Assembly: GCA_023150535.1 (NCBI GenBank)
Contig: JAKLKS010000001.1
Span: 8,269 to 72,268 of the forward strand
Reading direction: 5' to 3'
Length of the DNA stretch: 64,000 nucleotides
From: Planctomycetota bacterium
GTDB lineage: Bacteria > Planctomycetota > JAJSAM01 > JAKLKS01
Part shown: piece by piece, positions 1 to 64,000 of the stretch
How positions within the stretch are numbered: the first letter of the stretch is position 1
Layout of the letters: each line of letters begins with the position of its first letter
Program-made: the position numbers and the translations under genes
The notes under the pieces: generated by a model
Database searches by the model: none
The model's input: only the letters and a program-made list of their open reading frames with translations
What the model was told of the DNA's origin: nothing

Positions 1-1280
1 TTCTGCCGGTCGGTCCCGGGTCCGGCGGCGATGGCGGCGAGGTCGTTCTCCTGGCGGAGAGAGGCGGCCGCCTCGGCGGCCTTCCGGGCCCGCGCCTGGT
101 CCTCCAGGACTGCGGCGATGGCGCGCTCGAGGTCGAGCACCTGTTGCGCGTTGGCGAGCCGGAGCCCGAGGCGCACCCGCTCGATCCCCTGGGCGGTCCT
201 CCGCTTGTCCTCGTACTCGGCAATCTCGCGCTGGAGCTTCGCCTCCTTGGACTGGGGGTCGATGCCCTGGTGGAGGAGACGGAGGCTCTCGCGGGCTGCC
301 GCGAGGCGCTCCTTGAAGGGCCTCGCGTCCTCGAGGCGGGCCTGGCGGCGGAGGTGCTCCGACTGCTCCCCAAGAACCCGGGCGAGGGCCTCCTCGAGGT
401 CCTTCCGGAGGCGCACCTGCTCCGCGATGACCCCCGCGTCGGCCCCCTTCTGCTGGAGGGCCTTCGCTGCGGTCTCCTCGGTGAGTCCGATCCCCTGGAG
501 ATCCCCCCGGAGGGTCTTCCCGAGGGCGAGGATGGCCATCTCGGCCCGGCGGGCGTTCTCGGAGAGGCCGGCGAACGCCGTCTCCGTCTCCCGGGACTCG
601 GTGATCTCCCGGAGCGACTCGCGGAACTTCCGCGCCGCGACCTCCTGGGAGAGGGCGGCCTTGTTGTAGGCCGCCGTCCTCTCGAACATTGCCTGCTCGA
701 CGGCCTCGTTAGCACGGAAGAGCGCGATGTGCTCCTCGGAGGTGAAGATCACCGCGTCCTTGAGCGCCTGCTGCGCGCGAGCGCGGGCCCGGAGCGCCTG
801 GTCGAGGTTGGCGTCCGCCGCCGTGAGGGAGGCGAGGTTCGACCCCTGGAGGGTGTCGAACCTCTCCGCGCCGGCAACGCGGGCGGCCTTCAGCCTCTCG
901 GCCGCCCCCTTGGTGGCCTCCTCCTGGGCCTTCTTCACCGACTCCCAGGCCTCGGTGATGCGCGAGATGGCGATGGTGACGGCGGTCGCGGCAGCGACGG
1001 TGGCGGCCCCGAACCCCGCGAGGTTCCCCGCCGCGAGGTCCCCGATGAGGGAGCCGACCTTGGAGACGTGCCCCCCGAGCCACCCGAACTCCCGGGTGAG
1101 AAGGACCGTGGCCTGACGGGCCCTGCCGAGTTCGCGCGTGGAGGCGGACCCGATGTCCACGAGGACGGTCTTGGCGTCCTTCCCGGCCCGGCCGAATAAC
1201 GCGAAGTCGGCCTGCGCATCCTTCACCGCGCGCCGGGCCTTCCCGAGATCCTGGGTGATCTGAGCCGAGTCCGCGGACAT
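1..1280 (-). CDS. Phage tail tape measure protein (N-terminal 426 aa; C-terminus lies beyond window start)
   Basis: Minus-strand frame open from ATG at 1280 to window edge (not in ORF track because no stop in window); translation MSADSAQITQDLGKARRAVKDAQADFALFGRAG... is Ala/Glu/Arg-rich coiled-coil typical of TMP; sits right after the tail chaperone pair. Confidence 0.7.
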   Translation of the reverse strand, partial: MSADSAQITQDLGKARRAVKDAQADFALFGRAGKDAKTVLVDIGSASTRELGRARQATVLLTREFGWLGGHVSKVGSLIGDLAAGNLAGFGAATVAAATAVTIAISRITEAWESVKKAQEEATKGAAERLKAARVAGAERFDTLQGSNLASLTAADANLDQALRARARAQQALKDAVIFTSEEHIALFRANEAVEQAMFERTAAYNKAALSQEVAARKFRESLREITESRETETAFAGLSENARRAEMAILALGKTLRGDLQGIGLTEETAAKALQQKGADAGVIAEQVRLRKDLEEALARVLGEQSEHLRRQARLEDARPFKERLAAARESLRLLHQGIDPQSKEAKLQREIAEYEDKRRTAQGIERVRLGLRLANAQQVLDLERAIAAVLEDQARARKAAEAAASLRQENDLAAIAAGPGTDRQ

Positions 1281-1322
1281 CAGGACCTTGAGAACCCCGA
1301 CGGTCGCGCTGCCTGCCACGGC

Positions 1323-1640
1323 CTACTCCTTCACCGGGAGGTGCGCGAACGCCGCCGCGATCCCCCTCGCGGCGGCCAGCTGCTCCTCGAGGCTCTGTTC
1401 GGGGGGCTCCTCGCCGGAGGCCCGGGCGACCACGGTGGCGAGGTCGGGGAGCTTGCCGACGAGGGCGGCCCCGGCTAGGGCCGCCGTCCACCATGCCGCG
1501 CGGGTCTCCCGGACGGACTGGGCGGTCAGGGTCAGGTGGAGCTCCCGCGGCGTCATGCGCCAGAACGCCTCGGGGGGAACGCCCGCGGCGGCGGCCTCGC
1601 GGAGGTAGTCCTCTACGCACCGCCGGCGGGCTTCGAAGGG
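1323..1640 (-). CDS. Tail assembly chaperone frameshift extension (GTA g10.1/TIGR02216-like, lambda GT analogue); upstream boundary undefined
   Basis: C-terminal part of ORF 1323..1994 reads ...GVPPEAFWRMTPRELHLTLTAQSVRETRAAWW... and overlaps the end of the upstream chaperone in the -1 frame; no convincing own start upstream of internal ATG at 1556. Confidence 0.45.
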   Translation of the reverse strand, partial: PFEARRRCVEDYLREAAAAGVPPEAFWRMTPRELHLTLTAQSVRETRAAWWTAALAGAALVGKLPDLATVVARASGEEPPEQSLEEQLAAARGIAAAFAHLPVKE

Positions 1641-2035
1641 TCCGGAGGCTGGCCCCCGACGGATTCGAGCTCCGGGAAGAAGTAGCGGAGCGCCACGCCC
1701 ATGACCCGCTGGGCCTCGCGCCGGCCCATCCGGTCGATGAGGCGGCCCGCCTCCTTCAGCGTGACCTCGGGGTGGTGCTCCTGCAGGCCCGCCCAGAGCA
1801 TGGCCCGCAGCGACTTCGCCGAGAGCTTCTCGCGGGCGACGTCGAGCAGCGCGTCGGAGAGAGGACGCCCCGCGACCTCCTCGAACTCCGCGGCGACGTT
1901 CCAGGTGTAGTGGAGGCGGTAGGTCCGACCGTCGGCCTCGAAGGAGGCTTCGCCTCGAAGGGGGTTTGCCACGTTGCACCTCCAGTGTTCCCATGCGATC
2001 CGCAGGAGCGCCGCGAGGAGCTCCTCCGCAACCAT
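1613..2035 (-). CDS. Phage tail assembly chaperone (GTA-type TAC, lambda G analogue)
   Basis: ORF 1613..2134; N-terminal 33 aa Arg/Gly junk, plausible start MVAEELL at 2035; motif NPLRGEASFEADGRTYRLHYTWNVAAEFEEV typical of GTA g10 family; positioned between major tail and tape measure. Confidence 0.6.
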   Translation of the reverse strand: MVAEELLAALLRIAWEHWRCNVANPLRGEASFEADGRTYRLHYTWNVAAEFEEVAGRPLSDALLDVAREKLSAKSLRAMLWAGLQEHHPEVTLKEAGRLIDRMGRREAQRVMGVALRYFFPELESVGGQPPDPSKPAGGA

Positions 2036-2138
2036 CGCCACGAGCGGTGTCTGGTCCCCCTCGCTCCGAATCCGTTCACGGGGCGCCGCGGCGCGGCCCC
2101 GGGCACGGCGTCCGCGGACCCTGGAACCCGCCACCGGA

Positions 2139-2588
2139 CTACGCCATCCCCTGGGGCGTGGGCTTCCCCACCACCTGGACCTTCACGGCCACCGTAAGGA
2201 GGTCCTTCGTCGCCGAGGTCGGCTCCCACCCCGAGATCCAGCCGGGGAACGTGAGGGACGGGCTGTTCGGGAACTGGGGCCACATGACCCGCCACGTCCG
2301 GGTCGTCCCGTCCTCGAAGTCCTTGAGGAGCCCCGCGGACGAGCCCTGCGAGGTGTGGTCGGGCCGGAAGTTGAGGACGAGGGAGACCTCGCCGCCCTTC
2401 TTCAGGCCCGGGATCGGCTCCTCGTAGTCGTCGGGAGAGTCGAAGTTCGTCGCGTCCACGGCGTCCCGGGACATGGAGGGGCCGCCCAGGGACTTCACCT
2501 CCGCGACCGGCACGTAGGTGCCCGAGCCGACGGGGTCCTCCTTCTCAAAGGTGGTCTTCTTCCCGATCTTCGCGCCCGTGGCGGCCAT
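2139..2588 (-). CDS. Phage major tail protein (TP901-1/GTA family)
   Basis: Real start MAATGAKIGKK at 2588 with AAGGAGA RBS; DFEDGTTRTWRVMWPQFPNSPSLTFPGWISGWEP matches major tail protein family; N-terminal part of track ORF is spurious. Confidence 0.8.
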   Translation of the reverse strand: MAATGAKIGKKTTFEKEDPVGSGTYVPVAEVKSLGGPSMSRDAVDATNFDSPDDYEEPIPGLKKGGEVSLVLNFRPDHTSQGSSAGLLKDFEDGTTRTWRVMWPQFPNSPSLTFPGWISGWEPTSATKDLLTVAVKVQVVGKPTPQGMA

Positions 2589-2602
2589 GGGGTCTCCTTC
2601 TG

Positions 2603-2947
2603 CTACGCGAGCCGGAATGCCCCGACCGTGAGGTCGGCCTCGGTGTCGTAGGTGGCGACCGCCCGCCCGTTGGAGTCGTTGAACGACGCGGGGTCGAGTG
2701 GCCCGATCCACCGCTCCTCGAGGGCGGGAATCTGGACCGCGAGGTTGGTCTTGGCGGCTCCCTGGGGAATGGCGCCCGCGGGGAGCTGCGAGGCCACGGT
2801 GACGGTGCGGGCGACCGTGGCGTGGGTGTTCTTCACGACCAGGAACTCGCGGCCGGTGTTCGGGAACGCGTCCCCGCCCGCGGCCGCGGCCTGGAACGCG
2901 GGCACCAGTCCCGTCCGCGCGATGGCCTGCACTGCCAGGACCGCCAT
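2603..2947 (-). CDS. Hypothetical phage structural protein (114 aa)
   Basis: Clean ORF immediately upstream of major tail gene, normal amino-acid composition. Confidence 0.5.
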   Translation of the reverse strand: MAVLAVQAIARTGLVPAFQAAAAGGDAFPNTGREFLVVKNTHATVARTVTVASQLPAGAIPQGAAKTNLAVQIPALEERWIGPLDPASFNDSNGRAVATYDTEADLTVGAFRLA

Positions 2948-2989
2948 GTCGAGTCCTCCGGATGAACCGACACCCGGAGTGTGGAGGAG

Positions 2990-3009
2990 CGGGAGGCTCG
3001 ATCAACTCG
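2990..3009 (-). promoter_or_regulatory. Conserved 20-nt intergenic motif copy 1 (CGGGAGGCTCGATCAACTCG)
   Basis: Identical 20-mer also at 20854-20873; related copies at 8863-8886 and 11042-11061; lies ~40 nt upstream of start of gene 2603..2947. Confidence 0.5.
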
Positions 3010-3068
3010 GCGGGACCGTGAGACCGCCGCGCCCGGTCAGGACGCGGCGGCGGCGGCGCCGTGCGAAG

Positions 3069-3293
3069 TCAGGCCAGCGCCACGGGGTGCGAGGGGTCGT
3101 GCCGGTCGAAGGCGACGACCGCCTCGTAGAGGTGGCCGGCAGCGAGACAGCGTGCGCAGAGCGGCACGTCCACGACCTTGCCTTCGAGTTCCAGCCGGAG
3201 CCAGAACCCGCCCCCCACGAAGTCCTCCCGGCACCGCGCGCAACGGTGGCGGTTCCCGTAGGGGTTGAGGCCGAACTTCACCCGGAGGGCCAC
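3069..3293 (-). CDS. Small Cys-rich (zinc-finger-like) phage protein, 74 aa
   Basis: RHRCARC...PLCARC pattern. Confidence 0.45.
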   Translation of the reverse strand: MALRVKFGLNPYGNRHRCARCREDFVGGGFWLRLELEGKVVDVPLCARCLAAGHLYEAVVAFDRHDPSHPVALA

Positions 3294-3297
3294 CGGG

Positions 3298-3621
3298 CTA
3301 CTCCTCGGACCCCGGGTGGACCACGACGGGGCAGCCCCCGTCGTCGAGCTTCACCACCCCGCCCTCCCGGGCCGCGCGTAGGGCCGCGTCGTAGGCCCGG
3401 CGCGCGAAGATCCGGGCCTCGGCGTCCGCCCGGGCCGCGACCGGGTCGGTGTAGATCAGCGCGTTCGTGTGGCGCCCCTCGGGGTCGAACCCGCCCCGGA
3501 CCTGGGCCGCGAGGGTGCGGAGGTCCGTCTCGAAGCACACGTCCTCGATGACGCTGTTGGGCCCCGGGTCGTGGCAGACCCAGAACCTCTCGTGCCCGCC
3601 CCTCCTGTTCTGCGGCATCAC
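3298..3621 (-). CDS. Hypothetical phage protein, 107 aa
   Basis: ORF with ATGA-type overlap with upstream gene. Confidence 0.5.
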   Translation of the reverse strand: MMPQNRRGGHERFWVCHDPGPNSVIEDVCFETDLRTLAAQVRGGFDPEGRHTNALIYTDPVAARADAEARIFARRAYDAALRAAREGGVVKLDDGGCPVVVHPGSEE

Positions 3622-3848
3622 TCCTCCTCTCCGTCCTCGCGGACCTCGAACCCGTGGAAGATGGCCCGGGCGTAGAGGTCCCGGTGCCGCTGGATCCAGC
3701 GGGCCGACTCCTCGTAGCCCATCTCACCCGCGAGCCGGGCGACCGTGGGACGGTCCAGCATGTTCGTGAGCCCGGACTGCCGGACCGCCTCGATCCCCTC
3801 GAAGACCTCGCGGGTCACCCGGACCCGTCCCGACTTCGTCGCATCCAT
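3618..3848 (-). CDS. DUF5049-like small phage protein (76 aa)
   Basis: Start MDATKSG at 3848 with GGAGAGGAGG RBS; TREVFEGIEAVRQSGLTNMLDRPTVARLAGEMGYEESARWIQRHRDLY resembles a conserved phage family; N-terminal part of track ORF spurious. Confidence 0.55.
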   Translation of the reverse strand: MDATKSGRVRVTREVFEGIEAVRQSGLTNMLDRPTVARLAGEMGYEESARWIQRHRDLYARAIFHGFEVREDGEEE

Positions 3849-3889
3849 GTCGTCCTCCTCTCCGCAGTCGTCGTCTACCACCGGCCCGG

Positions 3890-4465
3890 CTACCGCAGCA
3901 CGGCCCGCAGGCGGTTCGACAGCGACCCGCCCTTGTTGCCGACCTTCTCCCGGGGGCCGACGTGCTTCTCGCAGAACGCGTAGGCGGCCTTGTTGATGGA
4001 CTCCTTGAGGGCGGCGAGCGGGATCACCTCGGAGGTGCCGGGCTTGCCCTTCACCGCGACCCGGACGCCCTTTTCGACCCGCTCGACCTCGAAGGAGACC
4101 TTCTCCGACACGTTGGCCCCGCGCCCCCCCTCGAACTCGCAGGGGACCTCGGCCTTCCGGCACGCCTCGCGGTAGGGCGCCACGGCCTTGCGGTAGGCGT
4201 CCTTGGCCCCGGCGACCATCGCCCGGGCCTTCTCGGTCATCTCGTTCGCCTCGGCCTCCGCCACCGCCAGCGCGGTCCTGGCCTCGTCCACCGGCTTCCG
4301 GAGCGCCTCGAGATCCACCGGGGGCGGGGCCTTCGTCTCGGCGGCCTTCGGCGCCTTCACCCGCTTCCCCTTCTTCCCCGTCGCGGCCGGCGCGGCCACC
4401 GTGGTCGTCGCGCCCTCGGCCGGCGCCGCGTCCTTCCTCGTCGCCTTTTTCTTCGCCTTCGCCAT
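3890..4465 (-). CDS. Lys/Ala-rich histone H1-like phage protein (192 aa)
   Basis: Start MAKAKKKATRK at 4465 with GGAGAGGAG RBS; N-terminal 60 aa KAP-rich low complexity then globular domain. Confidence 0.55.
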   Translation of the reverse strand: MAKAKKKATRKDAAPAEGATTTVAAPAATGKKGKRVKAPKAAETKAPPPVDLEALRKPVDEARTALAVAEAEANEMTEKARAMVAGAKDAYRKAVAPYREACRKAEVPCEFEGGRGANVSEKVSFEVERVEKGVRVAVKGKPGTSEVIPLAALKESINKAAYAFCEKHVGPREKVGNKGGSLSNRLRAVLR

Positions 4466-4515
4466 GATCGTCTCTCCTCTCCGGGCCTTCGCCCGGAACG
4501 TCGGAACCAGCGTCC

Positions 4516-4696
4516 TCACGCCTTCACCGCCTCGATGCCCCGGACCTCGGCGAGGTCCCCGTAGAGGGCACGGGCTTGGAGGAGCGCGTCCTTTCCGTCC
4601 GTGGCGTGGAGGTCGGGGACCCTCATCGCGAGGGTCTCGCCGTCCACGGCGACGCGGACGTACACCTCGAACCGTTCGAGCTGCGGGCGGGCCACG
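4516..4696 (-). CDS. Small hypothetical phage protein (60 aa, GTG start)
   Basis: C-terminal part of spurious ORF 4516..5412; GTG at 4696 preceded by GGAGG and overlapping stop of upstream gene. Confidence 0.35.
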
Positions 4697-4697
4697 G

Positions 4698-4925
4698 TCA
4701 GGCCTCCGTCACGCAGAGGTGGCCCGGCCCGTTTCCCTCCGCGTCCTGCCAGGCCTGGAGCACTACGCGCTGTCCCGCGCGCGTGCGGACCTCGACCTCC
4801 GCCACCACCCGCCCGTCGAACATCCGGGCCGGGCGGACCTCGACGAGGGTGGCGCCCGCCAGCCCGGCGTACTCCTGGCGGATGGCGTCCTCCTCGCGCT
4901 TCTCCCACTCCGTGGGTCGCGGCAT
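4698..4925 (-). CDS. Hypothetical phage protein (75 aa)
   Basis: Start MPRPTEWEK at 4925 with GGAGAGGAGG RBS. Confidence 0.5.
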   Translation of the reverse strand: MPRPTEWEKREEDAIRQEYAGLAGATLVEVRPARMFDGRVVAEVEVRTRAGQRVVLQAWQDAEGNGPGHLCVTEA

Positions 4926-5056
4926 CTCTTCCTCCTCTCCGGTCCGTGCGGGCCCCGACCGCCGGGACCTCGTGGACCGCTGGACATGAGGGCGAGGGCC
5001 GCCAGACACATCCACTTCCTTCCGCCGACTGGTCGGGGACCGCCGCTAGGGAGTTG

Positions 5057-5458
5057 CTAGGGGGCCTCCTCCCCCGAGGTCCAGACCTCGAAGTCCTGGG
5101 TCGTGCGATACAGGTCCACCTCGGCGTCGTAGGCCCACCGCTCCGAGACGAGGAAGGCGGCCTGGACCTCGAGGCCCCCCGCCGCCCCGGAGTGCCCCGC
5201 GAGGACCCGCCGCACCGCGAGCCCGAGCGCCGTCGCGTCGGCACGCTTCCTCGCCCAGGAGTCCACGACGACGCTGACCCGCCGAACCCCCGTGGGGCCG
5301 GAGAGGGAGATGTCCTCGTCGGCGGAGACGACATCGAACACCACCGCGGGCGGCGTCGGTGCCTGCGGGAGGACCTCGCTGTAGACGCGGTCCGCGGCCA
5401 GCGCCGCGACACCCGGGTCCTGGGTGAGGACCATCCGGAGGTACGCGCCGAGGGTCAA
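5057..5458 (-). CDS. DUF3168-like phage tail completion/terminator protein
   Basis: TTG start overlapping gp10 stop with GAAGGAGAG RBS; position after gp10 as in GTA g8. Confidence 0.55.
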   Translation of the reverse strand: MTLGAYLRMVLTQDPGVAALAADRVYSEVLPQAPTPPAVVFDVVSADEDISLSGPTGVRRVSVVVDSWARKRADATALGLAVRRVLAGHSGAAGGLEVQAAFLVSERWAYDAEVDLYRTTQDFEVWTSGEEAP

Positions 5459-6009
5459 TCGAGGAGGCTCTCCTTCGCCTTCTTCGAGAGGGTGCCCTTG
5501 TTGGCTTTCCGCGCGAGGTCCTCGGCCTTCTTCGCCAGCGCCCGCCAGAGTTCCTCACCGATGGCCACGGCGGTCCTCTCGGAGTGCATCGCGAACGCCG
5601 GCCCCAGGAACTCGAAGGCGCGCGTGGCGGAGTGCCGTCGCTTGTTCCTCCGAAACTTCCCCCGGTCGTCCCGGTAGACGCGGCCGCGGCGCTTCGTACC
5701 CTTCTCCACGAACAGCCCGTAGAAGTGGTCCGCGTCGGGGCCGAGCTTGACCGCGATCTCGTTCGGGAACTCGGAGTTCGCCTTCACAGCGGAGACGGTG
5801 ATGGAGTCTGCCAGCGGCTTCAGCTCTCCCGCGGGGACGCCCCCTCGTACGCGGGGGTTCGCCTGGCGACGCACCCGCGCCTTCGCCTCCCGGACCATGG
5901 GCTCGGCGGCCTTCTTCAGGGCCCCGAGGACGAGCTCCCTCCTCAGGGACTTCGGCAGTTGGGCGAGGGCCTCGTCGAGTTCCTTGAAGCCCACCACCGC
6001 CACCCTCAT
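5455..6009 (-). CDS. Phage protein, HK97 gp10 family
   Basis: Start MRVAVVGFKELDEALAQLPKS at 6009; family-typical N-terminus; ATGA overlap with adaptor gene. Confidence 0.7.
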   Translation of the reverse strand: MRVAVVGFKELDEALAQLPKSLRRELVLGALKKAAEPMVREAKARVRRQANPRVRGGVPAGELKPLADSITVSAVKANSEFPNEIAVKLGPDADHFYGLFVEKGTKRRGRVYRDDRGKFRRNKRRHSATRAFEFLGPAFAMHSERTAVAIGEELWRALAKKAEDLARKANKGTLSKKAKESLLD

Positions 6010-6348
6010 GGCCGCCTCTCCGTTCGCCCGCGGGCGACGATGAGGAGCGCCTCCTGCCGACCTTCTTCGGCGACGGAGACGACGTCGTAGGGGACGTCGG
6101 CGTAGGTGACCCGGTGGAGGGGGGTGATGTCGTCCCGCCACCGAACGGTGAACCGGAGGTCCCCCGTCGCAACGAACTGCTGCGCGCCGAAGTTCTCCCG
6201 GCCCCCGAGGGGCTCCACCCGGGCCCACACCGTGGCGAGCGGCACCCAGGAGACGACGGTCTGTCCCGATGGGTCGACGACCTCGACCCGGCGCTCGAGG
6301 GTCACCCGGCGGTCGAGCAGCCCCGCGCGGACTACCACCGGAGCACTC
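6006..6348 (-). CDS. Phage head-tail adaptor / head closure protein (SPP1 gp16-like)
   Basis: C-terminal 114 aa of spurious 838-aa ORF: RVTLERRVEVVDPSGQTVVSWVPLATVWARVEPL... typical head-tail joining family; GTG start overlapping connector stop. Confidence 0.55.
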
Positions 6349-6901
6349 GGTAGGGACCGAGGAGCCACTCGGCCGAGTGTGGAATGGGTTGCATGGCCAC
6401 GGGGGCGACCGTCTCGCGGTTCGCGTAGAGGGTGCCGACGATGAGGAGGACGGCCGCCCGGATGGCCTCGGGCACGTCCTCGGGGTCGCCGTAGCCGCAG
6501 GTGTACTCGACCCGGACGGCGTCCTCGGTCGCGAGCTGGAAGGGCCACGCCTTCCCGTAGGCGGGAACGACCTCGCCCGGGACCTCGGCGGCGCGGACCT
6601 GGTAGTCCTCCGCGGGGACAGTCTGGAGGATGCCGTCCAGGTCGAGGTACCGGACCGCCTCCACGGACTGGAGAGGCGGGTACTGGAGGACGATGGCGCC
6701 GCCGGGGAAAGCGTCGAGGGTCAGCCGCCAGCGCTGCGTCAGGAACCGCCGCCGGCAGAAGGCCTCCGCCTGCCCGGTCGCGGCGAGGGCCAGGGACTGG
6801 ACGAGGGCGGCCTCCTCGGGGTTCTCGGCGCGGAGGTGGACCTGGGCGTCCTCGAGGGACACCAGCGGCGCCGCCGGCGCCTCCAGGAGGAGGAGGCCCA
6901 C
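6332..6901 (-). CDS. Phage head-tail connector (gp6-like, DNA packaging)
   Basis: 189-aa ORF, QYPPLQSVEAVRYLD... connector family; GTG start with AGGAG RBS. Confidence 0.7.
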   Translation of the reverse strand: MGLLLLEAPAAPLVSLEDAQVHLRAENPEEAALVQSLALAATGQAEAFCRRRFLTQRWRLTLDAFPGGAIVLQYPPLQSVEAVRYLDLDGILQTVPAEDYQVRAAEVPGEVVPAYGKAWPFQLATEDAVRVEYTCGYGDPEDVPEAIRAAVLLIVGTLYANRETVAPVAMQPIPHSAEWLLGPYRVLRW

Positions 6902-6904
6902 GCG

Positions 6905-7123
6905 CTACTCCTGGGGAGGAGGCGGGGCCTCCTGGCGCGGCGCACGGGGCTTCCGGGGGGCAGGGGGCTGCGAGGCCGGCGGGGCGTCGGGGACCTCCGC
7001 GAGGCACCGGGCCCGGACGAGCCGCCTCACGTCCTCGGCCGGGAGCAGGGGGCAGTCCTGCCCCGGGTCGACGTAGCGCCCGGTCGCCCGGTGGAAGAAC
7101 CGCGAGATGACCTGGAGGGCCAC
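6905..7123 (-). CDS. Hypothetical phage protein (72 aa)
   Basis: ORF between capsid-adjacent gene and connector; Pro-rich C-terminus. Confidence 0.4.
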   Translation of the reverse strand: MALQVISRFFHRATGRYVDPGQDCPLLPAEDVRRLVRARCLAEVPDAPPASQPPAPRKPRAPRQEAPPPPQE

Positions 7124-7132
7124 GGGCGCCCC

Positions 7133-7531
7133 CTACGGTCCGTACCGGCGGTTCCCGCGGGCGAGGTAGGCCGCCCCGAGCTTCGCCGCCTCGTCGATGG
7201 AGAGGGTCACCCCGACGTGGGTGAACCCGTTCTTCCCGTCGAGGTCCTCGGGCACGAACTCCACCTCCACGTCGGGCGGGGACGCGCCCCCCACCCCGGC
7301 CGCGGTCGCTGCCACGCCGAGTTCCTTGGCCCCCGTCCCGGCCGCGTCCTTGGCCTGCCTGGCCTGCACGGTGAGGACCTTCCCCGCGGTGACCGCCCCG
7401 GCCTTCGCGAGGAGCACGATCCGCCCCGCGTGGGTGCAGTCCAAGTACCCGCTCGTCACGGGCGCCGTCCCCACGTCCTGGGGGGGCACGAGCGCGTCGA
7501 ACGCCACCGCCTCGGTGAGCTTCCTGGTCAT
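7133..7531 (-). CDS. Hypothetical phage head protein (132 aa; possible decoration protein)
   Basis: Immediately downstream of major capsid gene; ATG with RBS. Confidence 0.55.
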   Translation of the reverse strand: MTRKLTEAVAFDALVPPQDVGTAPVTSGYLDCTHAGRIVLLAKAGAVTAGKVLTVQARQAKDAAGTGAKELGVAATAAGVGGASPPDVEVEFVPEDLDGKNGFTHVGVTLSIDEAAKLGAAYLARGNRRYGP

Positions 7532-7555
7532 GGGTCTCTCCTCCCTCTCCCCCGA

Positions 7556-8818
7556 CTACGCGGGCACGTCGAGCCCCACGAAGGGGCTGTAGGTCTGCCC
7601 GTCCTCCTGGGCGATGGGCCCGTCGAGCCACGGGGCCCCGTCCACGCTCTTGAAGGCCTTCACGACGGTCTTGTTCTGCTTGAAGAGCACGTGCTCGCTG
7701 GCGGCCACCGTGGTCTGGACCCCGTCCTTGATGAGGTAGTAGCTCGGCACGAGGAGTAGGACGTCGCCGAGCGACCCGAGCGCCGGGCTCCGGTAGTTCC
7801 GGACCACCTGGCGCCCGAGGAGAGTGGGCGGCGCCCCCGACCGCGCGTCCTCCTGCCAGATGAGGTGCCCCGCCGTGTCCTCCATCTGGCGGAGCTTCGG
7901 GATGACGCGGGGGTTCACGATCCAGACGGCCTCGCCGTCCTCGTGGAGCTCCGCCTCCATGTTCACGAGGTCGCCGTAGCCGACGTCGTTCGCGGCGGCG
8001 CGGTTGACCTTCTTCAGCGCCGGGGACGCCAGCGCCCCGAGCGGCCGCCCCACCCCGTTCCCCCGGAGGAACGCCACATCCTCCGCGGCGAGGATCCCCG
8101 CCCGGAGCATCCGCTCGATGAAGGTCGTCGCGGAGCGCCAGTTCCGGAGCAGCTTGTCCGTGACGACAATGTGGGCCGCGACCTCCTTCGGGCTCCAGCG
8201 GGACTCGCGGAGCTTGAGGCTCGTCTCGGGCTTCTCCGCCCCCTCCCGCACCCAGTCCACCTGGACCCCGCCGTAGATACTGGCGCCGGAGCCCTGGTTG
8301 AGGCTCGGGAGCACCAGGTCGGCGTCCGGGGAGTCCCCCGCGGGGACGACCACCGCGCGGGGCCGCATGATGGCATCCTGCGGGGCGACCTCGCGGATCG
8401 TGGGGTCGATGTCGTCGGGGATGGGGAGACCGCCGGACTCCCCGGTCCCCATCTCGAGGAGGGCCTGGACGCGGGGGTCCTCGGGCCGGAAGCGGGCGCA
8501 GTAGACGAGCTCCCCCACGCACTCGAAGCCGGGATTGGCGATGACGGGCTTCTTGCCCTTGGCGCTGGGGGCAGCCGGAGGGGGCGGGTCCCCCTCGGGG
8601 CGCGGCTTCACCGGCATGGGGTCGAGGCGGGCGAGCGCCGTGCGCTCTCCCTCCACGAACTCCGCCCGCTCGATCTGGCGGGCCAGCCCCTCGAGCTGGG
8701 CCCGCATCTCGGCGAAGGCCTTCTGCTCGGCCTCGTCGAGGGGCTCCTTCTCGGCGAGGGGGGCGAGCTTCTCGACGAGTTCCTTCCGGGCGCGCTTGAG
8801 CTCCAGCACCTTGGGCAT
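7556..8818 (-). CDS. Major capsid protein, HK97 family
   Basis: 420 aa with coiled-coil delta domain at N-terminus and HK97 MCP-like core. Confidence 0.9.
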   Translation of the reverse strand: MPKVLELKRARKELVEKLAPLAEKEPLDEAEQKAFAEMRAQLEGLARQIERAEFVEGERTALARLDPMPVKPRPEGDPPPPAAPSAKGKKPVIANPGFECVGELVYCARFRPEDPRVQALLEMGTGESGGLPIPDDIDPTIREVAPQDAIMRPRAVVVPAGDSPDADLVLPSLNQGSGASIYGGVQVDWVREGAEKPETSLKLRESRWSPKEVAAHIVVTDKLLRNWRSATTFIERMLRAGILAAEDVAFLRGNGVGRPLGALASPALKKVNRAAANDVGYGDLVNMEAELHEDGEAVWIVNPRVIPKLRQMEDTAGHLIWQEDARSGAPPTLLGRQVVRNYRSPALGSLGDVLLLVPSYYLIKDGVQTTVAASEHVLFKQNKTVVKAFKSVDGAPWLDGPIAQEDGQTYSPFVGLDVPA

Positions 8819-8862
8819 GGGGTCGGTCTCCGTGGCCTCCTGCGTCAGGACGAGTCTCGGGG

Positions 8863-8886
8863 CGCGGGAGGGCCGATCAAGTCAGG
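8863..8886 (-). promoter_or_regulatory. Conserved intergenic motif copy 2 (CGCGGGAGGGCCGATCAAGTCAGG)
   Basis: Shares GCGGGAGG-N2-CGATCAA core with copies 1,3,4; between protease stop and capsid start. Confidence 0.4.
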
Positions 8887-9743
8887 CGGAACACGTCCAG
8901 GATCCGCCGGCGGGCGTCCCGGGAGAGCCCGGGGGCATGGGGCGGGGTCTCCTCGTCGGGAAGGGGCCGCTCCACCCGCGGCGCGGCGATCTCGGCGGTC
9001 CGAGGGAGGGCGGGGAGCGGGCCCTGCCCGCCGGGGGGCTCCTCCGCGGTGGCCCCGCCGACCCGCGCCGCGAGGCGCTCCGGCACCCGCTTGAACCGCT
9101 CGAGGCCGAACACCGCCGCGGCCTTCTCCGGCTTCTCCGTGCCGTCCGCGAACCCCTCCGCCACCGCCTCTTCGGCGGTCATCCACCACTCCCCACCCGC
9201 GTCCGCCACGCGCTGGGCCAGCGTGGCGGCCCGCCGCCCCGTCCGCCGGGCGTAGGTCGCGAGCATCGCCGACCACGCCTTGTCCAGCGTCTCGGCCTGC
9301 CGGCGGAACTCCTCCGCGTCGCCGAGTACCGCGGTCCAGGGCCGGTGGACCATCAGCATCGCGTTCTCCGCCACGATGGTCTCGTCCCCGGCCAGGGCCA
9401 CGAGGGACGCGATGGAGGCAGCCAGTCCGTCCACGTGGACCGTCACCTTCCCCGGGAACCGGGTGAGCGCGTTGTAGATGGCGATGCCCTCGAAGACGTC
9501 GCCGCCGTTGGAGGAGAGCCGGACGTCGAGGGCGGGCACGTCCGCCAGCGCGCGGAGGTCCTCCACAACCCGGCGGGCCGGGATGCCCCCGAGGAAGTCC
9601 TCCCCGAGGATGTCGTAGAGGTAGAGCGTGGCCGTGACGGGCCCGGGCTCGACGACCTGGGCTCCGTCCTGCTCCCCGGCGGGGATGGCGGCCCACACCT
9701 TCTCCACGGCGTAGCCCTTCCCGTCCTTCAGCGCGGTGGTCAT
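8877..9743 (-). CDS. Prohead protease (ClpP/S14-like head maturation protease)
   Basis: Start MTTALKDGKGYAVEKV at 9743 with AAGGAGA RBS and ATGA overlap with portal stop; VRLSSNGGDVFEGIAIYNAL and MVHRPW motifs of ClpP family. Confidence 0.85.
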   Translation of the reverse strand: MTTALKDGKGYAVEKVWAAIPAGEQDGAQVVEPGPVTATLYLYDILGEDFLGGIPARRVVEDLRALADVPALDVRLSSNGGDVFEGIAIYNALTRFPGKVTVHVDGLAASIASLVALAGDETIVAENAMLMVHRPWTAVLGDAEEFRRQAETLDKAWSAMLATYARRTGRRAATLAQRVADAGGEWWMTAEEAVAEGFADGTEKPEKAAAVFGLERFKRVPERLAARVGGATAEEPPGGQGPLPALPRTAEIAAPRVERPLPDEETPPHAPGLSRDARRRILDVFRLT

Positions 9744-11023
9744 GCGGGGGTCTCCTTCTGCGGCAGGGTGGTGGCCTGGTCCGTCGGCGCGGCCGGTGCG
9801 ACCGGCGCGGAGGTGCCCACGGGAACGAGGTTTCCGGGCCTGACGCGGTGCTTGCCGAGCCCGTCCGGCAGAGCGTTGAGCTCTTCCAGCTCGCGGACCT
9901 CGTCGAGGTCGTAGACCCCCCTGTCCAGCATCTGCCCGTAGAACTGCGCCCGGGCCGTGAGGTCCCCGCGTAGGAGTGCGTTCAGGTTGTGCCGGGCGTA
10001 GTAGCGGCCCCTCTCCGAGGGGAGGAGGAGGTCGCGGGTGATGGTCGCCTCGAACCGCACGAGCCAGGGCCGAAGCGTGTTCTGCACGAACTCCAGCGCC
10101 GCCTGCTCCATGTTCGCGCGCGGCTGCGCGGTCGTGTCCCCCAGCATGTGGAGGGGGACGCGGAAGATGCGGGCGATCTCGGCCACCTGGAACTTCCGCT
10201 GGTCGATGAACTGGGCGTCGTCGAGGTTCATCCCCACCTTCTCGAACTTCGCCCCCGCCTCGAGGATGACCGTCTTCCCGGCGTTGACGGCGCCGGCGTA
10301 GGCCGCATCCCAGGAGGCCTTGAAGCGCTGGTATTCGGGGTCCTCCATCACGGCCGGGTGGGTGACGACCCCGGCCACGCGGGCGCCGTTCTTCATGAAG
10401 GACGCCTGCGCCTGCTCGAGGACCAGGGAGATGCCCATCGACTCCCGACAGAGGCCGATGGGGCTGAGGCCCGTCACACCGTTCCACGAGAGGCCAGGGA
10501 TGCGCCACACCTCCCTGGGCCGGAGGGTCCGCGGCTTCACCCCGGGCTCGTTCACCTCGACCAGGAGGGGGCCGCCTGGGGTCTCGCGGTAGTCCCGCGT
10601 GTGAGCCGGGAGGAGGGGCCAGAGTTCCCGCACGTCCCCGCCGCCGTCCCGGACCACCTGCGCCCGGGCGTTGCCGCGGAGGAGGACGTGGGCGCAGAGG
10701 GTCTCCCGGAGGGACTGAGCGGTGATCTCCTCGTTGGCCTCGACGTGGAGGACCTGGTCGAGGGGGTGCTCGTCAGCGAGGCGCCGATCCCCGTTCGCCT
10801 GCTTCTCGTAGACCCGAAGCGGCAGCGTGCTGATGGTCTCGGCGATCACCTTCACACTGGAGAGGACGGCCGTGATGCGAAGCGCTGAGTCGTCGGTGAC
10901 GGAGACGCCCGAGGCCGTCGGGGCGGAGACTCCGGGGTACTTCCAGAAGGTCTCCGGGGGCTCGTCCGAGATCACCCACCCGAGGAGTCGGCGGGCCAGG
11001 CGGCGGATGGGACCGGGGGGCAC
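9740..11023 (-). CDS. Phage portal protein, HK97 family
   Basis: 427 aa; ...FQVAEIARIFRVPLHMLGD... portal motif. Confidence 0.9.
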   Translation of the reverse strand: MPPGPIRRLARRLLGWVISDEPPETFWKYPGVSAPTASGVSVTDDSALRITAVLSSVKVIAETISTLPLRVYEKQANGDRRLADEHPLDQVLHVEANEEITAQSLRETLCAHVLLRGNARAQVVRDGGGDVRELWPLLPAHTRDYRETPGGPLLVEVNEPGVKPRTLRPREVWRIPGLSWNGVTGLSPIGLCRESMGISLVLEQAQASFMKNGARVAGVVTHPAVMEDPEYQRFKASWDAAYAGAVNAGKTVILEAGAKFEKVGMNLDDAQFIDQRKFQVAEIARIFRVPLHMLGDTTAQPRANMEQAALEFVQNTLRPWLVRFEATITRDLLLPSERGRYYARHNLNALLRGDLTARAQFYGQMLDRGVYDLDEVRELEELNALPDGLGKHRVRPGNLVPVGTSAPVAPAAPTDQATTLPQKETPA

Positions 11024-11041
11024 GTCCTACAGCGTGGGGGC

Positions 11042-11061
11042 GCGGGAGGATCGATCCATCC
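11042..11061 (-). promoter_or_regulatory. Conserved intergenic motif copy 3 (GCGGGAGGATCGATCCATCC)
   Basis: Just upstream of portal start. Confidence 0.4.
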
Positions 11062-11191
11062 ACGGTCGTCAGCCAGCCCTGGCGGCACTCCCACTCCACT
11101 ACGGCCTGCGGTGTGCGAGCGCCAGACGGCGGCCAGGTGTTCCGCGACTCGGGGATCCGGGCACCCACCTCAGGGCTACCTCAGGACCCGA

Positions 11192-13702
11192 CTACTTCCT
11201 CCTCCGCCTAGCCTGCTTGGTCACGTCCTCGTGGAGGTGGGTCGGGGAGAGCCTGAGTTCATCGAGCAGGAGCGCGACGTCCTTTCGGCTCCAACCTCCT
11301 GGCTCCCGCGCCGCGAGTCTGCCAACCAGCTGGGTGGCACGGTCCTTGAGCTCAGCGAGCCCCTCGTGCTCGATGGTCCGCAGGTGGTCGATCGGATCGA
11401 GGTCGGCCAACGCCGTGTCGATGACCATCACGGGCGTCACCGGTGCGCCAGGGTAGTTCCTCTCGAACCAGGAATGGCTCAACGTAATCTGCCCCATGTC
11501 GCGCTTGCAGATTGCATCCGTCTCAGACCGGCTCTTGCACTCGATCACCCAGCTCATGTCTCGCCAACGCCACAAGTTGTCGGGGCCGTCACCTTCATCC
11601 CGCTCCGGTCGCTCGCTCTGCGCGCCCAAGACGGCCCCTAAGAATTCCGTGGCGTCCTCGAAGGCCACATGTCCGACGCCAAAGTACAGGTCCATGAGTC
11701 GGCTGGCCGCCTCCGCCACGGCTCCCTGGCCATCGGCGAATTGCCCGTACCATTTCAGGACGTTGTCGGCCGCAGAGGCCAGAGCGGCATCTCTCGGCCT
11801 CAGGGCTGTGACCTCTGTAGGCCGGAGCAGTCGATGTGAGATCGCGTACGCCTTTCGCTGGATACGCATGGCCTCATCTGGGTCCGATCCGACCGTCATC
11901 CTGCCGAGGACCTGGAGGTATCGAGCGTAGGAGGGGCCCGAGTCCAGCTTCGCCTTGTTGAGCGCCTTGCTCAATGTGTCGACTGCCGCCGGCGCATCTC
12001 CATCGATCGCCTGAACGAGCGACCTGCGTTCAGCATCGGCAAGATTCACCGCCACCGGATCGCCACCCTTCGGAGGGTTGGGGACCCGGTTCCGCACTCT
12101 CTGGATGTAGATGTCCTTCCACACGCCCGCTCGGCGAAGGCAGTTGTCGACGAGCTCGTCGAAGGCCTCTTCGCCCGACGCACTCTCCGCTCCGCGGGCC
12201 AGATCTATGAGCTCCTTCCCGAGAGTAAGTTGCGCCTGGACCTCGTCACTCATCTGCGATCGAACGTCGGTCTTCGAGACGAAGCTCGCCAGCGCTTCTC
12301 CACCAAGGACGACGACCGCATAGTCGGCACTCGATCGCACCGCGCGTCCCATTCCCTGCTCGATGCGATAAACAACGCGGTTCCGGACCCCACCGTCCCT
12401 TGGACTGCTGCTACTGTCCATCTCATCTGTAAGGCCCTGCCCCCGGGGGATTCCATCGAGGACCAGGATCCGGCAAGCGTCGTCAGGCAGATCGATGCCG
12501 TCGAACCTCTGCGCAAAGGCGGCGAATCGTAGATCCCCCTTACGAAGGTCTCTTACGGCAGCAGCCACGTCGGCGTGGCCAGCTGGCGCGGCAGCACCAT
12601 GGGCCTCCCACTCCTTGGCTTCAGCCGCACTTGAGCAGAGGACGACCACGGCATCCTTCTCCGAGCGAGATGCGGCCCACATCATGAGCCACTCGCGGTT
12701 CATTTCTCGGTCGATCAGAGTAGGCGCCAGGATCATCCGCTCGCCAATGCCCGACTCCTTGGAGGGGGTAATGGGCCCCAGAGCCGCTGCGACTTCGCAC
12801 CCGAGTTCGCGGACCAGCACGGAGTCATCCGAGAGGGTCCCCGACATGAACAGCCGATGAGCCGCTTCATGGTATGGGCGGATCTCGCGGACAAGCGGGA
12901 CCTCTGTAGATAGCTCGACTACTCCGCGCCCGATCACGACCCGCAAGAATGGCAGAGATGCCCTGATCAGTGGCCAACGGAGATCTCGATCCGCTCCTGT
13001 TGCGTACTTGCGAACGAGGGCTTCGACCCGGTCACCCAGCTGGGGAAGGTGCCAGTAGGGGACCTCGATAAGAACCCTGGGGTCGCCCTCGCGAATGTCC
13101 CGCCACGCACTGCGAAGGTGCTTCACCATCACTCCATCGATCTCGCCGATGAAGTGCGTCACTCCCTCCGGGTCGGAGATCCGAAGAGTGAAAGCGTCTC
13201 GCACCTCCTCGACCCCCGCATGGGCATCGTCGAGAACCAGTGCCGTGGGAACGATCCCGACGTCTTGGCGGCTGAACGTCGTACGGGCATTGAACAACTT
13301 GTCGTAGGTGCAAACGATCACGGCTTGGCCAGAGAGACAATCGGCGTGGGGGTGAGGTTCTCCCGACGCGTAGGGGTGGGCGTCTAGGCCGAGGCGTCGA
13401 GCCTCCACCAGGACCTGGTCAGCGAGTTGGAGATTGGGGCATAGGTAAACGCCGACCCCCTGGGTTGCAGCCATGTGGGCCTTGAGGTACAGAAGCCCGA
13501 CGGTCGACTTCCCAGACCCCGTGGGCATCTTCAGCACTAGGTCGCGCTCGTCCCGCCGCTTGTGAAGCTCCTTCAGCGCCGCGACTTGGAACGGCCGAAG
13601 GTTGACGTGCGAGGTCTTCCGGTCGAGGCCCTCGAACAGCTGGAGTGGATCCGTCGGTTGGCCGCCGCCACGCTTCGAGAGGAGCTTCCGCAGGTCAACC
13701 AT
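11192..13702 (-). CDS. SF2 DEAD/DEAH-box helicase fused to C-terminal putative PD-(D/E)xK nuclease domain (836 aa); moron in packaging module
   Basis: Walker A LKMPTGSGKSTVG, DExH-like LVLDDAHA, motif VI QGMGRAVRS; C-terminal WRDMSWVIECKSR. Track ORF 1433 aa but N-terminal ~600 aa overlaps terL in another frame; start MVDLRKLL at 13702 with GGAGGA RBS (alternative 13765). GC visibly lower than neighbours. Confidence 0.8.
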   Translation of the reverse strand: MVDLRKLLSKRGGGQPTDPLQLFEGLDRKTSHVNLRPFQVAALKELHKRRDERDLVLKMPTGSGKSTVGLLYLKAHMAATQGVGVYLCPNLQLADQVLVEARRLGLDAHPYASGEPHPHADCLSGQAVIVCTYDKLFNARTTFSRQDVGIVPTALVLDDAHAGVEEVRDAFTLRISDPEGVTHFIGEIDGVMVKHLRSAWRDIREGDPRVLIEVPYWHLPQLGDRVEALVRKYATGADRDLRWPLIRASLPFLRVVIGRGVVELSTEVPLVREIRPYHEAAHRLFMSGTLSDDSVLVRELGCEVAAALGPITPSKESGIGERMILAPTLIDREMNREWLMMWAASRSEKDAVVVLCSSAAEAKEWEAHGAAAPAGHADVAAAVRDLRKGDLRFAAFAQRFDGIDLPDDACRILVLDGIPRGQGLTDEMDSSSSPRDGGVRNRVVYRIEQGMGRAVRSSADYAVVVLGGEALASFVSKTDVRSQMSDEVQAQLTLGKELIDLARGAESASGEEAFDELVDNCLRRAGVWKDIYIQRVRNRVPNPPKGGDPVAVNLADAERRSLVQAIDGDAPAAVDTLSKALNKAKLDSGPSYARYLQVLGRMTVGSDPDEAMRIQRKAYAISHRLLRPTEVTALRPRDAALASAADNVLKWYGQFADGQGAVAEAASRLMDLYFGVGHVAFEDATEFLGAVLGAQSERPERDEGDGPDNLWRWRDMSWVIECKSRSETDAICKRDMGQITLSHSWFERNYPGAPVTPVMVIDTALADLDPIDHLRTIEHEGLAELKDRATQLVGRLAAREPGGWSRKDVALLLDELRLSPTHLHEDVTKQARRRRK

Positions 13703-13788
13703 GGGGATCCTCCGCGCACCAGTGAGAACTGGAGTGTACTGGCCTGACCTGCGCCGAGGAAGCATGGTCCTTCGCCCCTGGGTGACTA

Positions 13789-15666
13789 TCAGACGGTGCG
13801 CACTCCTCGAGTGGCGTATGGAGACGCGGGGCCACTGGGCAGAACCATGAGTCGCGAGAGCGCCGTCACCGTAGCGACGACCCCGTCGATGCGCCTCTTC
13901 GGATTCGCTTTCACGGGCCGGATGTTCTCGTTCTCGTCCTCCTTCACGGCGGCGTTCGAAACGCACCAGGACATCGCGCGGTTCCCGTCGTGGTGGACCC
14001 GGCGCGCGCGGGTGAGGGCGTGGAGGACCTTGCACGAGGTGGAGAGCGTCTTCGGACCCTGCCGGACCTCTACTGGCTGGAGGCCCGCCTTCTCCAACTG
14101 CAGCGCGAACTGGAGCGCGTTCCAGGGGTCGTAGCCGATCTCCTTCACGCGGTACCGCGGGGCCAGCTCGTCCACGATGGTCCGGAAGATGAAGTCGTAG
14201 TCCACGACGCTCCCGGGAGTGGTGCGGAGATGGCCCTCCCGGACCCATACCCCGTAGTCCACGCCGTCCTCCTTGGACCGCTCGTGAAGGCGCTCCTCGG
14301 GCATCCAGAGGAAGGGGAGCACGGCCAGGTCGTAGTTGATGGACAGCACCTTCTTCACCGGGGCACCCGCGGCGTCGAACTCGACCGCCTGGACCGTGGG
14401 GACCTTCTCCCCCTCGAGACGGCTCTCGGGGAGGCGGAACACCAGGACGAACGCCGTGAGGTCCGTCGTCGAGGAGAGGTCGAGCCCGCCGGCGACGGGA
14501 CGCTTGACAAGGGACTCGGGCCCGGGCAGCGACGGGCAGTCCTTCCACCACTCGATGGGGATCCAGACCTCGTTCGTCCGGGTCCAGATGTTGAGGTGGA
14601 GGCGCTTGAAGGCCCCCTGCTTGCGAGGCTCCGCCTGGGCCGCCCGGCACTCCGCCTCGAGGTAGTCCCGCTTCACTGTCACCCCGAGGGAGGGGTTTGC
14701 CTTCGCCCAGATCCGCGGGTCCCGCCAGTCGTCCCCCTCCTTCGCCTCGAAGATGACGGGGAGGTAGGTCTCGTCCTCGATGAGCCCCGACATGACGCGC
14801 TTGGCGTACTCGTACTCCTCGTAGCAGACCGAGTCCTGATCGTCGCCGGCCGTGGTGATGAGGACCACGATGGGCTGGCGCCGCGCGGCGATGCCCTTGG
14901 ACAGTGTGTCGTAGAGGTCGCGGTTCGGCTGGGTATGGAACTCGTCGAAGAGGAGCGCGTGGATGTTCGGCCCGTGGCGGCCCTTCACCTCCGAGGAGAC
15001 CACCTTGAAGGAGGAGCGGGTCTCCGGCACCACGATGGCGCGGCGGTAGGTCTCGGACCTCGCTGCCAGGCGCCGGCTCGCAGCGTTCATGTCGCGGGCC
15101 TCGTTGAACACGATCCCCGCCTGCTCGCGGTCGGCCGCCGCGGCCACGATCTCCGCTCCGGGCTCGCGGTCGCAGTGGAGGAGGTAGAGGCCGAGGCCGG
15201 ATATGCAGGCCGACTTCCCGTTCTTCTTCCCGATGACGATGAACACCTTCCGGAACCGCCGGAGGCCGTCCGAGGCCCGCTTCCACCCGAAGAGCGGCCT
15301 GACGAGGAGCTCCCGCTGCCAGTCGAGGAGGTCGAAAGGCTGCCCCGCGAACTCCCCCGTCAGGTGCCGGAGGAAGGTCGGGAAGAAGTCCACCGCCCGG
15401 GCGGCCTCCTCCTCGTCGAAGAAGTAGCGTCCCCCGTGGTCGTGGACGGGGATGGTGACCGCGGGCCAGCGCTCGAGGGCCAGGGCGTTCCACGGGGACA
15501 CGGGGGCGGTCTGATTCACACCGACCAAGATCGGGGCGAGCGAGACTCGTGCCACTCCGGTAAGGTCATCCTCCTGCGGCGCCGGAGCCATCCGACCCGA
15601 GGAATGCCCTTCAGTGGTACTCTCGGAGTTGTTGACGTGCTGGCGGAGGGCCGGAGATTGGAGCAC
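13789..15666 (-). CDS. Terminase large subunit
   Basis: 625-aa ORF with ATPase and nuclease halves (..VFIVIGKKNGKSA.., LLFDEFH, ..EIGYDPWN..); start may be internal ATG at 15591. Confidence 0.85.
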   Translation of the reverse strand: MLQSPALRQHVNNSESTTEGHSSGRMAPAPQEDDLTGVARVSLAPILVGVNQTAPVSPWNALALERWPAVTIPVHDHGGRYFFDEEEAARAVDFFPTFLRHLTGEFAGQPFDLLDWQRELLVRPLFGWKRASDGLRRFRKVFIVIGKKNGKSACISGLGLYLLHCDREPGAEIVAAAADREQAGIVFNEARDMNAASRRLAARSETYRRAIVVPETRSSFKVVSSEVKGRHGPNIHALLFDEFHTQPNRDLYDTLSKGIAARRQPIVVLITTAGDDQDSVCYEEYEYAKRVMSGLIEDETYLPVIFEAKEGDDWRDPRIWAKANPSLGVTVKRDYLEAECRAAQAEPRKQGAFKRLHLNIWTRTNEVWIPIEWWKDCPSLPGPESLVKRPVAGGLDLSSTTDLTAFVLVFRLPESRLEGEKVPTVQAVEFDAAGAPVKKVLSINYDLAVLPFLWMPEERLHERSKEDGVDYGVWVREGHLRTTPGSVVDYDFIFRTIVDELAPRYRVKEIGYDPWNALQFALQLEKAGLQPVEVRQGPKTLSTSCKVLHALTRARRVHHDGNRAMSWCVSNAAVKEDENENIRPVKANPKRRIDGVVATVTALSRLMVLPSGPASPYATRGVRTV

Positions 15667-15969
15667 ATTCCATACCTCGCGTTCCTTCCCTACCTACCGC
15701 TGGAGAGGCCGGTCGTGTTCTCGAACTGGTGGCTGGGCCCGGCGGCGAGGTTCAGGAGACCCTGGGCGAGCCCCGAGTTCCACACGGCATCACGGCGGTT
15801 CCTCACCAGGTTCCGGACTGCAGACGGGCGGCGAGTGACTAGCCCTGCGATCCTTGCCCATCGTGAGCGGGGGGCCGATGGCCGCCTCCCAAGTGCACAT
15901 GAAGTTGAGATCCTCGAAGCCACGATCCTATTCGCCGTCCTTGACGCCAACCCGGAATGGTCTGAGGAA

Positions 15970-16824
15970 GTGGATGCGAGGAGGGTCGCCACCTCGGACA
16001 ACGCAGATCTGTTCCTCTGGCCCATCGATGTCGGCGGCGGCGTCACGATGGGGCCTCACGGACTGATCGTCCAGCACATCACCGGAGGACTCCGATTCAC
16101 GCGACGAGGATTTCGAGTGCCGGGCCCTCTGGCCCTCTCGCTGCCACGCAAGCTGACGCTCGACGCGGACCTCATGGGAGCGCTAGTCGGCGCGATGTCG
16201 ATGGCAGGGCCACGGCAGCCAGAGTCCGATGCTGCGCGGATGCTCCGGGCGATCCGCTGGTACGGCAAGGCGTGGAGGAACGACCTGAAGCTCGACTGGG
16301 GCGAGCGGGTCGTGATGCTCAAGACCGCGTTCGAGACGCTCCTCAACGAGGACGACACCCGGATGGCCGCACGCAAGATCGAGAGGCTCTTCTGCCGTGT
16401 CCTCGGAACCCGCGACACGGACCTCCTGTGGAAGCCGAAGGAGCGTAGGCGGGTCGTGACGTACACCAAGCTGAGCGGCAATACTGCTCATGAGGCGCGC
16501 ACGGACCTGATGGACTGGTGCATCACGTTCGGTGAGGCGCGCAACACCGTCGTCCACAAGGGGCTCTCACCCGAGATGATGTACGCCTGCCCTGGAGGAT
16601 CTGCGTACGACGGTCACCTGTTCCACACTGGTTCCCGGCTCTTCCGCGAGGCGGTGAAGGTGCGGCTGGAGGACGTGGGATTCCCAATGATGTGGGCGAG
16701 CGCGCGCGTGCGACACGGCGTCCGCCTCTTCACGCGAATCCGGCAGAGACTCGCCCGTTCGCGCCGAGGGGGTTGTAGCACCCGAACTTCAGAGGCAGTG
16801 ACGGTGCGGACGCCGAGACCCTGA
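15970..16824 (+). CDS. HEPN-motif hypothetical protein (putative RNase/abortive-infection-like); start uncertain (GTG 15970 or ATG 16048)
   Basis: Plus-strand coding in C-terminal third of track ORF 13990..16824; lower GC from ~15890; C-terminal DWCITFGEARNTVVHKG contains canonical R-N-x3-H HEPN signature; embedded between terL and terS on opposite strand. Confidence 0.5.
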   Translation: MDARRVATSDNADLFLWPIDVGGGVTMGPHGLIVQHITGGLRFTRRGFRVPGPLALSLPRKLTLDADLMGALVGAMSMAGPRQPESDAARMLRAIRWYGKAWRNDLKLDWGERVVMLKTAFETLLNEDDTRMAARKIERLFCRVLGTRDTDLLWKPKERRRVVTYTKLSGNTAHEARTDLMDWCITFGEARNTVVHKGLSPEMMYACPGGSAYDGHLFHTGSRLFREAVKVRLEDVGFPMMWASARVRHGVRLFTRIRQRLARSRRGGCSTRTSEAVTVRTPRP

Positions 16825-16829
16825 GTTCG

Positions 16830-17342
16830 CTACCCCGCCCCGAAGAACCGCTCGTCGAGGTCGGACTCGCCGGGCGCCACGCCCCGCGCCCCGCCCGCGG
16901 CGTGGACCCGGGATCGGCTCGACGGCGTCATCCCGAACTCCACGAGGAACGCCCGCATCTGCTCCAGGGCCTTGTTCGCGATGGCGAGGTAGGGCGAGTG
17001 GGCGAGGTAGCCCGAGGGGGCCTTCACGACTGCCCCGTACTGGCGGACCTTCTCCTCGGCGTCCAGGAGCCGGGCGTAGGCGAGGCAGTAGCCCATCAGT
17101 GCCGGCCCGTCGATCTCGGTCAGGAGCCCGGCCTTGAAGAGGATCCTCCCCATCCGGTGCCACTCGCGTCGGGACGCTCCGTCGAGCACCTTGGGGCAGG
17201 CCGGCATCCGCCGGCGGGGCTCGGGCTCGGTCTGGTTGAGCGGCCGGTGCCCGGGATTCCCCGCGAGGACCTTGAGGAGCGTGGGCTTGGGCTTCCGGCC
17301 GCCGCCGGGCGCGCGGGACCTACCCACACGCCACCTCCGCAA
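16830..17342 (-). CDS. Terminase small subunit (P27 family)
   Basis: ...GYCLAYARLLDAEEKV...YLAIANKALEQMRAFLVEFGMTPSSR... typical P27 TerS. Confidence 0.8.
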   Translation of the reverse strand: MRRWRVGRSRAPGGGRKPKPTLLKVLAGNPGHRPLNQTEPEPRRRMPACPKVLDGASRREWHRMGRILFKAGLLTEIDGPALMGYCLAYARLLDAEEKVRQYGAVVKAPSGYLAHSPYLAIANKALEQMRAFLVEFGMTPSSRSRVHAAGGARGVAPGESDLDERFFGAG

Positions 17343-17517
17343 GGGCGCGGGCGCCGTTCGAGGACGGGCCGCGCGGACTCCGGGGGACGAGGGCGCCGTC
17401 GCCGGGCCCCCTCGGCCCTCGCTTCCCGCAGAAGATGCACCACACCCCGGGGTCGTACCGGTCGCCGCGCTTCCAGGATGGCGGCGCGAGGAGGTACTGC
17501 CAGTAGTGGATCCCCAT
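17320..17517 (-). CDS. Small hypothetical protein (MGIHYWQYLL...WCIFCGKRG)
   Basis: Part of ORF 17320..17595; no clear RBS. Confidence 0.3.
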   Translation of the reverse strand: MGIHYWQYLLAPPSWKRGDRYDPGVWCIFCGKRGPRGPGDGALVPRSPRGPSSNGARALAEVACG

Positions 17518-17537
17518 CCAGCAGAGGAGGCGGCGGA

Positions 17538-18950
17538 TCACGCGGCCCCCTTCGCTGGGACGCGTTCCGCCTTCTTCCCGGTGAACTGCTCCCACCGCGC
17601 GACGATGACGTCGGTGTAGAGCGGGTCGATCTCGATGAGCCGCGCATTCCGCCCCATCTGCTCAGCGCCGATGAGCGTGCTGCCCGAGCCCCCGAAGAGG
17701 TCGAGCACCGTCTCGCCCGGGCGCGAGCAGTACTTCATGGCGAGCGTCGCTAGCTCGACGGGCTTCTCGGTAAGGTGGACCATCTTCTGCGGCGAGACCT
17801 TTTTCACGCTCCAGACGTCGGTCGCGTTGTTGATGTCGGGGGCGAAGTAGTGGGCGGCGCCTTCGCGCCATCCGTAGAACGCCCACTCATGGTTCCCCAT
17901 GAAGTCCTTCCGCGTGAGGACGGGGTGCTCCTTCACCCAGATGATGGCCTGGGAGAAGTAGAGCCCAGCCTCGACGAGCGCGGGCGGGTAGTTGGCGATA
18001 TTGCTGTACCCGCCCCAGATGAAGAACCCCCGCCCCGGGAGGAGGACGCGGGCGGCGTTCCCGAACCACGCGCGGAGCTTCTCCCGGAACGCCTCGTCGG
18101 ACATGAAGTCGTTCTCGAGGGGGCGGTCCTTCGCCCGCATCCGCTTGTGGGTGGGCTTCGACTTCTCCGGGTGGCGGTCGAGGTCGGCCGCCTGGTGGTG
18201 CATCGTGCCCTGGAAGGAGGAGAGGCCGGCGGCGATGGCGTTGTTCGAGCGCGGCTCGACGCGGACGTTGTAGGGCGGATCGGTGTTCAGAAGGTGGACC
18301 GGCCCGCCGTCCAGGAGCCGGTCGAGATCCTCCGGGCTCCCCGAGTCGCCGCACAGGAGCCGGTGTTCGCCGAGGATCCAGAGGTCGCCGCGGCGCGTCG
18401 TCGGCGTCTCGGGCGGCTCGGGGATGTCGTCGGGGTCGGTCTCCCCCTCCTTCGCCTCCGCGCCGATGCCGGACTTCTGCGCGAGGTCATCGAGCATCGC
18501 GCGCAGCGCGGCGTCGTTGACGGTTGCCTGCGCGAGGAGGGCCTCCAGCTTGGCCGGGTCGGCCGTCGCCATCCCGGCGAGGGGGTCGAGCGACGCGAGG
18601 ACGAGCGCCTCCTCGGCCTCGTCGAGGTCCACGTAGACGACGGGGATCGCGGTCTCGCCGCGCGCCCGAGCGAGTTCCACGCGGAGGTGCCCGTCCACGA
18701 GGTGGCCCGTGCGGCGATTGACGACGACGTCCTGGACCCATCCGACCTGGTCGAGGAGGCCCGCGAGCGCCGCTTGCTGCGCTGGCGGATGCCCGCGCCA
18801 GTTCCTCGGGTTGGCGACGAGCGCCGCCGGGGAGGCCTCGCCGCGGTCCACGATGCGGGAGCGCCAAGGACCGGGCGAGGGCGCCGCCGGAGCGGCCTTC
18901 CGCTTGCGGCCCTTCCGGGTGGCGGCCTGGCTCACGACCAGGCCTCCCAC
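17538..18950 (-). CDS. ParB-like nuclease domain fused to DNA N6-adenine/N4-cytosine methyltransferase
   Basis: N-terminal ParB/Srx-like domain, C-terminal MTase with TDPPY motif and FGGSGST AdoMet motif; common terminase-adjacent phage gene. Confidence 0.85.
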   Translation of the reverse strand: MGGLVVSQAATRKGRKRKAAPAAPSPGPWRSRIVDRGEASPAALVANPRNWRGHPPAQQAALAGLLDQVGWVQDVVVNRRTGHLVDGHLRVELARARGETAIPVVYVDLDEAEEALVLASLDPLAGMATADPAKLEALLAQATVNDAALRAMLDDLAQKSGIGAEAKEGETDPDDIPEPPETPTTRRGDLWILGEHRLLCGDSGSPEDLDRLLDGGPVHLLNTDPPYNVRVEPRSNNAIAAGLSSFQGTMHHQAADLDRHPEKSKPTHKRMRAKDRPLENDFMSDEAFREKLRAWFGNAARVLLPGRGFFIWGGYSNIANYPPALVEAGLYFSQAIIWVKEHPVLTRKDFMGNHEWAFYGWREGAAHYFAPDINNATDVWSVKKVSPQKMVHLTEKPVELATLAMKYCSRPGETVLDLFGGSGSTLIGAEQMGRNARLIEIDPLYTDVIVARWEQFTGKKAERVPAKGAA

Positions 18951-19311
18951 GAGGAGCCGCAGGCGAGGCTAAGGACGCGGCCCGCCGCGTAGGGGTCCGG
19001 GCCGCGGGCGTCCTCGGGGTGGAGACAGGCGCCCTCGGCGCCTGGGCCGGGGGGCCCCCCCCCTCCCTTATTTCGCGGGCGCACGCGCGAGATTGCGCGC
19101 CCGGTACAGGAGGCGAGACCTGTCACAAACCGCTCCCCCTCCCCGGTGCCGGTTTCGCCGTCTGCCAGGCTGGCACCGTCGGTGGCGAAGCCGACTCCCG
19201 CGCCGTCGGGCGCCCCGTTGCCACCCGTGGCGGCCGGCGCGGCCATGGCCACCGGGGCGACGCCGTTGTGGATCGCGCCACCCGTCGCGCCACGGGCGCC
19301 CTCGGGCGCGG

Positions 19312-20460
19312 TCACGGGCGGGCCTCCCCAACCGTAGGGCTCGGCGTCTCTGCCACGCCGAGGTCCCGGAGGAATCCCCCCAGGACCTCGGGGAGCTCCG
19401 TGAGGGCCTGGCGCACGCCGGCGTCCGCGGAGGCGAAGCGCTTGCGGTCCGCGTCGTCCCGAGGGTTCGAGAGGTAGGACACCAGGGAGTCACGGAGGCG
19501 GCGGGCGGAGCGCAGGATCTCGGAGAACTCGTCGCGCTCGGGTGGCTCAGCCAGTTCGCGGAGGTCGTCGAGAGACTCGACGCCCTTGTCGAGCGCCTCC
19601 TCGATCTGGCTGCGCGAGAGCCGGATCTCGCGATTGAGGACGGCGCGGCGGGCGTGAGGAACTGCGCGGTCGAGGGCGTCGAGGGCCTCGGCGAGGGCGG
19701 CGGCGCGGCGGACGGTCTTCTCCCCGACACCCGTCTCGGAGGCGATCTTCGCGCTCGTCTCGTTTGCCCGTCCGTTCCGGTCACTTTGACCGGAACGCAC
19801 CTTGAAGCCCGTCTGCTTCGTCGCGTTGTACTGCCGCCCCAGGTAGTACATCGCCCAGGCGGGCGTGAGGGAGCGCCGCGCCCGCTGCGCCGTGAGGAAC
19901 CACGCCAGCGCCGCCGCGCGGTCCGGGAACGACCGCTTCTCCACGCGGAACGCGATGCCGAGCTCGCGGCAGAGCTCGAGGCGGTGGTGGCCATCGAGGA
20001 GGACGTCCTGCTCCTGCCAGACGACGAGCGCCTCGCGGCACCCCTCGGCGCGGAGCGACTCCCGGAGCGCCGCCTCGGTGGCCTCGTCCATGGGGGCGGA
20101 GAGCTCGGCGATCTCCCGGTCGATGCGGGGCGAGGAGCGGTCGGCCTTCTCCTTCGGGGCGTAGGGCACCTGGTCGGAGCCGGTGACGCGGGTCCAGGCC
20201 TTTTCGCCCTTCATCTGCGCGTAGACCCGGGCGCGCTGTGGAGGAGTCGTCGGGAGATCGAAATCGAGGAGCCCCCGGGCGAGGGACTCGACGACGTCCT
20301 TCGTGCCCGCGAGCACGCTCGCCGGGACGCCGGGCTCCGCGGTGACGGTCTCGGGGTCGTCCTCCTCGGCGTCGAGCGCGGCCTCGAGGAGCGCCGATCC
20401 CGCGGAGGTCCTCCACGCGAGGTCGAGGTCCGTCAGGGCCACGGCGTAGCGGACCTTCAC
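19312..20460 (-). CDS. ParB-like nuclease domain protein (382 aa)
   Basis: GTG start VKVRYAVAL at 20460 with GGAGG RBS; VVWQEQDVLLDGHHRLELCRELGI ParB/Srx motif; N-terminal 102 aa of track ORF spurious. Confidence 0.7.
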   Translation of the reverse strand: MKVRYAVALTDLDLAWRTSAGSALLEAALDAEEDDPETVTAEPGVPASVLAGTKDVVESLARGLLDFDLPTTPPQRARVYAQMKGEKAWTRVTGSDQVPYAPKEKADRSSPRIDREIAELSAPMDEATEAALRESLRAEGCREALVVWQEQDVLLDGHHRLELCRELGIAFRVEKRSFPDRAAALAWFLTAQRARRSLTPAWAMYYLGRQYNATKQTGFKVRSGQSDRNGRANETSAKIASETGVGEKTVRRAAALAEALDALDRAVPHARRAVLNREIRLSRSQIEEALDKGVESLDDLRELAEPPERDEFSEILRSARRLRDSLVSYLSNPRDDADRKRFASADAGVRQALTELPEVLGGFLRDLGVAETPSPTVGEARP

Positions 20461-20834
20461 GCGGGCCTCCGGACGCGACGCCCGAAGCGCCCGTCCTCGC
20501 GGGCGGTCTTGCGGGAGTGGCAGGAGGCACATGCGGCCTGGAGGTTCCGGGGGTCGTGGGTGCCGCCCCGGGCCAGGGGGAGACGGTGGTCCACCTGGGT
20601 CGCGGGGACGGAGAGGCCGCGGGCGGCGCACTCCATCTCGCAGAGCGGGTGCCGACGGAGGAAGGCGTCGCGGATTCGCTTCCACGCCGCGTCGTAGCCC
20701 CGGCGGGAGGGCGAGCCCCGGGTGGAGTCGATCTCCGCCTGGAGCGCGCGGTCGTGCTCGGGGCAACGGGCGCCCCGGCGGACGAGGGCCCCGCAGCCCT
20801 GGACGACGCAGCCGTGCGGAGGTCGATGACCCAT
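20457..20834 (-). CDS. HNH endonuclease (phage-type, terminase-associated)
   Basis: CxxC...HDPRNLQAACASCH motif; start ATG 20834 preferred because conserved motif copy 4 lies just upstream (alternative ATG 20879). Confidence 0.65.
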   Translation of the reverse strand: MGHRPPHGCVVQGCGALVRRGARCPEHDRALQAEIDSTRGSPSRRGYDAAWKRIRDAFLRRHPLCEMECAARGLSVPATQVDHRLPLARGGTHDPRNLQAACASCHSRKTAREDGRFGRRVRRPA

Positions 20835-20853
20835 GGCCTGCAGCGTCGAGGAC

Positions 20854-20873
20854 CGGGAGGCTCGATCAACTCG
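20854..20873 (-). promoter_or_regulatory. Conserved intergenic motif copy 4 (identical 20-mer to copy 1)
   Basis: CGGGAGGCTCGATCAACTCG identical to 2990-3009; different reading frame relative to flanking ORFs than copy 1, so conserved at DNA not protein level. Confidence 0.5.
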
Positions 20874-20875
20874 CG

Positions 20876-21325
20876 TCATCCGAGGCTTGCCCGGAAGACG
20901 CGGGGTGGCGACGGGGATGCGATGTCGTTCCCGTCCATCTCCTCCCGGCGGACGAACTCCCGCCAGCAGGCGAAGGAGCAGTAGGTGCGCCGGCGCGGAG
21001 GCAGGGGGCGTCCGCATGTGCGGCACTCGTGGTTGCCCCCGACGACGCGGTCGGAGCGGTCGAGGCGGGGAAGAGGCGGGATCGCCTGGAGGGGCGGCGG
21101 AGGGGGGAACCCGCAGACGGGGCAGCGGTCGAGCCCCTGGGACCTGGGATCGCGGCCTCCCGCCCGGCGGCAGAGGGCGCAGTTCCCGTCCGGGCAGCAC
21201 CGGACGCCGAGGAGGAGCCCGGCGATGCAGTGCCGGCCTTCGGCGTCGAACGGGATGCAGGGGGCGGGTCGCACCGGGGTCACCGGGGGGAGTCCCCATC
21301 GGAAGCGGGGACGCACGAGGGGCAA
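20876..21325 (-). CDS. Cys-rich zinc-ribbon protein (149 aa)
   Basis: CPVCG...NHECRTCG...YCSFAC pattern; start uncertain (overlaps primase end). Confidence 0.45.
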   Translation of the reverse strand: MPLVRPRFRWGLPPVTPVRPAPCIPFDAEGRHCIAGLLLGVRCCPDGNCALCRRAGGRDPRSQGLDRCPVCGFPPPPPLQAIPPLPRLDRSDRVVGGNHECRTCGRPLPPRRRTYCSFACWREFVRREEMDGNDIASPSPPRVFRASLG

Positions 21326-23874
21326 TCGCAGGAGGAGGAGTGCCCGGGCGTGGCGGGGGCGTCGGGGTCGGCGGCGGTGCCGTTGTGGGGGAAGTGGGGG
21401 AACTGGGGGACGGAGTAGGCCCCAGGGTTTACGGAGTAGGAAGGAGAAGGCCTCCTCCCTCCTCCTCTTCTCTGTTCGTCCTGATCCCTCCTGATGTACC
21501 CCCTCTCCTCTAGGTCCTGCAGCGGGGGATCCAGGTCCTCAGCCTTCTGGAACCTCCCTCCCTTGGTCTCCTGCCAGACCTCCCTTTTGGTGAACCTGTC
21601 CCTAGGCCTCCTGAGGATCCAACGGAGGAGATAGAGAGAGTCCTCCTTCTCTCTGTTCGTTCCCATGAGCCCAAAGGCTGCCAGGGCATGGGGGATGAGG
21701 TACCGCCCCAGGAGGATGGCCCGCTCGACCGCCTCCCTTGAAACCGTACTGGGTCCCCCAATTCCCCCACATCCCCCGGAACTCCCGGGATCCGCGCCGT
21801 CGGCCAGGGTGAGGAGCCCGGCGATGCGGGCGACGGCCCCCGGGAGCTTGGCCGCCCAGTCCCGGACGGCCTCCAGGTCTCCACCCTCGGCGAGGCGGGG
21901 CTCGATCTCGCCGGAGAACCGAAGGAGCACCTCGACCGCCTCCGGGGAGAAGTGGAGGGCCCGAGAGACGATCTCCCCGTCCTGCCCCCGGTCGGCCGGG
22001 AGGTCGAGGAGGGTCCACACCGTGGCGGCGTAGGCGGCGGTGACGCCGGCGGGGACCGGGGGCGGGTCCACCCGGCGGCGGCCGACGAGCGACTTCGGCA
22101 CGCTGTAGAGGAAGCGGGCCAGAAGGCCCCGCCCCCGGAACCCCGGCTTGTCGGCCAGGCCTTCGATGACGGCGGGCTGGACCGCCAGCCCCACCGTGAG
22201 GGCGGGCTCGCGCAGGTGCTCGGCGGGCCTCCCGATGCGGTCCACGCGGAGCTGGTCCCCGGAGTGGGCCTTGAGGAAGGCGTCGAGGTTCGGGAGGCCG
22301 TCGGAGTACCGCCCCGCGAGGAGGTCGAAGATCCCGCCCTCGGGCGAGAGGATGCCGAGGCGGCCACCCTGCTCGGTCAGGAGCCCGAAGAGCCGCTCCG
22401 GGGTCACGTCGTCGGCGAGGACGCGAGGGGCGACCGCTCGGGGGAGCGCGGCCACGTCCTCGTTCAGGCAGCGGAGGTCCTCCTCGGCCACGAGGCGATC
22501 GGCACCCCGGGCCTTGATGGCGCGCGTCTTGGCGTCCTTGAGCCGCCCCTCGGCGATCTCCAGGGAGAGGGCGGCCCCCCGGAGCCGGGGGCCCTCCCGC
22601 TGAATGGCATCGCGCTCCCAGTCGAGGAGGGGCGCCGTGGCGTCTCGGAAGACGGCGGACTTCCGCTCGCCCGGGGGGAGGGTGACCTCGGTGTAGACGT
22701 TGAGGGGCTCTACCCACTCGGGTCGGATGGTGGCGCGGTACTTCTTGGCGGCCGCGGTCGCGAGGACGGAAAGCGCGATCATCCCCGGGAGGTCCTCGGG
22801 GGTCTGGGTGGAGACGGCCTCCGCGCGGATCCAGTCGGCCACGGATACGGGGAAGGCGTCGGTCGGGAACGCCGGGAGGTCCGAGGCCGCATCGAACGGG
22901 ATCGGGGATTGCCAGGGGTCCGGTGCGGCGGACGCTGGGGACCTCCGGGCAGGGAGCGCCGCAGGGCCCGCCGGCTCGTAGAACTCCGTCCGCCCCTCGA
23001 GTGCCTTGGCCAGGGTCCGCTCGCGGTAGTCCTGGCGGTCCCACTTCTCCCGGTAGAGCCGGGAGCGCCGGAAGAGGCGGTCCACCTGGACCACGTCGCC
23101 CCGGCACCAGAAGGCGAGGTGGGAGCAGAGAGCCAGGTCGGCGGAGGAGTCGTCCCCTGCGTGTCCCGAGGTGTCCCCGTTCCACAGGCGGAGGAAGGAG
23201 GCGCCGTTGCGGGCACCGATGGCTCGGCGGAGGACCTCGTCGTCGCCGAGGTGCCCCGGCTGGCGGGGAGAGCCCTGGGCGGGCGCCGTTGGCTCCTTCG
23301 TGTCCAGGGAGGCGTAGAGGCGGTCCACGGCCGCCTGGCGGTCCTCGATGCCCGCGGGGTACTCGGGCAGGCGGCTCCCGGTGACCGTGAAGTAGCGCCC
23401 CCGGTCGTAGATCTCGACGGCGGCCTCGGGGTGGGCTCCATCCTCGCGGACGGGCCGCTTGCGGCCGGATCCGGAGAGGGCGCCCCGAACGAGGACGTGG
23501 ACGCCCGTCCCCGAGGGGCTCACCTCGGTGTAGGAGGCGAGTGCGGCGAGGATGGCCGTGGCCCAGGGTGCCAGGGCCCCCGTCTCGGCGTCCCGGCAGT
23601 GGTCCAGATCCACGCCCACGAGGCCGTCGCCGGCGAACACGAAGCCGACGCCGCCCTGCTCCCGTCGCCGCTGGGCGGCAAGTGCCTCCTCCAGGGAGCA
23701 CCATGTGGTGGGCGCAGTGCTCCTCGCATGGGTGCCGCGCGTGGTGTAGGGGACCTTGGTCGGCTTGCGCTTCCCCTTGACCGTCTCCAGCCGCCAGAGG
23801 ACCCACTGCCGGCGGTCCTGGAGTTCGGCCGGGACGTTCGCCCGCACCAGCGCGGGGTCAAAGGGGAAGGTCAT
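21280..23874 (-). CDS. Bifunctional primase-polymerase (PrimPol N-domain + PriCT-2 + D5_N/DUF3987 helicase-like), 864 aa
   Basis: Start MTFPFDPAL at 23874 (ATGA overlap with VRR-NUC stop); GFVFAGDGLVGVDLDHC..SPSGTGVHVLV PrimPol motifs; VVQVDRLFRRSRLYREKWDR PriCT_2. Confidence 0.8.
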   Translation of the reverse strand: MTFPFDPALVRANVPAELQDRRQWVLWRLETVKGKRKPTKVPYTTRGTHARSTAPTTWCSLEEALAAQRRREQGGVGFVFAGDGLVGVDLDHCRDAETGALAPWATAILAALASYTEVSPSGTGVHVLVRGALSGSGRKRPVREDGAHPEAAVEIYDRGRYFTVTGSRLPEYPAGIEDRQAAVDRLYASLDTKEPTAPAQGSPRQPGHLGDDEVLRRAIGARNGASFLRLWNGDTSGHAGDDSSADLALCSHLAFWCRGDVVQVDRLFRRSRLYREKWDRQDYRERTLAKALEGRTEFYEPAGPAALPARRSPASAAPDPWQSPIPFDAASDLPAFPTDAFPVSVADWIRAEAVSTQTPEDLPGMIALSVLATAAAKKYRATIRPEWVEPLNVYTEVTLPPGERKSAVFRDATAPLLDWERDAIQREGPRLRGAALSLEIAEGRLKDAKTRAIKARGADRLVAEEDLRCLNEDVAALPRAVAPRVLADDVTPERLFGLLTEQGGRLGILSPEGGIFDLLAGRYSDGLPNLDAFLKAHSGDQLRVDRIGRPAEHLREPALTVGLAVQPAVIEGLADKPGFRGRGLLARFLYSVPKSLVGRRRVDPPPVPAGVTAAYAATVWTLLDLPADRGQDGEIVSRALHFSPEAVEVLLRFSGEIEPRLAEGGDLEAVRDWAAKLPGAVARIAGLLTLADGADPGSSGGCGGIGGPSTVSREAVERAILLGRYLIPHALAAFGLMGTNREKEDSLYLLRWILRRPRDRFTKREVWQETKGGRFQKAEDLDPPLQDLEERGYIRRDQDEQRRGGGRRPSPSYSVNPGAYSVPQFPHFPHNGTAADPDAPATPGHSSSCDCPSCVPASDGDSPR

Positions 23875-24206
23875 CGGAGGAGCCTCTCCACGTCGTCGAG
23901 GGACCGGACGACAGCGGCGAGGCCACCTGCCTGGACGACGGCGAGGAGGAACGCGCGCTGGGCGGGCGCGAGGTGGCCCGAGGAGGTCTTCACCTCCAGC
24001 GCGACAAACTGCGCGACGCCCGAGGGGAGCGTTCGCCATCCGACGAGGTCCGCGGAGCCCGGGCAGAGCCCGTAGGGGATAGCCCCGCCCCCGGGGAGGC
24101 GGACCATCCCCACCGAGTTCCTGAAGAGCCGAAGCCCGGGCCTCGCGCCGAAGGTGCGCAGGATCGCCCGGAGGAGGCGGGTCTCGTCGTGGCGGCGGGA
24201 TCTCAT
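23871..24206 (-). CDS. VRR-NUC domain nuclease (111 aa)
   Basis: Start MRSRRHD at 24206; ..FVALEVKTSSGHLAPAQRAFL.. VRR-NUC signature. Confidence 0.7.
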   Translation of the reverse strand: MRSRRHDETRLLRAILRTFGARPGLRLFRNSVGMVRLPGGGAIPYGLCPGSADLVGWRTLPSGVAQFVALEVKTSSGHLAPAQRAFLLAVVQAGGLAAVVRSLDDVERLLR

Positions 24207-24409
24207 GCCTCGCCCCCCGGCGTCGGCGGCGGGCCAGCTCTCCGGATCGCCTCCGGGGTCTGGCGGACGTAGCGGACGAAGGCCCCGCAGGCCGCGCACT
24301 CGGCCCGGATGTGCGTGGTCCCGTCGCGGAAGACCTGCCACCGCAGGAGGAGCCCGGCGCACCCGGGGCGGGCACGGGGGCACCCGTTCGGCGCCGAGGA
24401 GGAGGTCAT
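24203..24409 (-). CDS. Small zinc-ribbon protein (68 aa)
   Basis: Two CxxC pairs; ATGA overlaps on both sides. Confidence 0.5.
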   Translation of the reverse strand: MTSSSAPNGCPRARPGCAGLLLRWQVFRDGTTHIRAECAACGAFVRYVRQTPEAIRRAGPPPTPGGEA

Positions 24410-25890
24410 GCGGACACCTCGTCCGCGGCCGCCTCGGGCACGGAGGGACCGAGGCGCCGGCTACGGTGCCGGGCGCGCCAGACGTTCCTGGCCCAGGCGC
24501 GCGGGTTCCCGTAGCCGCGCCGGATGCCGAGGTCGACGAGCTCCTCAAAGGTGCGGCAGCGCCCCTGCTCGATGTGCGCCTGACGCATTCGCTCCCGCAC
24601 CGGAGTCCAGAGGTCCCGGGGGGCGCGACTCACCCTCTCGAGCTGGGCGTCCGGGTCGACGCGCAGTCCCTCCCGCCCCTCGCCCCCGTAAACGTGCCCG
24701 CAGACGGGGCACATCCGCGCCGGGGGATGGCAGGCGAAGCACTCAGGACACCGGCACACGGGCGCTTCCCCCGCGGAGCGGCGCATGGCGCCGTCGAGGT
24801 CCCAGGAGCGGTCCGCGTCGGGAAGGCCGTGGCGCTTGACGTTCCCGACGTGGTCGAGGACGGTGGCCGAGGCCTTCCCGGGGGCGGGGCGAAGGACCCG
24901 CCCGACCTGCTGCAGGTAGAGAGTGAGGGACTGCGTCGGCCGAAGGAGGATGGCCACCTCGACCGCGGGGAGGTCGAACCCTTCGGACACGATCTCGCAG
25001 GAGGTGAGGACCTGGATCTCCCCTCGGGCGAGGTCCTCGAGGACGCCGTCCCGCTCCACGTCGCTCATGCCGCCGTCGATGGAGGCGGCGGGGACGTCCG
25101 CGTCGGTGAAGGCCTCGGCGACGTGCTCCGCGTGTTCGACGGACGTGCAGAAGGCGATGGCGGGCCGCCCGGGCGTGAGGCGGAGGTAGTGGTCGACCGC
25201 GTCCCCGGAGATGACGGGCTTGTCCATTCGGAGCCGCATCTCGCGGCGGTCGAAGTCCCCGAGGCGCGTGCCGACCCCGGACAGGTCCGCCTTCATAGGC
25301 GGGGCGTAGACATCCGCGGGGGCGAGGAAGCCGGCTTCGGTGAGAGCTCGGACCGAAGGGCCGAGGACCAGGTGGTCGAACGGGCCGTCCACGTGGACGC
25401 CGAGGCCCTTCCCGTCGAGGCGTGCCGGGGTGGCCGTGACTCCGAGGACGCGGGCACGGGGCCACTGCTCGAGGACGCGCCGCCACGACCCCGCCACCGC
25501 GTGATGGGCCTCGTCGATGACGACGAGGTCGGGGGGCGACACGTGGTCCAGCCGGCGGACGAGGGTCTGGACCGAAGCGATTCGCACCTGCGCGTCGGAG
25601 GGCGGAAGGGTCGGCGCGATGAGGCCGTGGTCGAGCCCCACCTCCCGGAGCGCCCGGCTTCCCTGGAGGAGGAGCTCGCGGCGATGGACCAAGATGAGGA
25701 CCCGGGTCCCCCGCTTGGCCCCCTCGCGGGCGATGTGGGCGAAGACCACGGTCTTCCCACCGCCCGTGGGGAGCTGGTACACGGGCGCCCGCTTCCCTGC
25801 GGCGAAGGCCGCACGGAGCGCCCGCACCGCCTCGACCTGGTAGGGCCGGAGGGCGAGGCCGTCGTTCTCCCGGACAGGGGCCTCAACCAC
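24406..25890 (-). CDS. DEAD/DEAH-box (SNF2/SSL2-like) DNA helicase, 494 aa
   Basis: QLPTGGGKT Walker A, VVIDEAHH, QQVGRVLR motif VI; C-terminal Cys cluster. Confidence 0.85.
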   Translation of the reverse strand: MVEAPVRENDGLALRPYQVEAVRALRAAFAAGKRAPVYQLPTGGGKTVVFAHIAREGAKRGTRVLILVHRRELLLQGSRALREVGLDHGLIAPTLPPSDAQVRIASVQTLVRRLDHVSPPDLVVIDEAHHAVAGSWRRVLEQWPRARVLGVTATPARLDGKGLGVHVDGPFDHLVLGPSVRALTEAGFLAPADVYAPPMKADLSGVGTRLGDFDRREMRLRMDKPVISGDAVDHYLRLTPGRPAIAFCTSVEHAEHVAEAFTDADVPAASIDGGMSDVERDGVLEDLARGEIQVLTSCEIVSEGFDLPAVEVAILLRPTQSLTLYLQQVGRVLRPAPGKASATVLDHVGNVKRHGLPDADRSWDLDGAMRRSAGEAPVCRCPECFACHPPARMCPVCGHVYGGEGREGLRVDPDAQLERVSRAPRDLWTPVRERMRQAHIEQGRCRTFEELVDLGIRRGYGNPRAWARNVWRARHRSRRLGPSVPEAAADEVSA

Positions 25891-26080
25891 CGCGGCGCCC
25901 CCGGGACCACACGACGAGCCGTTCGAGGTACCGCACGGCGCGCTGGTAGTCGCGGCGCCCGGGAGCGGCCTTCTGCTCGGCGACGGCGAGGAGGTTCCCG
26001 TCCTGGGCCCGGAGGAGGGCTTCCAGGCCGCGGACGACCCGGCACCCGAGGCGGGGTCGGGGAGGCCGGTCGCTCCTGGC
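25883..26080 (-). CDS. Possible small hypothetical gene (boundaries uncertain)
   Basis: C-terminal 60 aa of ORF 25883..26311 read protein-like and fill gap between helicase and next gene. Confidence 0.25.
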   Translation of the reverse strand, partial: ARSDRPPRPRLGCRVVRGLEALLRAQDGNLLAVAEQKAAPGRRDYQRAVRYLERLVVWSRGRRGG

Positions 26081-26112
26081 TGGCCCGGGGGCTGCCAGGT
26101 GCTCGCGGCTCT

Positions 26113-26466
26113 TCACAGGAGCCTCCGATCGACGGGGCCGCGGCGGTTCAGGCGGTCCGTGGTCGTCTCCGCCCGGAGGGCCTCCAGGAAGCGGTCGGGC
26201 ATCCGCTTCCGCCTGCGCTGCTTCGGCGGGTAGTAGCCGCCGGCCATGGGGGACTTCGGCGAGGGCGGCGCGACGCAGAACCGCCTGCAGGGCTTCTCCC
26301 GTGTGGCCCACCCGTCTCCGGATGTGTGCTCATGCGGGAAACGGCCGTGGGCGCCCCGATGTGCGCCGCACACGCAGCGATCCCAGTAGCCCGACTCGCT
26401 CCGGCCGGGAGGGTTCTCGGTCAGGGCAGCCTTCGTGAGGCGATCTTCTGCGGTCTCGGCGGGCAT
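26113..26466 (-). CDS. Hypothetical phage protein (117 aa)
   Basis: Start MPAETAEDRL at 26466 with GAGGAG RBS; CVCGAHRGAHGRFPHEH Cys/His cluster. Confidence 0.5.
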   Translation of the reverse strand: MPAETAEDRLTKAALTENPPGRSESGYWDRCVCGAHRGAHGRFPHEHTSGDGWATREKPCRRFCVAPPSPKSPMAGGYYPPKQRRRKRMPDRFLEALRAETTTDRLNRRGPVDRRLL

Positions 26467-26581
26467 CGATTCGCTCCTCGGTGGCAGGGGGCCGGACTCG
26501 AACCGGTCGGCGAGCGGGGTGATCACGTCCCGCCCACCCGCGGCTCCCACCGCGCTCCCCCTGCCTGGCTCTTCGCTTCGG

Positions 26582-27223
26582 CTAGAACGGCACGTCGTCG
26601 AGGTCGAGGTCGGGCGGCGGCTCGTCCCCGGGCGGGGGCGACGTGGCCGGGGGAGCGCCAGGCTTCCCGGGGGCCGAACCGCGGGCGGGGGCGGGCGCCT
26701 TGGGGGCGGTTCCCGCGGTCCTCCGCGCGGCCGGCGCTCCCGCGGGGGCGGCGGTCCCCGCGGGAGGCCGGGCCCCCGCCTTCGGCGGAGCCACCCGCAT
26801 CAGGCGCTTCCGGAGGTCGGCGGCGAAGGCCTTCGCCTCCTCCGGCGCGAGGCGCTCGACACCCGCGCCGCCGGCGGCGTTCACGAACCGGACCTTCGTG
26901 TGGAACTGCCCCGACCCCTCGGGGTACTCCTCCTCCTCGAGGACGAGCACCACGGCACGGCCCTTGAGGACGTCGGTGTCGTCCAGCGAGAGGACGTCCC
27001 AGTTGTTCGCCTCGGGGTCCCACCCCATCGCTCGCAGGGCCTCGACCGTCCACGGGAGCGCCGCGTCGGTGAAGAAGTGGAAGGAGGTGACGAGCCGCCG
27101 CCTCCCCTCCTCGTCCTGGTACTCGAACGTCACCGCGAGCTGCTGCTTCCCGGTCCCGGCCACGCCGAGGACCGACTTCACGACCGTCGCGTCCACCTTC
27201 CACTGCCCGTCGCGGAGCGCCAT
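26582..27223 (-). CDS. SSB-like single-stranded DNA-binding protein (213 aa) with acidic C-terminal tail
   Basis: Start MALRDGQWKV at 27223 with GGAGGTG RBS; Pro/Ala-rich linker and terminal DLDLDDVPF mimicking SSB DDDIPF tail. Confidence 0.55.
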   Translation of the reverse strand: MALRDGQWKVDATVVKSVLGVAGTGKQQLAVTFEYQDEEGRRRLVTSFHFFTDAALPWTVEALRAMGWDPEANNWDVLSLDDTDVLKGRAVVLVLEEEEYPEGSGQFHTKVRFVNAAGGAGVERLAPEEAKAFAADLRKRLMRVAPPKAGARPPAGTAAPAGAPAARRTAGTAPKAPAPARGSAPGKPGAPPATSPPPGDEPPPDLDLDDVPF

Positions 27224-27225
27224 GG

Positions 27226-28236
27226 CTACTTCACCTCCGTGGTGGCGGCCTTGGCGCGGAGGCGATCCACGACCTTGGCCAGGTAGGCGGCGTTGTCCCG
27301 GTGCTTCACGAGGAGCGGCCTCGCCGCGGCGGCCGTCTCGGGGTCCACGCTCTTGAGGAGGCCCTCGGCCTCGGCGAGGAGGAGTGCGGGATCGGCGGGC
27401 CGGCGCGCCTCGCGCGCCTTCACGTACTCCTCCCACGAGAGCGCCAGCGTCTCGGGAAGCGAGTAGCGGTTCTTCGCGTCCCAGGCGGCGTTCCAGGAGG
27501 TGTGGAGGATGCGATTCCCGGTGGACCAGCCCTTCCCCCTCTTCAGGGATTCGGGCTCCTTCCCGCGGGCCTCGACCGACACGCCGGCCTCGTAGGTCGC
27601 GAAGAGCACCGCGTGGGCCCAGGCCTTCCAGAGCGCGGGCGCGAGGTCGCCCATGAGGTTGGGCTCCCAGCGCAGGTAGTCGGCGCCGGCGGGGTTGCGG
27701 AAGTTCTTGGTCCTGGCGTGCGCGATGACGACGGCCGCCATCCCGCGCTCGTCCTCGAGGCGGCGGAGCGCGTTGATGACCTTCCGCCACTCGTCGGGGG
27801 TGACCTTGAGCCCGCGGCCGTAGTCCCCGAAGTCCTCGACCGACCACCCGTTCCGCCGGCAGATCTCGTCCCGCAGGAGGCCGTCGAGCCAGTCCAGCGT
27901 GTCGATGACGACCGTGCGGTAGGGGTGGTCCTCGGCCCGGAGCATCTCGAGGGCGTCGAGCACATCCACCCACGCGCGGATCTCCGGCACGCAGTCCGGG
28001 ACCGGCGAGAGGTTGCGGACGCCGTCTTCGGCGGCGAGGAAGACCGGTGCCGCGGCGTCGGCGGCCATCGAGGACTTGCCAACTCCCTCGATTCCGTAGA
28101 GCAGGACCCGGTCGGGGCCGGGGGCAAGTCCCTTGCGGATGTTGGCGATGGTGAAGCGCTTCGTCCCCGCGGGACCACCGCTCGCCGCGGTCGGGGCGGC
28201 CGGGGCCGTCGCCGGCCGCGTCGTCGTGCGCGCCAT
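27226..28236 (-). CDS. AAA_24-family RecA-like ATPase (Sak4-like recombination mediator)
   Basis: Start MARTTTRP at 28236; Walker A LLYGIEGVGKSSMA, VVIDTLDWLD Walker B. Confidence 0.75.
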   Translation of the reverse strand: MARTTTRPATAPAAPTAASGGPAGTKRFTIANIRKGLAPGPDRVLLYGIEGVGKSSMAADAAAPVFLAAEDGVRNLSPVPDCVPEIRAWVDVLDALEMLRAEDHPYRTVVIDTLDWLDGLLRDEICRRNGWSVEDFGDYGRGLKVTPDEWRKVINALRRLEDERGMAAVVIAHARTKNFRNPAGADYLRWEPNLMGDLAPALWKAWAHAVLFATYEAGVSVEARGKEPESLKRGKGWSTGNRILHTSWNAAWDAKNRYSLPETLALSWEEYVKAREARRPADPALLLAEAEGLLKSVDPETAAAARPLLVKHRDNAAYLAKVVDRLRAKAATTEVK

Positions 28237-28238
28237 GG

Positions 28239-29252
28239 CTACACCTCCTGTGCCTGGAGTTCGGGGTTGACGTCCTGGATCTGTCCGTAGAGGGACGGGA
28301 GCGCCGCCGGCGACGACCCGGTCGAGCAGGCCTCCCAGTACGCGCACTGCCCGAAGCGGTGACATGCGTCGGGGTTCCGGGGCGCGTGGCCCATGCGCTC
28401 GGAGAGCCGCATCGCCGCGGCCTGCTGCCAGGCGTCCGACAGGAAGTCACGGATCTGGCTTTCGGTCCGCGGGATCAGCCGGCGCTGGAAGTAGCGGGCC
28501 GGGCTCTCCTCGATGGAAGACCGGACCCGCGTGCGGTACTCGTCCGGCGTCTCGTCAGCCTCGCGCTGCCCCGCGTAGAGGCCGCCGTCCTTGCGGTACT
28601 TCCGGTTCTCGGGAGGCGTGGCGAAGAGGGGGCGCAGGCCCGGGCGAAGCGCCACGTCGTAGAGCGTGTCCGTGACCTCGTGCCCGAGGGACTCCGCGCC
28701 GATGACGTAGGCCGAGATCTGGGCGTCCATCTGGAGCCTCGCCCAGTAGGCCGCGGCCGGATCATCCATCGCTTCGGAGGTCGTCTTGTGCTCGCAGACC
28801 AGCACCCGGCCGTCGAGCCGGCGCCGGAGGAGGAGGTCCACCTTCCCGGCGAGGCGCCACGTCGCCGACGACCTCCAGGTCTCCGGGTTGAGGAGGGGGG
28901 CCTCGAAGGGGACCTCGACGCCGAGGACCTCGTACTGGACTGCGTCCACGGCCCAGGCGGTGTCGTAGCCTCGGAGGACCTCCTCGACCTTCGCCTGCTC
29001 GTAGGCGTCCCCGGCGCGGCCAGCTACGGCGGCGAGCGCATCGCCAAGGGCCAGGGCGGGCTCTCCGCGGCGCCACGCGCGCCACCAGGCTTCCAGTCCC
29101 CGGTGGACGAGCGTGCCGAACCGCAGCGCCTCCGACTCCCTGACCGCCCGCCAGCGCTCGATGTACTTCAGGTGGTGGAGCCGGGGACACTCCCGGTAGG
29201 CGCGAAGCCGGGACTGCGTGAGCAGGACTCGCCCCCCATCCGGCTGGCGCAT
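28239..29252 (-). CDS. PD-(D/E)xK exonuclease, Cas4/RecB-like with C-terminal Fe-S Cys cluster
   Basis: ..VLVCEHKTT.. and C-terminal CHRFGQCAYWEAC. Confidence 0.75.
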   Translation of the reverse strand: MRQPDGGRVLLTQSRLRAYRECPRLHHLKYIERWRAVRESEALRFGTLVHRGLEAWWRAWRRGEPALALGDALAAVAGRAGDAYEQAKVEEVLRGYDTAWAVDAVQYEVLGVEVPFEAPLLNPETWRSSATWRLAGKVDLLLRRRLDGRVLVCEHKTTSEAMDDPAAAYWARLQMDAQISAYVIGAESLGHEVTDTLYDVALRPGLRPLFATPPENRKYRKDGGLYAGQREADETPDEYRTRVRSSIEESPARYFQRRLIPRTESQIRDFLSDAWQQAAAMRLSERMGHAPRNPDACHRFGQCAYWEACSTGSSPAALPSLYGQIQDVNPELQAQEV

Positions 29253-29254
29253 GG

Positions 29255-29740
29255 TTACCTCTCCCCCTTCCGTTCGCCACCGTCCTGGAGTCGGAGGTCG
29301 ATGCCCTGGAGGTCGACCCCGGGTTCGAAGGTCCGCGTGCGATCCCGGCTGCGGTCGAGTCCCCGCTTGAGGCCGCGGTGGGTCCGCTGGCGGAGCGCGG
29401 CGCAGACCTCACACCGTCTCGGCGTCCCACGGGTGGTCCGCCCCGTGTCCTGGCCGCAGGTGGGGCAGTAGTAGGGCGTCGTCACGAGGCGTAGGCGCTC
29501 CGCCTTCCGGCGCGAGACCTCCTCGGCGCGGCCGAGCGCGGAAGCGACGGCCTCCTCGATCGATGCCCCGCGACCAACGGTGCGCCAGCGGCGAGGGGCG
29601 ACCTGCGCGTTGACGCAGACCGAGGGGCGCTCCCCGCTCCACCGCGCCACCTGGAGGATGCCCCAGTACTTCCGCAGCGGCTGGAGGGCCTCGATGTCCC
29701 CCGGGCGGAAGGTCCGATCCGGAACGCAGTGGGGGGTCAC
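29255..29740 (-). CDS. Hypothetical zinc-ribbon protein (161 aa)
   Basis: YYCPTCG...RRCEVC. Confidence 0.5.
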   Translation of the reverse strand: MTPHCVPDRTFRPGDIEALQPLRKYWGILQVARWSGERPSVCVNAQVAPRRWRTVGRGASIEEAVASALGRAEEVSRRKAERLRLVTTPYYCPTCGQDTGRTTRGTPRRCEVCAALRQRTHRGLKRGLDRSRDRTRTFEPGVDLQGIDLRLQDGGERKGER

Positions 29741-29877
29741 AGGGCGCCCCCGAGAAGGGCGAGGAGCGCCAGCGCGAAGATGGCCACGGCGGCGACCCGG
29801 GCGGAGGTCTCGAGCTCGGCGGAGCTTCGACCCTGGCCGCCGACGACGAGGGGCCGGGACTCGCGAGGGTCGGTCAC
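29737..29877 (-). CDS. Possible small membrane protein (46 aa, GTG start)
   Basis: C-terminal hydrophobic helix AAVAIFALALLALLGGAL; GTGA overlap with upstream stop. Confidence 0.3.
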   Translation of the reverse strand: MTDPRESRPLVVGGQGRSSAELETSARVAAVAIFALALLALLGGAL

Positions 29878-30161
29878 GAGCGTGCCCCCTTCGCAGCCCC
29901 CGTCTCGGCGTCTCGGCGAAGGCGCGCCAGGAACTCCTCCACGGCCGGGTGCGGCACCGCCCCCCGGGGCTCCAGGGGGCGGGAGGGGCGCTCCGGCGCC
30001 CCGATGGCGGCCAGGATCCGGCGCCGGAGGGCGTCGAGGTTTCGCATCAGCCGCCATACGAACTCGTCGTCCACCGGGTGGGCGGCCACCAGGCCCCCGA
30101 TGAGGAGCGCCTCCTCCTCGAAGACCTCACGGATGAGCGCCTGGACTTCCTCGCGATCCAT
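29874..30161 (-). CDS. Hypothetical phage protein (95 aa)
   Basis: Start MDREEVQALIREVFEEE at 30161 with GGGAGGT RBS. Confidence 0.5.
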   Translation of the reverse strand: MDREEVQALIREVFEEEALLIGGLVAAHPVDDEFVWRLMRNLDALRRRILAAIGAPERPSRPLEPRGAVPHPAVEEFLARLRRDAETGAAKGARS

Positions 30162-30268
30162 GGCCTGCGGACCTCCCGAAGGCGGCTTCCCTCGCAACCG
30201 GCCGGGTTCCCGGCACCTGAAGGAAGAATGTGGTGGTCCAAGTGGCCGCGGGACACGGGGCCGCGGAA

Positions 30269-31066
30269 TCACGGCTCCACCTGGGGGCCGAGGAGGCGCC
30301 GAAGGACCGCCTCCGCCCGCTGGCGGCGCTTCTTGGCCATCTCGTAGGCGACTCCGCGCAACTCTGCGAGCGCCTTGAGGTTCTGGCCGTAGAGGCGGGT
30401 GGCCACGATGAGGTGCCGGTCGAGGTCGGAGATGAGCCCTTCCGCGACGGCCCGCTCGCAGGCCCGGGCGAGCGCCTGGGCGAAGGCCCCCCTGCGGGCC
30501 GCGGTCTCCGCCTCCTCCGCGAGTGCGGCCGGGTCCAGAGAGGAGGAGGAGACGGCGACCTCCCCCGTCCGCTCGGCTGCCCGAAGGAGCCCCGCCACGG
30601 CCTGCTGCTCCTTCGCCCTGTCCGCCTCGACATCCCCCAGGCGATGGAGCGTGTCGAGCTTGAGGTTCTGGGCGACGCGGGAGGTCCGCCGCGCCACGGG
30701 GAAGCGCCAGGCCGTCTCCAGGAAGGCCCAGTAGACCTCGGCCCAGAGCTCCTCCGGCTCCCGGGCCGGCCCCCGCTTCGAACGCGCAATGGCCGCAAGC
30801 CCAGGCCAGAGGGCGAGGAGAAGGAGCGCCCCGACACCGGGGCGCTGCGGGCCACCGGCCTGGAAGGTCCGCAGGAGTGCGCAGAGGGCGGCGTCCTTCC
30901 TCGCGTACTCCTCCGAGGGTGCGTGGAGGAACTCGAGGAGCGCCGCCGACGTCGGGAACGGCGCGAGACCCTCGTCGCACCGGAGCGACTGCTCGAAGAA
31001 CGACTGGAACGCCTCCCCGGAGACCTCGCGCTGGAGGTCCCCCGGGATCCCGTGGGAGAGAGGCAC
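30269..31066 (-). CDS. Sigma-70-family-like phage transcription factor (265 aa)
   Basis: C-terminal ISDLDRHLIVATRLYGQNLKALAELRGVAYEMAKKRRQRAEAVLRRLL resembles sigma region 4; region-2-like ELWAEVYWAFLETAWRF. Confidence 0.55.
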   Translation of the reverse strand: MPLSHGIPGDLQREVSGEAFQSFFEQSLRCDEGLAPFPTSAALLEFLHAPSEEYARKDAALCALLRTFQAGGPQRPGVGALLLLALWPGLAAIARSKRGPAREPEELWAEVYWAFLETAWRFPVARRTSRVAQNLKLDTLHRLGDVEADRAKEQQAVAGLLRAAERTGEVAVSSSSLDPAALAEEAETAARRGAFAQALARACERAVAEGLISDLDRHLIVATRLYGQNLKALAELRGVAYEMAKKRRQRAEAVLRRLLGPQVEP

Positions 31067-31159
31067 GGACGCCTGGCCTTTCCGGCCGGGCGTCGGGCGC
31101 CTCTACTGGCCGCTCAGGGCGTCAAGCGCCTCTCGGTGGTTGGTAGTGCAGCTACGGCG

Positions 31160-31390
31160 TCAAGGAACCGGCGGCGACGGACCGCTCGCGGCGGCCGGCG
31201 CCGTGCGCGTGGGGGGATGGTCGTTCGCGAGGCCGCACTTGCGGCAGATGGCGATGGCCTCGCCGAGGACCACGTACTGTGCTTTCTTGTGGCGGAGGTA
31301 GAGGCGCCCTCGGCGTTCCACGCCGAGAAGCGCATCACAGCCGGTGCAGCGCCACTCGCGCGGGTCTAGGTTGGCGCGAGGACCTCGCGC
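31160..31390 (-). CDS. Mu Com-like zinc-finger protein (start uncertain)
   Basis: WRCTGCDALLGVERRGRLYLRHKKAQYVVLGEAIAICRKCG resembles Com translational regulator. Confidence 0.4.
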   Translation of the reverse strand, partial: ARGPRANLDPREWRCTGCDALLGVERRGRLYLRHKKAQYVVLGEAIAICRKCGLANDHPPTRTAPAAASGPSPPVP

Positions 31391-32613
31391 CAAGTCCGGA
31401 GCGCCGCAACCTTCACGAGGGCGTTGTCCCCGAACTTCCCCGCGGTCGTGGTGAGCGCGGTCAGACACGAGTCCACACCCCGGTCGAGGAGAGCCTTCGC
31501 CTCCGCCTGGCGGGCGTAGAGGAAGTGACTCTCGCAGTGCCCGTCCTCGCCCATCGCTGCGAATCGATCGATGTTGGAGCCGTAGACATCCCGGCACGCC
31601 TTGCAGGGGCACCGCAGGGACCCGTGCTCACGCAGCAGCCGCTCCGCGTTCGCGAGCTCCATCGAGCGGTGGAGCGCTGGGACGTAGAACTTCGGCTTCG
31701 GTGCTCCGCCTCCAGGTCCAAACGCATAGGCGTTCTTCCAGGCTCCTTGCCCAAGTCCGCACGTGAATCCGGTCAATCCTTGGGCGAAGAGGAGCATCGA
31801 GAAGTAACCGCCGTAGAGCTTGAACACCTGGCGGCCACCTGAGGAGAGGCCGCGCACGAGCCGGACGAGCCCCCGCAGATGCTCGGCCGGCGCTGCGTCC
31901 TCGGGGAGGTCGTTCACCCACAGGAGGCAGGCGTCGAATGCCCGGGCACGGTAGTCCGCCACGATCCGATCCACGACAGCCTCGTCCTCGAGCGCAACGG
32001 CATCGAGGTGGATCACCGGGGCGATCCGTTCTCCCTTCTCGCGAACCGAGAGCGCCCGCTCAGCGAGGCGGAGATCGAGGTCGTACCAGGGGTCTTCCAC
32101 GTTGCGGAATGGGAAGTAGGGCGGCACGAGAAAGGCCGGTCCCGCCGGAGGTGGGGAGGACGATGCGGGAGCGGAGTCCCCGTAGAGGGCGTACTTCGCG
32201 TAGTAGGGCTCGAGCGGGAGGTTCATCTGGCCCAGGAACTTTGCCTTCTGGTGGGTGAGTACCCTCCGCACGGCGTCGTCGGTGGCGTTCCCCTTCTCCG
32301 GGAAGTCGGCAGGGACGAGGGCGCGGCGTCCCAGTGCAACCTCGAACGGTGCGCCGAAGCCTTTCGCAAGCCGCAAGAGCCACGGACGGACGGCCTTCTT
32401 GTCCGCATCGCACAGCCGCTCCGGCCGTAGCACGAAGAAGTACGTGGTGGGATCCGCAATGAAAGGCTTGTCCGTCTCGAGGACGAAGTTCGCCACGTGG
32501 TCGACGACCGTTACAGGGACGTGGAGGCCGTGGTAGAAGCCGTCCGCGGCACGGAGGAGGCGCTTGTGTCCTCCTTGCGGTCGAAGGAGCATCAGCGGCC
32601 CCAGCGGCTTCAT
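31366..32613 (-). CDS. tRNA-guanine transglycosylase (TGT)/DpdA-like protein, 415 aa
   Basis: C-terminal zinc site RCPCKACRDVYGS...HFLY matches TGT CxCxxCR(N/D)Y...H motif; Gly-rich LGQGAWKN segment. Confidence 0.55.
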   Translation of the reverse strand: MKPLGPLMLLRPQGGHKRLLRAADGFYHGLHVPVTVVDHVANFVLETDKPFIADPTTYFFVLRPERLCDADKKAVRPWLLRLAKGFGAPFEVALGRRALVPADFPEKGNATDDAVRRVLTHQKAKFLGQMNLPLEPYYAKYALYGDSAPASSSPPPAGPAFLVPPYFPFRNVEDPWYDLDLRLAERALSVREKGERIAPVIHLDAVALEDEAVVDRIVADYRARAFDACLLWVNDLPEDAAPAEHLRGLVRLVRGLSSGGRQVFKLYGGYFSMLLFAQGLTGFTCGLGQGAWKNAYAFGPGGGAPKPKFYVPALHRSMELANAERLLREHGSLRCPCKACRDVYGSNIDRFAAMGEDGHCESHFLYARQAEAKALLDRGVDSCLTALTTTAGKFGDNALVKVAALRTWREVLAPT

Positions 32614-32646
32614 CGACGCCTCCCTGCACCACGGATGCCTACGAGA

Positions 32647-33081
32647 TCACTCGAACGCTCCGCGAAGCTGATGCGCGTGCCGCCGGTTGAGGAACGACTG
32701 CCTCCTCGGAGCCGCGACGACCCGCGCCTCGCGTCGCCCCCTCGGGCCCTCGGCCACTTCTATGACGCCAAGGCCGTGGCTCTGGATGACGGCGACCCGT
32801 TCGGCATCGAGGTGGCGGTGCCAGAGCGCCACATAGACCCGGTGCGCGCCGAGCTGGTACACGGCCGCCTGGAGGAGGGCCTTCCGCCACTTGCTCACTT
32901 TGAGCTCGACGGCCACGAGGCGGCGGGTCTCCCGGTCGAGGAACAGCATGTCGATGCTCTTTCCGTGGAAGGAGACCTCTGTACGGAGCGCGAACCGCCG
33001 CGCCGGGAACAGCTTCCGTAGCGGCGCGCGGAGCGAGCGCTCCGCAACGACTGCCCGGGCGGGGTCCCCTCGGCGCTTCAC
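32647..33081 (-). CDS. Small PD-(D/E)xK nuclease (Mrr-cat-like), 144 aa
   Basis: SIDMLFLDRETRRLVAVELKVSKW = D...ExK restriction-endonuclease-like core. Confidence 0.55.
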   Translation of the reverse strand: MKRRGDPARAVVAERSLRAPLRKLFPARRFALRTEVSFHGKSIDMLFLDRETRRLVAVELKVSKWRKALLQAAVYQLGAHRVYVALWHRHLDAERVAVIQSHGLGVIEVAEGPRGRREARVVAAPRRQSFLNRRHAHQLRGAFE

Positions 33082-33899
33082 TCGTCCTCGCCGAGGACTC
33101 GGCGGCGGATCTTCGACTTGGTCGTGAGGGCGGGGTAGCGCTCGTAGACGAGACGGACCAGGTCCTTGAGAGGAAGCGAGCCGTACTTCGAGCTCACGTC
33201 GCGCACCCCGGCCAAGATGGCGGGATCCCGAGCTTCAGCGCTCCTGGCCAGCGACTCGGCAACCCTCTTCCCCTTGGCCGTCAGCCGGAAGGTGTACTCG
33301 ACCTCCTTCGAACCGCGGACGAGGTCCACATCGTCGTCCTGCTGTCGGCCCCGGCGTGGGGGCCGGACGGCCTCGAGAACGCCCGCCCGCCGGAGCCCCG
33401 CGATGTCGTCGTAGACCGCCTTGTCGAAGGGACCGTAGTCGTAGGCGACGTGCTGGTAGTAGTCCGGGACGAACCGCTTGGCCATCCCCTCCTCGCCGAC
33501 GAGGAGGAGCATCTTGACGGCCTGCGTGAAGCCGCGGATCTCGTTCATCACGTAGAGGAGGAGGACGAGGAAGTCCGTGCGCTGGCTCACCGGGATCGGG
33601 GGAAGGGCGGGCGAGCCCTCGGCCACACCTTCCGGCACCGTGTCCTGCCCTGGTCCCGCGAGGAACCTCGCCCGCACCGCGGCGAAGCCGGAGCGCGCCC
33701 CCTCGCTCACGATGAGATCCCGCGTCTCGTCCCTCACCTGAACCGCCGCCTCGAGGAGCGGGCGAAGCTCCGAGGCCAGGGCGGGGTAGTTCCGGAGGAA
33801 AGCTCCCACCGAAGGACCCTTCCCGGAGTTCAGTCGGTCAACGAAGTCCGAGATGGCGTCCGCGAGAGCCCCCTCTTTCCGATCGTCACTCCCCATCAT
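33078..33899 (-). CDS. Hypothetical protein, possible anti-sigma factor or Panacea-like antitoxin (273 aa)
   Basis: Translationally coupled downstream of ECF sigma and upstream of nuclease; helical N-terminus; wHTH-like C-terminus. Confidence 0.55.
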   Translation of the reverse strand: MMGSDDRKEGALADAISDFVDRLNSGKGPSVGAFLRNYPALASELRPLLEAAVQVRDETRDLIVSEGARSGFAAVRARFLAGPGQDTVPEGVAEGSPALPPIPVSQRTDFLVLLLYVMNEIRGFTQAVKMLLLVGEEGMAKRFVPDYYQHVAYDYGPFDKAVYDDIAGLRRAGVLEAVRPPRRGRQQDDDVDLVRGSKEVEYTFRLTAKGKRVAESLARSAEARDPAILAGVRDVSSKYGSLPLKDLVRLVYERYPALTTKSKIRRRVLGEDE

Positions 33900-34521
33900 G
33901 GCCAGCTGCCCCCTTCCTGGTCAGGAGGTCCGCGAAGTAGGAGCCGGGCGCACCTCCTCTCTCGGCGAGGCCGCGGAGAGTGCGCGCATGGAGCATCTTC
34001 ACGGCCCCTTCCGACTTCCCCATGAGCACGGCGGTCTCCGCGACGCTCAGGCCGTTCAGGTTGCGGTGCACCACAACCTCCCTCTGAGCCTCCGGGAGTT
34101 TGGCGAGAAGATCGACCAGGTGGTAACGGCGTTCCTCGGCCAGAAGCCCTGCGGCGGGGCCAGTTCGGGGGGAGTCATGGGGATCCGCAACGCCTTCCAG
34201 GACCTCCGGATCGTTCACCGCCCCATTGGGGGGACTCCGACTGGCCTCCCGGCGCCGGTGATCGACGGCAGCATGCCGTGCGAGCGTGATGAGCCAGGTC
34301 CGGAGGCGGCAGTCTCCCCGGAAGGTCCCGATGGACCTGAATGCCCGCAGGAACGCGTCCTGGGTGATGTCCTCGGCGTCGTGGAAGGCTCTCCCCTTCA
34401 GAATGGCGATGGCCACGAACCCGAACACGGCCTCGTAGTGGGAATCCCAGAGGCGCCGCTGCGCCTCCGGGCAGCCAGTCTTGAGCCCTTGGATCAGGTC
34501 GATCTCGTCGCCGTCCGACAC
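33886..34521 (-). CDS. ECF-type RNA polymerase sigma factor (sigma-24 family)
   Basis: Region 2 ...DAEDITQDAFLRAFRSIGTFRG... and region 4 LNGLSVAETAVLMGKSEGAVKMLHARTLRGL. Confidence 0.85.
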   Translation of the reverse strand: MSDGDEIDLIQGLKTGCPEAQRRLWDSHYEAVFGFVAIAILKGRAFHDAEDITQDAFLRAFRSIGTFRGDCRLRTWLITLARHAAVDHRRREASRSPPNGAVNDPEVLEGVADPHDSPRTGPAAGLLAEERRYHLVDLLAKLPEAQREVVVHRNLNGLSVAETAVLMGKSEGAVKMLHARTLRGLAERGGAPGSYFADLLTRKGAAGHDGE

Positions 34522-34788
34522 CCGTTACCTCTCGGACCCACCGTCTTCCTTCGGCTTCGGCAACGCCTACAGGTTCGGCGCAGGGCCGGCCCCCGAGGTA
34601 ACGGAGGAATCCCGGGAGGTGTCGCGCCGCGCCTCACCCCGCCTCTCTCCCGGAGGCGACCGCCACAACAGGGGATTGTAGCAGAGGTTGCATCGAAGGA
34701 GACCCACGAGCCGGCTCCCTGACCTGTCCCGCGTGGCTCCCGCCCGGCACATTCTTCATGCGGACGGTTATCCGACGGAGGGACTGCC

Positions 34789-35133
34789 GTGCGGCCCAGC
34801 GACGCGCTCCCGGCGGAGGCTTCTGAGCCTCGTCGCCACCTCCTCCCCGGCGACCTCCTGTCCGTGGCCCAGGCGCTCGAGCTCCTCCCCGTGGGCCGGG
34901 CGACGCTTTACCGGCTCCTCGCGGAGCAGGCGATCCCCTCCATCCGGGTGGCCACCCTGGGGTCGCGGAGGGGGCGGGTGCTCATCGTGCGGGGCGGCCT
35001 TGAGCGCTTCGTGGCCTCGCTCCTCGGGCCCCCCGAGGAGCGCCGCGTGAGTCCCCGTCCCCTCGACGTGAACGCGCTCCGCGACCGCATCGTCGGGGCG
35101 GGCGCTGTCCGTGCCCGCTTGGAGGCTCGCTGA
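34789..35133 (+). CDS. Excisionase-family HTH DNA-binding protein
   Basis: LLSVAQALELLPVGRATLYRLLAEQAIPSIRV HTH; GTG start with GGAGGG RBS; directly upstream of integrase. Confidence 0.6.
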   Translation: MRPSDALPAEASEPRRHLLPGDLLSVAQALELLPVGRATLYRLLAEQAIPSIRVATLGSRRGRVLIVRGGLERFVASLLGPPEERRVSPRPLDVNALRDRIVGAGAVRARLEAR

Positions 35134-36554
35134 TGGGCGATGGCTGGCCCAGGAACACCCTTGATGTGCCCCCCGGGACGAGCCCTCATGCGGACATGCC
35201 CAGGAACCAGACCCCGGAGCCGCTCGATCCCGAGGCCCGAGACCGGCGCTCCGCATCATCCTCCCACGAGGAGGGGGGCCGGCGGCGCCGACGGGTATTC
35301 GGACGGATCTACCGCAAGCCCACCTCGCAGTCGACGTGGTACGTCCGGTTCCCGGACCCCGAGCGGCGCCGGGCCCCGAACGGGCGGGTCCGGGAGATCG
35401 TCCGGTCGGTCCCGTCCCGCCGGGCGGCCGAGGCCCTGCTCGCGGAAGTCCGGAAGGCCCTCTACGCGGGCACCTACGCCCCGCCGCCCCCGGCCCTGGC
35501 GGGACCCGCGGCCCTCACGATGCAGAGCGCCGCCCCGGGGACCGCCGCCGAGACTCCCGCCCGCCCCTTCACCGTCCTCGACGCCATCGACGAGTACATC
35601 GCCTCCCGCGAGGCCGCGGGCCGGATGCGGAACACGCTCGACTCCTACCGCGGGCACCGCAACGCGATCGCGCAGAGCCCGCTGGGAACCGTCCCTGCCG
35701 ACGCGGTGACCCCGGCGGACATCGAGGCCTTCCGGGCCTGGCGGCGGGAGCGATCCTGGAAGACGGTCCGCCGGCCCGGGGAGGTGAAGGATCCCGACGT
35801 GACGGAGGTCGCCCGGGCTGCGTCGAACGCAACGGTGAACCGGGCGCTGATGGTCCTTGGGGCCTCACTCAACCGACTCGTGAAGCTGGGGCGCCTCCGG
35901 GAGAACCCAGTCCTCCGGGTCGTGAAGGCGCGGGAGGCACGCCAGCCGCGGGTCTCCCTCACCAAAGACGAGGCCCGCCGCCTCATCGAGGCTTCCGACC
36001 CGGCCCTCCGGCCGCTCGTGGCCGCGGGGCTCTACACCGGGGCGCGTCTCGGAGAGCTCCTCCGTCTCACGTGGGCGGACGTCACCTTCGGGTCCGGGAG
36101 TGGGACGGGGACCATCTCCCTCTTCCGGCCCAAGGTCGGGAACGCCTCCCGGATCCCGTTCCACCCACGGCTCGCCGAGGAACTCCTGCGGGTCCGGGAG
36201 TCGCGGGCACGCAAGCGCGGCCGGCCCGTCCCCGATGACGAGCCCATCTTCCTCTCGTCCTACGGCCGGGCGTGGGTGACCATCGGGGGGGCGTTCAAGA
36301 AGGCGCTCCGGACCGCGGGCCTCGAGGGGCGGGGCATCGTCTACCACAGCCTCCGCCATACGTTCGCCGTCCACTTCCTCGAGGGCGGCGCGGCGGTGAC
36401 CGACCTCCAGGGGATCCTCGGCCACGCGGACCTCACCACGACCCAGATCTACGCCCACATGGTGGACAGCCGGACTCGAGCGAGTCTGGTCGCCCTCGAC
36501 TACGGGGCGCCGGCGGCCACGGGAGACGGCGCAGATCCCGGCCCAGCCCGATAG
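35133..36554 (+). CDS. int: Tyrosine-type site-specific integrase
   Basis: R...HSLRHTFAV...Y catalytic pattern (GARLGELLRLTWADV, YHSLRHTF, TTQIYAHM); ends 33 nt before tRNA. Confidence 0.9.
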   Translation: MGDGWPRNTLDVPPGTSPHADMPRNQTPEPLDPEARDRRSASSSHEEGGRRRRRVFGRIYRKPTSQSTWYVRFPDPERRRAPNGRVREIVRSVPSRRAAEALLAEVRKALYAGTYAPPPPALAGPAALTMQSAAPGTAAETPARPFTVLDAIDEYIASREAAGRMRNTLDSYRGHRNAIAQSPLGTVPADAVTPADIEAFRAWRRERSWKTVRRPGEVKDPDVTEVARAASNATVNRALMVLGASLNRLVKLGRLRENPVLRVVKAREARQPRVSLTKDEARRLIEASDPALRPLVAAGLYTGARLGELLRLTWADVTFGSGSGTGTISLFRPKVGNASRIPFHPRLAEELLRVRESRARKRGRPVPDDEPIFLSSYGRAWVTIGGAFKKALRTAGLEGRGIVYHSLRHTFAVHFLEGGAAVTDLQGILGHADLTTTQIYAHMVDSRTRASLVALDYGAPAATGDGADPGPAR

Positions 36555-36586
36555 AATACCCCCCTGTTGCAACGGGCCGCATCTGG

Positions 36587-36663
36587 GTCCCCGTAGCTCA
36601 GTAGGATAGAGCGGCTGGTTCCTAACCAGCAGGTCGCAGGTTCGACTCCTGCCGGGGATACCA
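36587..36663 (+). tRNA. tRNA-Arg (anticodon CCU)
   Basis: Hand-folded cloverleaf: acceptor GUCCCCG/CGGGGAU, D arm GCUC-AGUAGGAUA-GAGC, anticodon stem GCUGG/CCAGC loop UUCCUAA, T arm GCAGG-UUCGACU-CCUGC, discriminator A, encoded CCA. Confidence 0.9.
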
Positions 36664-36731
36664 GAACTCCCTCATCGTTGATCTTCGCCGCGGTCGAGGC
36701 CGCTCCTTGGGTGTAATGGGTGGTGCGGAAT

Positions 36732-36760
36732 TTGACAGGCATCATCCTGTCGGCTACGGT
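36732..36760 (+). promoter_or_regulatory. Putative promoter/operator upstream of czc module 1 (TTGACAGGC box with 6-6-6 inverted repeat GACAGG-N6-CCTGTC)
   Basis: TTGACAGGC also present upstream of module 2 at 43651; rare AT-containing hexamer in this GC-rich DNA. Confidence 0.35.
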
Positions 36761-36768
36761 TCCGGCCC

Positions 36769-37173
36769 ATGTACGCTTTCTCCCGCTGGTTGCTTGTCCT
36801 CCCGATGGTCGCCATGGCCCTCTTGCCATTCGGTTCCGGCGGCATCGTTCTCTGCGTGGACAACGGACCCAACGCGCACGTCGCCATCGAGTGGGGCCCG
36901 TGCGACGTCTCTCGATGCGTCCCTGCTATTCCTACGGCACCTCAGGGCCCGTCCGCGGGGAGTGAAACGCAGTGCACCGCCTGCGAGGACCTGCCGCTCC
37001 CCCGGTGGGATGCGCGCGGGATCGTCCGGTTGCAGATCCCGGACGTTGCCGTCGCTCCCCCTTCCGCCGGAGGTTTCGTCCTCGCGCCGCGCCATGTGGG
37101 GAGCCCCGCGCTCCATGCGGCCGTTCCGCGGCCCCGGGTCGCTCCCTCCCTCCCCCTCGCGCTCCGCATCTAG
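36769..37173 (+). CDS. CzcI-like small secreted Cys/His protein (DUF2946-like metal-resistance accessory)
   Basis: Signal peptide then LCVDNGPNAHVAIEWGPC...TQCTACEDLP; paralog of 44128..44535; immediately upstream of czcC. Confidence 0.5.
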   Translation: MYAFSRWLLVLPMVAMALLPFGSGGIVLCVDNGPNAHVAIEWGPCDVSRCVPAIPTAPQGPSAGSETQCTACEDLPLPRWDARGIVRLQIPDVAVAPPSAGGFVLAPRHVGSPALHAAVPRPRVAPSLPLALRI

Positions 37174-37224
37174 CCGGCTTCCTCGTCGGGTCTTCGTTCC
37201 CGTTCCCCGTCCCGAGGAAGCCCC

Positions 37225-38565
37225 ATGCGATCCGCCGTTCTCGCTGCCGTACTCTGCGCTCTCGTCACACCCTCCTGCGCCAGCACCGGCAGGCCTGCGT
37301 TGCCGCCGCCCCGGCCGCTGGGAGCGGAGGTGCGTCCGCCAGCCGAGAGTGGGCCGCTACCGGAGGAACCGGACGGCCCGCTGACGCTTCGCGAGGCGCT
37401 GGCGCTGTCCCTCCTCCGCAGCCCCTCCCTTCCTGCGGCAGCACTGGAGGTCCGGGCGGCCGAGGCCCGCCAGATCCAGGCAGGGCTCCTCCCCAATCCC
37501 GAGGCCTCCTACTCCCACGAGAACGTCGGAGGGACGCTCAAGGACAGCGCCGAGAGGACGGTGCTGCTCTCCCAGCTCGTGGAGCTCGGCGGGAAGCGTT
37601 CCGCCCGGATGGCCGTGGCGGAGGGGGAGGCGGAGCTCGCCGGCTGGGACTACGAGGCCCTCCGGCTCGACGTCCTCACCGCGACGGCCCGGGACTTCGT
37701 CGGGGTGCTCGGGGCCCAGGCGCGGCTTCGTGTCGCCGAGGACTCCCTGCGCATCGCGGAGGAGACCCTGCGGGCGACGAGGGCCCGCGCCGAGGGCGGG
37801 GCCGTGGGACCCGTGGAGGTGCGGCGGATCGAGATCGACGCGGCCGCGGTGTCCATCGAGCGGGACAAGGCCGCGGCCGACCTCGAAGGAGAGCGCGCCC
37901 GCCTGGTGTCGAACTGGGGGTCGAAGAGACCCCGTTTCACCGAGGCGGTCGGCGACCTCCCGCCCGTCCCGGCGCCACCCGGCGCAGAGGACCTGGTGCC
38001 GCTCCTCGACCGCAATCCGGACCTTGCCCGCTTCGAGGCCGAGGAACGGGTGCTCCGGGCGGAGCTCGACGCGGCGAAGGCGGGGCGCATCCCGGACGTG
38101 ACCCTGGGCGCGGGACGCCGGGGCTTCGAGGAGACGGGCGACCGCGGCTACCTGTTCGAGGTCTCGATGCCGCTCCCCGTCTTCGACAGGAGGCAGGGGG
38201 AGATCGCAGCCGCGGAGGCGCGGCTCTCCGCTGTGCGCATGCGCCGGAACGCCGCGCAGCAGAGGCTGCGGGCCGACCTCGTGGCCGCGAGGGCGGCTCT
38301 GGATGCCTCCGTGCGGGAGGCCGAGTCCTTCCGGATCCGCATCGTCCCCTGGTCCCGAGAGGTCCTCGAGGCCACGACGGAGCGCTACCGTGCCGGCAAG
38401 GTCGGCTACCTGGAGCTCCTCGACGCGCGGCGGACCTACGCGGAGTCCGCGGCGAGGGAGGCGGAGTCCCTGGCGGGGCTCCACCGCAGGCGCATCGAGA
38501 TCGAGCGGCTCATCGCCGGACCGCTGGAGGCCGCACCCGCGCCCGGCCCGGAACGGAAGGAGTGA
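37225..38565 (+). CDS. czcC: Outer membrane efflux protein CzcC (TolC family)
   Basis: 446 aa, signal peptide, two coiled-coil repeats typical of OMF. Confidence 0.85.
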   Translation: MRSAVLAAVLCALVTPSCASTGRPALPPPRPLGAEVRPPAESGPLPEEPDGPLTLREALALSLLRSPSLPAAALEVRAAEARQIQAGLLPNPEASYSHENVGGTLKDSAERTVLLSQLVELGGKRSARMAVAEGEAELAGWDYEALRLDVLTATARDFVGVLGAQARLRVAEDSLRIAEETLRATRARAEGGAVGPVEVRRIEIDAAAVSIERDKAAADLEGERARLVSNWGSKRPRFTEAVGDLPPVPAPPGAEDLVPLLDRNPDLARFEAEERVLRAELDAAKAGRIPDVTLGAGRRGFEETGDRGYLFEVSMPLPVFDRRQGEIAAAEARLSAVRMRRNAAQQRLRADLVAARAALDASVREAESFRIRIVPWSREVLEATTERYRAGKVGYLELLDARRTYAESAAREAESLAGLHRRRIEIERLIAGPLEAAPAPGPERKE

Positions 38566-38569
38566 CTCC

Positions 38570-40063
38570 ATGAAGACCAGGATCCCGTTGGGCATGGCCG
38601 CGGTGATGGGGCTCGCTCTCCTGCTGGTCGGATGCGGCAAGGGAGAGCACGTGGAGAACGCGCCCCGCGGCGGGCACAAGGAGCAGGCCGGGGAGGCGGG
38701 CCACGAAGGCCATGCCGGCGAGGCCGGGCACGAAGGGGAGGAGGAAGGTGGCGACCATGTCGCCCTCTCCCCCGAGGCGGCCGCCGAGGCCAAGTTGGAG
38801 ATCGGATCGCCAGGCCCCGGGAAGATCGAGATCTCGCTGGAACTCCCCGGCGAGGTGATCGCTGACCCGGACCAGGTGGCCCACATCACGCCGAAGGCCG
38901 CCGGCACGGCACGGGAGGTGAAGGCTGTCCTCGGCTCGCGGGTGAAGGCGGGCGAGGTGCTGGCGGTCATCGAGAGCCCCGAGCTCGGCGAGGCGAAGAT
39001 CGGATACCTGGAGGCGCTCCGGGCGCGGGACCTCGCCTCCTTCGACCACGACCGCCAGAGCACGGTGAGCGGGAACACCAAGACCATGCTCGGCGTGCTG
39101 GCGAAGGAACCGAGCCCGGAGGCCGCACGGGAGGAGACCGCCGGGCTGGCCATCGGAGAGGACAAGGGCCGACTGCTCACGGCCTACTCCAACCACAGGC
39201 TCGCGAAGCGCAACCGCGACCGCGAAGAAGACCTCTTCCGGCGGAAGATCAACAGCGAGGCCGAGCTCCTCACGGCGAGGAACGCCTTCGACGCGGCGGC
39301 GGCCGAGTACGCCTCGGTGCGGGAGTCCGTGGAGTTCGCCCACGTGGCGCGGCTCCTGGACGCTCAGAGGGCGCTGCGCGCCGCGGAGGCGAACCTCCAG
39401 AACCGCGAGCGGCGGCTCCACCTCCTCGGCGTCGCCGAGAGCGAGGTCGAGGGTCTCGGCAAGGAGCCCGACGACCGCATCGCGTGGTACTCGCTCCGCT
39501 CCCCCATCGAGGGCATCGTCGTCGAGAAGCACTGCGTCCTCGGGGAGAGCGTGGACACCTCAACGCGGGTGTTCGTAGTGACGGACCTCTCTCGCGTGCA
39601 GGTGCGGTTCCAGGTGCCGCCCGCCGACCTCCCGCGAGTGCGCCCCGGCCAGAAGGTGCGCGTCCGAGTGGACGGGCTCGATGCGTCGGGCGAGGGGCGC
39701 GTGGACTACCTCAGCCCCGTCGCGGAGGAGAGGACCCGCATGGCCGAGGGCCGGGTCTTCCTCCCGAACCCCGACGGGAAGTGGCGGCCCGGGCTCTTCG
39801 GGGCCGTCCGGATCGTGCTCGAGGAGGCGGAGGCGAAGGCCGCGCTCCCGGCCGAGGCCGTCTTCCGGCACGAGGGGCGCGAGGTGGTCTTCGTCGAGGA
39901 GGAGGAGCGGAAGTACGAGCCCCGGCCCGTCCGCATCGGCCGCAGGGACCCGGCGACGGTGGAGGTCCTGGAGGGGGTCAAGCCCGGGGACAAGGTGGTC
40001 GTGAAGAACGGCTTCGTCCTCAAGGCGGAGCTCGGGAAGGAGGCGGGCGGCCATGACCACTAG
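38570..40063 (+). CDS. czcB: Membrane fusion protein CzcB with His-rich N-terminal segment
   Basis: Start MKTRIPLG at 38570 with AAGGAG RBS; lipoprotein-like signal; GHKEQAGEAGHEGHAGEAGHEGEEEGGDH then RND MFP domains. Confidence 0.85.
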   Translation: MKTRIPLGMAAVMGLALLLVGCGKGEHVENAPRGGHKEQAGEAGHEGHAGEAGHEGEEEGGDHVALSPEAAAEAKLEIGSPGPGKIEISLELPGEVIADPDQVAHITPKAAGTAREVKAVLGSRVKAGEVLAVIESPELGEAKIGYLEALRARDLASFDHDRQSTVSGNTKTMLGVLAKEPSPEAAREETAGLAIGEDKGRLLTAYSNHRLAKRNRDREEDLFRRKINSEAELLTARNAFDAAAAEYASVRESVEFAHVARLLDAQRALRAAEANLQNRERRLHLLGVAESEVEGLGKEPDDRIAWYSLRSPIEGIVVEKHCVLGESVDTSTRVFVVTDLSRVQVRFQVPPADLPRVRPGQKVRVRVDGLDASGEGRVDYLSPVAEERTRMAEGRVFLPNPDGKWRPGLFGAVRIVLEEAEAKAALPAEAVFRHEGREVVFVEEEERKYEPRPVRIGRRDPATVEVLEGVKPGDKVVVKNGFVLKAELGKEAGGHDH

Positions 40064-40409
40064 CGCCATGTTCCGGGTGCGGGGCGTGTTCCAGCCGCAC
40101 CGACTCGCGGAGGTGGTCCGGGCGCTGCACGCGCTCCCGCACTTCCCGGGGTTCACGGTCCAGGACGTGCGGGGGCAGGGGCGCGGTCGCGGAGCGGGCG
40201 GGGCCTTCAAGGTGGTCGAGGACGAGATCGACTACCACCGGAAGACCGCCATCGAGGTCGTCTGCGCCGGCAGTCAGACGGACGCTGTCGTGCAGGCCAT
40301 CCTGCGAGGGGCGAAGACCGGCCACGCGGGCGACGGCATCGTCATCGTCGAGCCGCTAGCTCGCGTCGTCCGGATCCGGACGGGCGAAGAAGGGGAGGGG
40401 GCGGTCTGA
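40053..40409 (+). CDS. P-II (GlnB-like) family protein embedded between czcB and czcA
   Basis: 118 aa, ...GDGIVIVEPLARVVRIRTGE... P-II fold signature; overlapping start/stop both sides. Confidence 0.65.
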   Translation: MTTSAMFRVRGVFQPHRLAEVVRALHALPHFPGFTVQDVRGQGRGRGAGGAFKVVEDEIDYHRKTAIEVVCAGSQTDAVVQAILRGAKTGHAGDGIVIVEPLARVVRIRTGEEGEGAV

Positions 40410-43400
40410 TGCTCGACAGGGTCCTCCTCTTCGCCGTCCGGCAGCGTATCTTCGTGGTCCTCCTCGCCGTCGCGCTCGCGGGGGTCGGGATCTGGTCCTT
40501 CGGAAAGCTCCCCATCGACGCCGTGCCGGACATCACCAACGTCCAGGTGCAGATCAACACCCAGGTCCAGGCGCTGTCCCCGGTCGAGGTGGAGAAGCTG
40601 GTCACCTTCCCCATCGAGTGGGCCATGGGGGGCATCCCCGGGGTGGAGCAGGTGCGCTCGCTCTCCCGGTACGGGCTCTCCCAGGTCACGGTCGTCTTCG
40701 AGGACGGGACCGACATCTACCGGGCCCGCCAGCTCGTGGCCGAGCGGCTCCTGGAGGCGAAGGAGTCGCTCCCGGCCGGGATCGGGGAGCCCACGATGGG
40801 CCCCATCTCCACGGGGCTCGGCGAGATCTACATGTGGGAGGTGCACGCGACGGGTCCGAGGCCCGACGGGAGCCCGTACTCCCTGACCGATCTGCGGACT
40901 GTCCAGGACTGGATCGTCCGGCCGCAGCTCCGCACGGTGCCCGGCGTGACCGAGGTGAACAGCATCGGCGGCTACGAGCGCCAGATCCACGTGACGCCCG
41001 ACCCCGCGAAGCTCCGCGCCTACGGGCTCTCCTTCCGGGACGTGGCGGATGCCCTCGCGGCCAACAACGCCAACGTCGGCGGCGGCTACGTCGAGCACCG
41101 GGGCGAGCAGTACGTCATCCGCTCCACGGGCCGCGTGGAGTCGCTGGAGGACGTCCTCAACGTGAAGCTCGGGGTCCACGACGGGGTCCCGGTCCTGGTC
41201 CGCCACGTCGCCGGGGCGGCCGAGGGGAAGGAGCTTCGCACGGGGGCGGCGACGGTGAGCGGCGAGGAGGCGGTCGTCGGGACGGCCATCATGCTCCTCG
41301 GCGAGAACAGCCGGACCGTCTCCCGTCGCGTGGACGAGAAGATCCGGGCCATCGCGAAGTCCCTCCCGGAGAACGTGGAGGTCAAGACCCTCTACGACCG
41401 TACCTACCTGGTCGAGGCCACGCTACAGACCGTGCGGAACAACCTGCTCGAGGGCGCCGTCCTCGTGATCGTGATCCTGTTCCTCCTCCTGGGACACGTG
41501 CGGGCGGCGTTGATCGTGGCTCTCGCCATTCCGCTCTCGATGCTGTTCGCCGTGGCGGGGATGGTGCGAGGCGGGATCAGCGGGAACCTCATGAGCCTGG
41601 GCGCCGTGGACTTCGGGATCATCGTGGACGGGGCGGTGGTGATGGTGGAGCACATCCTCCGGCGCCTGGGAGAGGCGGGGCACAACCTAGGACGTGCCCC
41701 CACGCGGGCGGAGCGCGTCTCGCTGGCCTACGAGGCGTCCCGGGAGGTGGCGCGACCGGTCCTCTTCGGGGTCGGGATCATCATGATCGTCTACATCCCG
41801 ATCCTGAGCCTGACGGGGATCGAGGGGAAGATGTTCCGGCCGATGGCGGAGGTGGTGCTCCTGGCGCTGGCCGGCTCGCTGCTCCTCACGTTTACGCTGG
41901 TCCCGGCGCTCATCGCCCTCCTCCTCGGGGGGAAGGTCTCCGAGAAGGACAACGCGCTCGTCCGCGCGGCGAAGGCCTCCTACGCGCCGACGCTGGACGT
42001 CGCGCTCCGCCGCCCAGGGCTCGTCGTGGGCTCGGCCCTCCTCCTCCTCGCGGGGACGGGGCTCCTCGCCTCGGGGCTCGGGAGCACGTTCGTCCCGAAG
42101 CTCGGGGAGGGCGCCATCGCGGTCCAGCCGGCGCGGATGCCCTCCATCTCGCTGGGACAGAGCGTCGCCATGCAGGGGCAGGTCGAGAAGCGGCTCCTCG
42201 CGGAGTTCCCCGACGAGGTGCTCTCCGTCTTCGCCCGTACGGGGACCGCGGAGGTGGCCACCGATCCGATGGGCCCCAACGTCTCCGACACCTACGTGAT
42301 GCTGAAGCCTCGCGAGGGGTGGAAGAAGGCCCGCACGCAGGAGGAACTGGCCGACCGGATGGCCGAGGCGCTGGAGGCCGTCCCCGGGCAGGCCTACGAG
42401 TTCAGCCAGCCCATCGAGCTGCGGTTCAACGAACTCATCTCCGGGGTCCGGAGCGACCTCGCCGTGAAGGTCTTCGGGGACGACCTGGAGACCCTCCGGG
42501 GGTACGCCGGGAAGGTGGCTCGGATCCTGGGCGGCATCCCGGGGGCGGCCGACGTGAAGGTGGAGCAGGTGACGGGGCTTCCCGTGCTGACCGTGGAGGT
42601 GGACCGCGCCGCCATCGCGCGCTACGGGCTCAACGTGGCCGAAGTGCAGGAGGTGGTCGAGATCGCGCTCGGGGGCCGTGAGGCGGGAGAGTGGATCGAG
42701 GGGGACCGCCGGACGCCGCTCGTCGTGCGTCTCCCGGAGCGCATCCGCAACGACCTCGACTCTCTCCGCAACCTCCCGGTGCCCGTCCTCTTAGGGGGGT
42801 CGGACGAGGAGCCTCCCGGTGACGGGGAAACGTCGTCCGGGGGGCCCTCGTTCCTCCCGCTCTCGACCTTTGCCCGTATCGAGCTCGTCGAAGGGCCCAA
42901 CCAGATCAGCCGCGAGGCCGGCAAGCGCAGGGTCGTCGTCCAGTGCAATGTGCGGGGGCGGGACCTCGGGTCCTTTGTCGAGGAGGCCCAGGTCCGCATC
43001 GACCGGGAGATCCCCAAGCTCCCCGAAGGCTACTGGCTCGGCTGGGGCGGTCAGTTCGAGAACCTCATCGCTGCGAAGGAGAGGCTCGAGGTCGTTGTCC
43101 CGCTGGCGCTGTTCCTCATCCTGCTGCTCCTCTTCGCGACCTTCGGGTCCATCAAGCAGGCGCTCCTCGTCTTCACGGGAGTCCCCCTGGCTCTCACCGG
43201 GGGCGTGGTCGCCCTGTGGGCCCGGGACCTTCCGTTCTCCATCTCCGCGGGGATCGGGTTCATCGCGCTGTCGGGAGTCGCGGTGCTGAACGGCCTCGTG
43301 ATGGTGTCCTTCATCAACCGGTTGCGCGAGGAAGGGAGGCCGCTCGCGGACGCCGTCCGGGAGGGATCGCTGGCCCGGCTCCGCCCCGTGCTGATGACGG

Positions 43401-43633
43401 CGCTGGTCGCCTCGCTGGGCTTCGTGCCGATGGCGCTGGCCACGGGGACGGGCGCGGAGGTCCAGAGGCCGCTGGCCACGGTGGTCATCGGGGGACTCGT
43501 CTCCTCGACGCTGCTCACCCTCGTTGCCCTGCCGGTCCTCTACCGGCTGTTCCACCGCGGCGATGAGAGCGGGAACGGGATGCCCTCAGCCCCAGTCCCC
43601 GAACCCTCTCCGGCGGCAACGCCGGCCGCATGA
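40409..43633 (+). CDS. czcA: Heavy-metal efflux RND transporter CzcA/CusA family
   Basis: 1074 aa, 12-TM RND with HME-type motifs. Confidence 0.95.
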   Translation: MLDRVLLFAVRQRIFVVLLAVALAGVGIWSFGKLPIDAVPDITNVQVQINTQVQALSPVEVEKLVTFPIEWAMGGIPGVEQVRSLSRYGLSQVTVVFEDGTDIYRARQLVAERLLEAKESLPAGIGEPTMGPISTGLGEIYMWEVHATGPRPDGSPYSLTDLRTVQDWIVRPQLRTVPGVTEVNSIGGYERQIHVTPDPAKLRAYGLSFRDVADALAANNANVGGGYVEHRGEQYVIRSTGRVESLEDVLNVKLGVHDGVPVLVRHVAGAAEGKELRTGAATVSGEEAVVGTAIMLLGENSRTVSRRVDEKIRAIAKSLPENVEVKTLYDRTYLVEATLQTVRNNLLEGAVLVIVILFLLLGHVRAALIVALAIPLSMLFAVAGMVRGGISGNLMSLGAVDFGIIVDGAVVMVEHILRRLGEAGHNLGRAPTRAERVSLAYEASREVARPVLFGVGIIMIVYIPILSLTGIEGKMFRPMAEVVLLALAGSLLLTFTLVPALIALLLGGKVSEKDNALVRAAKASYAPTLDVALRRPGLVVGSALLLLAGTGLLASGLGSTFVPKLGEGAIAVQPARMPSISLGQSVAMQGQVEKRLLAEFPDEVLSVFARTGTAEVATDPMGPNVSDTYVMLKPREGWKKARTQEELADRMAEALEAVPGQAYEFSQPIELRFNELISGVRSDLAVKVFGDDLETLRGYAGKVARILGGIPGAADVKVEQVTGLPVLTVEVDRAAIARYGLNVAEVQEVVEIALGGREAGEWIEGDRRTPLVVRLPERIRNDLDSLRNLPVPVLLGGSDEEPPGDGETSSGGPSFLPLSTFARIELVEGPNQISREAGKRRVVVQCNVRGRDLGSFVEEAQVRIDREIPKLPEGYWLGWGGQFENLIAAKERLEVVVPLALFLILLLLFATFGSIKQALLVFTGVPLALTGGVVALWARDLPFSISAGIGFIALSGVAVLNGLVMVSFINRLREEGRPLADAVREGSLARLRPVLMTALVASLGFVPMALATGTGAEVQRPLATVVIGGLVSSTLLTLVALPVLYRLFHRGDESGNGMPSAPVPEPSPAATPAA

Positions 43634-43675
43634 CCACGGGATTGGGGATCTTGACAGGCCGGTGTTCATTCCATA

Positions 43676-43704
43676 CCTTTGGAAATGATGAAGCGTTCCA
43701 AAGG
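43676..43704 (+). promoter_or_regulatory. Perfect 9-11-9 inverted repeat CCTTTGGAA-N11-TTCCAAAGG spanning ArsR start codon (candidate autoregulatory operator)
   Basis: Seen directly; preceded by TTGACAGGC at 43651. Confidence 0.4.
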
Positions 43705-44128
43705 ACGAAAGGGCTGGAGGCGGCGCGTCGCCGAGGGCGTCTGCGAGGTGGACTTCGTGGACCCGGTCGAGGTAGCCGCGGCCCGCAAGGCCTCACCCGA
43801 GGAACCCATCCTCCGCGCGGCGGCGGAGGCGTTCCACGTCCTCTCCAACCCGAGCCGCCTGCGCATCCTCCTGGGGCTCGAGGGGCGGGAGCTCTGCGTT
43901 TGCGACCTGGCGGCGCTGCTCGGCCTCTCGATGGCGGGGACCTCCCAGCAGCTCAAGGAGCTCCGCAATGCCGGGGCCGTGGCCTACAGGGCACAGGGGA
44001 AGCTGGCCTACTACCGGATAGCGGATCCCTCCTGGCTCAAGTTGGCGCGGAGCGCGCTCGAAGGGGCTGCGGTCCGGCCCGGCGTCCCGCCCCTTCGCGG
44101 GGTAGTCGTGGAGCGGGCCGCGTCGTGA
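43685..44128 (+). CDS. ArsR/SmtB-family metalloregulator
   Basis: HVLSNPSRLRILLGLEGRELCVCDLAALLG HTH with CVC metal site. Confidence 0.8.
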   Translation: MMKRSKGRKGWRRRVAEGVCEVDFVDPVEVAAARKASPEEPILRAAAEAFHVLSNPSRLRILLGLEGRELCVCDLAALLGLSMAGTSQQLKELRNAGAVAYRAQGKLAYYRIADPSWLKLARSALEGAAVRPGVPPLRGVVVERAAS

Positions 44129-44535
44129 TGCGGCGCGTCCTCCCGCTGGTCCTCCTTGCGCACACGTGGCTCCTCTTCCTGCCGGGAGGGGTCAGCATCT
44201 GCGTGCACACGGACGGTACCTGGAAGCTGGAGTCGGCGGCGTTCCCCTGCTGCGCCGGCAGGGGCACGAGCGGGGAGCTGGAGCCCCGGCACGGTCCCGA
44301 GGCAGGCAGGGACGGATGCGAGGACTGCACCGACTACGCCGTGCCCACCGTGAGGGACGCCGCGATTGCAGGCTCCGTCAGGAGAACCGTTCCAGCCCAG
44401 GTCGCGTCCCTTGCGGTCCTCGAGTCGCCTCTGACCGCGGTCGTCGTCGCGCCGGGACTCTGGGACCTGAGGGACCGGCCGCTCCGAAGGCCGCCGCCTC
44501 CCGGACCGCGGACCACGACCGTCCTTCGCTGCTAG
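44128..44535 (+). CDS. CzcI-like small secreted Cys/His protein (paralog 2)
   Basis: Signal peptide then ICVHTDGTWKLE...GCEDCTDYAVP; homologous to 36769..37173. Confidence 0.5.
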   Translation: MRRVLPLVLLAHTWLLFLPGGVSICVHTDGTWKLESAAFPCCAGRGTSGELEPRHGPEAGRDGCEDCTDYAVPTVRDAAIAGSVRRTVPAQVASLAVLESPLTAVVVAPGLWDLRDRPLRRPPPPGPRTTTVLRC

Positions 44536-44624
44536 CGATCCGGCGCGAGCCGGCGGGGCATCGACCGCCCCGGTCCGGCCTCCGGGGTTCGCTCCCCCTT
44601 CCCCAACCGCGTCCGGAGACACGC

Positions 44625-46067
44625 ATGCCGAGGCCGTTCCCCACATCCTGGATCCTCCTGCCCGCCGTTGCGCTCGCGGGATGCGTCTCCTACGAACCGG
44701 ATCCGCTCGACCCGGCGAAGGAGCTCGCGGCGCTCAGGACCCGCGGGATCCCGGAGGTCGAGCTGGTCCGCAGCACCGCCGGGCCTCTGGTTCCCCGGGG
44801 GGCGGCGTTCGATCCAGCGGACGGCCTCGACGAGGCGGAGCTCGTCGCGGTCGCGCTGACCCTCAACCCGGAGCTCCGGGCGAGGCGGCTGGAGGCCGGC
44901 GAGGCCCGCGCGGCGCTCATCCAGGCGGGTCTCTGGCCCAACCCGGAGGTCGGCCTGTCGGTCGCCCGAGGCCTGGAGTCGGGCGCCGGCACGACCGTCG
45001 ACTTCGACTTCCTCTTCGAGCTCCTCCGTGGGGCGGAGAGGTCGGCGAGGATCGACGCTGCCACGGCGAAGGTGGAGGAGGTCCGGGCGGGGATCGTGGC
45101 CGAGGAGTGGCGCCTCGCGGCCGAAGTCCGCCGCCAGCGGCTTGCGGTCCTCGCGGCCGAGAGGGAGGTCTCGCTCCTCGGGGAGGAGGCCGCGCTCCGA
45201 GAGAGGACTCGGGAGACGGTCCGGCGGCGCCGCGACATGGGAGAGGGCACCGAGGTGGAGGTGGCGGCCTCGGACCTGGAGGTCGCCGAGGTCCGCCGGG
45301 AGACCCTTCGCGCCGAGGGAGAGGTCGAGGCCGCCCGGCGCGAGCTCGCCCGGCTCCTCGGACTCCCTCCCGGGTACGCCCTGCGGATCGTCGGATCCGG
45401 TGACCCGCTCCCGGTGGAGGTGCTGCCGGATGTCCCCGAGGCCGAGATCGACCGCCGCCTCCTCGCGGGCCGCCCGGACCTGAAGGCGCTGGAGGCGGCC
45501 TACAAGCGTGCGGAGCACGAGCTCCGGCTCGCGGTCGAGAGGCAGTACCCGCACCTCAATCTCGGTCCGCTGATCACCCGCGAGGACGACGGGGCCTGGC
45601 ACGCGGGGCCCTCCATCGGCCTGGAGCTGCCCCTCTTCGACCGCAACCAGGGGGAGATCGCCGAGAAGGAGGCGCAGCGCGCAAGGGCCCGGGCCGAGTA
45701 CGTCGCGGCGCTCCAGCGCGCCCGGGCGGAGGCCATGGACGCCCTGGGCCGCATGCGGAGGGTCCGGACGGAGCTGGACGCCTTCGAGAAGGAGGTCCTG
45801 CCGCTCGTGCAGCGCACCCAGGATCTCGCCGAGAGGGCGTTCCGGGCGGGCGAGGTCGGGGTCCTCGACTGGATCACGGCCCAGCAGAGGGCGCTCACGA
45901 CCCGCAAGGCGCTCCTGGAGTCCGCGGTCCGGTACCGGGCCGCGGCGCTGGACTTCGAGGCCGCCGTCGGACCGCCGCCGGAGGCGATCGATGCCGGGAG
46001 CGGGCGGGACAAGGATGCGGGACCCCCGGGAGAACAGCCCCCGGCGGGTCCGAGGAGGCAGCGATGA
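44625..46067 (+). CDS. czcC: Outer membrane efflux lipoprotein CzcC paralog
   Basis: Start MPRPFPTSWILLPAVALAGC lipobox; TolC-family repeats. Confidence 0.85.
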   Translation: MPRPFPTSWILLPAVALAGCVSYEPDPLDPAKELAALRTRGIPEVELVRSTAGPLVPRGAAFDPADGLDEAELVAVALTLNPELRARRLEAGEARAALIQAGLWPNPEVGLSVARGLESGAGTTVDFDFLFELLRGAERSARIDAATAKVEEVRAGIVAEEWRLAAEVRRQRLAVLAAEREVSLLGEEAALRERTRETVRRRRDMGEGTEVEVAASDLEVAEVRRETLRAEGEVEAARRELARLLGLPPGYALRIVGSGDPLPVEVLPDVPEAEIDRRLLAGRPDLKALEAAYKRAEHELRLAVERQYPHLNLGPLITREDDGAWHAGPSIGLELPLFDRNQGEIAEKEAQRARARAEYVAALQRARAEAMDALGRMRRVRTELDAFEKEVLPLVQRTQDLAERAFRAGEVGVLDWITAQQRALTTRKALLESAVRYRAAALDFEAAVGPPPEAIDAGSGRDKDAGPPGEQPPAGPRRQR

Positions 46068-47692
46068 GTGAAGACACGCGGACGCTGGGGTCGTCGGTCG
46101 TCCGGTTGGGCTCCACGGTGCTCGTCTTCGGGGCTCTCGGCGCCGTGGGCCTCTGGGGCCACCGCAATGGCTGGAAGGCACCGAAGTTCTCGGAAGCCAT
46201 GGGGAAGGCGCCCGTCGTCGAGGAGAAAGAGGACTGGTGCGAGGCGCACAACGTCCCCGACTCCAAGTGCATCGCCTGCCACCCGGAACTCGCTGGCGGC
46301 AACGCCAAGGACTGGTGCAAGGAGCACGGCGTCCCCGAGTCGAAGTGCACCGCCTGCCACCCCGAGATCCTCGAGAAGGGCAAGGCCGACGACTGGTGCA
46401 AGGAGCACGGACTCCCCGAGTCGCAGTGCACGCTCTGCCACCCGGAGATCGCGGTGAAGGGCGAGGTCCCGAAGGACCCGGCGGCGCCGGCGGTCGTGGC
46501 TGAGCCCGGTGCTCCCGGCGCCAAGGAGCCCTTCACCTGCCAGACGCACCACCTCCGGGTGCAGTTCGCCAGCGCGGAGGCCGTGCGGAAGGCGGGAGTC
46601 GCCCTCGGTCCCGTCGAGGAGCGCCCCATGGCCGCACGCCTCGTCGCCAACGGGGAGACGGACTACGACCAGACCCGCGTCGCGCGGGTCTCGGTGAAGG
46701 CAGCCGGGACCGTCGCGCGGGTCTTCAAGGAGGTCGGGCAGGAGGTCCGGCGGGGCGAGGTCGTCGCGCTCGTGGACGCGGAGGAGGTCGGTAAGGCGAA
46801 GGCGGAGTTCCTCTCGGCCCTGGCCCAGGCGGACGTGAAGGCTCGGGTCCTCGAGCGCATCCAGGCTTCCGCGAAGGAGGGCCTGCGCCCCAAGGCGGAC
46901 CTCCAAGAGGCGGAGGCCGAGGCCCGGGAGGCGCGCATCAGCGTCTTCAACGCCCAGCAGCGGCTCGTGAACCTCGGCCTCCCCGTCCGCGCGGAGGACG
47001 TTTCAGGGCTCGCGGACGACGCGCTCACGGAGCGGATGCGCCTCCTGGGCCTCCCGACCGAGGTCGCGAAGTCCCTGGGAGACAGGGCCGCGACCGCGAA
47101 CCTCCTCCCGGTCACGGCCCCGCTCGACGGCGTCGTCATCGAGAAGGAGACGGTGCCGGGTGAGGTCGTGGAGGCGGCCCGGACCCTCTTCGTCGTAGCC
47201 GACGTCTCCCGCATGTGGGTGCAGCTCGACGTCCGGCAGGAGGACGCCTCCCTCGTCGCAACGGGGCAGGCGGTCTCCTTCCATCCCGACGGGGCCCGAG
47301 ACGGCGCCTTCAAGGGGAAGGTGACCTGGATCGCGACGGCCGCGGACGAGAGGACCCGCACGGTCCGCGTGCGGGCCGAGGTCGAGAACCCCGACCGCGC
47401 CATCCGCGCCCGGACCTTCGGCACGGGACGCATCACCGTCCGCGAGGCCCCGAAGGCTGTGGTCGTTCCCGACGAAGCGGTGCAGTGGGAGGGCTGCTGC
47501 CACGTCGTGTTCGTGCGCCTGAGCGACGAGATCTTCCAGACCCGCAAGGTGCGCGTCGGCGTCCGTTCGGGGGGCTTTACGGAGGTGCTGGGTGGTGTCC
47601 TCCCGGGCGAGGTGGTCGCCACGGCGGGGAGCGCGGTGCTCAAGGCGGACATCCTGAAGAGCAAGCTCGGCGCCGGCTGCGTGGACGACTAG
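46064..47692 (+). CDS. czcB: Membrane fusion protein CzcB paralog with three N-terminal DWCxEHGxPESxCxxCHPE repeats
   Basis: 542 aa; ATGA overlap with czcC2; repeats at aa 57-135 then MFP domains. Confidence 0.85.
   Translation: MSEDTRTLGSSVVRLGSTVLVFGALGAVGLWGHRNGWKAPKFSEAMGKAPVVEEKEDWCEAHNVPDSKCIACHPELAGGNAKDWCKEHGVPESKCTACHPEILEKGKADDWCKEHGLPESQCTLCHPEIAVKGEVPKDPAAPAVVAEPGAPGAKEPFTCQTHHLRVQFASAEAVRKAGVALGPVEERPMAARLVANGETDYDQTRVARVSVKAAGTVARVFKEVGQEVRRGEVVALVDAEEVGKAKAEFLSALAQADVKARVLERIQASAKEGLRPKADLQEAEAEAREARISVFNAQQRLVNLGLPVRAEDVSGLADDALTERMRLLGLPTEVAKSLGDRAATANLLPVTAPLDGVVIEKETVPGEVVEAARTLFVVADVSRMWVQLDVRQEDASLVATGQAVSFHPDGARDGAFKGKVTWIATAADERTRTVRVRAEVENPDRAIRARTFGTGRITVREAPKAVVVPDEAVQWEGCCHVVFVRLSDEIFQTRKVRVGVRSGGFTEVLGGVLPGEVVATAGSAVLKADILKSKLGAGCVDD
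46232..46465 (+). repeat. Three tandem ~78-81-nt coding repeats (GACTGGTGC(A/G)AGGAGCACGG...TGCCACCC)
   Basis: Repeat units start at 46232, 46310, 46391; encode the CxxC/His motif. Confidence 0.7.
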
Positions 47693-47710
47693 GGGACCCC
47701 GGGGACCGCC

Positions 47711-50860
<3,150 letters not shown>

Positions 50861-50872
50861 GAAGGAGGAGTC

Positions 50873-51226
50873 ATGCGCAGGGCGAACGAACGCAGGGCGT
50901 TCCTGGCGGTTGCGTTGCTGTACGCGGCGAGCGCCTCGGGTTGCGGCGGAGAGGAGAAGCCGGCGGCACCGACGCAGGCACCACCGGCGAAGCCAGAGCC
51001 CGCCTCCCCGAAGGTCCCTCTCGTCGCGCCGCCCAAGGCCGCGGACTGGTGCGGGGAGCACGGGGTGCCGGAGTCCGCGTGCACGCGCTGCAACGCCGAC
51101 CTCGTTCCGGAGTTCAAGAAGAAGGGCGACTGGTGCGACAAGCACGGCCTCCCGGAGTCCCAGTGCGTGACCTGCGACCCCGCCGTCGCCGAGAAGCTCA
51201 AGGCCCTCGCCCCGGCGGGCAAGTAG
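50873..51226 (+). CDS. Periplasmic lipoprotein with two DWCxxHGxPESxC repeats (putative metallochaperone)
   Basis: Signal + lipobox ASASGCGG; DWCGEHGVPESACTRCN and DWCDKHGLPESQCVTCDP. Confidence 0.65.
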   Translation: MRRANERRAFLAVALLYAASASGCGGEEKPAAPTQAPPAKPEPASPKVPLVAPPKAADWCGEHGVPESACTRCNADLVPEFKKKGDWCDKHGLPESQCVTCDPAVAEKLKALAPAGK

Positions 51227-51246
51227 GCCTGGTGGCGCTCGCTGCC

Positions 51247-51681
51247 ATGGACGGGGCATCCGGGAGCCGGCCCTGGACTCGCACCGTCGCGAGGGGCGTG
51301 TGCGAGGTGGACAGCGCCCATACCGATCGCATGGAGGCCGCACGGCGAGCTCTCCCCGGGGAGGACATCCTCCGCGAGGTCTCGGGCACCTTCCGCCTGC
51401 TCTCTCACCCGGCAAGGCTCCGGATCCTGCTCCTCCTGCAGACGCGCGAGCTGTGCGTCTGCGACCTGTCGGCGCTCCTCGGTCTCCCGATGCCGGAGAC
51501 GGTGCGGCACCTCCGGAGGCTCCGGTCCGCGGGGGCGGTCACCTACCGGACTGAAGGGAAGATCGCGTACTACCGGCTGGCCTGCCCTTCGTGGCCCAGG
51601 CTGGTGGCCAAGGCGATCGCGGAGGGCGAGGAGCGAGGAGCTCATCCAGGTCTGCGACGTGCAGCGGGGCGGCGGCCGTGA
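51247..51681 (+). CDS. ArsR/SmtB-family metalloregulator (paralog 2)
   Basis: FRLLSHPARLRILLLLQTRELCVCDLSALLG. Confidence 0.8.
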   Translation: MDGASGSRPWTRTVARGVCEVDSAHTDRMEAARRALPGEDILREVSGTFRLLSHPARLRILLLLQTRELCVCDLSALLGLPMPETVRHLRRLRSAGAVTYRTEGKIAYYRLACPSWPRLVAKAIAEGEERGAHPGLRRAAGRRP

Positions 51682-52358
51682 AGGATGAGAGGATCGCGAC
51701 CGGACCAAAGGTGGATCCGCTGCCCTTGCGCGGAGCCGTTCCAGCGAGGGACTGGCGCAGAACCGCGATCTGGCTCGTCAGTGCGACCCTGGCTTACAAC
51801 GTGGTCGAGGCCGTGATCGCCCTCTGGAGCGGCGAGAGGGCCGACAGCATCGCGCTGTTCGGCTTCGGGCTCGACAGCGTGATCGAGTTCTCTGCCTCCG
51901 GGGTCGTCCTCTGGCGCTACCGGGTCGAGTCGGCGGGAGGCTCCGTCGAGGCCGTCGAGGTGGCCGAGAAGCGGGCGCATCGGTTCATCGGGGGCACGTT
52001 CCTTGCGCTCGCGGCCTACGTGGCGGCGAATGCCGGCTGGACCCTGTGGAAAGCGGAAGCCCCGCAGCCCAGTCTCCCGGGCATCCTCCTCGCCACGGCG
52101 TCGCTCCTCGTCATGCCGGTGCTGTCCGTCGCCAAGCTCCGCGTCGCGTCCCGCCTCGGGAGCCGGCTCCTCCGCGCCGAGGCGAAGGAGACCCTGGCGT
52201 GCTCCTGGCTCTCCCTCACGCTCCTCCTTGGCCTCGCGGCGAACGCGTGGCAGGGCTGGTGGTGGGCCGATCCCGTCTCTGCCATTGCAATGGTCCCCTG
52301 GCTTGTGAAGGAGGGCCTCGAGGGTCTCCGCGGAGAGGAGTGTGCGTGCGATGAATGA
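51678..52358 (+). CDS. Cation-efflux (CDF)-like membrane protein lacking C-terminal domain; ends ...GEECACDE
   Basis: Several TM helices, ADSIALFGFGLDSVIEF resembles CDF TM2; GTG start overlapping ArsR stop (uncertain). Confidence 0.55.
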   Translation: MKDERIATGPKVDPLPLRGAVPARDWRRTAIWLVSATLAYNVVEAVIALWSGERADSIALFGFGLDSVIEFSASGVVLWRYRVESAGGSVEAVEVAEKRAHRFIGGTFLALAAYVAANAGWTLWKAEAPQPSLPGILLATASLLVMPVLSVAKLRVASRLGSRLLRAEAKETLACSWLSLTLLLGLAANAWQGWWWADPVSAIAMVPWLVKEGLEGLRGEECACDE

Positions 52359-52406
52359 GGAGGTCCGGGCGCCCATCCCCTCCGTCTTGACGGGCGGGAG
52401 CGCCCG

Positions 52407-52769
52407 ATGAAGCACCGCGGGGCTGGAGAGGCCGGGTGGTACCGACGCAACTGGAAGACGGTGGCCGGCGTCTGGGGGATCCTGCTCGGGCTGCTTGGTC
52501 TCGTCGCGGCGATCGGGTGGACGGCCATCTGGCTATCGCGGCCCAAGCCCCACGTGCATGTCCGGACCAACCTGGAAGTGGTCGAGCCCTCTGCCGACTA
52601 CCCGCTCGCGACGTGCGTCGTCAGCGGCAAGCCCCTCCGGCCCCTCCCGGACCGCATCGCCGTCATCTACGGCGGCACGGAGGTCCAGTTCTGCTGCGAG
52701 GTCTGCATCCCGGAGTTCGAGAAGGACCCGGAGAGGTTCATGAAGACCGTGCGGGACAAGTCCCGATGA
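52407..52769 (+). CDS. Membrane-anchored YHS/TRASH-domain metal-binding protein
   Basis: One TM helix then ATCVVSGKPL...IYGGTEVQFCCEVCIPEFEKDPERF. Confidence 0.7.
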   Translation: MKHRGAGEAGWYRRNWKTVAGVWGILLGLLGLVAAIGWTAIWLSRPKPHVHVRTNLEVVEPSADYPLATCVVSGKPLRPLPDRIAVIYGGTEVQFCCEVCIPEFEKDPERFMKTVRDKSR

Positions 52770-52820
52770 CTCCCCGCCGCCGTGTACCGTCGGGCGCAGG
52801 TCCACCGGGAGGAGCCTGAG

Positions 52821-52934
52821 ATGCACACGACCACCCTCGACCCGTGGAAGCACCGGCACGACTTCGGGGCGGACGCCTACGGGACCGCCGAGCGACCCAC
52901 CCGCTGGGTCGTGGGGCTCCGCGCCCCGAACTAG
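52821..52934 (+). CDS. Possible small ORF (37 aa, MHTTTLDPWKHRHDFGADAYGTAERPTRWVVGLRAPN)
   Basis: Strong SD GGGAGGAGCC 7 nt upstream of ATG; below ORF-track size cut-off. Confidence 0.3.
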   Translation: MHTTTLDPWKHRHDFGADAYGTAERPTRWVVGLRAPN

Positions 52935-53110
52935 ATCGGTTTCACCCGACCTCCCGCCACAATCCCCCCGACGCGGCGCGGGTCGGAGCAGAGATGGACA
53001 CCCCTTGGTACCCTGAGGTCCGCAACGGAAACTGAGGGTCCGATGGTGTCGTTGTAACCCACGCAGCCACAAGGGTTACGGCGCTACGGGGTGGGGCGCC
53101 CGACCCGAGC

Positions 53111-53158
53111 GTCAGTTTAGGAAACCGCCGCTCTATCCTACTGAGCTACGGGGACACC
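53111..53158 (-). pseudogene. Inverted partial copy of tRNA-Arg(CCU) 5' half (29 nt identical, ~45 nt similar), not foldable into a complete tRNA
   Basis: Minus strand reads GGUGUCCCCGUAGCUCAGUAGGAUAGAGCGGCGGUUUCCUAAACUGAC then unrelated GC-rich hairpins; no matching acceptor 3' strand or T arm. Confidence 0.5.
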
Positions 53159-53224
53159 GTGGACCTCGCGGCATCCTACCGCGCGGGCGCCGCCGCGGGG
53201 AGATCCCGGAGACCGGAGGACCCC

Positions 53225-53563
53225 ATGGACGCCCCCCCCACCATCGACGACTTCGCCCGGCTGGACCTCCGCGTCGGCACCATCCGCGAGTGCCTCCCCT
53301 TCCCCGAGGCCCGCAGGCCCGCCTGGCGGCTCACGGTCGACCTCGGGCCCCTCGGCCTCAGGACCTCCAGCGCGCAGCTCACCGGCCTCTACCGCCCCGA
53401 GGACCTCGTCGGCCGCCAGGTCCTCGCCGTCGTCAACCTCCCGCCCCGGCGCATCGGCCCCTTCGTCTCCGAGGTCCTCGTCACCGGGTTCCCCGACGCC
53501 GAAGGACGCGTCGTCCTCGCCGTCCCCGAGCGACCCGTCCCCGACGGCGCCCGCCTCTTCTGA
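53225..53563 (+). CDS. csaA: tRNA-binding domain protein CsaA-like
   Basis: Start MDAPPTIDDFARLDLRVGTI; OB-fold tRNA_bind signature. Confidence 0.7.
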   Translation: MDAPPTIDDFARLDLRVGTIRECLPFPEARRPAWRLTVDLGPLGLRTSSAQLTGLYRPEDLVGRQVLAVVNLPPRRIGPFVSEVLVTGFPDAEGRVVLAVPERPVPDGARLF

Positions 53564-53595
53564 CCCCGTCGGGGCCCCCTCGGGCGGAGGGTACG

Positions 53596-53790
53596 ATGGG
53601 GTCCATGGACACCGCCGAGGCCCTGCGCGCCGCCGCCCGCCTGCGAACGGCCCTGGACATGCACGACTTCGGCGTGGCCATGGAGAGGCAGAGGCTCCGC
53701 AGGCTCGACCCCGCCGCACCGGAGGAGGAGATCGAGGGCCGCCTCCTCCGCTGGCTCCGGGACCTTCCCCCCGACGCGGACTCCCCGTGA
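53596..53790 (+). CDS. Small hypothetical protein (64 aa)
   Basis: C-terminal part of ORF 53290..53790. Confidence 0.3.
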   Translation: MGSMDTAEALRAAARLRTALDMHDFGVAMERQRLRRLDPAAPEEEIEGRLLRWLRDLPPDADSP

Positions 53791-53994
53791 GCCTCCTGGA
53801 GGAGATCCTCCGGAGGGTTGCCCGGGATCCCGCGTCCGCCGTGGTCCGCTCCGCTCTCGCCGGGGAGCGCGGATTCCCGCGGGGGAGGAACCTCTTGGCG
53901 GCCGTCCGGGCGCAGAGGGCCGGCCGCCCCGCCTGACACCCGACTCCCGGTCCCCGCGCTTCCCCTCCGACGCCCGATCCCGTACCCTCGGCCC

Positions 53995-55308
53995 ATGACC
54001 GCGACGGAGAGCCCGCCGCCCCCCCCGCCGCCCCCCCCGGGGGGCGCGCCCGCCCCCGCCTCCCCGCTCCTCCTCTGGCTCCTCGTCGCCGGCGCCGTCG
54101 GCGGCGCGGCCGCGGGGGCGATCGGGGGGAAGCCCGCCGCGGAGACCCTCGGCTGGATGGGGGACCTCTTCCTCGACGCGCTGCGCATGGTCGTCGTCCC
54201 CCTCGTCATGGCCTCCCTCGTCTGCGGCGTCTCCGCCATCGGGGACGTGCGGGGCCTCGGGCGCGCCGGGCTCGTCGCCGTCCTCTACTTCCTCGGCACC
54301 ATGCTCCTGGCCGTGGTCCTCGGCCTCCTCCTCGTCACCCTCCTGCGCCCCGGGGAGGGCGCGGGCCCGGGCGTGCTCACCGCGGCGGAGTCCGCGCGGT
54401 TCTCCGCGAAGGCCGACGTCGGCCTCCCCGACCTCGCCCGGTCCTTCGTCCACCCCTCCCTCCTCGACGCCATGGCCCGGAGCCTCGTCCTCCCCTGCAT
54501 CGTCTTCTCCCTCGCCTTCGGCGCCGCCCTCACCACGCTCGGGGAGAAGGGGAGGCCCGTGCTCGCCGTCGTGGACGGCGTCAACGAGGCGCTCCTCAGG
54601 GTCGTCCACTGGCTCCTCTGGCTCGCGCCCCTCGGCGTCCTCGGCCTCGTCGCCGGGCGCATCGGCGCCACCGGGGGCGGCGGCGCCGCCATGGAGGAGT
54701 TCCGGCGCATCGGCGCCTACATGCTGGTCGTGATCCTCGGCCTCGCCCTCCACGGGCTGCTGGTGCTCCCCCTCCTCCTCCGGTTCCTCGGCGGGAGGAA
54801 CCCGCTCACCTACGCCCGCGGCATGCTCCCGGCGCTCGTCACCGCCTTCTCCACCGCCTCCTCCTCCGCGACCCTGCCCGTGACCATCGAGTGCATCTCC
54901 GACAACAACGGCGTCTCCCGGAAGGCCGCCGGCTTCCTCGCCCCCCTCGGCGCCACCCTCAACATGAACGGGACCGCCCTCTACGAGGCGGTGGCCGCGG
55001 TCTTCATCGCGCAGGCCTACGGCATCGAACTCGGCGTCGGCGCCCTCGCCGTCGTCGCTCTCACCGCGGTGCTGGCGGCGGTCGGGGCGGCAGGCATCCC
55101 GGAGGCCGGCCTCGTCACCATGGTGCTCGTGCTCCAGGCGGTCGGCCTCCCGCTGGAGGGCATGGGGCTCCTCCTCGCCGTGGACTGGTTCCTCGACCGC
55201 TGCCGCACCATGGTCAACGTCTGGGACGACGGCGTGGGCGCGGCGGTGCTCGAGAGGCTCGCCTTCCGGCCGGGAATGGGGCCGGCGGCGGGGACGCCCC
55301 TCCCGTAG
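53995..55308 (+). CDS. Dicarboxylate/amino acid:cation symporter (DAACS/GltP family)
   Basis: Start MTATESPPPPP at 53995; multiple TM helices and conserved NMNGTALYEAVAAVFIAQ motif. Confidence 0.85.
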   Translation: MTATESPPPPPPPPPGGAPAPASPLLLWLLVAGAVGGAAAGAIGGKPAAETLGWMGDLFLDALRMVVVPLVMASLVCGVSAIGDVRGLGRAGLVAVLYFLGTMLLAVVLGLLLVTLLRPGEGAGPGVLTAAESARFSAKADVGLPDLARSFVHPSLLDAMARSLVLPCIVFSLAFGAALTTLGEKGRPVLAVVDGVNEALLRVVHWLLWLAPLGVLGLVAGRIGATGGGGAAMEEFRRIGAYMLVVILGLALHGLLVLPLLLRFLGGRNPLTYARGMLPALVTAFSTASSSATLPVTIECISDNNGVSRKAAGFLAPLGATLNMNGTALYEAVAAVFIAQAYGIELGVGALAVVALTAVLAAVGAAGIPEAGLVTMVLVLQAVGLPLEGMGLLLAVDWFLDRCRTMVNVWDDGVGAAVLERLAFRPGMGPAAGTPLP

Positions 55309-55318
55309 ACTCCCCCCC

Positions 55319-57079
55319 GTGCAGGGGGCATGGGCGTCGGCCGCGATCCTCGTCGCGGCGGTGTTGCCGGTCACGGGTCCGGGACCCGCCGCGGGCGGCG
55401 GCGCGGAGCCTCCCCGCTGGCGCCTCGATCCGGGGGCGCTGGCGGAGTACGACCTCGTCCCCGTCACCGTGGACGCGAAGACAGGCGAGCGGAAGCGGGG
55501 GAAGGGGAGGCCCTTCGGCGTCTTCGGCCACCGCGTCCTCGAGGGCCGCGCCCCGCGCCCCCTCCACGCCGACCTCGACGACCTCGGCCCCGCCTTCGCC
55601 CTCACCCTCCCGCCGGAGGCCGCGGGGGGGAGGGAGGCGGTCGTCCTCCCCGTCCCCGGGAACCTCGGCCCCGTCGAGGTCTCCGGGAAGTGGACCGCGG
55701 CGGCCCGCCCGGACGGGAAGGTCGCCTGCGCGGCCGACCTCGTCCTCCGCCACCGCGGGCCCCCGAAGTCCGACGCCTTCGACCGGGTCCTCGTGGACGG
55801 GACCCTGGCCGTCTCGTCGGTCTTCGACCCCGCGCGCGGGATCGTCGAATCCGCCGCCTTCGACCTCCGCGCCCGCACCGTGCCCGACGAGGGGGCGGTG
55901 AAGGACCGGAAGGTCGCCGAGGTGCGGCGCGCGGGGGAGCTGGCCTTCGTCCGGATCGCCTCCGCGGCGGGGCCGGAGTTCCAGCCCGCCGTGGACGGGG
56001 CCATCGCGAAGGGGGTGGAGTGGCTCCGGAAGCAGCCGAAGGACGGGAAGTACCCCGAGTACGGCGGCTACCCCGGGGGCGTGGACGGGCTCGCGGCGCT
56101 GGCGCTGTTCGCCTGCGACCCCGAGCGGAAGGCGGGGGACGCGGCGCTCGCGGCAGCGATGTCGGTGGAGCCGGCGAAGACCTACCAGGCGGCCGTCACC
56201 ATGATGGCCATCGAGATGAAGCGCACGCCGCCCGGCGAGGCGGAGCTCCTCCGGGCCGGGAAGATCGCGAAGCCGGTCCGCAACCTCGACGCCTTCGAGC
56301 GGATGTGGATGGAGAAGGGGGCGAAGTTCCTCCTCGACACCGCGGCCGGGCCCGGGAAGTGGAACTACCCCTCGAAGCAGCACGGCGGCCGGTTCGTCCC
56401 GCCGCCGCCGGACCTCAGCAACTCCCAGTACGCCGTGCTCGGCCTCCTGGCCGCCCACCGCTGCGGCGTGCCCGTGGAGGAGGGGGCCTGGCTCGGGATC
56501 CTCCGGGCGTTCCTCCAGGCCCAGCAGAGGGACGGGCCGCCGGCGGCGGGCTGGTTCCCGTCCTACCGGGACCTGCGGGAGGCGGCGGCGGGGGGGACGT
56601 CGGTCCGCTCCGAGAGGCTCCGCGCCCGGGGCTGGCCCTACCGCACCGGGGAGGCCGCCTCGGGGACCATGACCTGCGCCGGCATCGCGTCGGTCGCCCT
56701 CGCGCGGGACGTGCTCCGCGAGGTCGCCCCGCGGAGGGTCGCGCCGGACCTCGCCGCCGAGGCGGACCGGGCGATCCTCGACGGCTTCGCCTGGCTCGCC
56801 GCGCGCTGGACCGTGGAGCAGGCCCCCCACGAGGACGGGAAGGCGCGGGAGTGGCTCCACTACTTCCTCTACGCGCTGGAGCGGGCCGGGATCCTCGCCG
56901 ACGTGGCGCGGGTGGACGGGCGGGACTGGTACGGGGAGGGGGCCCTCCACCTCCTGCTGACCCAGGAGGCCGAGGGCTGGTGGACGGAGGAGGCGGGCTC
57001 CGCGCCGCGGAAGGTCGCCGACACCTGCTTCGCGCTGCTCTTCCTCAAGCGCGCCGTCACCCCCGTGGCGACGCGGTAG
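55319..57079 (+). CDS. Secreted hypothetical protein with prenyltransferase/terpene-cyclase-like alpha-toroid repeats
   Basis: Signal peptide; repeated QxxDGxW-like segments. Confidence 0.55.
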   Translation: MQGAWASAAILVAAVLPVTGPGPAAGGGAEPPRWRLDPGALAEYDLVPVTVDAKTGERKRGKGRPFGVFGHRVLEGRAPRPLHADLDDLGPAFALTLPPEAAGGREAVVLPVPGNLGPVEVSGKWTAAARPDGKVACAADLVLRHRGPPKSDAFDRVLVDGTLAVSSVFDPARGIVESAAFDLRARTVPDEGAVKDRKVAEVRRAGELAFVRIASAAGPEFQPAVDGAIAKGVEWLRKQPKDGKYPEYGGYPGGVDGLAALALFACDPERKAGDAALAAAMSVEPAKTYQAAVTMMAIEMKRTPPGEAELLRAGKIAKPVRNLDAFERMWMEKGAKFLLDTAAGPGKWNYPSKQHGGRFVPPPPDLSNSQYAVLGLLAAHRCGVPVEEGAWLGILRAFLQAQQRDGPPAAGWFPSYRDLREAAAGGTSVRSERLRARGWPYRTGEAASGTMTCAGIASVALARDVLREVAPRRVAPDLAAEADRAILDGFAWLAARWTVEQAPHEDGKAREWLHYFLYALERAGILADVARVDGRDWYGEGALHLLLTQEAEGWWTEEAGSAPRKVADTCFALLFLKRAVTPVATR

Positions 57080-59537
57080 GCGCGGTCCGCACGAAGCGCC
57101 GCAGCAGCACGGGGAGGAGCACCAGCGAGGCGAGCAGCGCCGCCGCCATGGCGAGGCTCGTGAAGACCCCGAACCAGATGGTGGGCTTGAACTTGCTGAA
57201 GACGAGCACCCAGAAGCCCCCCACCACGGTGACGGCGGTGAAGAAGATCGCCTTCCCGATGCTCCCGTGGGCGAGCACGATGGCCTCCTCGGGCGTGGCG
57301 CCGTCCGCGAGCTCGTTGCGGTAGCGGAAGGTGTAGTGGATGGTGGCGTCCACCGCCTGCCCCATGGCCACGCTCGCGATCATGATGGTCATCATGTCGA
57401 GCGTGATGTGGAGCCACCCCATGGTCCCGAGGATGAACAGGATGGGGAGCACGTTGGGGACCAGCGCCAGCAGCGCGACCTTGAGGTCCCTGAAGAGGAC
57501 CCAGAGCATGAGCAGCAGGGCCCCCACCACCATGCCCAGGGTCTGGACCTGGCTCGTGCGGAGCGAGCGGAGCATGTTCGCGTAGAGGACGAACACCCCG
57601 GTCACCCGCGGGGAGACGTCGGCGAGGGCGGGGTCGGCGGCGATGCGCGCGCGGAGGCCGGCCAGCAGGTCCTCGCGCCGGAGGTCGGGGTTCGTCTCCT
57701 TGATCCGGACCTGCAGGCGCGCCGCGGTGCCGTCCTCGCTCACGTAGTCCCGGAGGATCCCGTCGATACGCTCCTTCCCGAGCATCGTCCTCGCCACGGG
57801 CAGCAGCATGGTGAGGGGCTGCCCGGCGAGGGGGGCCATGGGGGTCCCCGCCAGCAGGCGCCTCCCCTCCTCCCGCAGGCTCGCGAGGGAGAGGACCGGG
57901 CCCCGCTCCTTCCCCCCGTCGAGCCCCGCGAGGAGGTCGTGGACCCTCTTCAGCTTCGCGTACTGCTCCTCCTCGAAGAAGGTGGCCCTCGCGGCGCCCG
58001 GCGCCGGCTCCGGGGTGCGGAGGATCACCTCGAGCGGCGTCGTCCCCCCGATGCGCGCGTCGATGAAGTTGAGCCCGCGGCTGATGGGGCTCGAGGCGCG
58101 GAAGTAGTCGGTGAAGCGGGTCTCGACGTCGAGGCGGAGGATGCCCGCCACGGAGGCGACCAGGACGAGGAGGGAGGCGAGGACGATGGGGCGCCCGTGG
58201 GCGATGGTCCACCGGGCCACGGCCGCCATGGGGAACCGGCGGACGGGGCCGCTGGCGGGCTCCACCTCGCGCACCCTCTCGTGGGGGAGCAGCGCCATGC
58301 CCGCGGGGATGAGGGTGAAGGAGACGGCGTAGGCGAAGAGCGTGCCCGCGGCCATGAAGAGGCCGAAGTCGATGCAGGGGCGCACGTCGCTCACCGCGAT
58401 GGAGGCGAAGCCGACGGCGGTCGTGGTGCAGGCGTAGAAGCAGGGGAGCCAGATCCCCCGGACGGTCCGGCGCACGACCTCCTTCACGGAGGCGGTCGGA
58501 TCGACCCTGCGGATCTCGTGGGAGTGGACGGCGAGGTGGATGGCGTGGGCCATGCCCACGATGAGGGTGAGGGAGGAGATGTTGCTCGTGACGACCGTGG
58601 CCCTCATGCCCGCCATCACCGTGGAGGCGACCACGACCAGCGCGACGACGAGGACGGCCGCCATGGGCAGGGCGACCCAGCGGGGGCTCCGGAGCGCGAA
58701 ACCGAGGACGACGACCATGAAGCCGACGGCGAAGACCCCGAAGAGGACGAGGTCGTCCTCCAGCGCCTGCACCATGTCCACCACGATGGTGGGCACGCCG
58801 GAGGCGTGGACCTCCACCACCGTCCCGCCCCGGGCCGCGCCGATGGCCCGGACGCGGGCCACGATCTCGCGCAGGCGGGCCTGGCCTGCGTCGGAGGCGG
58901 CGAGGTAGTCGGCCCGGGCCTTCGCCCTCTCCGCCTCCGTCGCCGAGGCATCGGCCTCGACCTCCCGGAGCCGGTGCCGCGCCGCCCGGTCGGGGCCGTC
59001 GGCGAAGTAGGCCAGCAGCGCGAAGGCGTCCCCCTTCGGGGAGACGAGGTTGCCGGCGTAGAGGGCGCTCCCCGTCAGCTCCTCCCGGGCCAGCGCGGGA
59101 TCGGCGTCCGGGTCGAGCAGGGTGACCGGCTTCCAGGCCCGCAGCGCCGCCTGCGCGGCCGGGACGCTCCGGAAGAGGGGCTGGTTCACCGGGCTGACGA
59201 CCCGGGTGATGGCCGGGAGGGGGCCGTACCCCGGCGGGGTCACGGTGGTGAGCGCCTCGAGGTCCCTCGTCAGGAGGTCGAGCCGCTCCAGGGAGCCCTT
59301 CGACCAGGGATCGGGGGGGGCCAGGGCCACGATGACGTAGTCGTCGCTCCCGAAGAGGGCGCGGGCCTCCTGGTAGGCGTCCCGCTCCGGGTCGTGCTCC
59401 AGGGTGAGGGACTCGGAGTCGGCGTCGAGGCGGAACCCGGGGAGCTGGGAGGCCGCGGCGGCGGCCAGCGCCAGGAAGAGGAGCACCGGGATCCAGGGCC
59501 GCCGCAGGACGGCCAGCAGGTAGAGCCTCTCGAGCAT
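57057..59537 (-). CDS. MMPL/RND-superfamily exporter (HpnN-like)
   Basis: 826 aa, two 6-TM bundles with large periplasmic loops. Confidence 0.85.
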   Translation of the reverse strand: MLERLYLLAVLRRPWIPVLLFLALAAAAASQLPGFRLDADSESLTLEHDPERDAYQEARALFGSDDYVIVALAPPDPWSKGSLERLDLLTRDLEALTTVTPPGYGPLPAITRVVSPVNQPLFRSVPAAQAALRAWKPVTLLDPDADPALAREELTGSALYAGNLVSPKGDAFALLAYFADGPDRAARHRLREVEADASATEAERAKARADYLAASDAGQARLREIVARVRAIGAARGGTVVEVHASGVPTIVVDMVQALEDDLVLFGVFAVGFMVVVLGFALRSPRWVALPMAAVLVVALVVVASTVMAGMRATVVTSNISSLTLIVGMAHAIHLAVHSHEIRRVDPTASVKEVVRRTVRGIWLPCFYACTTTAVGFASIAVSDVRPCIDFGLFMAAGTLFAYAVSFTLIPAGMALLPHERVREVEPASGPVRRFPMAAVARWTIAHGRPIVLASLLVLVASVAGILRLDVETRFTDYFRASSPISRGLNFIDARIGGTTPLEVILRTPEPAPGAARATFFEEEQYAKLKRVHDLLAGLDGGKERGPVLSLASLREEGRRLLAGTPMAPLAGQPLTMLLPVARTMLGKERIDGILRDYVSEDGTAARLQVRIKETNPDLRREDLLAGLRARIAADPALADVSPRVTGVFVLYANMLRSLRTSQVQTLGMVVGALLLMLWVLFRDLKVALLALVPNVLPILFILGTMGWLHITLDMMTIMIASVAMGQAVDATIHYTFRYRNELADGATPEEAIVLAHGSIGKAIFFTAVTVVGGFWVLVFSKFKPTIWFGVFTSLAMAAALLASLVLLPVLLRRFVRTAPTASPRG

Positions 59538-59612
59538 GGCCGAAGGGTAATCGAGTCCCCGCGCCCCGGGAGAAACTCATAAAAAGGGGACGGGTTCGTT
59601 TTTATCTCCTCC

Positions 59613-60383
59613 ATGCGCTACCCCTCCCCGCTCCTCGAAGGGACGCTCCTCCGCCGCCGGGTCCGGTTCTTCGCCGACGTCCGCCTCGACGACGGCACGG
59701 AGGCGACCGCGCTCTGCGCCAACACCGGCTCCCTCCGCGGGGTGATCGCCCCGGGCCAGCGGGTGCGGCTCTCCCGCTCCGCCAACCCGGGGAGGAAGCT
59801 CCCCTTCACCTGGGAGCAGGCGCTCGTCGGATCCACATGGGTCGGCGTGAACACCGCCGTCCCCAACGCGGTCGTCGGCGAGGCGCTGCGGGCCGGCCTC
59901 GTCCCCCTGCAGGAGGGGCGGGACCGGGTCCGCGCCGAGGTCCCCTTCGGCCGCGAGCGCTCCCGGGTGGACTTCGTCGTCGAGGGGGCGGGGCTCCCGC
60001 CGCTCGCGCTGGAGGTGAAGAACGTCTCCATGGCCGAGGGGGACCGGGCGCTCTTCCCCGATTCCGTCACCGAGCGGGGCCGCAAGCACCTCCGCGAACT
60101 CGCGGCCGAGGTCCGCGCGGGGCGGGCCGCGGCGGTGCTCTTCCTCGTCCCCCGCGCCGACGCGGCCGCCTTCGCCCCCGCGGACGCCGTGGATCCCGCC
60201 TACGGGCGGGCGCTGCGGTGGGCCGCGCGGGAGGGGGTGCGGCTCGCCGCCCACGTCGCCCTCCTCGACGCGGAGGAGGTCCGCCTCGGACCGGGGATCC
60301 CGGTGGACCTCTCCTCCGGGCGGCGCAACGGGGCCACCCTCCTGCCGGGAAAACCCCTCGCCCGGCCCCGCCGCCGCCGGTAG
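59613..60383 (+). CDS. sfsA: Sugar fermentation stimulation protein SfsA-like nuclease
   Basis: ...FFADVRLDDGTEATALCANTGSL...LALEVKNV... SfsA signature. Confidence 0.75.
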   Translation: MRYPSPLLEGTLLRRRVRFFADVRLDDGTEATALCANTGSLRGVIAPGQRVRLSRSANPGRKLPFTWEQALVGSTWVGVNTAVPNAVVGEALRAGLVPLQEGRDRVRAEVPFGRERSRVDFVVEGAGLPPLALEVKNVSMAEGDRALFPDSVTERGRKHLRELAAEVRAGRAAAVLFLVPRADAAAFAPADAVDPAYGRALRWAAREGVRLAAHVALLDAEEVRLGPGIPVDLSSGRRNGATLLPGKPLARPRRRR

Positions 60384-60412
60384 CCTCTCCCCCGCAACCC
60401 GGGAGGAGCGCC

Positions 60413-61009
60413 ATGGCCGCCGCCTACGGCATCGAGGGGTACTGTCGCGACCTCACGCGCCTCATCGGCCCCGACACCCCCGCCGAGAAGTGCGTGGAGA
60501 TCGCCCGCGAGCGGTGCGCCTCCATGCTGAAGCGGGGCCTCGACCTCCGGGACGAGTTCAAGGTCGTGGTCCCCGGGCAGTACTCCCGCAACCTCGTCCA
60601 CCGCGACCCCCGCGGGCTCTTCGTCGTGATCGCGCTCCTGTGGAAGCCGGAGACCGCGAGCGCGATCCACGACCACACCACCTGGGGGGTGATGGGCACC
60701 TACGAGAGCGCCATTGAGTGCACGAACTACGACCGCGTGGACGACGGCTCCACCCCGGGCATGGCGCAGGTGAGGGAGCGCGAGGTCATCCCGAGCGGCG
60801 AGGGGAACGTGGAGATCGTCCTCCCGCCGAGGGTGGACATCCACAGGATGCGCAACCCCACGAAGCGGCGGACCATCACCATCCACACCTACGGCCGCGA
60901 GGTGGACGCCTGCAACGTCTACGACCCCGCCACCTGCCGGATGGGGACGGTGTCGCTGCGCTACGCCAACCGGCCGGGGGAGATCCCGGGGGCGAGCCGG
61001 ATCGGCTAG
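60413..61009 (+). CDS. Cysteine dioxygenase type I-like cupin
   Basis: Start MAAAYGIEGY with GGGAGGAG RBS; AIHDHTTWGVMGTYES...HTYG cupin metal site. Confidence 0.7.
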   Translation: MAAAYGIEGYCRDLTRLIGPDTPAEKCVEIARERCASMLKRGLDLRDEFKVVVPGQYSRNLVHRDPRGLFVVIALLWKPETASAIHDHTTWGVMGTYESAIECTNYDRVDDGSTPGMAQVREREVIPSGEGNVEIVLPPRVDIHRMRNPTKRRTITIHTYGREVDACNVYDPATCRMGTVSLRYANRPGEIPGASRIG

Positions 61010-61024
61010 GGGCGGCGGCGCGGC

Positions 61025-61546
61025 CTAGTACTGGACGACGGAGAAGACGTGCTCCCCCTCGAGCTTGTCCCGCCCCGAGAGGAAGGACAGCTCCATGAGG
61101 AAGGCGACGCCGACCACCTCGCCGCCGAGCTTGCGCACGAGCTGGGCGCAGGCGGCGATGGTCCCGCCCGTGGCGAGCACGTCGTCCACGAGCACGACCT
61201 TCTGCCCGTCCCGCACGGCGTCGCGGTGCACCTCCAGCGCGTCCACGCCGTACTCGAGCGCGTAGGAGGCGGAGATCCGCTCCCGGGGGAGCTTGCCCGG
61301 CTTGCGCACCGGGATGAAGCCCTTGCCCAGCTTGACGGCGAGCGGCGCCCCGAAGAGGAACCCGCGGGATTCGACGCCGAGCACGAGGTCCACGCCCCGG
61401 TCCTTGAACTCGTCGTGCATCCGGTCGATGACGAACCGGTAGGCGGCGGGGCTCTTCAGGACCGGGGTGATGTCCTTGAAGGAGATGCCGGGCTTGGGGA
61501 AATCCGGCACCTCGACGATGTAGGTCTTCAGCTCGCGGGCGTCCAT
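61025..61546 (-). CDS. apt: Adenine phosphoribosyltransferase
   Basis: Start MDARELKTYI at 61546; VVLVDDVLATGGTIAA PRPP-binding motif. Confidence 0.9.
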   Translation of the reverse strand: MDARELKTYIVEVPDFPKPGISFKDITPVLKSPAAYRFVIDRMHDEFKDRGVDLVLGVESRGFLFGAPLAVKLGKGFIPVRKPGKLPRERISASYALEYGVDALEVHRDAVRDGQKVVLVDDVLATGGTIAACAQLVRKLGGEVVGVAFLMELSFLSGRDKLEGEHVFSVVQY

Positions 61547-61643
61547 GGCGTCGCTCCTCTCTCCACGGGAGGGGCGGAGCATAACACGGGGCCGCCGGCC
61601 GCGGAACCCTCGCCGCGGCCGCTCCCGGTGCGAGAATGGGCGC

Positions 61644-62771
61644 GTGCGGATCCTCTACGGCGTCGTCGGCGAGGGCATGGGGCACGCCACCCGGAGCGCG
61701 GTGGTGATCGACCACCTGCTGGCCCGGGGGCACGAGGTCCGGGTCGTCGTCTCGGGCCGGGCCCACGCCTTCCTCGCGGAGCGCTTCCGCGGCCGGCCCC
61801 GCTTCGCGCTCGTGGAGATCCGGGGGCTCGTCTTCTCCTACCGCGGGAAGGGGGTGGACCGCTCCGCCTCCCTGCGGGTCAACCTCGCCGCCGCCCCCGC
61901 CGGCCTCGCCCGGAACCTCCGCGCCTACCGGAGGGTCGCCGAGGACGGCTTCCGGCCGGAGGCGGTCGTCTCCGACTTCGAATCCTGGTCCCACCTCTAC
62001 GGGGTCCTCCACGGGGTCCCCGTCCTGTCGCTCGACAACATCCAGGCCCTCGCGCGCCTCCGCCACCCCCGGGAGTTCGCGGGAGGGGGGCGGCGGGCGC
62101 TCCTCCTCGCGAGGGCGGCGGTCCGGGTGAAGGTCCCCGGCGCCTGGCACTACCTGGTGACCTCCTTCTTCTTCCCCCCCGTGGCGCGCTCGCGGACGAC
62201 CCTCGTTCCTCCCGTCCTCCGGCCCGAGGTGCTGGCGCTGCGCCGGGAGCCCCGGGATCACGTGCTCGTCTACCAGACCGCCGCCTCCGACGACGGCCTC
62301 GTCCCGTCCCTGCGCCGCCTCCCCCACCGCTTCACCGTCTACGGCATGGGCCGCGCCGCCGTCGAGGGGAACGTCACGCTCAAGGCCTTCTCCGGGCCCG
62401 GGTTCCTCGAGGACCTCCGCTCCGCCCGCGCCGTGCTGGCCGGCGGCGGCTTCTCCCTCGTGAGCGAGGCGGTCCACCTCGGCGTGCCGGTCCTCTCCCG
62501 CCCCGTGGAGCACCAGGCGGAGCAGGAGATGAACGCCTTCTGGCTGGAGCGCCTGGACTACGGCGCGCGGGCGGAGGCCTTCGACGCCGCCACCGTGGAG
62601 CGGTTCCTCGCCGACCTCCCGCGCCGGGAGCGCGCGCTCGCCTCCTTCCCCCGCCGGGACAACGCCATGACCTTCGCCTGCGTGGACGAGGCGCTCGACC
62701 GCATCCACCGCGGGGAGCGGGCCCCGGCCCGGCTCCGGAGCCCGAACATGGGCGGATGGAGGGGGCGGTGA
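61644..62771 (+). CDS. Glycosyltransferase (MGT/GT-B family)
   Basis: GTG start VRILYGVVGEGMGHATR; C-terminal GGGFSLVSEAVHLGVPVL...EQEMNA motif. Confidence 0.65.
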   Translation: MRILYGVVGEGMGHATRSAVVIDHLLARGHEVRVVVSGRAHAFLAERFRGRPRFALVEIRGLVFSYRGKGVDRSASLRVNLAAAPAGLARNLRAYRRVAEDGFRPEAVVSDFESWSHLYGVLHGVPVLSLDNIQALARLRHPREFAGGGRRALLLARAAVRVKVPGAWHYLVTSFFFPPVARSRTTLVPPVLRPEVLALRREPRDHVLVYQTAASDDGLVPSLRRLPHRFTVYGMGRAAVEGNVTLKAFSGPGFLEDLRSARAVLAGGGFSLVSEAVHLGVPVLSRPVEHQAEQEMNAFWLERLDYGARAEAFDAATVERFLADLPRRERALASFPRRDNAMTFACVDEALDRIHRGERAPARLRSPNMGGWRGR

Positions 62772-63862
62772 ACCGCCGGGCGCTCCTCCTCGGGGCGGCG
62801 GCGGCCGTCGCCGCCGGCGCCGGCTGCGCGATCTGGGTCGGCTGCTCGGGGAACGCGGAGCGGGCGGCGATCCGGACGGCCTCCGTCCTCCTCGACCCGG
62901 CCCGCCCGGAGACGGCGATCCCCGTGGAGGGGTTCCTCTACGAGCCGGAGACGGGGTCCCCGGAGCGCCTGCTGGCGCTCTCGGCCTTCCGCGGGGCGCT
63001 CGGCCTCGAGGCCGACGCCGAGGGGAAGGCCCGCTTCCGGGAGCGCGGGGCGGCCTTCCTCGTGGACCGGGAGTCGGAGGCGGAGGTGGAGGCGCTCGTC
63101 CCGGGGACCGGCGTCCCCTCGGTGCGCCTGCGCACCGGCCCCGACGGGCGGTTCGCGGGCTCGATCACCCTCCCCGCCGACGCGCTCCGCTCCCGGCTCG
63201 TGGACCGCGGGTTCACCCGGGGGTGGCTCCCGGTGGCGATCCTGTCGACCGACCCGCCCGGGGAGGGGTGGGTCCAGTGCCTCGGGCCCGAGGGGACGAC
63301 GGTCGTCTCCGACATCGACGACACCGTGAAGGACACGCAGGTCCTCGACCGGGAGGAGATGCTCGCCAACACCTTCCTGCGGGAGTTCCGCGCGGTGCCC
63401 GGGATGGCCGCGGCCTACGACCGGTGGGCGCGGGAGGGGGCGGCGTTCCACTGGCTGAGCGCGGGGCCGGTGCCGCTCCAGGGGTTCCTCGAGGAGTTCC
63501 TCGCCGACGAGGGGTTCCCGGCGGGGGCCTTCACCATGCGGGAGTTCCGCTGGTCGAAGGGGCCGATCGACGATCTCCTCCACGGGGACCCGGCGGCCTT
63601 CAAGGGGCGGGTGCTGGACGGCCTCGCGGAGCGCTTCCCGCGGCGGCGGTTCGTCCTCGTCGGGGATTCCGGGGAGAGGGACCCGGAGGCCTACGGCGCC
63701 TTCGCGCGGCGCCACCCGGGGCGCGTGGCGGGGATCCTCATCCGCGAGGTCCACCCCGGGGGGGCGCCGCCGGTGCGGTACGAGCGGGCCTTCGAGGGGC
63801 TCGAGCCCGGGGCCTGGAGGGTGTTCACCGACCCGGGGACGCTGGGGGGGCTGCCGCGGTAG
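62756..63862 (+). CDS. App1-like phosphatidate phosphatase (DUF2183) with Tat-type signal
   Basis: NRRALLLGAAAAVAAGAG twin-arginine motif; ...VVSDIDDTVKDTQVL... HAD-like DxDxT. Confidence 0.6.
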   Translation: MEGAVNRRALLLGAAAAVAAGAGCAIWVGCSGNAERAAIRTASVLLDPARPETAIPVEGFLYEPETGSPERLLALSAFRGALGLEADAEGKARFRERGAAFLVDRESEAEVEALVPGTGVPSVRLRTGPDGRFAGSITLPADALRSRLVDRGFTRGWLPVAILSTDPPGEGWVQCLGPEGTTVVSDIDDTVKDTQVLDREEMLANTFLREFRAVPGMAAAYDRWAREGAAFHWLSAGPVPLQGFLEEFLADEGFPAGAFTMREFRWSKGPIDDLLHGDPAAFKGRVLDGLAERFPRRRFVLVGDSGERDPEAYGAFARRHPGRVAGILIREVHPGGAPPVRYERAFEGLEPGAWRVFTDPGTLGGLPR

Positions 63863-63889
63863 GGGAGGCGCGGGGGCCCCGCGCCCCGC

Positions 63890-64000
63890 CTACATCTCCT
63901 CCGGAGCCTCCATCCCGACGAGGAAGAGCCCCCGCTCCAGCGTCGCGCGCACCGCCCGCGCGAGGCGCACCCGCGCCGCCGCCGTCTCCCGGTCCTCGCA
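63890..64000 (-). CDS. C-terminus of unidentified minus-strand gene running off window end
   Basis: Open minus frame ...LERGLFLVGMEAPEEM* ending with TAG at 63890-63892. Confidence 0.35.
   Translation of the reverse strand, partial: CEDRETAAARVRLARAVRATLERGLFLVGMEAPEEM

Follow-up and report, generated by a model that had tools for sequence, protein, structure and literature searches.

The window, as we call the whole 64,000-nt stretch of Planctomycetota DNA analysed here, holds a prophage in which one short sequence recurs ahead of several late genes, and the question is what this sequence does and which factor reads it. A sequence-only reading had noticed identical 20-mers at 2990–3009 and 20854–20873 with two close variants, and had proposed a late promoter or operator. 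All four copies lie where it had placed them, in gene-sense orientation. Within the window CGGGAGGCTCGATCAACTCG occurs exactly twice, at 2990–3009 and 20854–20873, with a chance expectation of 0.01, and the exact core CGGGAGGNNCGATC occurs at 2990, 8865, 11043 and 20854, as written on the plus strand in four of four cases, that is, antisense to the genes. All four sites are intergenic, the copy at 8865 running over the TGA stop of the protease gene (8877–8879), and the measured core-to-start distances bear out the 20–50 nt first reported: 20 nt for the HNH gene (start at 20834), 20 nt for the portal gene (11023), 47 nt for the capsid gene (8818) and 43 nt for gene 2603–2947. A 28-nt weight matrix returned only these four strong matches in 64 kb (33–39 bits, where shuffled sequence tops out at about 18 bits) and nothing resembling them in the remaining ~60 kb. 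Further copies are a weaker fifth in the window (15527–15554) and a sixth to its left (9595–9622 of L118; L-numbers denote loci holding related prophages). The motif is most likely the core of prophage late-gene promoters.

The conserved element is longer than the reported 20-mer, with 28 nt spanning a −35-like to a −10-like hexamer. Its parts are, in order, T(T/G)GATC, GA, a box (GCCTCCCG), 6 nt and (G/C)ANNCT, so that −35-like and −10-like hexamers stand 16 nt apart, in a register identical at the four sites. Among relatives the −35 to −10 spacing is 16 or 17 nt throughout, and the −10 keeps A as its second and T as its sixth base. This arrangement matches the bipartite layout of sigma-70-family promoters, with two hexamers 16–18 nt apart lying upstream of the genes and oriented to them. 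A scan with the E. coli consensus gave no match at the sites, indicating that they are not canonical sigma-70 promoters.

The individual sites, all on the minus strand, differ mainly in their distance from the start codon. The predicted HNH promoter (20842–20869) consists of TTGATC (20869–20864), GAGCCTCCCG (20863–20854), 6 nt and GACGCT (20847–20842), with the HNH ATG at 20834, 7 nt beyond GACGCT; a hairpin at 20872–20902 lies just upstream and overlaps the 3′ end of a zinc-finger gene. Homologous HNH sites with the start 6–7 nt past the hexamer occur in L005, L006, L009, L010, L012, L018, L115, L122–L128 and L134. The predicted portal promoter (11031–11058) reads TGGATC, GATCCTCCCG, 6 nt, CACGCT, 7 nt and GTG at 11023, in a reading frame that opens no earlier than 11026. 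The same register, with 7 nt from hexamer to ATG, is found at the portal gene of 11 relatives (L002–L005, L008–L012, L015 and L018), to which L006 and L013 add two more cases. The predicted capsid promoter (8853–8880) reads TTGATC, which includes the protease stop TGA (8879–8877), then GGCCCTCCCG, 6 nt, GAGACT and about 34 nt containing GGAG before the ATG at 8818; the capsid gene is preceded by a homologous site in 16 related loci. The predicted tail promoter (2978–3005) reads TTGATC, GAGCCTCCCG, 6 nt, CACACT and 30 nt containing GGAGGA before the ATG at 2947 of a tail gene (2603–2947), the major tail protein gene (2139–2588) coming next; homologues of the tail gene are preceded by a homologous site in 11 related loci. 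Just upstream of this promoter, after gene 3069–3293, stands a G+C-rich hairpin of 12 bp (3023–3051, minus strand) with no U-tract, which may end the preceding transcription unit; the 136-nt stretch holding it has, as a whole, a fold z of −2.75.

The fifth site (15527–15554, minus strand) is a probable weaker promoter of the terminase large subunit gene TerL, reading TGGCACGAGTCTCGCTCGCCCCGATCTT, 7 nt and an in-frame GTG at 15519. Its box, GTCTCGCT, is unlike that of the other sites, its −35 position reads TGGCAC, and its matrix score of 14.8 bits falls inside the shuffled-sequence range, which counts against our preferred explanation. A generic pattern nevertheless has only five matches in the window, this site among them, where 0.22 would be expected. 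The GTG at 15519 is likely the true TerL start; in relatives TerL begins at the homologous residue, directly after TerS, and in the window the site comes after a 1.3-kb insertion with two ORFs between TerS and TerL.

Start-codon geometry falls into two classes. At the HNH and portal genes the start codon lies exactly 7 nt past the −10-like hexamer with no ribosome-binding site, a geometry that fits leaderless mRNA, since a start codon 6–7 nt past the −10 leaves no room for such a site. The same spacing holds at TerL (7 nt) and at the 454-aa gene of L118 (6 nt), as well as in relatives, where 6–7 nt is the rule (about 13 portal sites and about 19 HNH sites). Independent gene calls start exactly at the predicted leaderless start codons; for the HNH gene of L115 the call begins at the predicted GTG. 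Wherever the start codon is more distant, in the window as in relatives, the interval contains GGAG or GGAGG, as do the 34–35-nt leader of the capsid gene and the 30-nt leader of the tail gene (hexamer to start).

Comparison with related prophages, which were found in Planctomycetota genomes (the host is high-GC and uncultured), places the element at the same gene starts in every case where those genes were examinable. It precedes the same four genes in more than 15 related prophages whose proteins are only about 55–70% identical. Strand bias is nearly complete: across the window and loci (416 kb) the generic pattern matched 58 times in sense and once in antisense orientation, and all 32 matrix matches in 416 kb were on the sense strand. 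The −35 hexamer is TTGAAC at 10 and TGGAAC at 4 of the 32 relative sites. Within the window GATC stands in this hexamer at four of five sites, with TGGCAC at the probable TerL site, and the sixth, external site has TGGAAC. Other collections added little. Megablast of 24 kb against a phage collection gave no match; in IMG/VR the helicase query returned 80 loci with the helicase alone in common, of no use for context, the sigma query found no relatives, the primase query found a single distant locus, and an exact 14-mer scan gave single chance matches only. A metagenome scan with the zinc-finger alignment found six loci only, mostly short.

The box, by comparison, is an 8-nt lineage-specific sequence whose copies evolve in concert within one phage. 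Box identity is 0.80 within a phage and 0.60 between phages at the same gene, and the observed value was reached in none of 10,000 shuffles of a permutation test. This concerted evolution points to a phage-specific trans-acting reader. Two box types occur together in each of two independent metagenome-assembled genomes (MAGs). The candidate readers are a phage sigma factor, the conserved zinc-finger protein (20876–21274) and a host factor.

We have good confidence in one explanation as a whole, in which the motif marks the late promoters of a temperate HK97-like phage and the putative reader is a phage ECF-type sigma factor; what we infer from the features above is that the promoters are active, where their transcripts start and which factor reads them. 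The phage would be integrated beside a tRNA-Arg gene, and each copy of the motif would be a promoter of sigma-70-family type, composed of a −35-like T(T/G)GATC here (TTGAAC/TGGAAC in relatives), GA plus the 8-nt lineage box, and a −10-like (G/C)A(C/T)NCT. Transcription would start ~7 nt past the −10, which at HNH, TerL and portal is the start codon and would yield leaderless mRNAs; capsid and tail transcripts would instead carry a short leader with a GGAG/GGAGG ribosome-binding site. From these promoters late transcription would begin afresh with each module, especially after inserted cargo, and sites are indeed found behind insertions into the late operon, namely PDC-S28 in the TerL–portal interval and two ORFs that separate TerS from TerL. 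The ECF-type sigma factor, made from the early operon, would direct RNA polymerase to the late sites, perhaps with assistance from the zinc-finger protein, whose gene lies directly before the first late promoter.

The gene for this 211-aa sigma factor (33886–34521, minus strand) is the first of the early leftward operon. Its product matches Pfam Sigma70_r2, r4_2 and Sigma70_ECF, phrog_1740 and TIGR02937, and an identical protein bears a sigma-70 family annotation. The presumed early promoter ahead of this operon (34675–34683, minus strand) has a canonical extended −10, TGCTACAAT, that is kept in L116 and L107, and its TACAAT differs from the late −10 (GAYGCT). We favour the phage ECF-type factor as the reader because the late −10 is unlike the early TACAAT and the −35, in relatives and at the sixth site, can take the ECF-like form (G/T)GAAC; it is plausible that it serves the late promoters. 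Of the 10 related lineages with an early region that is at least partly readable, 8 have ECF-like sigma genes (the window, W; L125; L128/L018; L131/L001; L133/L005; L134; L013; L008). L004 has only a protein with a Zn-ribbon and sigma region 4, at the locus edge, and in L115/L003 no sigma gene was detectable between integrase and HNH, despite the same box and architecture. Although the sigma factor of the window has diverged widely from the sigma-205 family of relatives, the promoter consensus is common to both. Sigma type does not track box type, the same box occurring with two sigma families (W and L005) and with none. Two features of the promoters count against the proposed reader: the −10-like hexamer departs from the canonical form in having G or C as its first base, and the AAC-to-CGAC spacing is 15–16 nt, where 15 nt is less than ECF promoters typically have. 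Neither matrix nor pattern gave a match ahead of the sigma gene (34522–34790), so an ECF-style autoregulatory copy is absent. A 273-aa gene that overlaps the sigma gene at its end was rejected as an anti-sigma factor, having no HxxxCxxC motif and weak PADLOC matches only.

Two further proposals of the sequence-only reading concerned a second sigma factor and methylation. It had credited the phage with two sigma factors; the ECF-type protein is real, and the other, a 265-aa protein (30269–31066, minus strand), has no Pfam or PHROG match, reaches only E = 1e-3 and 18.8 bits for SigZ region 4 against a cutoff of 168, aligns to sigma profiles with a probability below 1% (hhalign) and has no PDB relative. 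A role as a sigma factor is thus not supported; the most that can be read from it is a C-terminal helix-turn-helix similar to sigma region 4. The link drawn between GATC in the motif and a phage methyltransferase is not supported, with GATC at that position in 2 of 32 relative sites and GGAAC at the phage's own sixth site. Control by Dam/GATC methylation was likewise rejected, GATC being neither depleted nor enriched in the prophage (observed/expected 0.89, with 1.01 for the host part).

The zinc-finger gene (20876–21274, minus strand) encodes a conserved Cys-rich protein of 132 aa with several probable zinc fingers, immediately upstream of the HNH promoter. It occupies this position in 13 of 13 loci examined, plus L122–L134, and its alignment has 10 invariant Cys. 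The structural model (pLDDT 83) had no significant PDB match, and Pfam, PHROG and other profile searches gave no family match. Its pairwise similarities mirror box type more closely than those of the neighbouring HNH gene do: the proteins of W, L115 and L005 are 60–69% identical to one another and at most 60% to those of other box types (56–60% to L012, which is partly aligned, and no more than 56% to the others). We regard it as a candidate late activator or co-factor that reads the lineage-specific box.

A possible, if doubtful, alternative takes this candidacy further: a host sigma factor would read the promoters, and the zinc-finger protein would switch them on through the box between the hexamers or beside the −35, leaving the phage sigma factor to serve otherwise, for example at middle genes or in tuning the −35 preference. 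The zinc-finger gene stands immediately upstream of the first late promoter at every locus, even where early regions differ; its protein groups by box type, as the adjacent HNH gene does not; L115/L003 has box and zinc-finger gene without a sigma gene; and W and L005 combine one box with different sigma families. However, DNA binding by this protein is putative, it has no family match and its model no significant structural relative, and its co-variation with the box is confounded by phylogeny and by physical linkage to the HNH promoter. Moreover, the protein of the window lacks the ~16-residue helical segment of most homologues. Activators acting inside a 16-nt spacer are unusual: MerR-type activators require a 19–20-nt spacer and dyad symmetry, and the latter is absent here.

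That the box is an operator, on which a phage repressor or lysogen silencer bound to GAGCCTCCCG would keep the late genes off until induction, is improbable. Within-phage concerted evolution of the box does resemble that of immunity or operator specificity, and two box types are co-resident in single MAGs. Against this, it lacks dyad symmetry, has no copy in the early/immunity region beside the integrase, and always takes the same position within the promoter, as would suit a reader associated with polymerase; the late genes of temperate phages are, besides, usually silenced indirectly. Of the two functions first proposed for the motif, then, the promoter is the better supported, by anatomy and by the comparative data.

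We consider it very improbable that the repeats are module-boundary or recombination sequences for cargo exchange with no regulatory role. Sites flank the cargo at the TerL–portal junction (PDC-S28 here, AbiEi/AbiEii in L115) and the insertion between TerS and TerL, the L003 cargo region has a duplicated promoter and a 5′ portal fragment, and the TerL site carries a foreign box type. Such a role would leave unexplained the 58:1 sense bias, the −35/−10 architecture, the invariant 6–7-nt start distance, and the capsid and tail sites, where no variable cargo is seen; recombination at the sites is more likely a by-product of repeated promoters. Least probable of all is an RNA-level element, in which the CCUCC(C) of the box (CCTCC is the anti-Shine-Dalgarno core) would pair with a downstream GGAGG in read-through transcripts or act as a processing or translation signal: the minimum-energy folds of the capsid and tail sites do pair the box with a downstream GGAGG-containing stretch, but the four sites share no fold, boxes of other lineages have no CCUCC at the same positions (CTCTGAC, GTCGCCCG), the hexamer-to-start distance varies from 7 to 34 nt in the window whereas the −35 to −10 register is fixed, and HNH and portal have no downstream Shine-Dalgarno sequence to sequester.

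Several described elements were also compared with the motif and rejected. Sigma-54 promoters (GG-N10-GC; TGGCAC-N5-TTGCW at −24/−12) do not fit: most sites begin TTG, the next GC is 9 nt and not 10 nt off where TGGCAC occurs (the L009 portal site and 15554 of the window), and the conserved downstream hexamer and start-codon distance do not suit −12/−24 geometry. The start-associated sequence of mycobacteriophages was set aside on hexamer-to-start distances of 7, 7, 30 and 34 nt and on GGAG/GGAGG lying outside the motif. A structured RNA or terminator was rejected for want of a common fold (z of −2.75, +0.76, +1.11 and −1.33 across the four sites); the Rfam scan found tRNA only, and the terminator scan made no call at the sites. 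The arrangement of P2 Ogr or Mu C was rejected as well, since neither a dyad nor any conserved sequence stands ahead of the −35; a functional analogy of the zinc-finger protein to Ogr/C-type activators is possible.

Phage-specific late promoters are a well-known phenomenon. Phage sigma systems include T4 gp55 and SPO1 gp28 and gp33/34. The phiEco32 and 7-11 phages, too, encode their own sigma factor and have their own middle/late promoters (PMC4331800). The prophage resembles these systems in a sigma-70-family factor that would be made early, a repeated phage-specific promoter before structural clusters and a host-type early promoter. In 7-11 and phiEco32 phage promoters also precede the sigma gene (PMC4331800), whereas none do here. 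It differs further in that the sigma–promoter link is putative, one relative has no sigma gene and the sequences are unrelated.

ECF (group 4) promoters have GGAAC/TGAAC at −35, a 16–17-nt spacing and CGT/CGAC at −10, with a spacer that can modulate selectivity. The (T/G)GAAC seen at −35 in most relatives may be a point of agreement with them. Shared features are a CGAC that often overlaps the −10-like hexamer, −35-adjacent sequence that matters and differs between cognate systems, and an ECF sigma gene in the same element. Unlike them, the window has GATC at −35 in four of five sites and 15–16 nt from AAC to CGAC, the A2 and T6 of the −10 are closer to group 1–3 promoters, and the sigma gene has neither an autoregulatory copy nor a recognisable anti-sigma gene.

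P2 has four late promoters and the zinc-finger protein Ogr, and Mu has four late promoters and C. As in those sets, several late promoters share one conserved element, but here it spans −36 to −7, in contrast to their upstream dyad at about −55. As with RinA, the gene for a small, probably zinc-binding protein lies next to HNH and terminase, directly before the first late promoter (on the RinA/ArpU family see PMC3152322). The zinc-finger protein, of putative function, has no detectable homology to Ogr/Delta, C or RinA. Deinococcus leaderless genes show the same 6–7 bp spacing, and leaderless promoters of Deinococcus-Thermus likewise have a −10-like hexamer with A2 and T6, 6–7 nt before ATG/GTG, and no ribosome-binding site (PMC12340547); the leaderless promoters of mycobacteria invite the same comparison (see PMC4633059). 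The late promoters depart from these in reading (G/C)ANNCT instead of TANNNT, in always having a conserved −35 and box, and in being leaderless at some sites only.

Transcription signals of Planctomycetota and their phages are almost uncharted. The promoter family would give five or six predicted start sites per phage and corrections of gene starts such as that of TerL (15519), and, for a phylum poor in genetic tools, would supply a testable sigma–promoter pair. The placing of promoter copies behind inserted cargo would bear on how a late operon tolerates defence-gene hotspots. Concerted box evolution in co-resident prophages suggests regulatory insulation between related phages. We hold it unlikely, though worth stating, that the 8-nt box is a private address read by an undescribed multi-zinc-finger protein, alone or with the phage ECF-type sigma factor. 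Were this so, related prophages in one cell would each be able to switch on only their own late genes, the protein would represent a late-gene activator of a new class, and nature would have supplied a series of orthogonal promoter–reader pairs.

The sequence-only reading had reported two identical 20-mers (2990–3009 and 20854–20873) and two close variants (8863–8886 and 11042–11061) as a noncoding motif of the prophage. All four are present, far beyond chance, and every site lies between genes or spans the protease stop codon. The element runs on the strand antisense to that earlier notation; read in the direction of transcription, the four copies form a gap-free alignment of ~34 nt with the consensus T(T/G)GATC, G(A/G)NCCTCCCG, N6, (G/C)A(C/G)(A/G)CT. 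A weight matrix trained on these four sites and 11 portal-upstream sites of relatives yielded only four strong matches in the window (33–39 bits, against a maximum of ~18 bits in shuffled sequence), and a generic pattern matched five times where 0.22 matches were expected.

The window has a G+C content of 72%, and the prophage occupies positions 1 to ~36,600, its genes on the minus strand. Its boundary carries a tyrosine integrase (35166–36554, +), an HTH_17 excisionase-like gene (34789–35133, +) and a tRNA-Arg(CCT) (36587–36663). A 93-nt tRNA-Arg(ACG) that ARAGORN called at 63663–63755 (+), and that Rfam missed at its gathering score, is probably either spurious or atypical. On the minus strand, transcription order begins with an ECF sigma factor (33886–34521), then five unknown genes and the early genes for a PD-(D/E)XK nuclease, AAA_24 ATPase, helicase, VRR-NUC nuclease and primase (21280–23874). 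The Cys-rich zinc-finger protein (20876–21274) comes after the primase, followed by HNH (20457–20834), a ParB-like protein, a methyltransferase (17538–18950), TerS (16830–17342), two unknown ORFs, TerL (13789–15519/15591), a lower-G+C PDC-S28 helicase of 865 aa (11192–13789), portal (9740–11023), protease (8877–9743), capsid (7556–8818) and head-tail genes. Downstream of these lie a tail gene (2603–2947) and the major tail protein (2139–2588), with chaperones and the tape-measure protein beyond.

The element resembles a bipartite promoter, with 16 nt between a -35-like and a -10-like hexamer; in the latter, the A at position 2 and the T at position 6 are conserved. For HNH (ATG 20834) and portal (GTG 11023), the start codon comes exactly 7 nt past the -10-like hexamer, and neither gene has a ribosome-binding site; the portal start is forced, because the portal frame opens only at 11026. 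Capsid and the tail gene begin 34 and 30 nt after the hexamer, and GGAG or GGAGGA precedes their ATG at the customary spacing. A transcription start fixed ~7 nt past the hexamer would produce such mixed distances, which a translation signal would not be expected to show. Transcription starting there would leave HNH and portal leaderless and give capsid and the tail gene leaders. In Deinococcus, a -10 motif 6–7 bp before the ORF is an experimentally established mark of leaderless genes (PMC12340547).

We then compared the portal-protein relatives, which are prophages in Planctomycetota metagenome-assembled genomes (MAGs) with 56–66% portal identity; the MAGs are the basis of the host assignment, because public records file some identical proteins under other phyla. 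The element precedes portal in the same register, 7 nt from hexamer to ATG, in 11 related loci and additionally in L006 and L013. Although most of its training sites stood before portal, scanning the relatives with the matrix gave further matches before capsid, the tail-gene homologue and HNH, and before the tape-measure gene in L018; all 32 matrix matches were oriented with the gene. Targeted inspection of upstream regions located the element ahead of HNH, portal, capsid and the tail gene wherever a related prophage allowed these genes to be examined. Across 416 kb, a generic regular expression matched 58 times in sense and once in antisense, a few of the sense matches being a conserved coding stretch within portal. 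Loci found through the zinc-finger protein again had the element between the zinc-finger gene and HNH, whose start codon comes 6–7 nt later. Independent gene calls begin at the predicted codons of HNH in L115 (13937) and of a 454-aa gene in L118 (9629), an identical copy of the window's phage that extends farther left. The cross-lineage consensus was TTGAAC or TGGAAC at -35 and GA(C/T)GCT at -10; one lineage (L001, L007, L008, L013, L017) has a 17-nt spacer.

Other readings of the element fell away. Start-associated sequences do not fit, since the distance to the start codon varies; RNA structure or anti-SD pairing through CCUCC is countered by the lack of a common fold and the absence of CCUCC in other lineages; and a sigma-54 promoter would need a different spacing, while most sites start with TTG. 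Control through GATC methylation, raised earlier, is not borne out: GATC occurs at 2 of 32 sites in relatives and shows no bias in the prophage. The proposal of a late promoter read by a phage sigma factor fared better, its promoter part being well supported by comparative anatomy and its link to a sigma factor plausible. The promoter family is an undescribed one of a known kind; in searches that included Planctomycetota, no publication on promoters in phages of this phylum came up.

The 8 nt following the -35 hexamer and GA vary by phage lineage. This box reads GCCTCCCG in the window's phage, L003, L005 and L015, CTCTGAC- in L002 and L009–L011, GTCGCCCG in L018, GTCTCG-- in L012 and CCCTCCG- in L001, L007, L008 and L013. 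It is nearly uniform across the sites of one phage, with an identity of 0.80 within a phage versus 0.60 for the same gene between phages, and no shuffle out of 10,000 attained the observed value in a permutation test. We found no such effect in the -35, the -10 or the remaining spacer. The MAGs Bin_16R and LakeFargette each contain two box types. This concerted evolution points to a phage-encoded rather than a host reader of the box. Related prophages (L001–L017, L130–L132) number five loci in Bin_16R, four in LakeFargette and three to four in CBDFJG. The CBDFJG loci have identical zinc-finger genes, and some copies, beside transposases and host genes and without an early region, may be defective or domesticated elements.

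Which protein reads the promoters was approached through the sigma factors. The window's ECF sigma is genuine. Upstream of its gene lies a conserved canonical TGCTACAAT, unlike the late -10, and the matrix scan found no motif copy there. Downstream of TGCTACAAT, a leader of ~150 nt (window 34522–34790, −) has blocks GAAGAATGTG, CCGTTACCTC and CCGAAGGAAG conserved with L116 and L107, and may be a regulatory leader or operator region. A 273-aa gene (33078–33899, −) shares 14 nt with the end of the sigma gene, a typical anti-sigma position; its product showed no anti-sigma motif and only weak PADLOC matches (Type I specificity subunit, PDC-M19A). The second sigma factor proposed earlier, the 265-aa protein (30269–31066, −), could not be demonstrated as such by the comparisons made.

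A second, divergent ECF-like family of ~205 aa matched an ECF profile by hhalign (probability 96%, E 1.8e-9), with Pfam Sigma70_r2 above cutoff in two members. It is present in L125 (717–1442), L128/L018 (L128 6874–7491), L131/L001 (L131 5273–5902), L133/L005 (L133 3090–3758), L134 (5727–6335), L013 and L008; the five members with coordinates span ~205–240 aa. These five share 31–58% identity, and the family replaces the window's sigma type in most related prophages, so that most members of the phage family encode a group-4 sigma. The late -35 of most relatives has the ECF-like form (G/T)GAAC. L015, L122 and L124 have GATC at -35 as the window does, where it may be a consequence of the different sigma. 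A 218-aa protein (L004 983–1636; L125 5356–6009), whose gene immediately precedes that of the zinc-finger protein, joins a CxxC...CxxC zinc ribbon to an RpoD-like sigma region 4 (Pfam Sigma70_r4, E 5e-12) and could be a sigma-region-4 mimic or adaptor.

A plausible alternative is that the late promoters use the host sigma, activated by the zinc-finger protein. The zinc-finger gene lies directly upstream of the HNH promoter in all loci, including those with divergent or missing early genes; phages group by box type in its similarity matrix but not in that of the adjacent HNH. The protein has 10 invariant cysteines, and no PDB relative of a confident model of it was found. Against a simple pairing of sigma and box, L115/L003 has the window's box without a sigma-like ORF between integrase and HNH, L005 combines that box type with the other sigma family, and the sigma gene has no motif copy in front of it. 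Taken together, this evidence led us to retain two candidate models, one dependent on a phage sigma, with the zinc-finger protein possibly reading the box, and one on the host sigma with zinc-finger activation.

An in-frame GTG at 15519 follows the fifth generic-pattern match (15527–15554, −) after 7 nt. Relatives have TerL directly after TerS, with a start at residues homologous to this codon, which makes GTG 15519 the most likely true start here and the annotated ATG 15591 probably a mis-start. We grade this site probable rather than certain, because its 14.8 bits fall within the range of shuffled sequence. A sixth site, in L118 (9595–9622) to the left of the window, reads TGGAACGAGGCTCCCG...CATCCT and stands 6 nt before the GTG of the 454-aa gene, which follows the tail-fibre genes.

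The sites stand in front of the packaging module (HNH), TerL, portal-protease, capsid with head-tail genes, the tail module and a post-tail-fibre gene, and cargo precedes two of them. The TerS-TerL insertion (15519–16830, −) holds two ORFs (15690–16046 and 16056–16481) without a family match; the TerL site would restart transcription after these 1.3 kb. Between TerL and portal lies the DinG/DEAD-like helicase (11192–13789, −; G+C 63%), a candidate defence protein by its full-length PADLOC PDC-S28 match (E 4e-219). Within the late operon, this junction, which carries AbiEi/AbiEii in L115 (18795–20761), resembles a hotspot for defence genes or other cargo. Between TerL and the true portal gene of L003, the cargo region holds an additional promoter copy (5233–5260; TGGAATGAGCCTGCCG...) followed 3' by a portal 5' fragment (residues 8–46, 51% identity); the pair may have been left behind by recombination at the promoter. 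In L130–L132, TerL (14084–16894) is 936 aa long with a Hom_end (homing endonuclease or intein-like) domain. G+C-rich hairpins lie directly upstream of two sites. With multiple predicted promoters along the operon, late expression would be kept independent of operon insertions.

Follow-up and report, generated by a model that had tools for sequence, protein, structure and literature searches.

The closest described system is Hna of S. meliloti (SMa2245; PDB 9YHN, 9YKJ and 10UJ), from Sather et al. 2023 (cited in PMC12445080). Encoded on the pSymA megaplasmid, it is a single polypeptide of about 840 aa in which the HEL1 and HEL2 domains of a DinG/XPD-like SF2 core precede a C-terminal PD-(D/E)xK domain. 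[quoted passage not shown] The same combination, 3'-5' exonuclease activity on ssDNA with no unwinding, has been described for ExoDinG-like proteins (PMC13381803). As to genomic setting, P2-like phages carry differing anti-phage cargo in a fixed slot between gpA and the portal gene gpQ, adjoining cos (Rousset et al. 2022, PMC9122126).

The 64,000-nt stretch of Planctomycetota DNA analysed here (the window) carries a gene whose product resembles S. meliloti Hna from end to end. Its minus-strand open reading frame, which ends at 11192, stays open as far as 15493; the true start codon is the ATG at position 13702, preceded at a distance of 5 nt by a GGAGGA ribosome-binding site, as the sequence-only reading had proposed in giving the gene an RBS of its own, and the resulting N-terminus (MVDLRKLL) aligns with homologues from residue 1. 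The features discussed below are collected in Table 1.

Table 1. Features of the hna locus and of the surrounding prophage, in window coordinates.
Feature	Coordinates	Strand	Evidence or remark
Portal protein	9740..11023	-	Pfam Phage_portal, 5e-100
Window-specific inserted segment, terL stop to portal start	11024..13788	.	hna alone, with 86 nt before it and 168 nt after it
hna homologue	11192..13702 (stop codon included)	-	836 aa; ORF, start, PADLOC, structure match, Foldseek
PD-(D/E)xK nuclease domain, C-terminal	11195..11785	-	residues ~640-836
Catalytic E721-C722-K723	11534-11542	-
Catalytic P707-D708	11579-11584	-
Motif VI, QGMGRAVR	12335..12358	-	residues 449-456, Helicase_C_2 / HEL2 domain
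Motif II, DDAH	13220..13231	-	residues 158-161
Walker A, GSGKS	13505..13519	-	residues 62-66, HEL1; T61, G62, G64 and K65 invariant in 38 homologues
Q-motif, RPFQ (R36, Q39)	13586..13597	-	equals the ATP-binding R36/Q39 mutated in S. meliloti Hna (PMC13381803)
terL, 570 aa	13789..15501	-	from GTG 15501 (longest ORF to 15666); Pfam TerL_ATPase and TerL_nuclease; GenBank gene call in L003; relatives' homology begins at ~15497
388-aa uncharacterised protein, window-specific insertion	15658..16824	+	C-terminal HEPN-like domain; between terS and terL, opposite strand
terS	16830..17342	-	Pfam Terminase_4, 5.9e-25
ORF with prophage tyrosine integrase	35004..36554	+	Pfam Phage_integrase, 1.8e-21
tRNA-Arg(CCT), probable attachment site, right prophage end	36587..36663	+	ARAGORN; host-type efflux gene from 37174

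Several comparisons place this protein in the Hna family, bearing out the earlier description of it as Hna-like. It matches the PADLOC model PDC-S28 (PDLC04986) over positions 1-827 of 831 with an E-value of 3.7e-219, with no difference detectable along the full length, and a phmmer comparison with the S. meliloti structures (chain of 845 aa) gave 6.4e-107 over residues 1-760. In line with this, an AlphaFold2 model of the protein (pLDDT 85) has the Hna monomer 9yhn as its top Foldseek match (831 columns, E 1.7e-54), with XPD, DinG and CasDinG ranking lower. Identity to S. meliloti Hna, on the other hand, is only about 29-35%. The gene is a genuine, intact member of an already characterised family, here newly found in a Planctomycetota prophage. 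No model named 'Hna' matched in the PADLOC scan, and PDC-S28 appears to be the label that this family bore before it was named: according to a B. cereus survey, PDC candidate systems of this kind have DefenseFinder counterparts made of the same proteins, and one of its supplementary rows, the sole source of this name link, seems to list a protein both as 'Hna' (DefenseFinder) and as 'PDC-S28' (PMC11811056). There are two PDC-S28 models, of which the first fits the window protein far better (728 versus 341 bits), so that it may sit in a different subclade. NCBIfam returned weak matches to generic helicases, all far under the cut-offs.

The sequence-only reading had also described the gene as a helicase-nuclease fusion, and the domain searches agree. 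The helicase core is recognised by the Pfam families DEAD, ResIII and Helicase_C_2; a nuclease fold is present at the C-terminus, together with the P707-D708...E721-C722-K723 motif, and the four core motifs RPFQ, GSGKS, DDAH and QGMGRAVR are all present and invariant in the family. Furthermore, the residues found to be essential by mutagenesis in Hna (R36, Q39, P712, D713, E727 and K729) correspond to R36, Q39, P707, D708, E721 and K723 here, each invariant across 38 homologues. The HEL1 dimer loop, by contrast, differs, reading T-D-K-G-P in S. meliloti and T-S-H-V-N in the window protein: T30 is kept, while D31 is replaced by S and P34 by N. Since two of the three mutated dimer-interface residues thus differ, the trigger or the regulation may differ as well; among members of the window protein's own subclade, H32 never varies and S31 hardly does, which indicates that the loop is conserved there in a different form.

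The next-best structural matches share the HEL1/HEL2 fold (DinG, XPD and CasDinG, E about 1e-12 to 1e-10) and are 12-17% identical to the window protein. It differs from these proteins and from ExoDinG in the apparent lack of a four-cysteine Fe-S cluster and in its C-terminal PD-(D/E)xK nuclease, the exonuclease domain of ExoDinG being N-terminal and of the DnaQ type. From Walker A to motif II its sequence has only three cysteines (C88, C122 and C131), of which C122 is not conserved, and the protein probably has no 4Fe-4S cluster of the XPD/DinG type. Hachiman HamAB, Gabija, Nhi and Cas3 resemble it in pairing a nuclease with an SF1/SF2 ATPase, and phage SSB is the trigger of some of these as well; Hachiman and Gabija, however, are two-gene systems, and HamB, Cas3 and related PADLOC models gave marginal matches (E at least 0.005) confined to the Walker A region.

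By analogy with the S. meliloti protein, the DinG/XPD-like SF2 core would bind ATP and hold the protein as an auto-inhibited homodimer. On infection of the lysogen by a different phage, the dimer would be displaced by a phage factor, and the freed C-terminal domain, acting through P707, D708, E721 and K723, would degrade single-stranded DNA in the 3'-to-5' direction, leading to the collapse of DNA replication and to abortive infection. Such an outcome would shield the clonal population of lysogens, and with it the prophage. That the gene is expressed in the lysogen, what triggers the protein, the polarity of its exonuclease and the abortive outcome are inferred. From the family membership and the genomic evidence below, we consider it likely that the gene encodes a single-protein anti-phage effector of the Hna family, acquired horizontally by a temperate HK97-like phage and lodged in a variable slot between terL and portal.

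The host element is an integrated HK97-like prophage. Its tyrosine integrase adjoins a tRNA-Arg(CCT), with host-type genes beyond; no second copy of the tRNA 3' end (attL) was detected within the window, and the left prophage end therefore probably lies outside it. As had been read from the sequence, hna stands between the terminase and portal genes, with a Pfam-supported TerL upstream and a Phage_portal protein downstream. Its composition is foreign with respect to the surrounding phage genes. The earlier claim of a lower GC content held (63.4%, against 68.1% in terL and 70.6% in portal), whereas the accompanying figure of more than 72% for the neighbours did not, since those immediately adjacent lie at 68-71%; the window mean is 71.9%. 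The contrast is sharpest at third codon positions, where GC3 is 0.75 in hna, 0.92 in terL and 0.93 in portal.

We then compared about 20 related prophage loci whose terL genes are 70-92% identical to that of the window. Nucleotide homology to these relatives (blastn) stops at 13782-13838, by the terL stop, and resumes at 11056-10912, by the portal start, and no hna homologue was detected by tblastn (E <= 1e-5) in the related loci L007-L018 and L031-L046, including the closest relative, L031 (terL 92% and portal 88% identical). In three relatives (L034, L043 and L044) terL is followed directly by portal, as had been supposed of this kind of phage, with empty gaps of 117-293 bp. Elsewhere the junction holds other cargo: PLD-like proteins matching DrmC and PDC-S69 models (L013 and L014), an AbiEi/AbiEii-like pair after terL (L018), subtilase/RCC1 pairs (L007) and transposase-sized ORFs (L032 and L035), while several cargo ORFs have no annotation. 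By its sequence signatures, the cargo of L031 may be an AbiEi/AbiEii pair with a pRiA4b-ORF3-like protein, and that of L033 a TcmP/DUF5131 pair. The cargo gaps of the relatives are also GC-poorer than their own loci. Because hna is absent from the relatives, and their junctions are either empty or otherwise occupied, this junction is a variable cargo site, in agreement with the earlier view of the gene as a variably present moron. Repeat matches around the insertion were at chance level, so no flanking repeats mark the cassette.

The late packaging genes run in the same direction as hna, which could therefore be transcribed along with them and not during lysogeny. Were this the case, the protein might serve the phage's own lytic growth as a late gene product, degrading host or competitor ssDNA or excluding co-infecting phages. 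It shares its orientation with terL and portal and starts only 86 nt past the terL stop, and a scan of 10800-17600 detected no sigma-70-like promoter or intrinsic terminator of its own, although the sigma-70 consensus is unsuited to Planctomycetota and such a scan is uninformative there; with no promoter or terminator of its own found, expression in the lysogen is something that we infer. Moreover, self-triggering on induction might be avoided, as none of the 18 ORFs scanned in the replication region (19-34 kb), many of which have no Pfam match at all, encodes a Pfam-recognisable SSB. We nevertheless regard this explanation as unlikely: the characterised Hna is a host-killing abortive-infection effector that, if active late, would harm the phage's own burst (PMC13381803), and relatives carry classic lysogen-protecting cargo (the AbiE-like pair and PLD nucleases) at the same site.

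The location inside the packaging module, the SF2 helicase motifs combined with a nuclease, and a match to a phage protein family of unknown function (phrog_16128, 2.2e-81) might suggest a core enzyme of phage DNA metabolism, that is, a helicase-nuclease associated with replication, recombination or packaging, and not a defence protein. This seems most improbable, since the gene is missing from every related prophage screened, L031 included, and three junctions are empty, so that no orthologue is fixed at this position as a core helicase; its composition is foreign, and the S. meliloti protein does not unwind DNA. A helicase for replication and a RecB-like nuclease are, furthermore, encoded elsewhere in the phage, whose replication module comprises an SF2 helicase, a primase-polymerase/DUF3987 protein, an AAA_24 protein and a PDDEXK_1 nuclease. 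The closest homologues (62-64% identity) also speak against a core function, as they lie in defence-island contexts outside phage packaging modules, adjoining NERD/NACHT proteins, a type I R-M system and recombinases. IMG/VR yielded only two full-length homologues, both adjoining recombinases and not in packaging modules; the one distant match in the isolated-phage collection falls in a contig from a Salmonella genome and tells us nothing. Finally, the site tolerates unrelated cargo, such as the transposase-sized ORFs mentioned above, but hna can hardly be a passenger, non-functional or neutral under selection, that came to lie in a permissive intergenic site by chance, given that its 836-codon frame is intact, all invariant family residues are retained, and 35 index blocks in the assembly collection list a 100% identical protein, with the same portal, protease and capsid genes adjoining it in all six loci examined.

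The preferred reading, a horizontally acquired Hna-family effector, extends a biochemically characterised family to a prophage of the Planctomycetota, whose phage biology is almost unknown, and indicates that Hna can be exchangeable cargo of temperate phages within the late packaging operon, an unusual location. The Hna identification alone is of an ordinary kind and leaves current understanding unchanged; its practical value lies in the hotspot. As in the P2-like phage and P4 satellite hotspots, an intergenic slot with conserved anchors near packaging genes receives differing cargo (PMC9122126), whereas here the element is an HK97-like Planctomycetota prophage, the slot separates terL from portal, a second slot lies between terS and terL, and the defence role of the cargo is putative.

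The second slot holds the 388-aa protein on the opposite strand. We advance tentatively, as slightly more doubtful than probable, the proposal that the two junctions are dedicated slots exchanging anti-phage genes in this prophage lineage and that this protein is a new single-gene defence effector of the RNase type. In that case, new defence genes could be mined from metagenomes with terL and portal as anchors. The terL/portal and terS/terL junctions together allow candidates, the HEPN protein among them, to be harvested from short metagenomic contigs, a strategy already put forward for the P2/P4 hotspots (PMC9122126). Comparing the profile of the protein's family with PDB sequences found nothing, and the HEPN domain was identified by fold comparison only. 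The family comprises 342 representatives at 50% identity, with a beta-rich N-terminal domain of unknown type and, in the HEPN-like domain, an invariant R295-N-x3-H300 motif.

The minus-strand open frame that stops at 11192 reaches up to 15493, open that far because of the high GC, and the true start of the hna homologue is the ATG at 13702, with GGAGGA 5 nt upstream of it; read from this codon, the 836-aa product (MVDLRKLL...) lines up with all homologues from residue 1. Pfam matches to DEAD, ResIII and Helicase_C_2, together with the motifs listed in the table, bear out the sequence-only reading of a helicase-core protein with a D...ECK motif and its own ribosome-binding site, lying between terminase and portal genes. 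That reading had also placed the gene below its neighbours in GC, which holds (63.4% GC and GC3 0.75, against 68.1% and 0.92 for terL and 70.6% and 0.93 for portal; mean GC across the window, 71.9%), although the neighbours themselves lie at 68-71% rather than above 72% as it had stated. The compositional anomaly of hna is genuine.

Features of the prophage, listed from right to left along the minus strand, followed by motifs of the hna product
Feature	Position	Strand	Remarks
tRNA-Arg(CCT)	36587-36663		abuts integrase; host-type efflux genes beyond
Tyrosine integrase	within 35004-36554	+	directly followed by tRNA-Arg(CCT)
ECF sigma factor	33886-34524
PDDEXK_1 nuclease	28239-29408
AAA_24 ATPase	27226-28446
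SF2 helicase	24406-26112
Primase-polymerase / DUF3987	21280-24405
N6/N4 DNA methyltransferase	17538-18950
terS	16830-17342
388-aa protein gene	15658-16824	+	within terS-terL insertion
terL	13789-15501		upstream of hna; Pfam TerL_ATPase and TerL_nuclease
hna homologue	11192-13702	-
portal	9740-11023		downstream of hna; Pfam Phage_portal, 5e-100
ClpP-like protease	about 8877-9743
Major capsid	7556-8818
Head-tail connector and tail genes	lower coordinates than capsid
Q-motif R36-P-F-Q39	hna product		sequence
Walker A GSGKS	hna residues 62-66		sequence
Motif II DDAH	hna residues 158-161		sequence
Motif VI QGMGRAVR	hna residues 449-456		sequence
P707-D708 ... E721-C722-K723	hna product		sequence

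An integrated HK97-like prophage occupies the region, and its right end is formed by the tyrosine integrase ORF and then tRNA-Arg(CCT) (35004-36663). Since the tRNA 3' end occurs only once in the window, attL probably lies outside it, beyond the left edge.

PADLOC matches the hna product to the candidate system PDC-S28 over its full length (E 3.7e-219), and its matches to HamB, Cas3 and similar models are marginal and confined to Walker A. In a PDB sequence search, an 845-aa chain (10uj, 9yhn, 9ykj) matched residues 1-760 (E 6.4e-107); 9YHN and 9YKJ are cryo-EM structures of Sinorhizobium meliloti Hna, named 'Hna Monomer' and 'Hna Dimer' in Foldseek. In a Bacillus cereus survey, one supplementary row has a single protein under both 'Hna' and 'PDC-S28', and according to that paper such PDC candidates are paired with DefenseFinder systems composed of the same proteins. 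An AlphaFold2 model built from 38 homologues (mean pLDDT 85, pTM 0.70; about 90 over the last 200 C-terminal residues) gave the Hna monomer as its top PDB match (E 1.7e-54, 831 aligned columns), followed by XPD, DinG and CasDinG at about 1e-12; in this model the second strand comes after D708 and the third bears E721/K723. In S. meliloti Hna, R36A/Q39A abolishes ATPase activity, K729A abolishes exonuclease activity and P712A/D713A/E727A disrupts metal coordination in the nuclease active site. By alignment, these residues correspond to R36, Q39, P707, D708, E721 and K723 of the window protein, all invariant in 38 family members at 38-64% identity. The PDC-S28 match, the Hna structure matches and these invariant residues together make the 'Hna-like' label correct, and the family is one already named, structurally solved and mechanistically described. 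Its homologues, at least 1,611 of uniform length (about 830-845 aa) in many phyla, fit the wide horizontal spread reported for Hna.

To place the gene among related prophages, loci with terL relatives were taken from genomes, metagenomes and IMG/VR, and the window proteins and DNA were mapped onto them. None of these loci carries an hna homologue, and nucleotide homology to them breaks off only a few bases from the terL stop (13782-13838) and picks up again where the portal gene begins (11056-10912). The terL-portal junction is empty in L044, L034 and L043 (117, 129 and 293 bp). Elsewhere it spans about 1 kb with a 269-aa PLD-like protein matching the DrmC and PDC-S69 models (L013), 1.8 kb with two ORFs (L033), 2.1 kb (L040), 2.3 kb with an unknown 451-aa protein and a PLD-like protein (L014), 3.1 kb with an unknown 755-aa protein (L008) and 7.4 kb with two subtilase/RCC1 pairs (L007); in L018, an AbiEi/AbiEii-like pair immediately follows terL. 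Even the closest relative, L031 (terL 92% and portal 88% identical), has 3.1 kb of cargo that differs from hna. The relatives' cargo intervals are lower in GC than their loci. The nearest Hna relatives (62-64% identity) lie outside packaging modules, beside a NERD/NACHT protein, a type I R-M system with a NERD protein, or a DUF2924/serine-recombinase pair, and two IMG/VR homologues adjoin integrases. Given its absence from relatives, the variable interval and the location of its nearest homologues elsewhere, hna is cargo that was gained horizontally and sits in a slot permissive for recombination.

The prophage owns a replication helicase and nuclease, so hna is unneeded for replication. Expression of hna in the lysogen is presumed: the gene is co-oriented with the late genes, and no promoter or terminator was detected by a scan poorly suited to this phylum. 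Use of the enzyme by the phage in its own lytic cycle is an unlikely alternative reading. An identical protein, found in the Planctomycetaceae MAG GCA_013360965.1 and several sequencing-run assemblies, keeps the same neighbours in six loci examined. With no orthologue fixed at the junction in the fetched relatives, a core function is very improbable, and a neutral passenger, set against the invariant active-site residues, is every bit as hard to credit. As acquired cargo, hna finds a direct analogue in the phage-borne defence hotspots of P2/P4, one of which sits between gpA and the portal gene, beside cos (PMC9122126). Less ordinary here are exchangeable defence-type cargo inside the terS-terL-portal block, its setting in a Planctomycetota prophage lineage, and the uncharacterised HEPN family next to hna.

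The Hna of S. meliloti degrades ssDNA as a 3'-5' exonuclease without unwinding activity, and ATP bound to its SF2 core favours an auto-inhibited homodimer via a HEL1 loop; when a phage SSB displaces this dimer, the nuclease is set free and abortive infection follows (PMC13381803). As all catalytic and ATP-binding residues are kept, the same ssDNA exonuclease chemistry would be expected of the window protein by homology. Its dimer loop, however, reads T-S-H-V-N rather than T-D-K-G-P, with H32 invariant and S31 nearly so within its subclade, and because of this difference its trigger, or how strongly it is auto-inhibited, may not be the same. Phage SSB being the known Hna trigger, it matters that no Pfam-recognisable SSB was found among 18 ORFs scanned in the 19312-34524 replication region, where many ORFs are unannotated.

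In every relative, terS directly adjoins terL (23 bp in L031); in the window, a second insertion, of 1.3 kb, comes between them. Its 388-aa product has no Pfam or PADLOC match; a word-indexed search returned only two relatives and an exhaustive search 342 representatives. One homologue adjoins an integrase. A 50-member alignment has seven invariant columns, R295 and H300 among them, and with the nearly invariant N296 these make an RNxxxH motif. AlphaFold2 models the protein with very high confidence (pLDDT 93.5, pTM 0.91). It resembles an effector of the HEPN type, as yet uncharacterised, and no other element of the neighbourhood is as novel. The longest terL ORF begins at 15666 and would overlap this divergent gene; a GTG start at 15501 (570 aa), indicated both by the match with relatives and by the gene call in GenBank, leaves a divergent intergenic region of 156 bp (15502-15657).

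Several further observations concern the relatives. At least six prophages of this type (L009-L014, contigs 1-4) occur in one Planctomycetota MAG, CBDFJG01, several of them at contig ends, and they differ in terL-portal cargo: the PLD-like protein is alone in L013 and accompanied by the 451-aa protein in L014 and L011. Their terL is interrupted in frame at the Walker A region by an insert of some 350 aa (about 8280-9335), between residues corresponding to about 151 and 152 of the window terL; the insert's Hom_end and LAGLIDADG_3 matches identify it as an intein with a homing endonuclease. The block in L007 (4090-11166) encodes two RCC1-repeat proteins, each with an S8 subtilase that matches the PADLOC 'subtilase' model. 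In the relative L033/L042 (5262-6061), the methyltransferase match is broken by about 800 bp (query residues 33-357 and 349-470), which suggests that a mobile element or a further insertion interrupts the gene. To judge by sequence signatures, the cargo of L031 and L033, the closest two relatives, may be an AbiEi/AbiEii pair with a pRiA4b-ORF3-like protein (4153-7215) and a TcmP/DUF5131 pair (8997-10576), respectively. A TcmP gene, SMa2243, also adjoins hna in S. meliloti.

Follow-up and report, generated by a model that had tools for sequence, protein, structure and literature searches.

Hna of S. meliloti is a single-protein SF2-helicase/PD-(D/E)XK 3′–5′ ssDNA exonuclease, which ATP keeps as an auto-inhibited dimer and which the ssDNA-binding protein (SSB) of an infecting phage frees, leading to abortive infection; in this system, a single effector is reported to be enough for defence (PMC13381803). 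ApeA, an anti-phage HEPN protein encoded by a single gene, is an anticodon nuclease that becomes active when it binds a ligand (bioRxiv 10.64898/2026.01.26.701840). Here we describe a prophage with an Hna orthologue on one side of its large terminase gene and a putative HEPN-type RNase on the other. We consider it probable that this prophage acquired two functionally independent accessory genes (‘morons’) in its packaging/head operon, hna in a lineage-wide exchange slot and the HEPN-like gene by a one-off insertion.

The head operon and its two inserted segments

The window, the whole 64-kb stretch of DNA analysed, holds a tRNA-Arg-integrated prophage of a Planctomycetota MAG, and the phage is of a temperate, siphovirus type with a Planctomycetota host. 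The right end of the prophage (35133–36663, plus strand) is marked by a tyrosine integrase (35133–36554; Pfam Phage_integrase) and tRNA-Arg(CCT) (36587–36663; ARAGORN), with a host-type OEP efflux gene beyond. The head operon lies on the minus strand and, as identified with Pfam, begins with an N6_N4 (N6/N4) DNA methyltransferase (MTase; 17538–18950) 5′ of the small terminase gene terS (Terminase_4; 16830–17342 by Pfam, 16830–17327 by the gene call of locus L135). The large terminase gene terL follows (13789–15501/15591; TerL_ATPase and TerL_nuclease domains), then the portal gene (9740–11023; Phage_portal, E=5e-100), the ClpP protease gene (8877–9737) and the capsid gene (7556–8818). As annotated from the 15501 start in the L135 gene call, TerL has 570 residues, with other in-frame starts up to ATG 15591, and it is 93% identical to P0003.

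DNA alignment with the closest relative, L001 (TerL 93% identical in amino acids), gives exact breakpoints for two inserted segments. Insert 1 (15498–16828, plus strand; 1331 bp, GC 0.651) sits exactly where terS stops and terL starts; it takes the place of 23 bp in L001 and, besides its gene, brings in the 5′ end or leader of terL and 135 bp of divergent intergenic DNA (15502–15636). Insert 2 (11018–13798, minus strand; 2781 bp, GC 0.639) is a variable cargo segment from the terL stop to the portal start, where L001 has a different cargo of 3068 bp. Compared with 0.719 for the whole window, these are the lowest-GC stretches of the 64 kb, and insert 2 is its lowest-GC 2.8 kb; equally low GC is found in 0.7% (insert 2) and 3.4% (insert 1) of segments of the same size, all of which overlap these inserts. 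GC3 is 0.75 in the helicase–nuclease gene of insert 2 and 0.79 in the plus-strand gene of insert 1, against 0.93–0.97 in the flanking phage genes, and both reading frames are backed by codon-position GC. The first-pass annotation, which spanned 11192–16824 from the stop codon of one of these reading frames to that of the other, had proposed two independent lower-GC insertions flanking terL, and the breakpoints and GC confirm this. DNA 100% identical to that of the window was assembled separately in GCA_013360965.1 and in Logan contigs of three SRA runs, so the arrangement is not an assembly chimera.

The terL/portal slot and its Hna

The close clade comprises 16 relatives with TerL at least 75% identical, among about 130 TerL-related loci surveyed overall. 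Within it, the terL/portal junction holds more than 500 bp in all ten measurable relatives, and in five further close relatives no portal gene follows terL within 1.5 kb or more. The junction is home to at least 12 distinct gene sets. Their content ranges from AbiEi/AbiEii with PRiA4 (L001), TIR (L002, L035), HTH-M78/RmrA (RosmerTA-like) with a 211-aa protein (L006), PDC-M41A with DUF5131 (L011), HEC-07 (L022), PLD (L032, L033) and SIR2 (L046) to two RCC1-like and two subtilase genes over 7.4 kb (L026), unknown proteins of 665, 131 and 48 aa (L005) and DDE transposases of IS elements (L010, L013). PADLOC defence models match strongly to AbiEii (5e-60), RmrA (5e-68), PDC-M41A (4.5e-73) and HEC-07 (1.5e-36). 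Outgroups at 58–64% TerL identity have an empty junction; where their genes have been called, terL and portal are 28 bp apart (L007, L009). Occupied in every measurable close relative and empty in the outgroups, the terL/portal junction is therefore a real defence hotspot, as had been suspected from the window alone. The interval from terL stop to portal start appears to act as a lineage-wide exchange slot that takes up different cargo in each phage, mostly anti-phage defence genes; the conserved terL 3′ end and portal 5′ end probably serve as recombination anchors, the portal gene being the conserved downstream one.

In the window, the slot is filled by hna (11192–13702, minus strand), which encodes an 836-aa helicase–nuclease (Pfam DEAD/ResIII/Helicase_C_2) with SF2 HEL1/HEL2 domains and a C-terminal PD-(D/E)XK nuclease. 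The protein matches the PADLOC model PDC-S28 over nearly its full length (residues 1 to about 831 of 831 positions, E=3.7e-219), phrog_16128 at 2e-81 and, in a phmmer search against the PDB, S. meliloti Hna (10UJ/9YKJ; E=6.4e-107, residues 1–760). Aligned with the latter, it carries the Walker A sequence GSGKS, a DDAH motif and an E-C-K triplet equivalent to Hna K729. By these sequence matches it is an Hna orthologue with intact catalytic motifs and a new member of a known system, and it would protect the lysogen from superinfecting phages as S. meliloti Hna does.

The HEPN-like gene between terS and terL

The second gene (15637–16824, plus strand) is antisense to the late operon and starts at GTG 15637 or TTG 15658, giving a product of 388–395 aa (NCBI MCK6478589.1, annotated as hypothetical). 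It converges with terS, the two stop codons lying 5 nt apart, and the 135-bp divergent region that came with the insert probably drives its expression. None of 12 relatives with TerL at least 75% identical has more than 300 bp between terS and terL, so the insertion in the window is a single event, and the suggestion that this junction, too, is a recurrent hotspot is not borne out in the close clade. An MTase gene lies between terS and terL only in distant clades, at 39–55% TerL identity.

The protein consists of an N-terminal alpha/beta domain (approximately residues 1–165) followed by a helical domain that carries R295-N296-x3-H300 (RNxxxH), and it belongs to a family with 345 homologous cluster representatives. 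T112, W287 and the RNxxxH motif with R295 and H300 are invariant in 57 sequences of the family; in 86 more, conservation of R, of N and of H reaches at least 90%. This retention of catalytic-type residues across 143 sequences points to clear purifying selection. In the AF2 model (pLDDT 93.9), the motif is located at the C-terminal end of helix 283–301, followed by a loop to helix 321–339; the second helix of the domain bears a conserved acidic residue, E226, and an insert made of helix 234–249 and a beta-hairpin (266–281) separates core helices two and three. This layout of motif, helices and insert is that given for HEPN domains in PMC3710099. The only PDB matches that superpose globally are HEPN domains (4nqf, TM 0.41–0.46, below 0.5, with Foldseek E above 1), and the only Pfam family matched by more than one family member is HEPN_Apea, weakly and below the gathering threshold (6 of 143 members, E 0.012 or worse).

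The label ‘HEPN protein’ given in the first-pass annotation is thus plausible in motif and helical topology but not established: the protein has no match among the models of Pfam, NCBIfam, PHROG and PADLOC, and no PADLOC model matches any of 57 family members at E ≤ 0.1. The family was not found in 50,697 phage records, 72,556 plasmid records or IMG/VR, and is therefore without an independent link to phages or known defence islands. Its homologues are solitary in five independent contexts rich in mobile elements (transposases, integrase, VapE), where neighbours give only weak PADLOC matches to CapH/CapP-like regulators. We regard the gene as encoding a putative RNase of an unannotated family and as a candidate new defence gene. 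With a C-terminal domain bearing the apparent hallmarks of a HEPN metal-independent RNase, it may work as single-gene HEPN defences of the ApeA type do, with an N-terminal domain that would sense a cue of infection and a HEPN domain that would abort the infection by cutting tRNA or mRNA. More speculatively, antisense transcription of the late operon may damp the gene during the lytic cycle of its own prophage.

Alternative readings and known systems

The strongest alternative, although we hold it to be unlikely, treats the inserts as passengers, selfish or neutral, of a cryptic prophage in decay, with no host benefit implied; on this view the HEPN-like gene is either an addiction-type toxin or hitchhiking DNA and has crippled packaging by inserting between terS and terL. 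The 1.3-kb insert, antisense to the late operon, breaks a terS–terL adjacency or overlap that is universal in the clade (0/12 interrupted), and the prophage could be defective. Every copy with the insertion is 100% identical, so there is no sign of a phage with this arrangement spreading or diversifying, and viral spread is undocumented; moreover, the HEPN-like family has no defence-database match, and the IS transposases in the terL/portal interval of two relatives show that the slot accepts junk too. Decay, however, fits poorly with head-module reading frames that are all of full length, closely resemble their counterparts in relatives (TerL 570 against 576–582 aa, portal 427 against 419) and keep the high GC3 of the phage, or with boundaries that, in the junction alignment, spare both the terS stop and the conserved N-terminal PWNA motif of TerL. 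Nor do mere passengers account well for purifying selection in the HEPN-like family, for the wholly intact catalytic motifs of Hna or for recognised defence genes making up most of the cargo in the slot.

It seems improbable that the cargo serves the lytic programme of the phage itself, or counter-defence, rather than protecting the lysogen; during replication, Hna would then break down DNA of the host or of a competitor, and the HEPN-like RNase would shut off the host. Host takeover by phage-encoded nucleases and RNases is known, and hna reads in the same direction as the late operon, with a gap of 86 bp to terL before it and of 168 bp to portal after it; a scan that does not cover Planctomycetes promoters detected no promoter or terminator consensus around either cargo gene, and with this orientation, close spacing and no detected terminator hna is probably co-transcribed late. 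The characterised role of Hna, however, is abortive-infection defence triggered by the SSB of a foreign phage (PMC13381803), and the HEPN-like gene is read against the direction of late transcription. Relatives with neither gene carry AbiE, RosmerTA-like, TIR and SIR2 genes in the same slot, classic defence or toxin–antitoxin cargo that speaks for a shared task of protecting the lysogen and not for a core lytic function.

The two genes are not carried uniformly by related prophages: neither occurs elsewhere in the approximately 130 TerL-related loci, jackhmmer finds Hna in the window only, and no co-occurrence of the two was found outside the window. That they form one two-component system split by terL, which the first-pass annotation had left open, is highly improbable: they lie within 5.6 kb, are both lower in GC than the phage and are both absent from all relatives, hence present or absent together in a small sample, and helicase/nuclease–effector pairings such as Hachiman exist, but Hna is reported to suffice alone for defence (PMC13381803) and its PADLOC family is a single-gene candidate (PDC-S), the solitary HEPN-like homologues have no Hna-like neighbour in their five contexts, the genes are on opposite strands in separate insertions with their own boundaries and unequal GC3, and relatives with nothing at terS/terL still fill terL/portal with unrelated cargo.

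The window Hna shares full-length homology (836 against 845 aa), the HEL1–HEL2–NUC architecture, the Walker A, DExH-like DDAH and nuclease E-C-K residues and a stand-alone gene organisation with S. meliloti Hna (10UJ/9YKJ; PDC-S28). It differs in coming from Planctomycetota, in being clearly diverged in sequence, with its last approximately 75 residues unaligned by phmmer, and in its position in a prophage head operon; it is predicted to be an exonuclease with the same SSB trigger and a dimer inhibited by ATP. Like ApeA and the Apea-like HEPN family PF18739, the HEPN-like protein joins in one polypeptide a non-catalytic N-terminal domain and a putative HEPN-type domain with RNxxxH at the C-terminal end, is encoded by a solitary gene in mobile contexts and has HEPN_Apea as the one Pfam family weakly matched by several members. 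Unlike ApeA, it escapes the PADLOC ApeA models, and its mixed alpha/beta N-terminal domain of about 165 aa contrasts with ApeA-NTD1, which has about 300 aa and consists mostly of beta strands. With the lactococcal AbiD/F, AbiJ, AbiU2 and AbiV proteins, stand-alone or prophage/plasmid-borne HEPN proteins of abortive infection, it shares an Rx4-6H motif with a polar residue after R (PMC3710099), but its N-terminal domain is unlike theirs and no Pfam similarity to them appears at E ≤ 0.1.

The terL/portal slot is best compared with the P2 old/tin, Z/fun and P4 hotspots (PMC9122126; iLund4u, bioRxiv 10.1101/2024.10.15.618418). It belongs to another phage lineage and host phylum, takes cargo in either orientation and lies inside the packaging/head morphogenesis operon, not at a module boundary; the second insertion of the window, at terS/terL, is not recurrent. 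As in the P2 and P4 hotspots, conserved core genes flank highly variable content in which known and candidate anti-phage systems are overrepresented, the sites of basal relatives are empty, and one of the P2 hotspots abuts the portal gene, as does the slot described here.

Two insertions in the packaging block

The window, with a GC of ~72%, belongs to an 88-kb contig (locus tags L6R43_) of a Planctomycetota MAG, and because long spurious ORFs arise from high GC, we chose the real reading frames by codon-position GC. Pfam matches outline the genome of a temperate phage, encoded on the minus strand, with a replication module (NrS-1-type primase-polymerase/DUF3987, SF2 helicase, AAA_24 and PDDEXK_1), an N6/N4 MTase (17538-18950), terS (16830-17327), terL (13789-15501), portal (9740-11023), a ClpP protease, the major capsid protein (7556-8818) and a head-tail connector. 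The right end of the prophage is formed by a tyrosine integrase (35133-36554) adjoining tRNA-Arg(CCT) (36587-36663), with host-type genes beyond. Between the replication module and this attachment end lies a third lower-GC stretch (31000-34800; 0.66-0.69), in which neither of two minus-strand ORFs (31366-32613 and 33078-33899) matches a Pfam family or a PDB sequence; it may be a further cargo region of the same prophage. The interval between the MTase and terS holds a conserved 73-aa ORF without assigned function (17320-17541, minus strand), also present in L001 (1693-1914), the closest relative found, with its position taken by a DUF7768 protein in other relatives.

Two genes break the packaging block where the first-pass annotation had placed them. 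The terL/portal junction carries a helicase-type ORF of 836 aa (hna, 11192-13702, minus strand), and the terS/terL junction carries an ORF of 388-395 aa (the HEPN-like gene, 15637/15658-16824, plus strand). Both have the lower GC claimed for them, with GC3 of 0.75 for hna and 0.79 for the HEPN-like gene, against 0.93-0.97 in neighbouring phage genes. The segments carrying hna and the HEPN-like gene are the lowest-GC regions of the window: 0.7% and 3.4%, respectively, of same-size windows are equally low, all of them overlapping these segments. Two longer ORFs, of 1433 aa (11192-15493, minus strand) and 944 aa (13990-16824, plus strand), were rejected as genes; in each, the true gene continues in an open frame over terL, an artefact of high GC.

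Breakpoints were drawn by DNA alignment to L001 (TerL 93% identical at the amino acid level). The terS/terL insert spans 15498-16828 (1331 bp), in place of the 23 bp that join the terS stop to the terL start in L001. In the junction alignment, it begins no more than 5 nt from the terS stop codon and ends just before the conserved 'PWNA' motif at the N terminus of TerL, so that the leader or first codons of terL also come from the insert. It brings with it a divergent region of 135 bp, which separates the starts of terL and the plus-strand HEPN-like gene. The terL/portal insert spans 11018-13798 (2781 bp) and stands in place of an unrelated 3068-bp cargo of L001. Neither insert has a target-site duplication or terminal inverted repeats, short matches being at chance level, and no repeats or mobility genes flank them. 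Around the cargo genes, we found no sigma-70-like promoters in a scan that does not model Planctomycetes promoters and no intrinsic terminators above chance expectation, and intergenic RNA folds are unremarkable (z-scores -0.45 to +0.93).

A 100% identical sequence was assembled in a second MAG (GCA_013360965.1) and in Logan contigs of three SRA runs, which rules out an assembly chimera and, given the full identity of all copies, makes all known copies one clone. The antisense 1.3-kb insertion at the terS/terL junction could hamper expression of the packaging genes, and with all copies clonal the prophage may be defective, though we think this unlikely and every structural ORF is intact.

Defence cargo at the terL/portal junction

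Relatives were gathered via TerL, by homologue search, gene tables for eight homologues and scans of genome, metagenome and IMG/VR collections. With jackhmmer, terS, terL, portal, MTase and capsid genes were placed in 135 loci, and gene tables were preferred to heuristic ORF calls for cargo wherever available. The close clade, defined by TerL at least 75% identical, comprises 16 non-redundant relatives. The terL/portal interval exceeds 500 bp in all ten close relatives in which it is measurable (range 867-3069 bp), and in five further close relatives the first 1.5 kb or more downstream of terL contain no portal gene. Almost every relative has a cargo of its own, with at least 12 distinct gene sets at this junction.

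PADLOC models match AbiEi/AbiEii with PRiA4 (AbiEii, 5e-60), an HTH-M78 protein of RmrA type with a 211-aa partner, similar to RosmerTA (RmrA, 5e-68), PDC-M41A with DUF5131 (PDC-M41A, 4.5e-73), HEC-07 (1.5e-36) and Hna in the window (PDC-S28, 4e-219). Domain-level matches add a TIR protein (TIR/ThsB), PLD-family nucleases (PLD/DrmC) and a SIR2 protein (SIR2/ThsA), and several cargo proteins, such as those of 665, 451, 351, 211 and 206 aa, are unannotated. Non-defence cargo consists of DDE (IS) transposases and a 7.4-kb block in a relative with 80% identical TerL (L026:4076-11445), which encodes two beta-propeller proteins of RCC1 type together with two S8 proteases (subtilases); these seem to be one pair of genes that has been duplicated, and they form no recognised defence system. 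The abundance of defence cargo is judged from the PADLOC and domain matches by listing, without a formal enrichment statistic.

In the next clades out, the site is empty. Two loci with TerL at 62-64% identity (L007 and L009) have 28 bp between the called genes, and two at 58-59% (L045 and L041) have ~94 and 225 nt by alignment, consistent with adjacent genes. Occupancy is thus a derived state. The variable region runs from the terL stop to the portal start, and we infer that the conserved 3' end of terL and 5' end of portal act as recombination anchors. Cargo, with many defence genes among it, thus has a true hotspot at the terL/portal junction. The first-pass annotation had treated the terminase locus as a whole as a hotspot; this holds for the terL/portal junction, occupied in ten of ten measurable close relatives, and fails for the terS/terL junction, occupied in none of 12 measurable ones.

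In the window, hna is the only gene that the insert places between terL and portal. Its product matches PDC-S28, a PADLOC candidate single-gene system, end to end (E=3.7e-219, residues 1-831), and phmmer against the PDB returns one strong match, 10UJ/9YKJ (E=6.4e-107, query residues 1-760 against 1-768 of the 845-residue chain), which is the Hna of Sinorhizobium meliloti according to the depositing paper (PMC13381803). An SF2 helicase core (HEL1/HEL2) is present, with Pfam matches to DEAD (1e-10), ResIII and Helicase_C_2, and the Walker A 'PTGSGKST' and DExH-like 'LDDAHA' motifs pair with 'HTGQGKTL' and 'MDDAHA' of S. meliloti Hna. A C-terminal PD-(D/E)XK nuclease is also present, its 'GPDNLW...D..vi-ECKS' aligned with 'GPDNLW...D..fECKS' of Hna, so placed that the E-C-K lysine corresponds to K729 of the S. 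meliloti protein, whose mutation removes nuclease activity (PMC13381803). In PHROGs, the product is related to one family of unassigned function. On these profile and PDB matches and conserved residues, we file the gene as an Hna orthologue, and the recently characterised Hna system is thereby seen on a temperate phage of a distant phylum.

S. meliloti Hna is a 3'-5' ssDNA exonuclease and a single-effector abortive-infection system, sufficient alone, which ATP keeps as an auto-inhibited dimer and a phage SSB activates (PMC13381803). The window copy would be expected to share this activity, judging by its sequence. A DUF669-type SSB, a possible trigger, was not found in the window by tblastn with a fragment from a relative's locus (L005). 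A search of phage records with Hna gave a single match, which is actually a Salmonella genome contig, and the IMG/VR scan gave no relatives.

The HEPN-like gene and the terS/terL junction

The product of the HEPN-like gene matches no Pfam, NCBIfam, PHROG or PADLOC model, and a word-indexed search with it returned only itself. When 1.8 billion cluster representatives were searched exhaustively with phmmer, 345 relatives came out at E <= 1e-3, the best 42% identical and most of them ~370 aa long. The family thus counted comprises ~345 clusters at 50% identity, mostly environmental and with Planctomycetota members included. In an alignment of 57 relatives, T112, W287, R295 and H300 are invariant and N296 (>=90%), E226, R217, N208 and W201 nearly so; in 86 further sequences, the R, N and H of the motif are each at least 90% conserved. 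No match was found by tblastn in 50,697 phage records and 72,556 plasmid records, nor in IMG/VR with the single protein or a 9-sequence alignment. Copies at least 90% identical occur in a bin labelled 'Myxococcota' (L6R50_26060/26065, frameshifted into two ORFs) and, as a partial copy, in another Planctomycetes bin (L6Q95_13585); these could be the same prophage mis-binned or real spread. Five loci with homologues (L049-L053) have an unusually long non-coding stretch of ~220-760 bp before the start codon (about 5300-6000 in each locus), and this long leader might hold a regulatory element. In three of them, variants of one locus (L049-L051), the homologue is followed by a convergent Exo_endo_phos gene and an HTH gene.

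HEPN RNases have a four-helix core in which the motif Rx4-6H, with a polar residue (N/D/H) directly after R, closes helix 3 and opens the loop to helix 4; helix 2 contributes an acidic residue, and helices 2 and 3 can be separated by inserts (PMC3710099). The AlphaFold2 model built with the 57-sequence alignment (pLDDT 93.9, pTM 0.91) has an N-terminal mixed alpha/beta domain (~1-165) and a helical C-terminal domain. The latter comprises helices 191-205 and 214-229, the second containing E226 (>=90% conserved), an insert of helix 234-249 and beta-hairpin 266-281 ahead of the motif helix, the motif R295-N-x3-H300 at the C-terminal end of helix 283-301, and then a loop and helix 321-339. The invariant R295 and H300, with N296 directly after the arginine, agree with the HEPN sequence motif, and the modelled placement of the motif and layout of the four-helix core agree with the HEPN fold; E226 lacks the usual Ex3[KR] surroundings. 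Among Pfam families, HEPN_Apea alone is matched by more than one member (6 of 143), below threshold even at its best E=0.012. Foldseek with the full model gave nothing significant in the PDB or BFVD, and the family profile gave only chance-level matches to PDB sequences. With a model of the C-terminal domain (pLDDT 93.6), the only globally superposing PDB matches are HEPN proteins, namely 4nqf (TM 0.41-0.46) and the sacsin HEPN domain 3o10, at E > 1. The first-pass name of HEPN protein agrees with motif and modelled layout, and its statistical support from the Pfam and Foldseek scores is weak; we consider the protein a likely, still putative, HEPN-fold RNase.

The architecture is analogous to that of ApeA, and the protein is no member of that family. 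The PADLOC models, those for ApeA among them, give no match to the window protein at E <= 1 and none to any of the 57 members at E <= 0.1, and the N-terminal domain is a mixed alpha/beta domain of ~165 aa, as opposed to the ~300 aa, mostly of beta strands, of ApeA-NTD1. By this analogy, the best working model is an ApeA-like action, in which a sensor domain would control a HEPN nuclease acting on anticodons or mRNA. The candidate role in defence rests on domain logic, mobile contexts and position in a prophage, as opposed to guilt by association with defence islands, and the gene, from an unannotated family, can reasonably be proposed as a candidate HEPN defence or toxin of a new, single-gene kind. 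More tentatively, and with some doubt on our part, it may found an unrecognised single-gene anti-phage family that joins a new N-terminal sensor to a divergent HEPN RNase, and its antisense siting could give self-immunity. Read-through of the late operon would silence the antisense gene when the resident prophage turns lytic, making the immunity built in.

The junction that carries this gene behaves differently from the terL/portal slot. The terS/terL interval exceeds 300 bp in none of the 12 close relatives in which it is measurable, terS abutting or overlapping terL, and it is occupied only in the window. The insertion is therefore unique within the close clade, and terS/terL shows no variable content there. 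In clades with TerL at 39-55% identity, the junction holds genes, chiefly the MTase with or without others. In loci of such distant clades (L014, L034-L038, L042, L045, L097 and L099-L126), the MTase, sometimes with 3-5 kb of other genes, lies at terS/terL and not upstream of terS, a shift in position that shows the gene order of the packaging module to be rearranged between clades.

In one relative, L011/L057 (5262-6061), an insertion of ~800 bp splits the N6/N4 MTase upstream of terS, giving two tblastn pieces (query residues 6-357 and 349-470). In six loci of a long-read Planctomycetota MAG, CBDFJG01 (L028-L033; for example, L033:6615-9416), ~1056 bp that look like an intein break a 79% identical terL homologue close to the P-loop, following residue 127 or so; at least six copies of this element are present in the MAG, several at contig ends. 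Two TerL homologues, P0014 (921 aa) and P0055 (955 aa), have LAGLIDADG_3/Hom_end Pfam matches.

Independence of the two genes and comparison with known systems

The first-pass annotation had also raised a two-component system split across terL. Related prophages do not uniformly carry the two genes: all other TerL-related loci lack homologues of both. By jackhmmer, Hna occurs in the window only among the 135 loci, seven of which carry HEPN-like homologues. These homologues are solitary in five independent contexts, with no Hna-like neighbour; on the longer contigs, they lie near transposases, integrases, VapE/DUF3854 and HTH/M78 regulators. PADLOC finds among their neighbours only CapH/CapP/RmrA-type HTH/M78 regulators and a weak REase match, with no clear defence-island signal. 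Because the homologues are solitary, Hna is reported to be sufficient alone (PMC13381803), and the two genes lie on opposite strands as separate insertions, a split system is not supported, the absence of co-occurrence being drawn from five contexts only.

Searches for prophage-borne defence hotspots have concentrated on enterobacterial P2/P4-type elements, and the biology of Planctomycetota phages is poorly characterised. The terL/portal junction provides a clearly delimited hotspot in such phages, unusually sited inside the packaging/head operon, and the 3' end of terL and 5' end of portal are simple, alignable anchors with which candidate defence genes could be harvested from metagenomes; several cargo proteins in the slot are unannotated. 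The HEPN-like family, whose structure is modelled with confidence and whose invariant residues are of catalytic type, is flagged as a candidate for defence or toxin function. If it were a novel HEPN-like defence family, beside Hna, the terminase neighbourhood of these Planctomycetota phages would be a place to seek new defence genes.

Set against known systems, hna is a new member of one that is already characterised mechanistically. The terL/portal slot is of the same kind as the phage-encoded defence hotspots that are described for P2/P4-like elements and covered by the iLund4u survey, and differs from them in phage lineage, in host phylum and in its unusual siting within the head/packaging operon. 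It is a known principle in a new lineage, phylum and location, which extends existing concepts and overturns none.

Follow-up and report, generated by a model that had tools for sequence, protein, structure and literature searches.

A gene with a predicted HEPN fold inserted between the terminase genes of a Planctomycetes prophage, a probable single-protein abortive-infection RNase

Introduction

Solo HEPN proteins encoded by prophages are established as defense systems in the cases of Tha (PMC11087260), HepS (PMC13043305) and Butters gp57r (10.1101/2023.01.03.522681), and ApeA is a solo HEPN defense that is not a prophage gene. Tha, which is found in Staphylococcus aureus prophages (e.g. as gp03 of 80alpha), is a single protein whose HEPN domain is C-terminal and whose N-terminal part is uncharacterized, and both its trigger and its inhibitor (Ith) are known. 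HepS, from the Gifsy-1 prophage (PDB 9oik), forms a tetramer, is activated by the tail-tip protein J of phage lambda and cleaves tRNA anticodons (PMC13043305). ApeA consists of three mainly helical domains, with its HEPN region at residues 335–583, and has a pocket that binds deoxydinucleotides (10.64898/2026.01.26.701840). In the characterized solo HEPN defense proteins the trigger is bound by the part that is not HEPN; in DARNA, single-stranded DNA is bound by the C-terminal domain. Minimal HEPN proteins (HepT/SO_3166, 4nqf, AF0298 (2hsb), TT1696 and the sacsin HEPN), finally, are single domains of 120–150 residues that are usually accompanied by an MNT antitoxin.

HEPN domains share an all-α core of two helical hairpins, H1-H2 and H3-H4, which are separated by an insert of variable extent; the motif is placed where helix 3 ends or the H3-H4 loop starts, with a polar residue following its arginine, and helix 2 contributes a further conserved acidic residue, frequently within Ex3[KR] (PMC3710099). 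Their RNase activity is metal-independent and depends on a composite active site created by dimerization (PMC3710099). Here we analyze a gene that lies between the small and large terminase genes (terS and terL) of a Planctomycetes prophage. It is very likely that this is an inserted gene whose product has a HEPN fold with an intact catalytic motif, and we consider it probable that, as a whole, it represents a prophage-borne, single-protein HEPN abortive-infection RNase that is like Tha, HepS and ApeA and falls into none of them.

Results

A single plus-strand gene lies between terS and terL

The window, by which we mean the whole 64,000-nucleotide stretch of Planctomycetota DNA analyzed here, carries a plus-strand gene that reads in frame 1 from a TTG start to a TGA stop at positions 16822–16824 and encodes 388 aa (Table 1). 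A first-pass annotation of the window had correctly placed a plus-strand gene between terS and terL, ending at 16824. Its start, which had been put at 15880, corresponds to an ATG at 15878 that is out of frame, and is ruled out; alignment of homologs points to TTG 15658 instead. A database search with the part downstream of terL identified an NCBI "hypothetical protein" of 388 aa from a Planctomycetes MAG that is 100% identical to the product. Further, 11 homologs of 320–381 aa (35–39% identity, E 1e-50 to 1e-64) cover 80–96% of the query, and their alignment to the 388-aa protein begins within residues 1–10. Because the database twin is full length and the homologs align from residues 1–10, we assign the start to TTG 15658, 8 nt upstream of which lies a Shine-Dalgarno-like GGAGG. 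The plus-strand frame is open over the whole of 13990–16824 only because it runs antisense to terL, and the gene itself takes up just part of it; in this GC-rich window, many long ORFs are spurious.

Pfam matches support the position previously given for terS and the end of terL at 13789, whereas the terL start at 15666 is doubtful when set against related phages. The TerL proteins of these relatives begin 10–22 residues ahead of a conserved ERWPG, and their homology begins at residue 57 of the 625-aa terL ORF. Their start position makes GTG 15519 or ATG 15591 a likelier start for terL than 15666, and with a later start the apparent overlap of terL with the HEPN gene is removed. The first ∼50 codons of the 625-aa ORF (15519..15666, minus strand) fall inside the inserted segment described below, and the TerL proteins of the relatives contain nothing that corresponds to them. 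The promoter of the HEPN gene is presumably located in the divergent region that separates its start from the likely start of terL; a scan of 15300..17500 found no sigma-70-like promoter and no terminator, the sigma-70 model being uncalibrated for Planctomycetes. At their other ends, the HEPN gene and terS are convergent, with stop codons 5 bp apart. Consistent with the opposite coding strand remarked on earlier, the high-GC3 ORFs from ∼1600 to 34500 are all on the minus strand, with the HEPN gene as the exception.

Table 1. Features of the window discussed in the text (strand given as +, - or. for none)
Feature	Coordinates	Strand	Basis or description
Complete HEPN-containing gene of unnamed family	15658..16824	+	ORF, 388-aa database twin, homolog coverage
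α/β N-terminal domain, proposed sensor/regulatory (residues ∼1–170)	15658..16167	+	
C-terminal HEPN-like helical domain (residues ∼183–345)	16204..16692	+	
Predicted catalytic Rx4H motif, codons R295-N-T-V-V-H300	16540..16557	+	Conservation and helix position
1.33-kb insertion absent from related phages (the HEPN gene and ∼160 bp upstream)	15498..16827	.	blastn and GC
Divergent intergenic region, HEPN gene start to likely terL start	15520..15657	.	Inferred from start-codon analysis
terS, small terminase	16830..17342	-	Pfam Terminase_4, 5.9e-25
terL, large terminase	13789..15591 (start uncertain: GTG 15519, ATG 15591 or GTG 15666)	-	TerL_ATPase 4.5e-30, TerL_nuclease 2.5e-42
Second cargo gene, between terL and portal	11192..13702	-	836-aa DEAD/ResIII/Helicase_C_2 protein
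Tyrosine integrase, marks one prophage end	35133..36554	+	
Two host AcrB/AcrD/AcrF efflux pump genes beyond the integrase	40409..50860	+	

The terS–terL junction is empty in related phages

Related phages were obtained by scanning IMG/VR with TerL and comprised three with TerL 79–81% identical (L006–L008) and two more distant ones (L009 and L010). In 5/5 of them terS is directly followed by terL, in agreement with the assumption made in the first-pass annotation that the two genes are normally adjacent. By blastn, positions 17879..16828 of the window correspond to 4907–5955 of L008 and positions 15497..13838 to 6002–7661, which leaves a gap of 46 bp in L008 compared with 1330 bp in the window; L006 and L007 gave the same picture. 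The empty junction in the relatives indicates that the window carries a single-gene insertion and thereby shows directly what had been suggested from strand and composition, namely that the gene is acquired cargo. The segment is indeed lower in GC, as had been stated (0.651 compared with 0.713 on average for the prophage, with an sd of 0.031 in windows of the same size), but it measures ∼1.33 kb and not the ∼0.9 kb first estimated. The difference extends to GC3, which is 0.787 in the insert compared with 0.93–0.97 in terS, terL, portal and capsid. Flanking direct repeats that might mark the mechanism of insertion were sought, and only short, chance-level repeats were found.

In the 46-bp terS–terL spacer of L008, an inverted repeat (CGCGAGG...CCTCGCG, seen by eye) occupies positions 5956..5987. 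In the window, it is this repeat-containing stretch of spacer whose place the insertion has taken.

The insert lies within a prophage that carries a second cargo gene

The element around the insert is a prophage. In addition to the terminase genes, the window encodes a portal protein (9740..11023, 5e-100), a capsid protein and a head-tail connector, as well as a primase-polymerase/DUF3987 protein, an SNF2-type helicase, an AAA_24 protein and a PD-(D/E)XK nuclease; the integrase and the host genes beyond it are listed in Table 1. Apart from the insert, the GC content of the prophage falls below 0.655 only in the gene between terL and portal, which has the lowest GC in the prophage (0.634; GC3 0.747). 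Its 836-aa product gave an end-to-end match to the PADLOC candidate defense system PDC-S28 (E=3.7e-219). This terL/portal junction looks like a hotspot for cargo.

The content of the terL/portal junction differs among the relatives. L008 has a 283-aa ORF of no assigned family and a DUF5131 protein (4e-103) at 7708..9476, L006 has three unknown ORFs on the opposite strand at 6360..8497, and in L009 and L010 terL adjoins portal.

The R-N-x3-H signature is invariant at its predicted catalytic positions in a large family

The stretch DWCITFGEARNTVVHKG at residues 286–302 of the 388-aa protein contains the R-N-x3-H signature that had drawn attention to the gene. As shown by shuffling, a bare Rx4-6H motif carries no weight in so arginine-rich a protein, because it occurred in 99% of shuffles (a second copy, R76–H81, is present in the protein itself); RNx3H occurred in 2.7%. 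The weight comes instead from conservation and fold, and the first-pass annotation had named loss of either, that is, an R or H not conserved among homologs or a predicted structure without a HEPN fold, as grounds for giving up the assignment. When 1.84 billion cluster representatives (50% identity) were searched with a profile, this recovered a family of at least 748 representatives at E<=1e-3, with 220 at E<=1e-30. In an alignment of 88 diverse full-length members, 22–38% identical to the query, only W287, R295 and H300 are invariant, whereas N296 is 98% and E226 95% conserved, which gives the signature W-x7-R-N-x3-H. Both R295 and H300 thus withstood the comparison. E226 lies in helix 214–229, and K/R does not occupy the position four residues after it (consensus FEALTG).

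The predicted structure has a HEPN core with the motif at the end of helix 3

The AF2 model of the 388-aa protein (pLDDT 83.3, pTM 0.84) has the two-hairpin, all-α HEPN core with an insert between H2 and H3, the insert consisting of a helix (234–249) and a hairpin (264–282). R295–H300 end the helix at 283–301 (H3), which is followed by a loop (302–320) and a further helix at 321–339 (H4). N296 is the polar residue after R295, matching the HEPN layout, and E226 in H2 (214–229) is a candidate for the conserved acidic residue of helix 2. Structure prediction therefore returned a HEPN fold with the motif at the end of helix 3, the second of the two points on which the assignment had been made to depend. 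Csm6, TT1696, the sacsin HEPN, YutE, HepT-type toxins, AbiV, HI0074 and HepS were named as HEPN comparators; judged from helix positions alone, R295 and H300 would be equivalent to known HEPN active sites. We conclude from the predicted fold and the active-site signature that the 388-aa protein can be placed in the HEPN superfamily, and in no named HEPN family.

A Foldseek search of the full model against the PDB gave nothing at E<=0.001, and the family profile gave no HEPN match among PDB sequences at E<=10. With the single sequence, Pfam returned nothing but GXWXG at E 0.16, and PADLOC returned nothing. When all 88 members, consensus sequences and isolated C-terminal domains were searched against Pfam, only sub-threshold matches to HEPN_Apea and HEPN_Cthe2314 appeared, in the motif helix; PADLOC gave no significant match for the 88 members. 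The profile search against named HEPN families proposed in the first-pass annotation thus ended below threshold for every one of them (Apea, Cthe_2314 and others), which is why the protein is assigned to the superfamily and to no family within it.

The family differs from Tha, HepS, ApeA and HEPN/MNT toxins

Tha shares several features of organization with the 388-aa protein. It is likewise a prophage-encoded single protein with its HEPN domain at the C terminus, its motif has the same R-N-x3-H form (RNSIMH in Tha (PMC11087260), RNTVVH in the 388-aa protein), and both genes are convergent, tail to tail, with a phage gene on the opposite strand. The two differ, however, in length (301 compared with 388 aa) and in location, Tha being encoded in the lysogeny module by int/xis and the present gene between terS and terL. 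As hhalign of the 88-sequence profile against Tha-1 (80alpha gp03) aligned 23 columns around the motif with a probability of 0.9%, membership in the Tha family was rejected, the homology being limited to the motif helix. HepS is much smaller (218 residues in the listed PDB chain), is without a counterpart of the 170-residue N-terminal domain and shows no detectable sequence similarity.

ApeA and the 388-aa protein are both single proteins with a noncatalytic N-terminal region and a C-terminal HEPN domain that contains insertions, and HEPN_Apea (PF18739) is the only named HEPN family touched by several members (4/88, best E 0.012). These scores are below the 24.4-bit cut-off, and the one match inspected spans profile positions 73–101, i.e. 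the motif helix; the window protein itself did not match HEPN_Apea at E<=1, and ApeA_NTD1 (PF18862) was not matched. Further, unlike ApeA, the 388-aa protein has two domains, the N-terminal one being α/β. Assignment to ApeA was therefore rejected, given the sub-threshold HEPN_Apea scores, no ApeA_NTD1, no PADLOC match and a different architecture. Compared with the minimal HEPN proteins, the 388-aa protein has an extra N-terminal domain, a helix and β-hairpin between H2 and H3, and no MNT neighbor among the families listed; with a single gene in the insert and no adjacent antitoxin, it was not assigned to the HEPN/MNT toxin-antitoxin systems either. Overall, the best description of the gene is that the kind of system is known, whereas the family and the N-terminal domain are new.

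Family members are found in mobile and defense contexts without a conserved partner

The family is spread over Acidobacteriota, Actinomycetota, Chloroflexota, Planctomycetota and other phyla, with a patchy distribution among them. The 24 loci taken from GTDB genomes come from Acidobacteriota, Actinomycetota, Chloroflexia, Latescibacterota, proteobacteria and one Micrarchaeaceae MAG. This last locus (L013, DATLRQ010000167.1, "Candidatus Micrarchaeaceae archaeon") holds the best-scoring genome homolog, at 39% identity, all other loci being bacterial; its presence on a contig binned as DPANN reflects either cross-domain transfer or mis-binning. At two further loci (L031 9710..11142 and L032 8974..10199) the family gene seems to be split into two overlapping ORFs, which may reflect frameshifts in pseudogenes or errors in the assembly of long reads.

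The first-pass annotation had advised a search for an adjacent antitoxin or minimal nucleotidyltransferase partner. That search was negative: the insert contains one gene, and across the 23 other loci, with genes called, no neighbor family was common to more than three. No nucleotidyltransferase was present among the best 25 of the 84 neighbor families matched. Nor did the insert contain an antitoxin RNA or repeat array, as judged from the lack of an Rfam match and of tandem or convincing repeats. The lack of a conserved neighbor argues against a toxin-antitoxin pair or a multigene system.

The neighbors at the genome loci include integrases, transposases and group II intron reverse transcriptases, and also PD-T4-3, a type IIG RM enzyme, AbiEi, DUF4411 and RHS; the enrichment of defense genes around the 23 loci is modest, with many housekeeping genes among the neighbors. 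Seven metagenomic contexts were inspected as well, two of which were uninformative. One of the remainder contains type I RM, an AAA_15/21 ATPase, an integrase and AbiTii, another SIR2_2, a third an integrase, a TrwC relaxase and ApeA_NTD1, a fourth an integrase, and a fifth AlpA with DUF5681. Location in defense islands and on mobile elements, together with a patchy spread over phyla, is the pattern taken here as the operational mark of an anti-phage defense gene, and the family shows it; the PDC-S28 candidate in the same prophage adds to this picture. The family did not turn up when INPHARED phages and PLSDB plasmids were searched by tblastn and IMG/VR by a pattern scan, and this absence from phage and plasmid collections makes carriage by a prophage the exception for the family, which is mobile chromosomal cargo that is occasionally found on a prophage.

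Discussion

We infer an abortive-infection toxin, the function suggested for the gene at the outset, from its fold, motif and genomic context. The gene came into the Planctomycetes prophage as a one-gene insertion in place of the short terS–terL spacer. According to this proposal, the lysogen would express it from a promoter of its own, in antisense orientation to the late packaging genes. The protein would be inactive until an incoming phage supplies a product, which may be a protein or a small ligand, that the N-terminal domain can sense. The HEPN domains of two subunits would then form a composite, metal-independent RNase site that cuts RNA of the cell, with tRNA anticodon loops or mRNA as the most likely targets, and the resulting stop in translation would abort the infection and so protect the lysogen population and, with it, the prophage. 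RNase activity, dimerization, the RNA target, sensing by the N-terminal domain and the anti-phage phenotype are each predictions of this scheme.

The part of the protein that would confer specificity in this scheme, the N-terminal domain of ∼170 residues, had no fold match. It contains the conserved motifs PYLPL, LDANP, TSDNADL and WPID. Longer family members (429–740 aa), which were scanned for fusions, contained no Pfam domain, and their extensions may be mis-called starts. A role for the domain in sensing or regulation is proposed because of the analogy with ApeA and DARNA.

A more far-reaching reading, which we regard as tentative and on balance doubtful, is that the locus represents an undescribed single-protein immune system whose sensor has no known fold, that its antisense placement is functional, and that both the terS/terL and the terL/portal junctions are hotspots for defense cargo. 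Since the gene is antisense to the late genes and no terminator-like site was seen, late transcription to terL either crosses the gene or starts in the 140-bp divergent spacer. At prophage induction, transcripts that read through from the late genes might therefore silence the HEPN gene by transcriptional interference or antisense RNA, which would spare the prophage from autoimmunity. This positional silencing is a speculation drawn from geometry and from a comparable arrangement in 80alpha (L037 1525..2567), where tha (gp03) on the minus strand and xis (gp02) on the plus strand share 64 bp at their convergent ends.

Among explanations that depart from abortive infection, the gene could be the toxin of a toxin-antitoxin module that stabilizes the prophage, with an MNT-like partner or a small protein or RNA as antitoxin. 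We consider this unlikely, because the insert offers only the HEPN gene and ∼160 bp of further DNA, with neither an Rfam match nor convincing repeats upstream, because neither a conserved neighbor in 23 loci nor an MNT or other nucleotidyltransferase among the neighbors listed was found, and because the large conserved extra domain is typical of self-regulated solo effectors. It is less likely still that the HEPN fold serves a non-nuclease function, in binding a ligand or nucleotide or in regulation, as in NTase-fused HEPN proteins or MtlR. Noncatalytic HEPN groups have lost the Rx4-6H motif (PMC3710099), whereas the R, the N that follows it and the H are the most conserved positions of this family.

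A role in the lytic cycle of the phage itself, be it in RNA turnover, in counter-defense or as a packaging accessory, is suggested by the location of the gene within the packaging module. There is also precedent for terminase-associated phage nucleases, the known examples being the HNH proteins of HK97-like phages. However, the gene is oriented against the late operon and is absent from relatives with ∼80% identical TerL, so that it is not needed for packaging, and the family, which was not found in two phage collections, occurs elsewhere in chromosomal, integrase-linked and defense contexts; this explanation therefore ranks below both of the preceding ones. Least likely of all is that the insert is decaying or functionless cargo, a scar no longer expressed, as the missing promoter-like site in 15300..17500 and the apparently split family genes at L031 and L032 might suggest, since the ORF is intact and full length, keeps every nearly invariant residue of the family and is preceded by the Shine-Dalgarno-like GGAGG, and the promoter scan was not calibrated for Planctomycetes.

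If the gene is, as we favor, a solo HEPN abortive-infection RNase, it belongs with Tha, HepS and Butters gp57r to what is emerging as a recurrent means by which prophages exclude rival phages, with a sensor that differs each time. The kind of gene is already established, and what is added here is a large unnamed family, which comprises no fewer than 748 clusters at 50% identity and for which there is neither a Pfam or PADLOC model nor a solved relative. Further, comparison with the empty site reveals a clean, minimal, sharply delimited one-gene cassette in an unusual location, and it indicates that junctions of the packaging module, which is usually thought to be tightly coupled, can hold defense cargo. 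If the antisense placement does regulate the gene, it would provide a simple way for a prophage to escape its own abortive-infection gene.

Just upstream of terS, the window encodes a 470-aa N6/N4 DNA methyltransferase (17538..18950, minus strand), whose N-terminal region of ∼215 residues had no Pfam match. In L008, the homolog of this methyltransferase is interrupted by a stretch of ∼800 bp (4084..4883) that does not align with the window.
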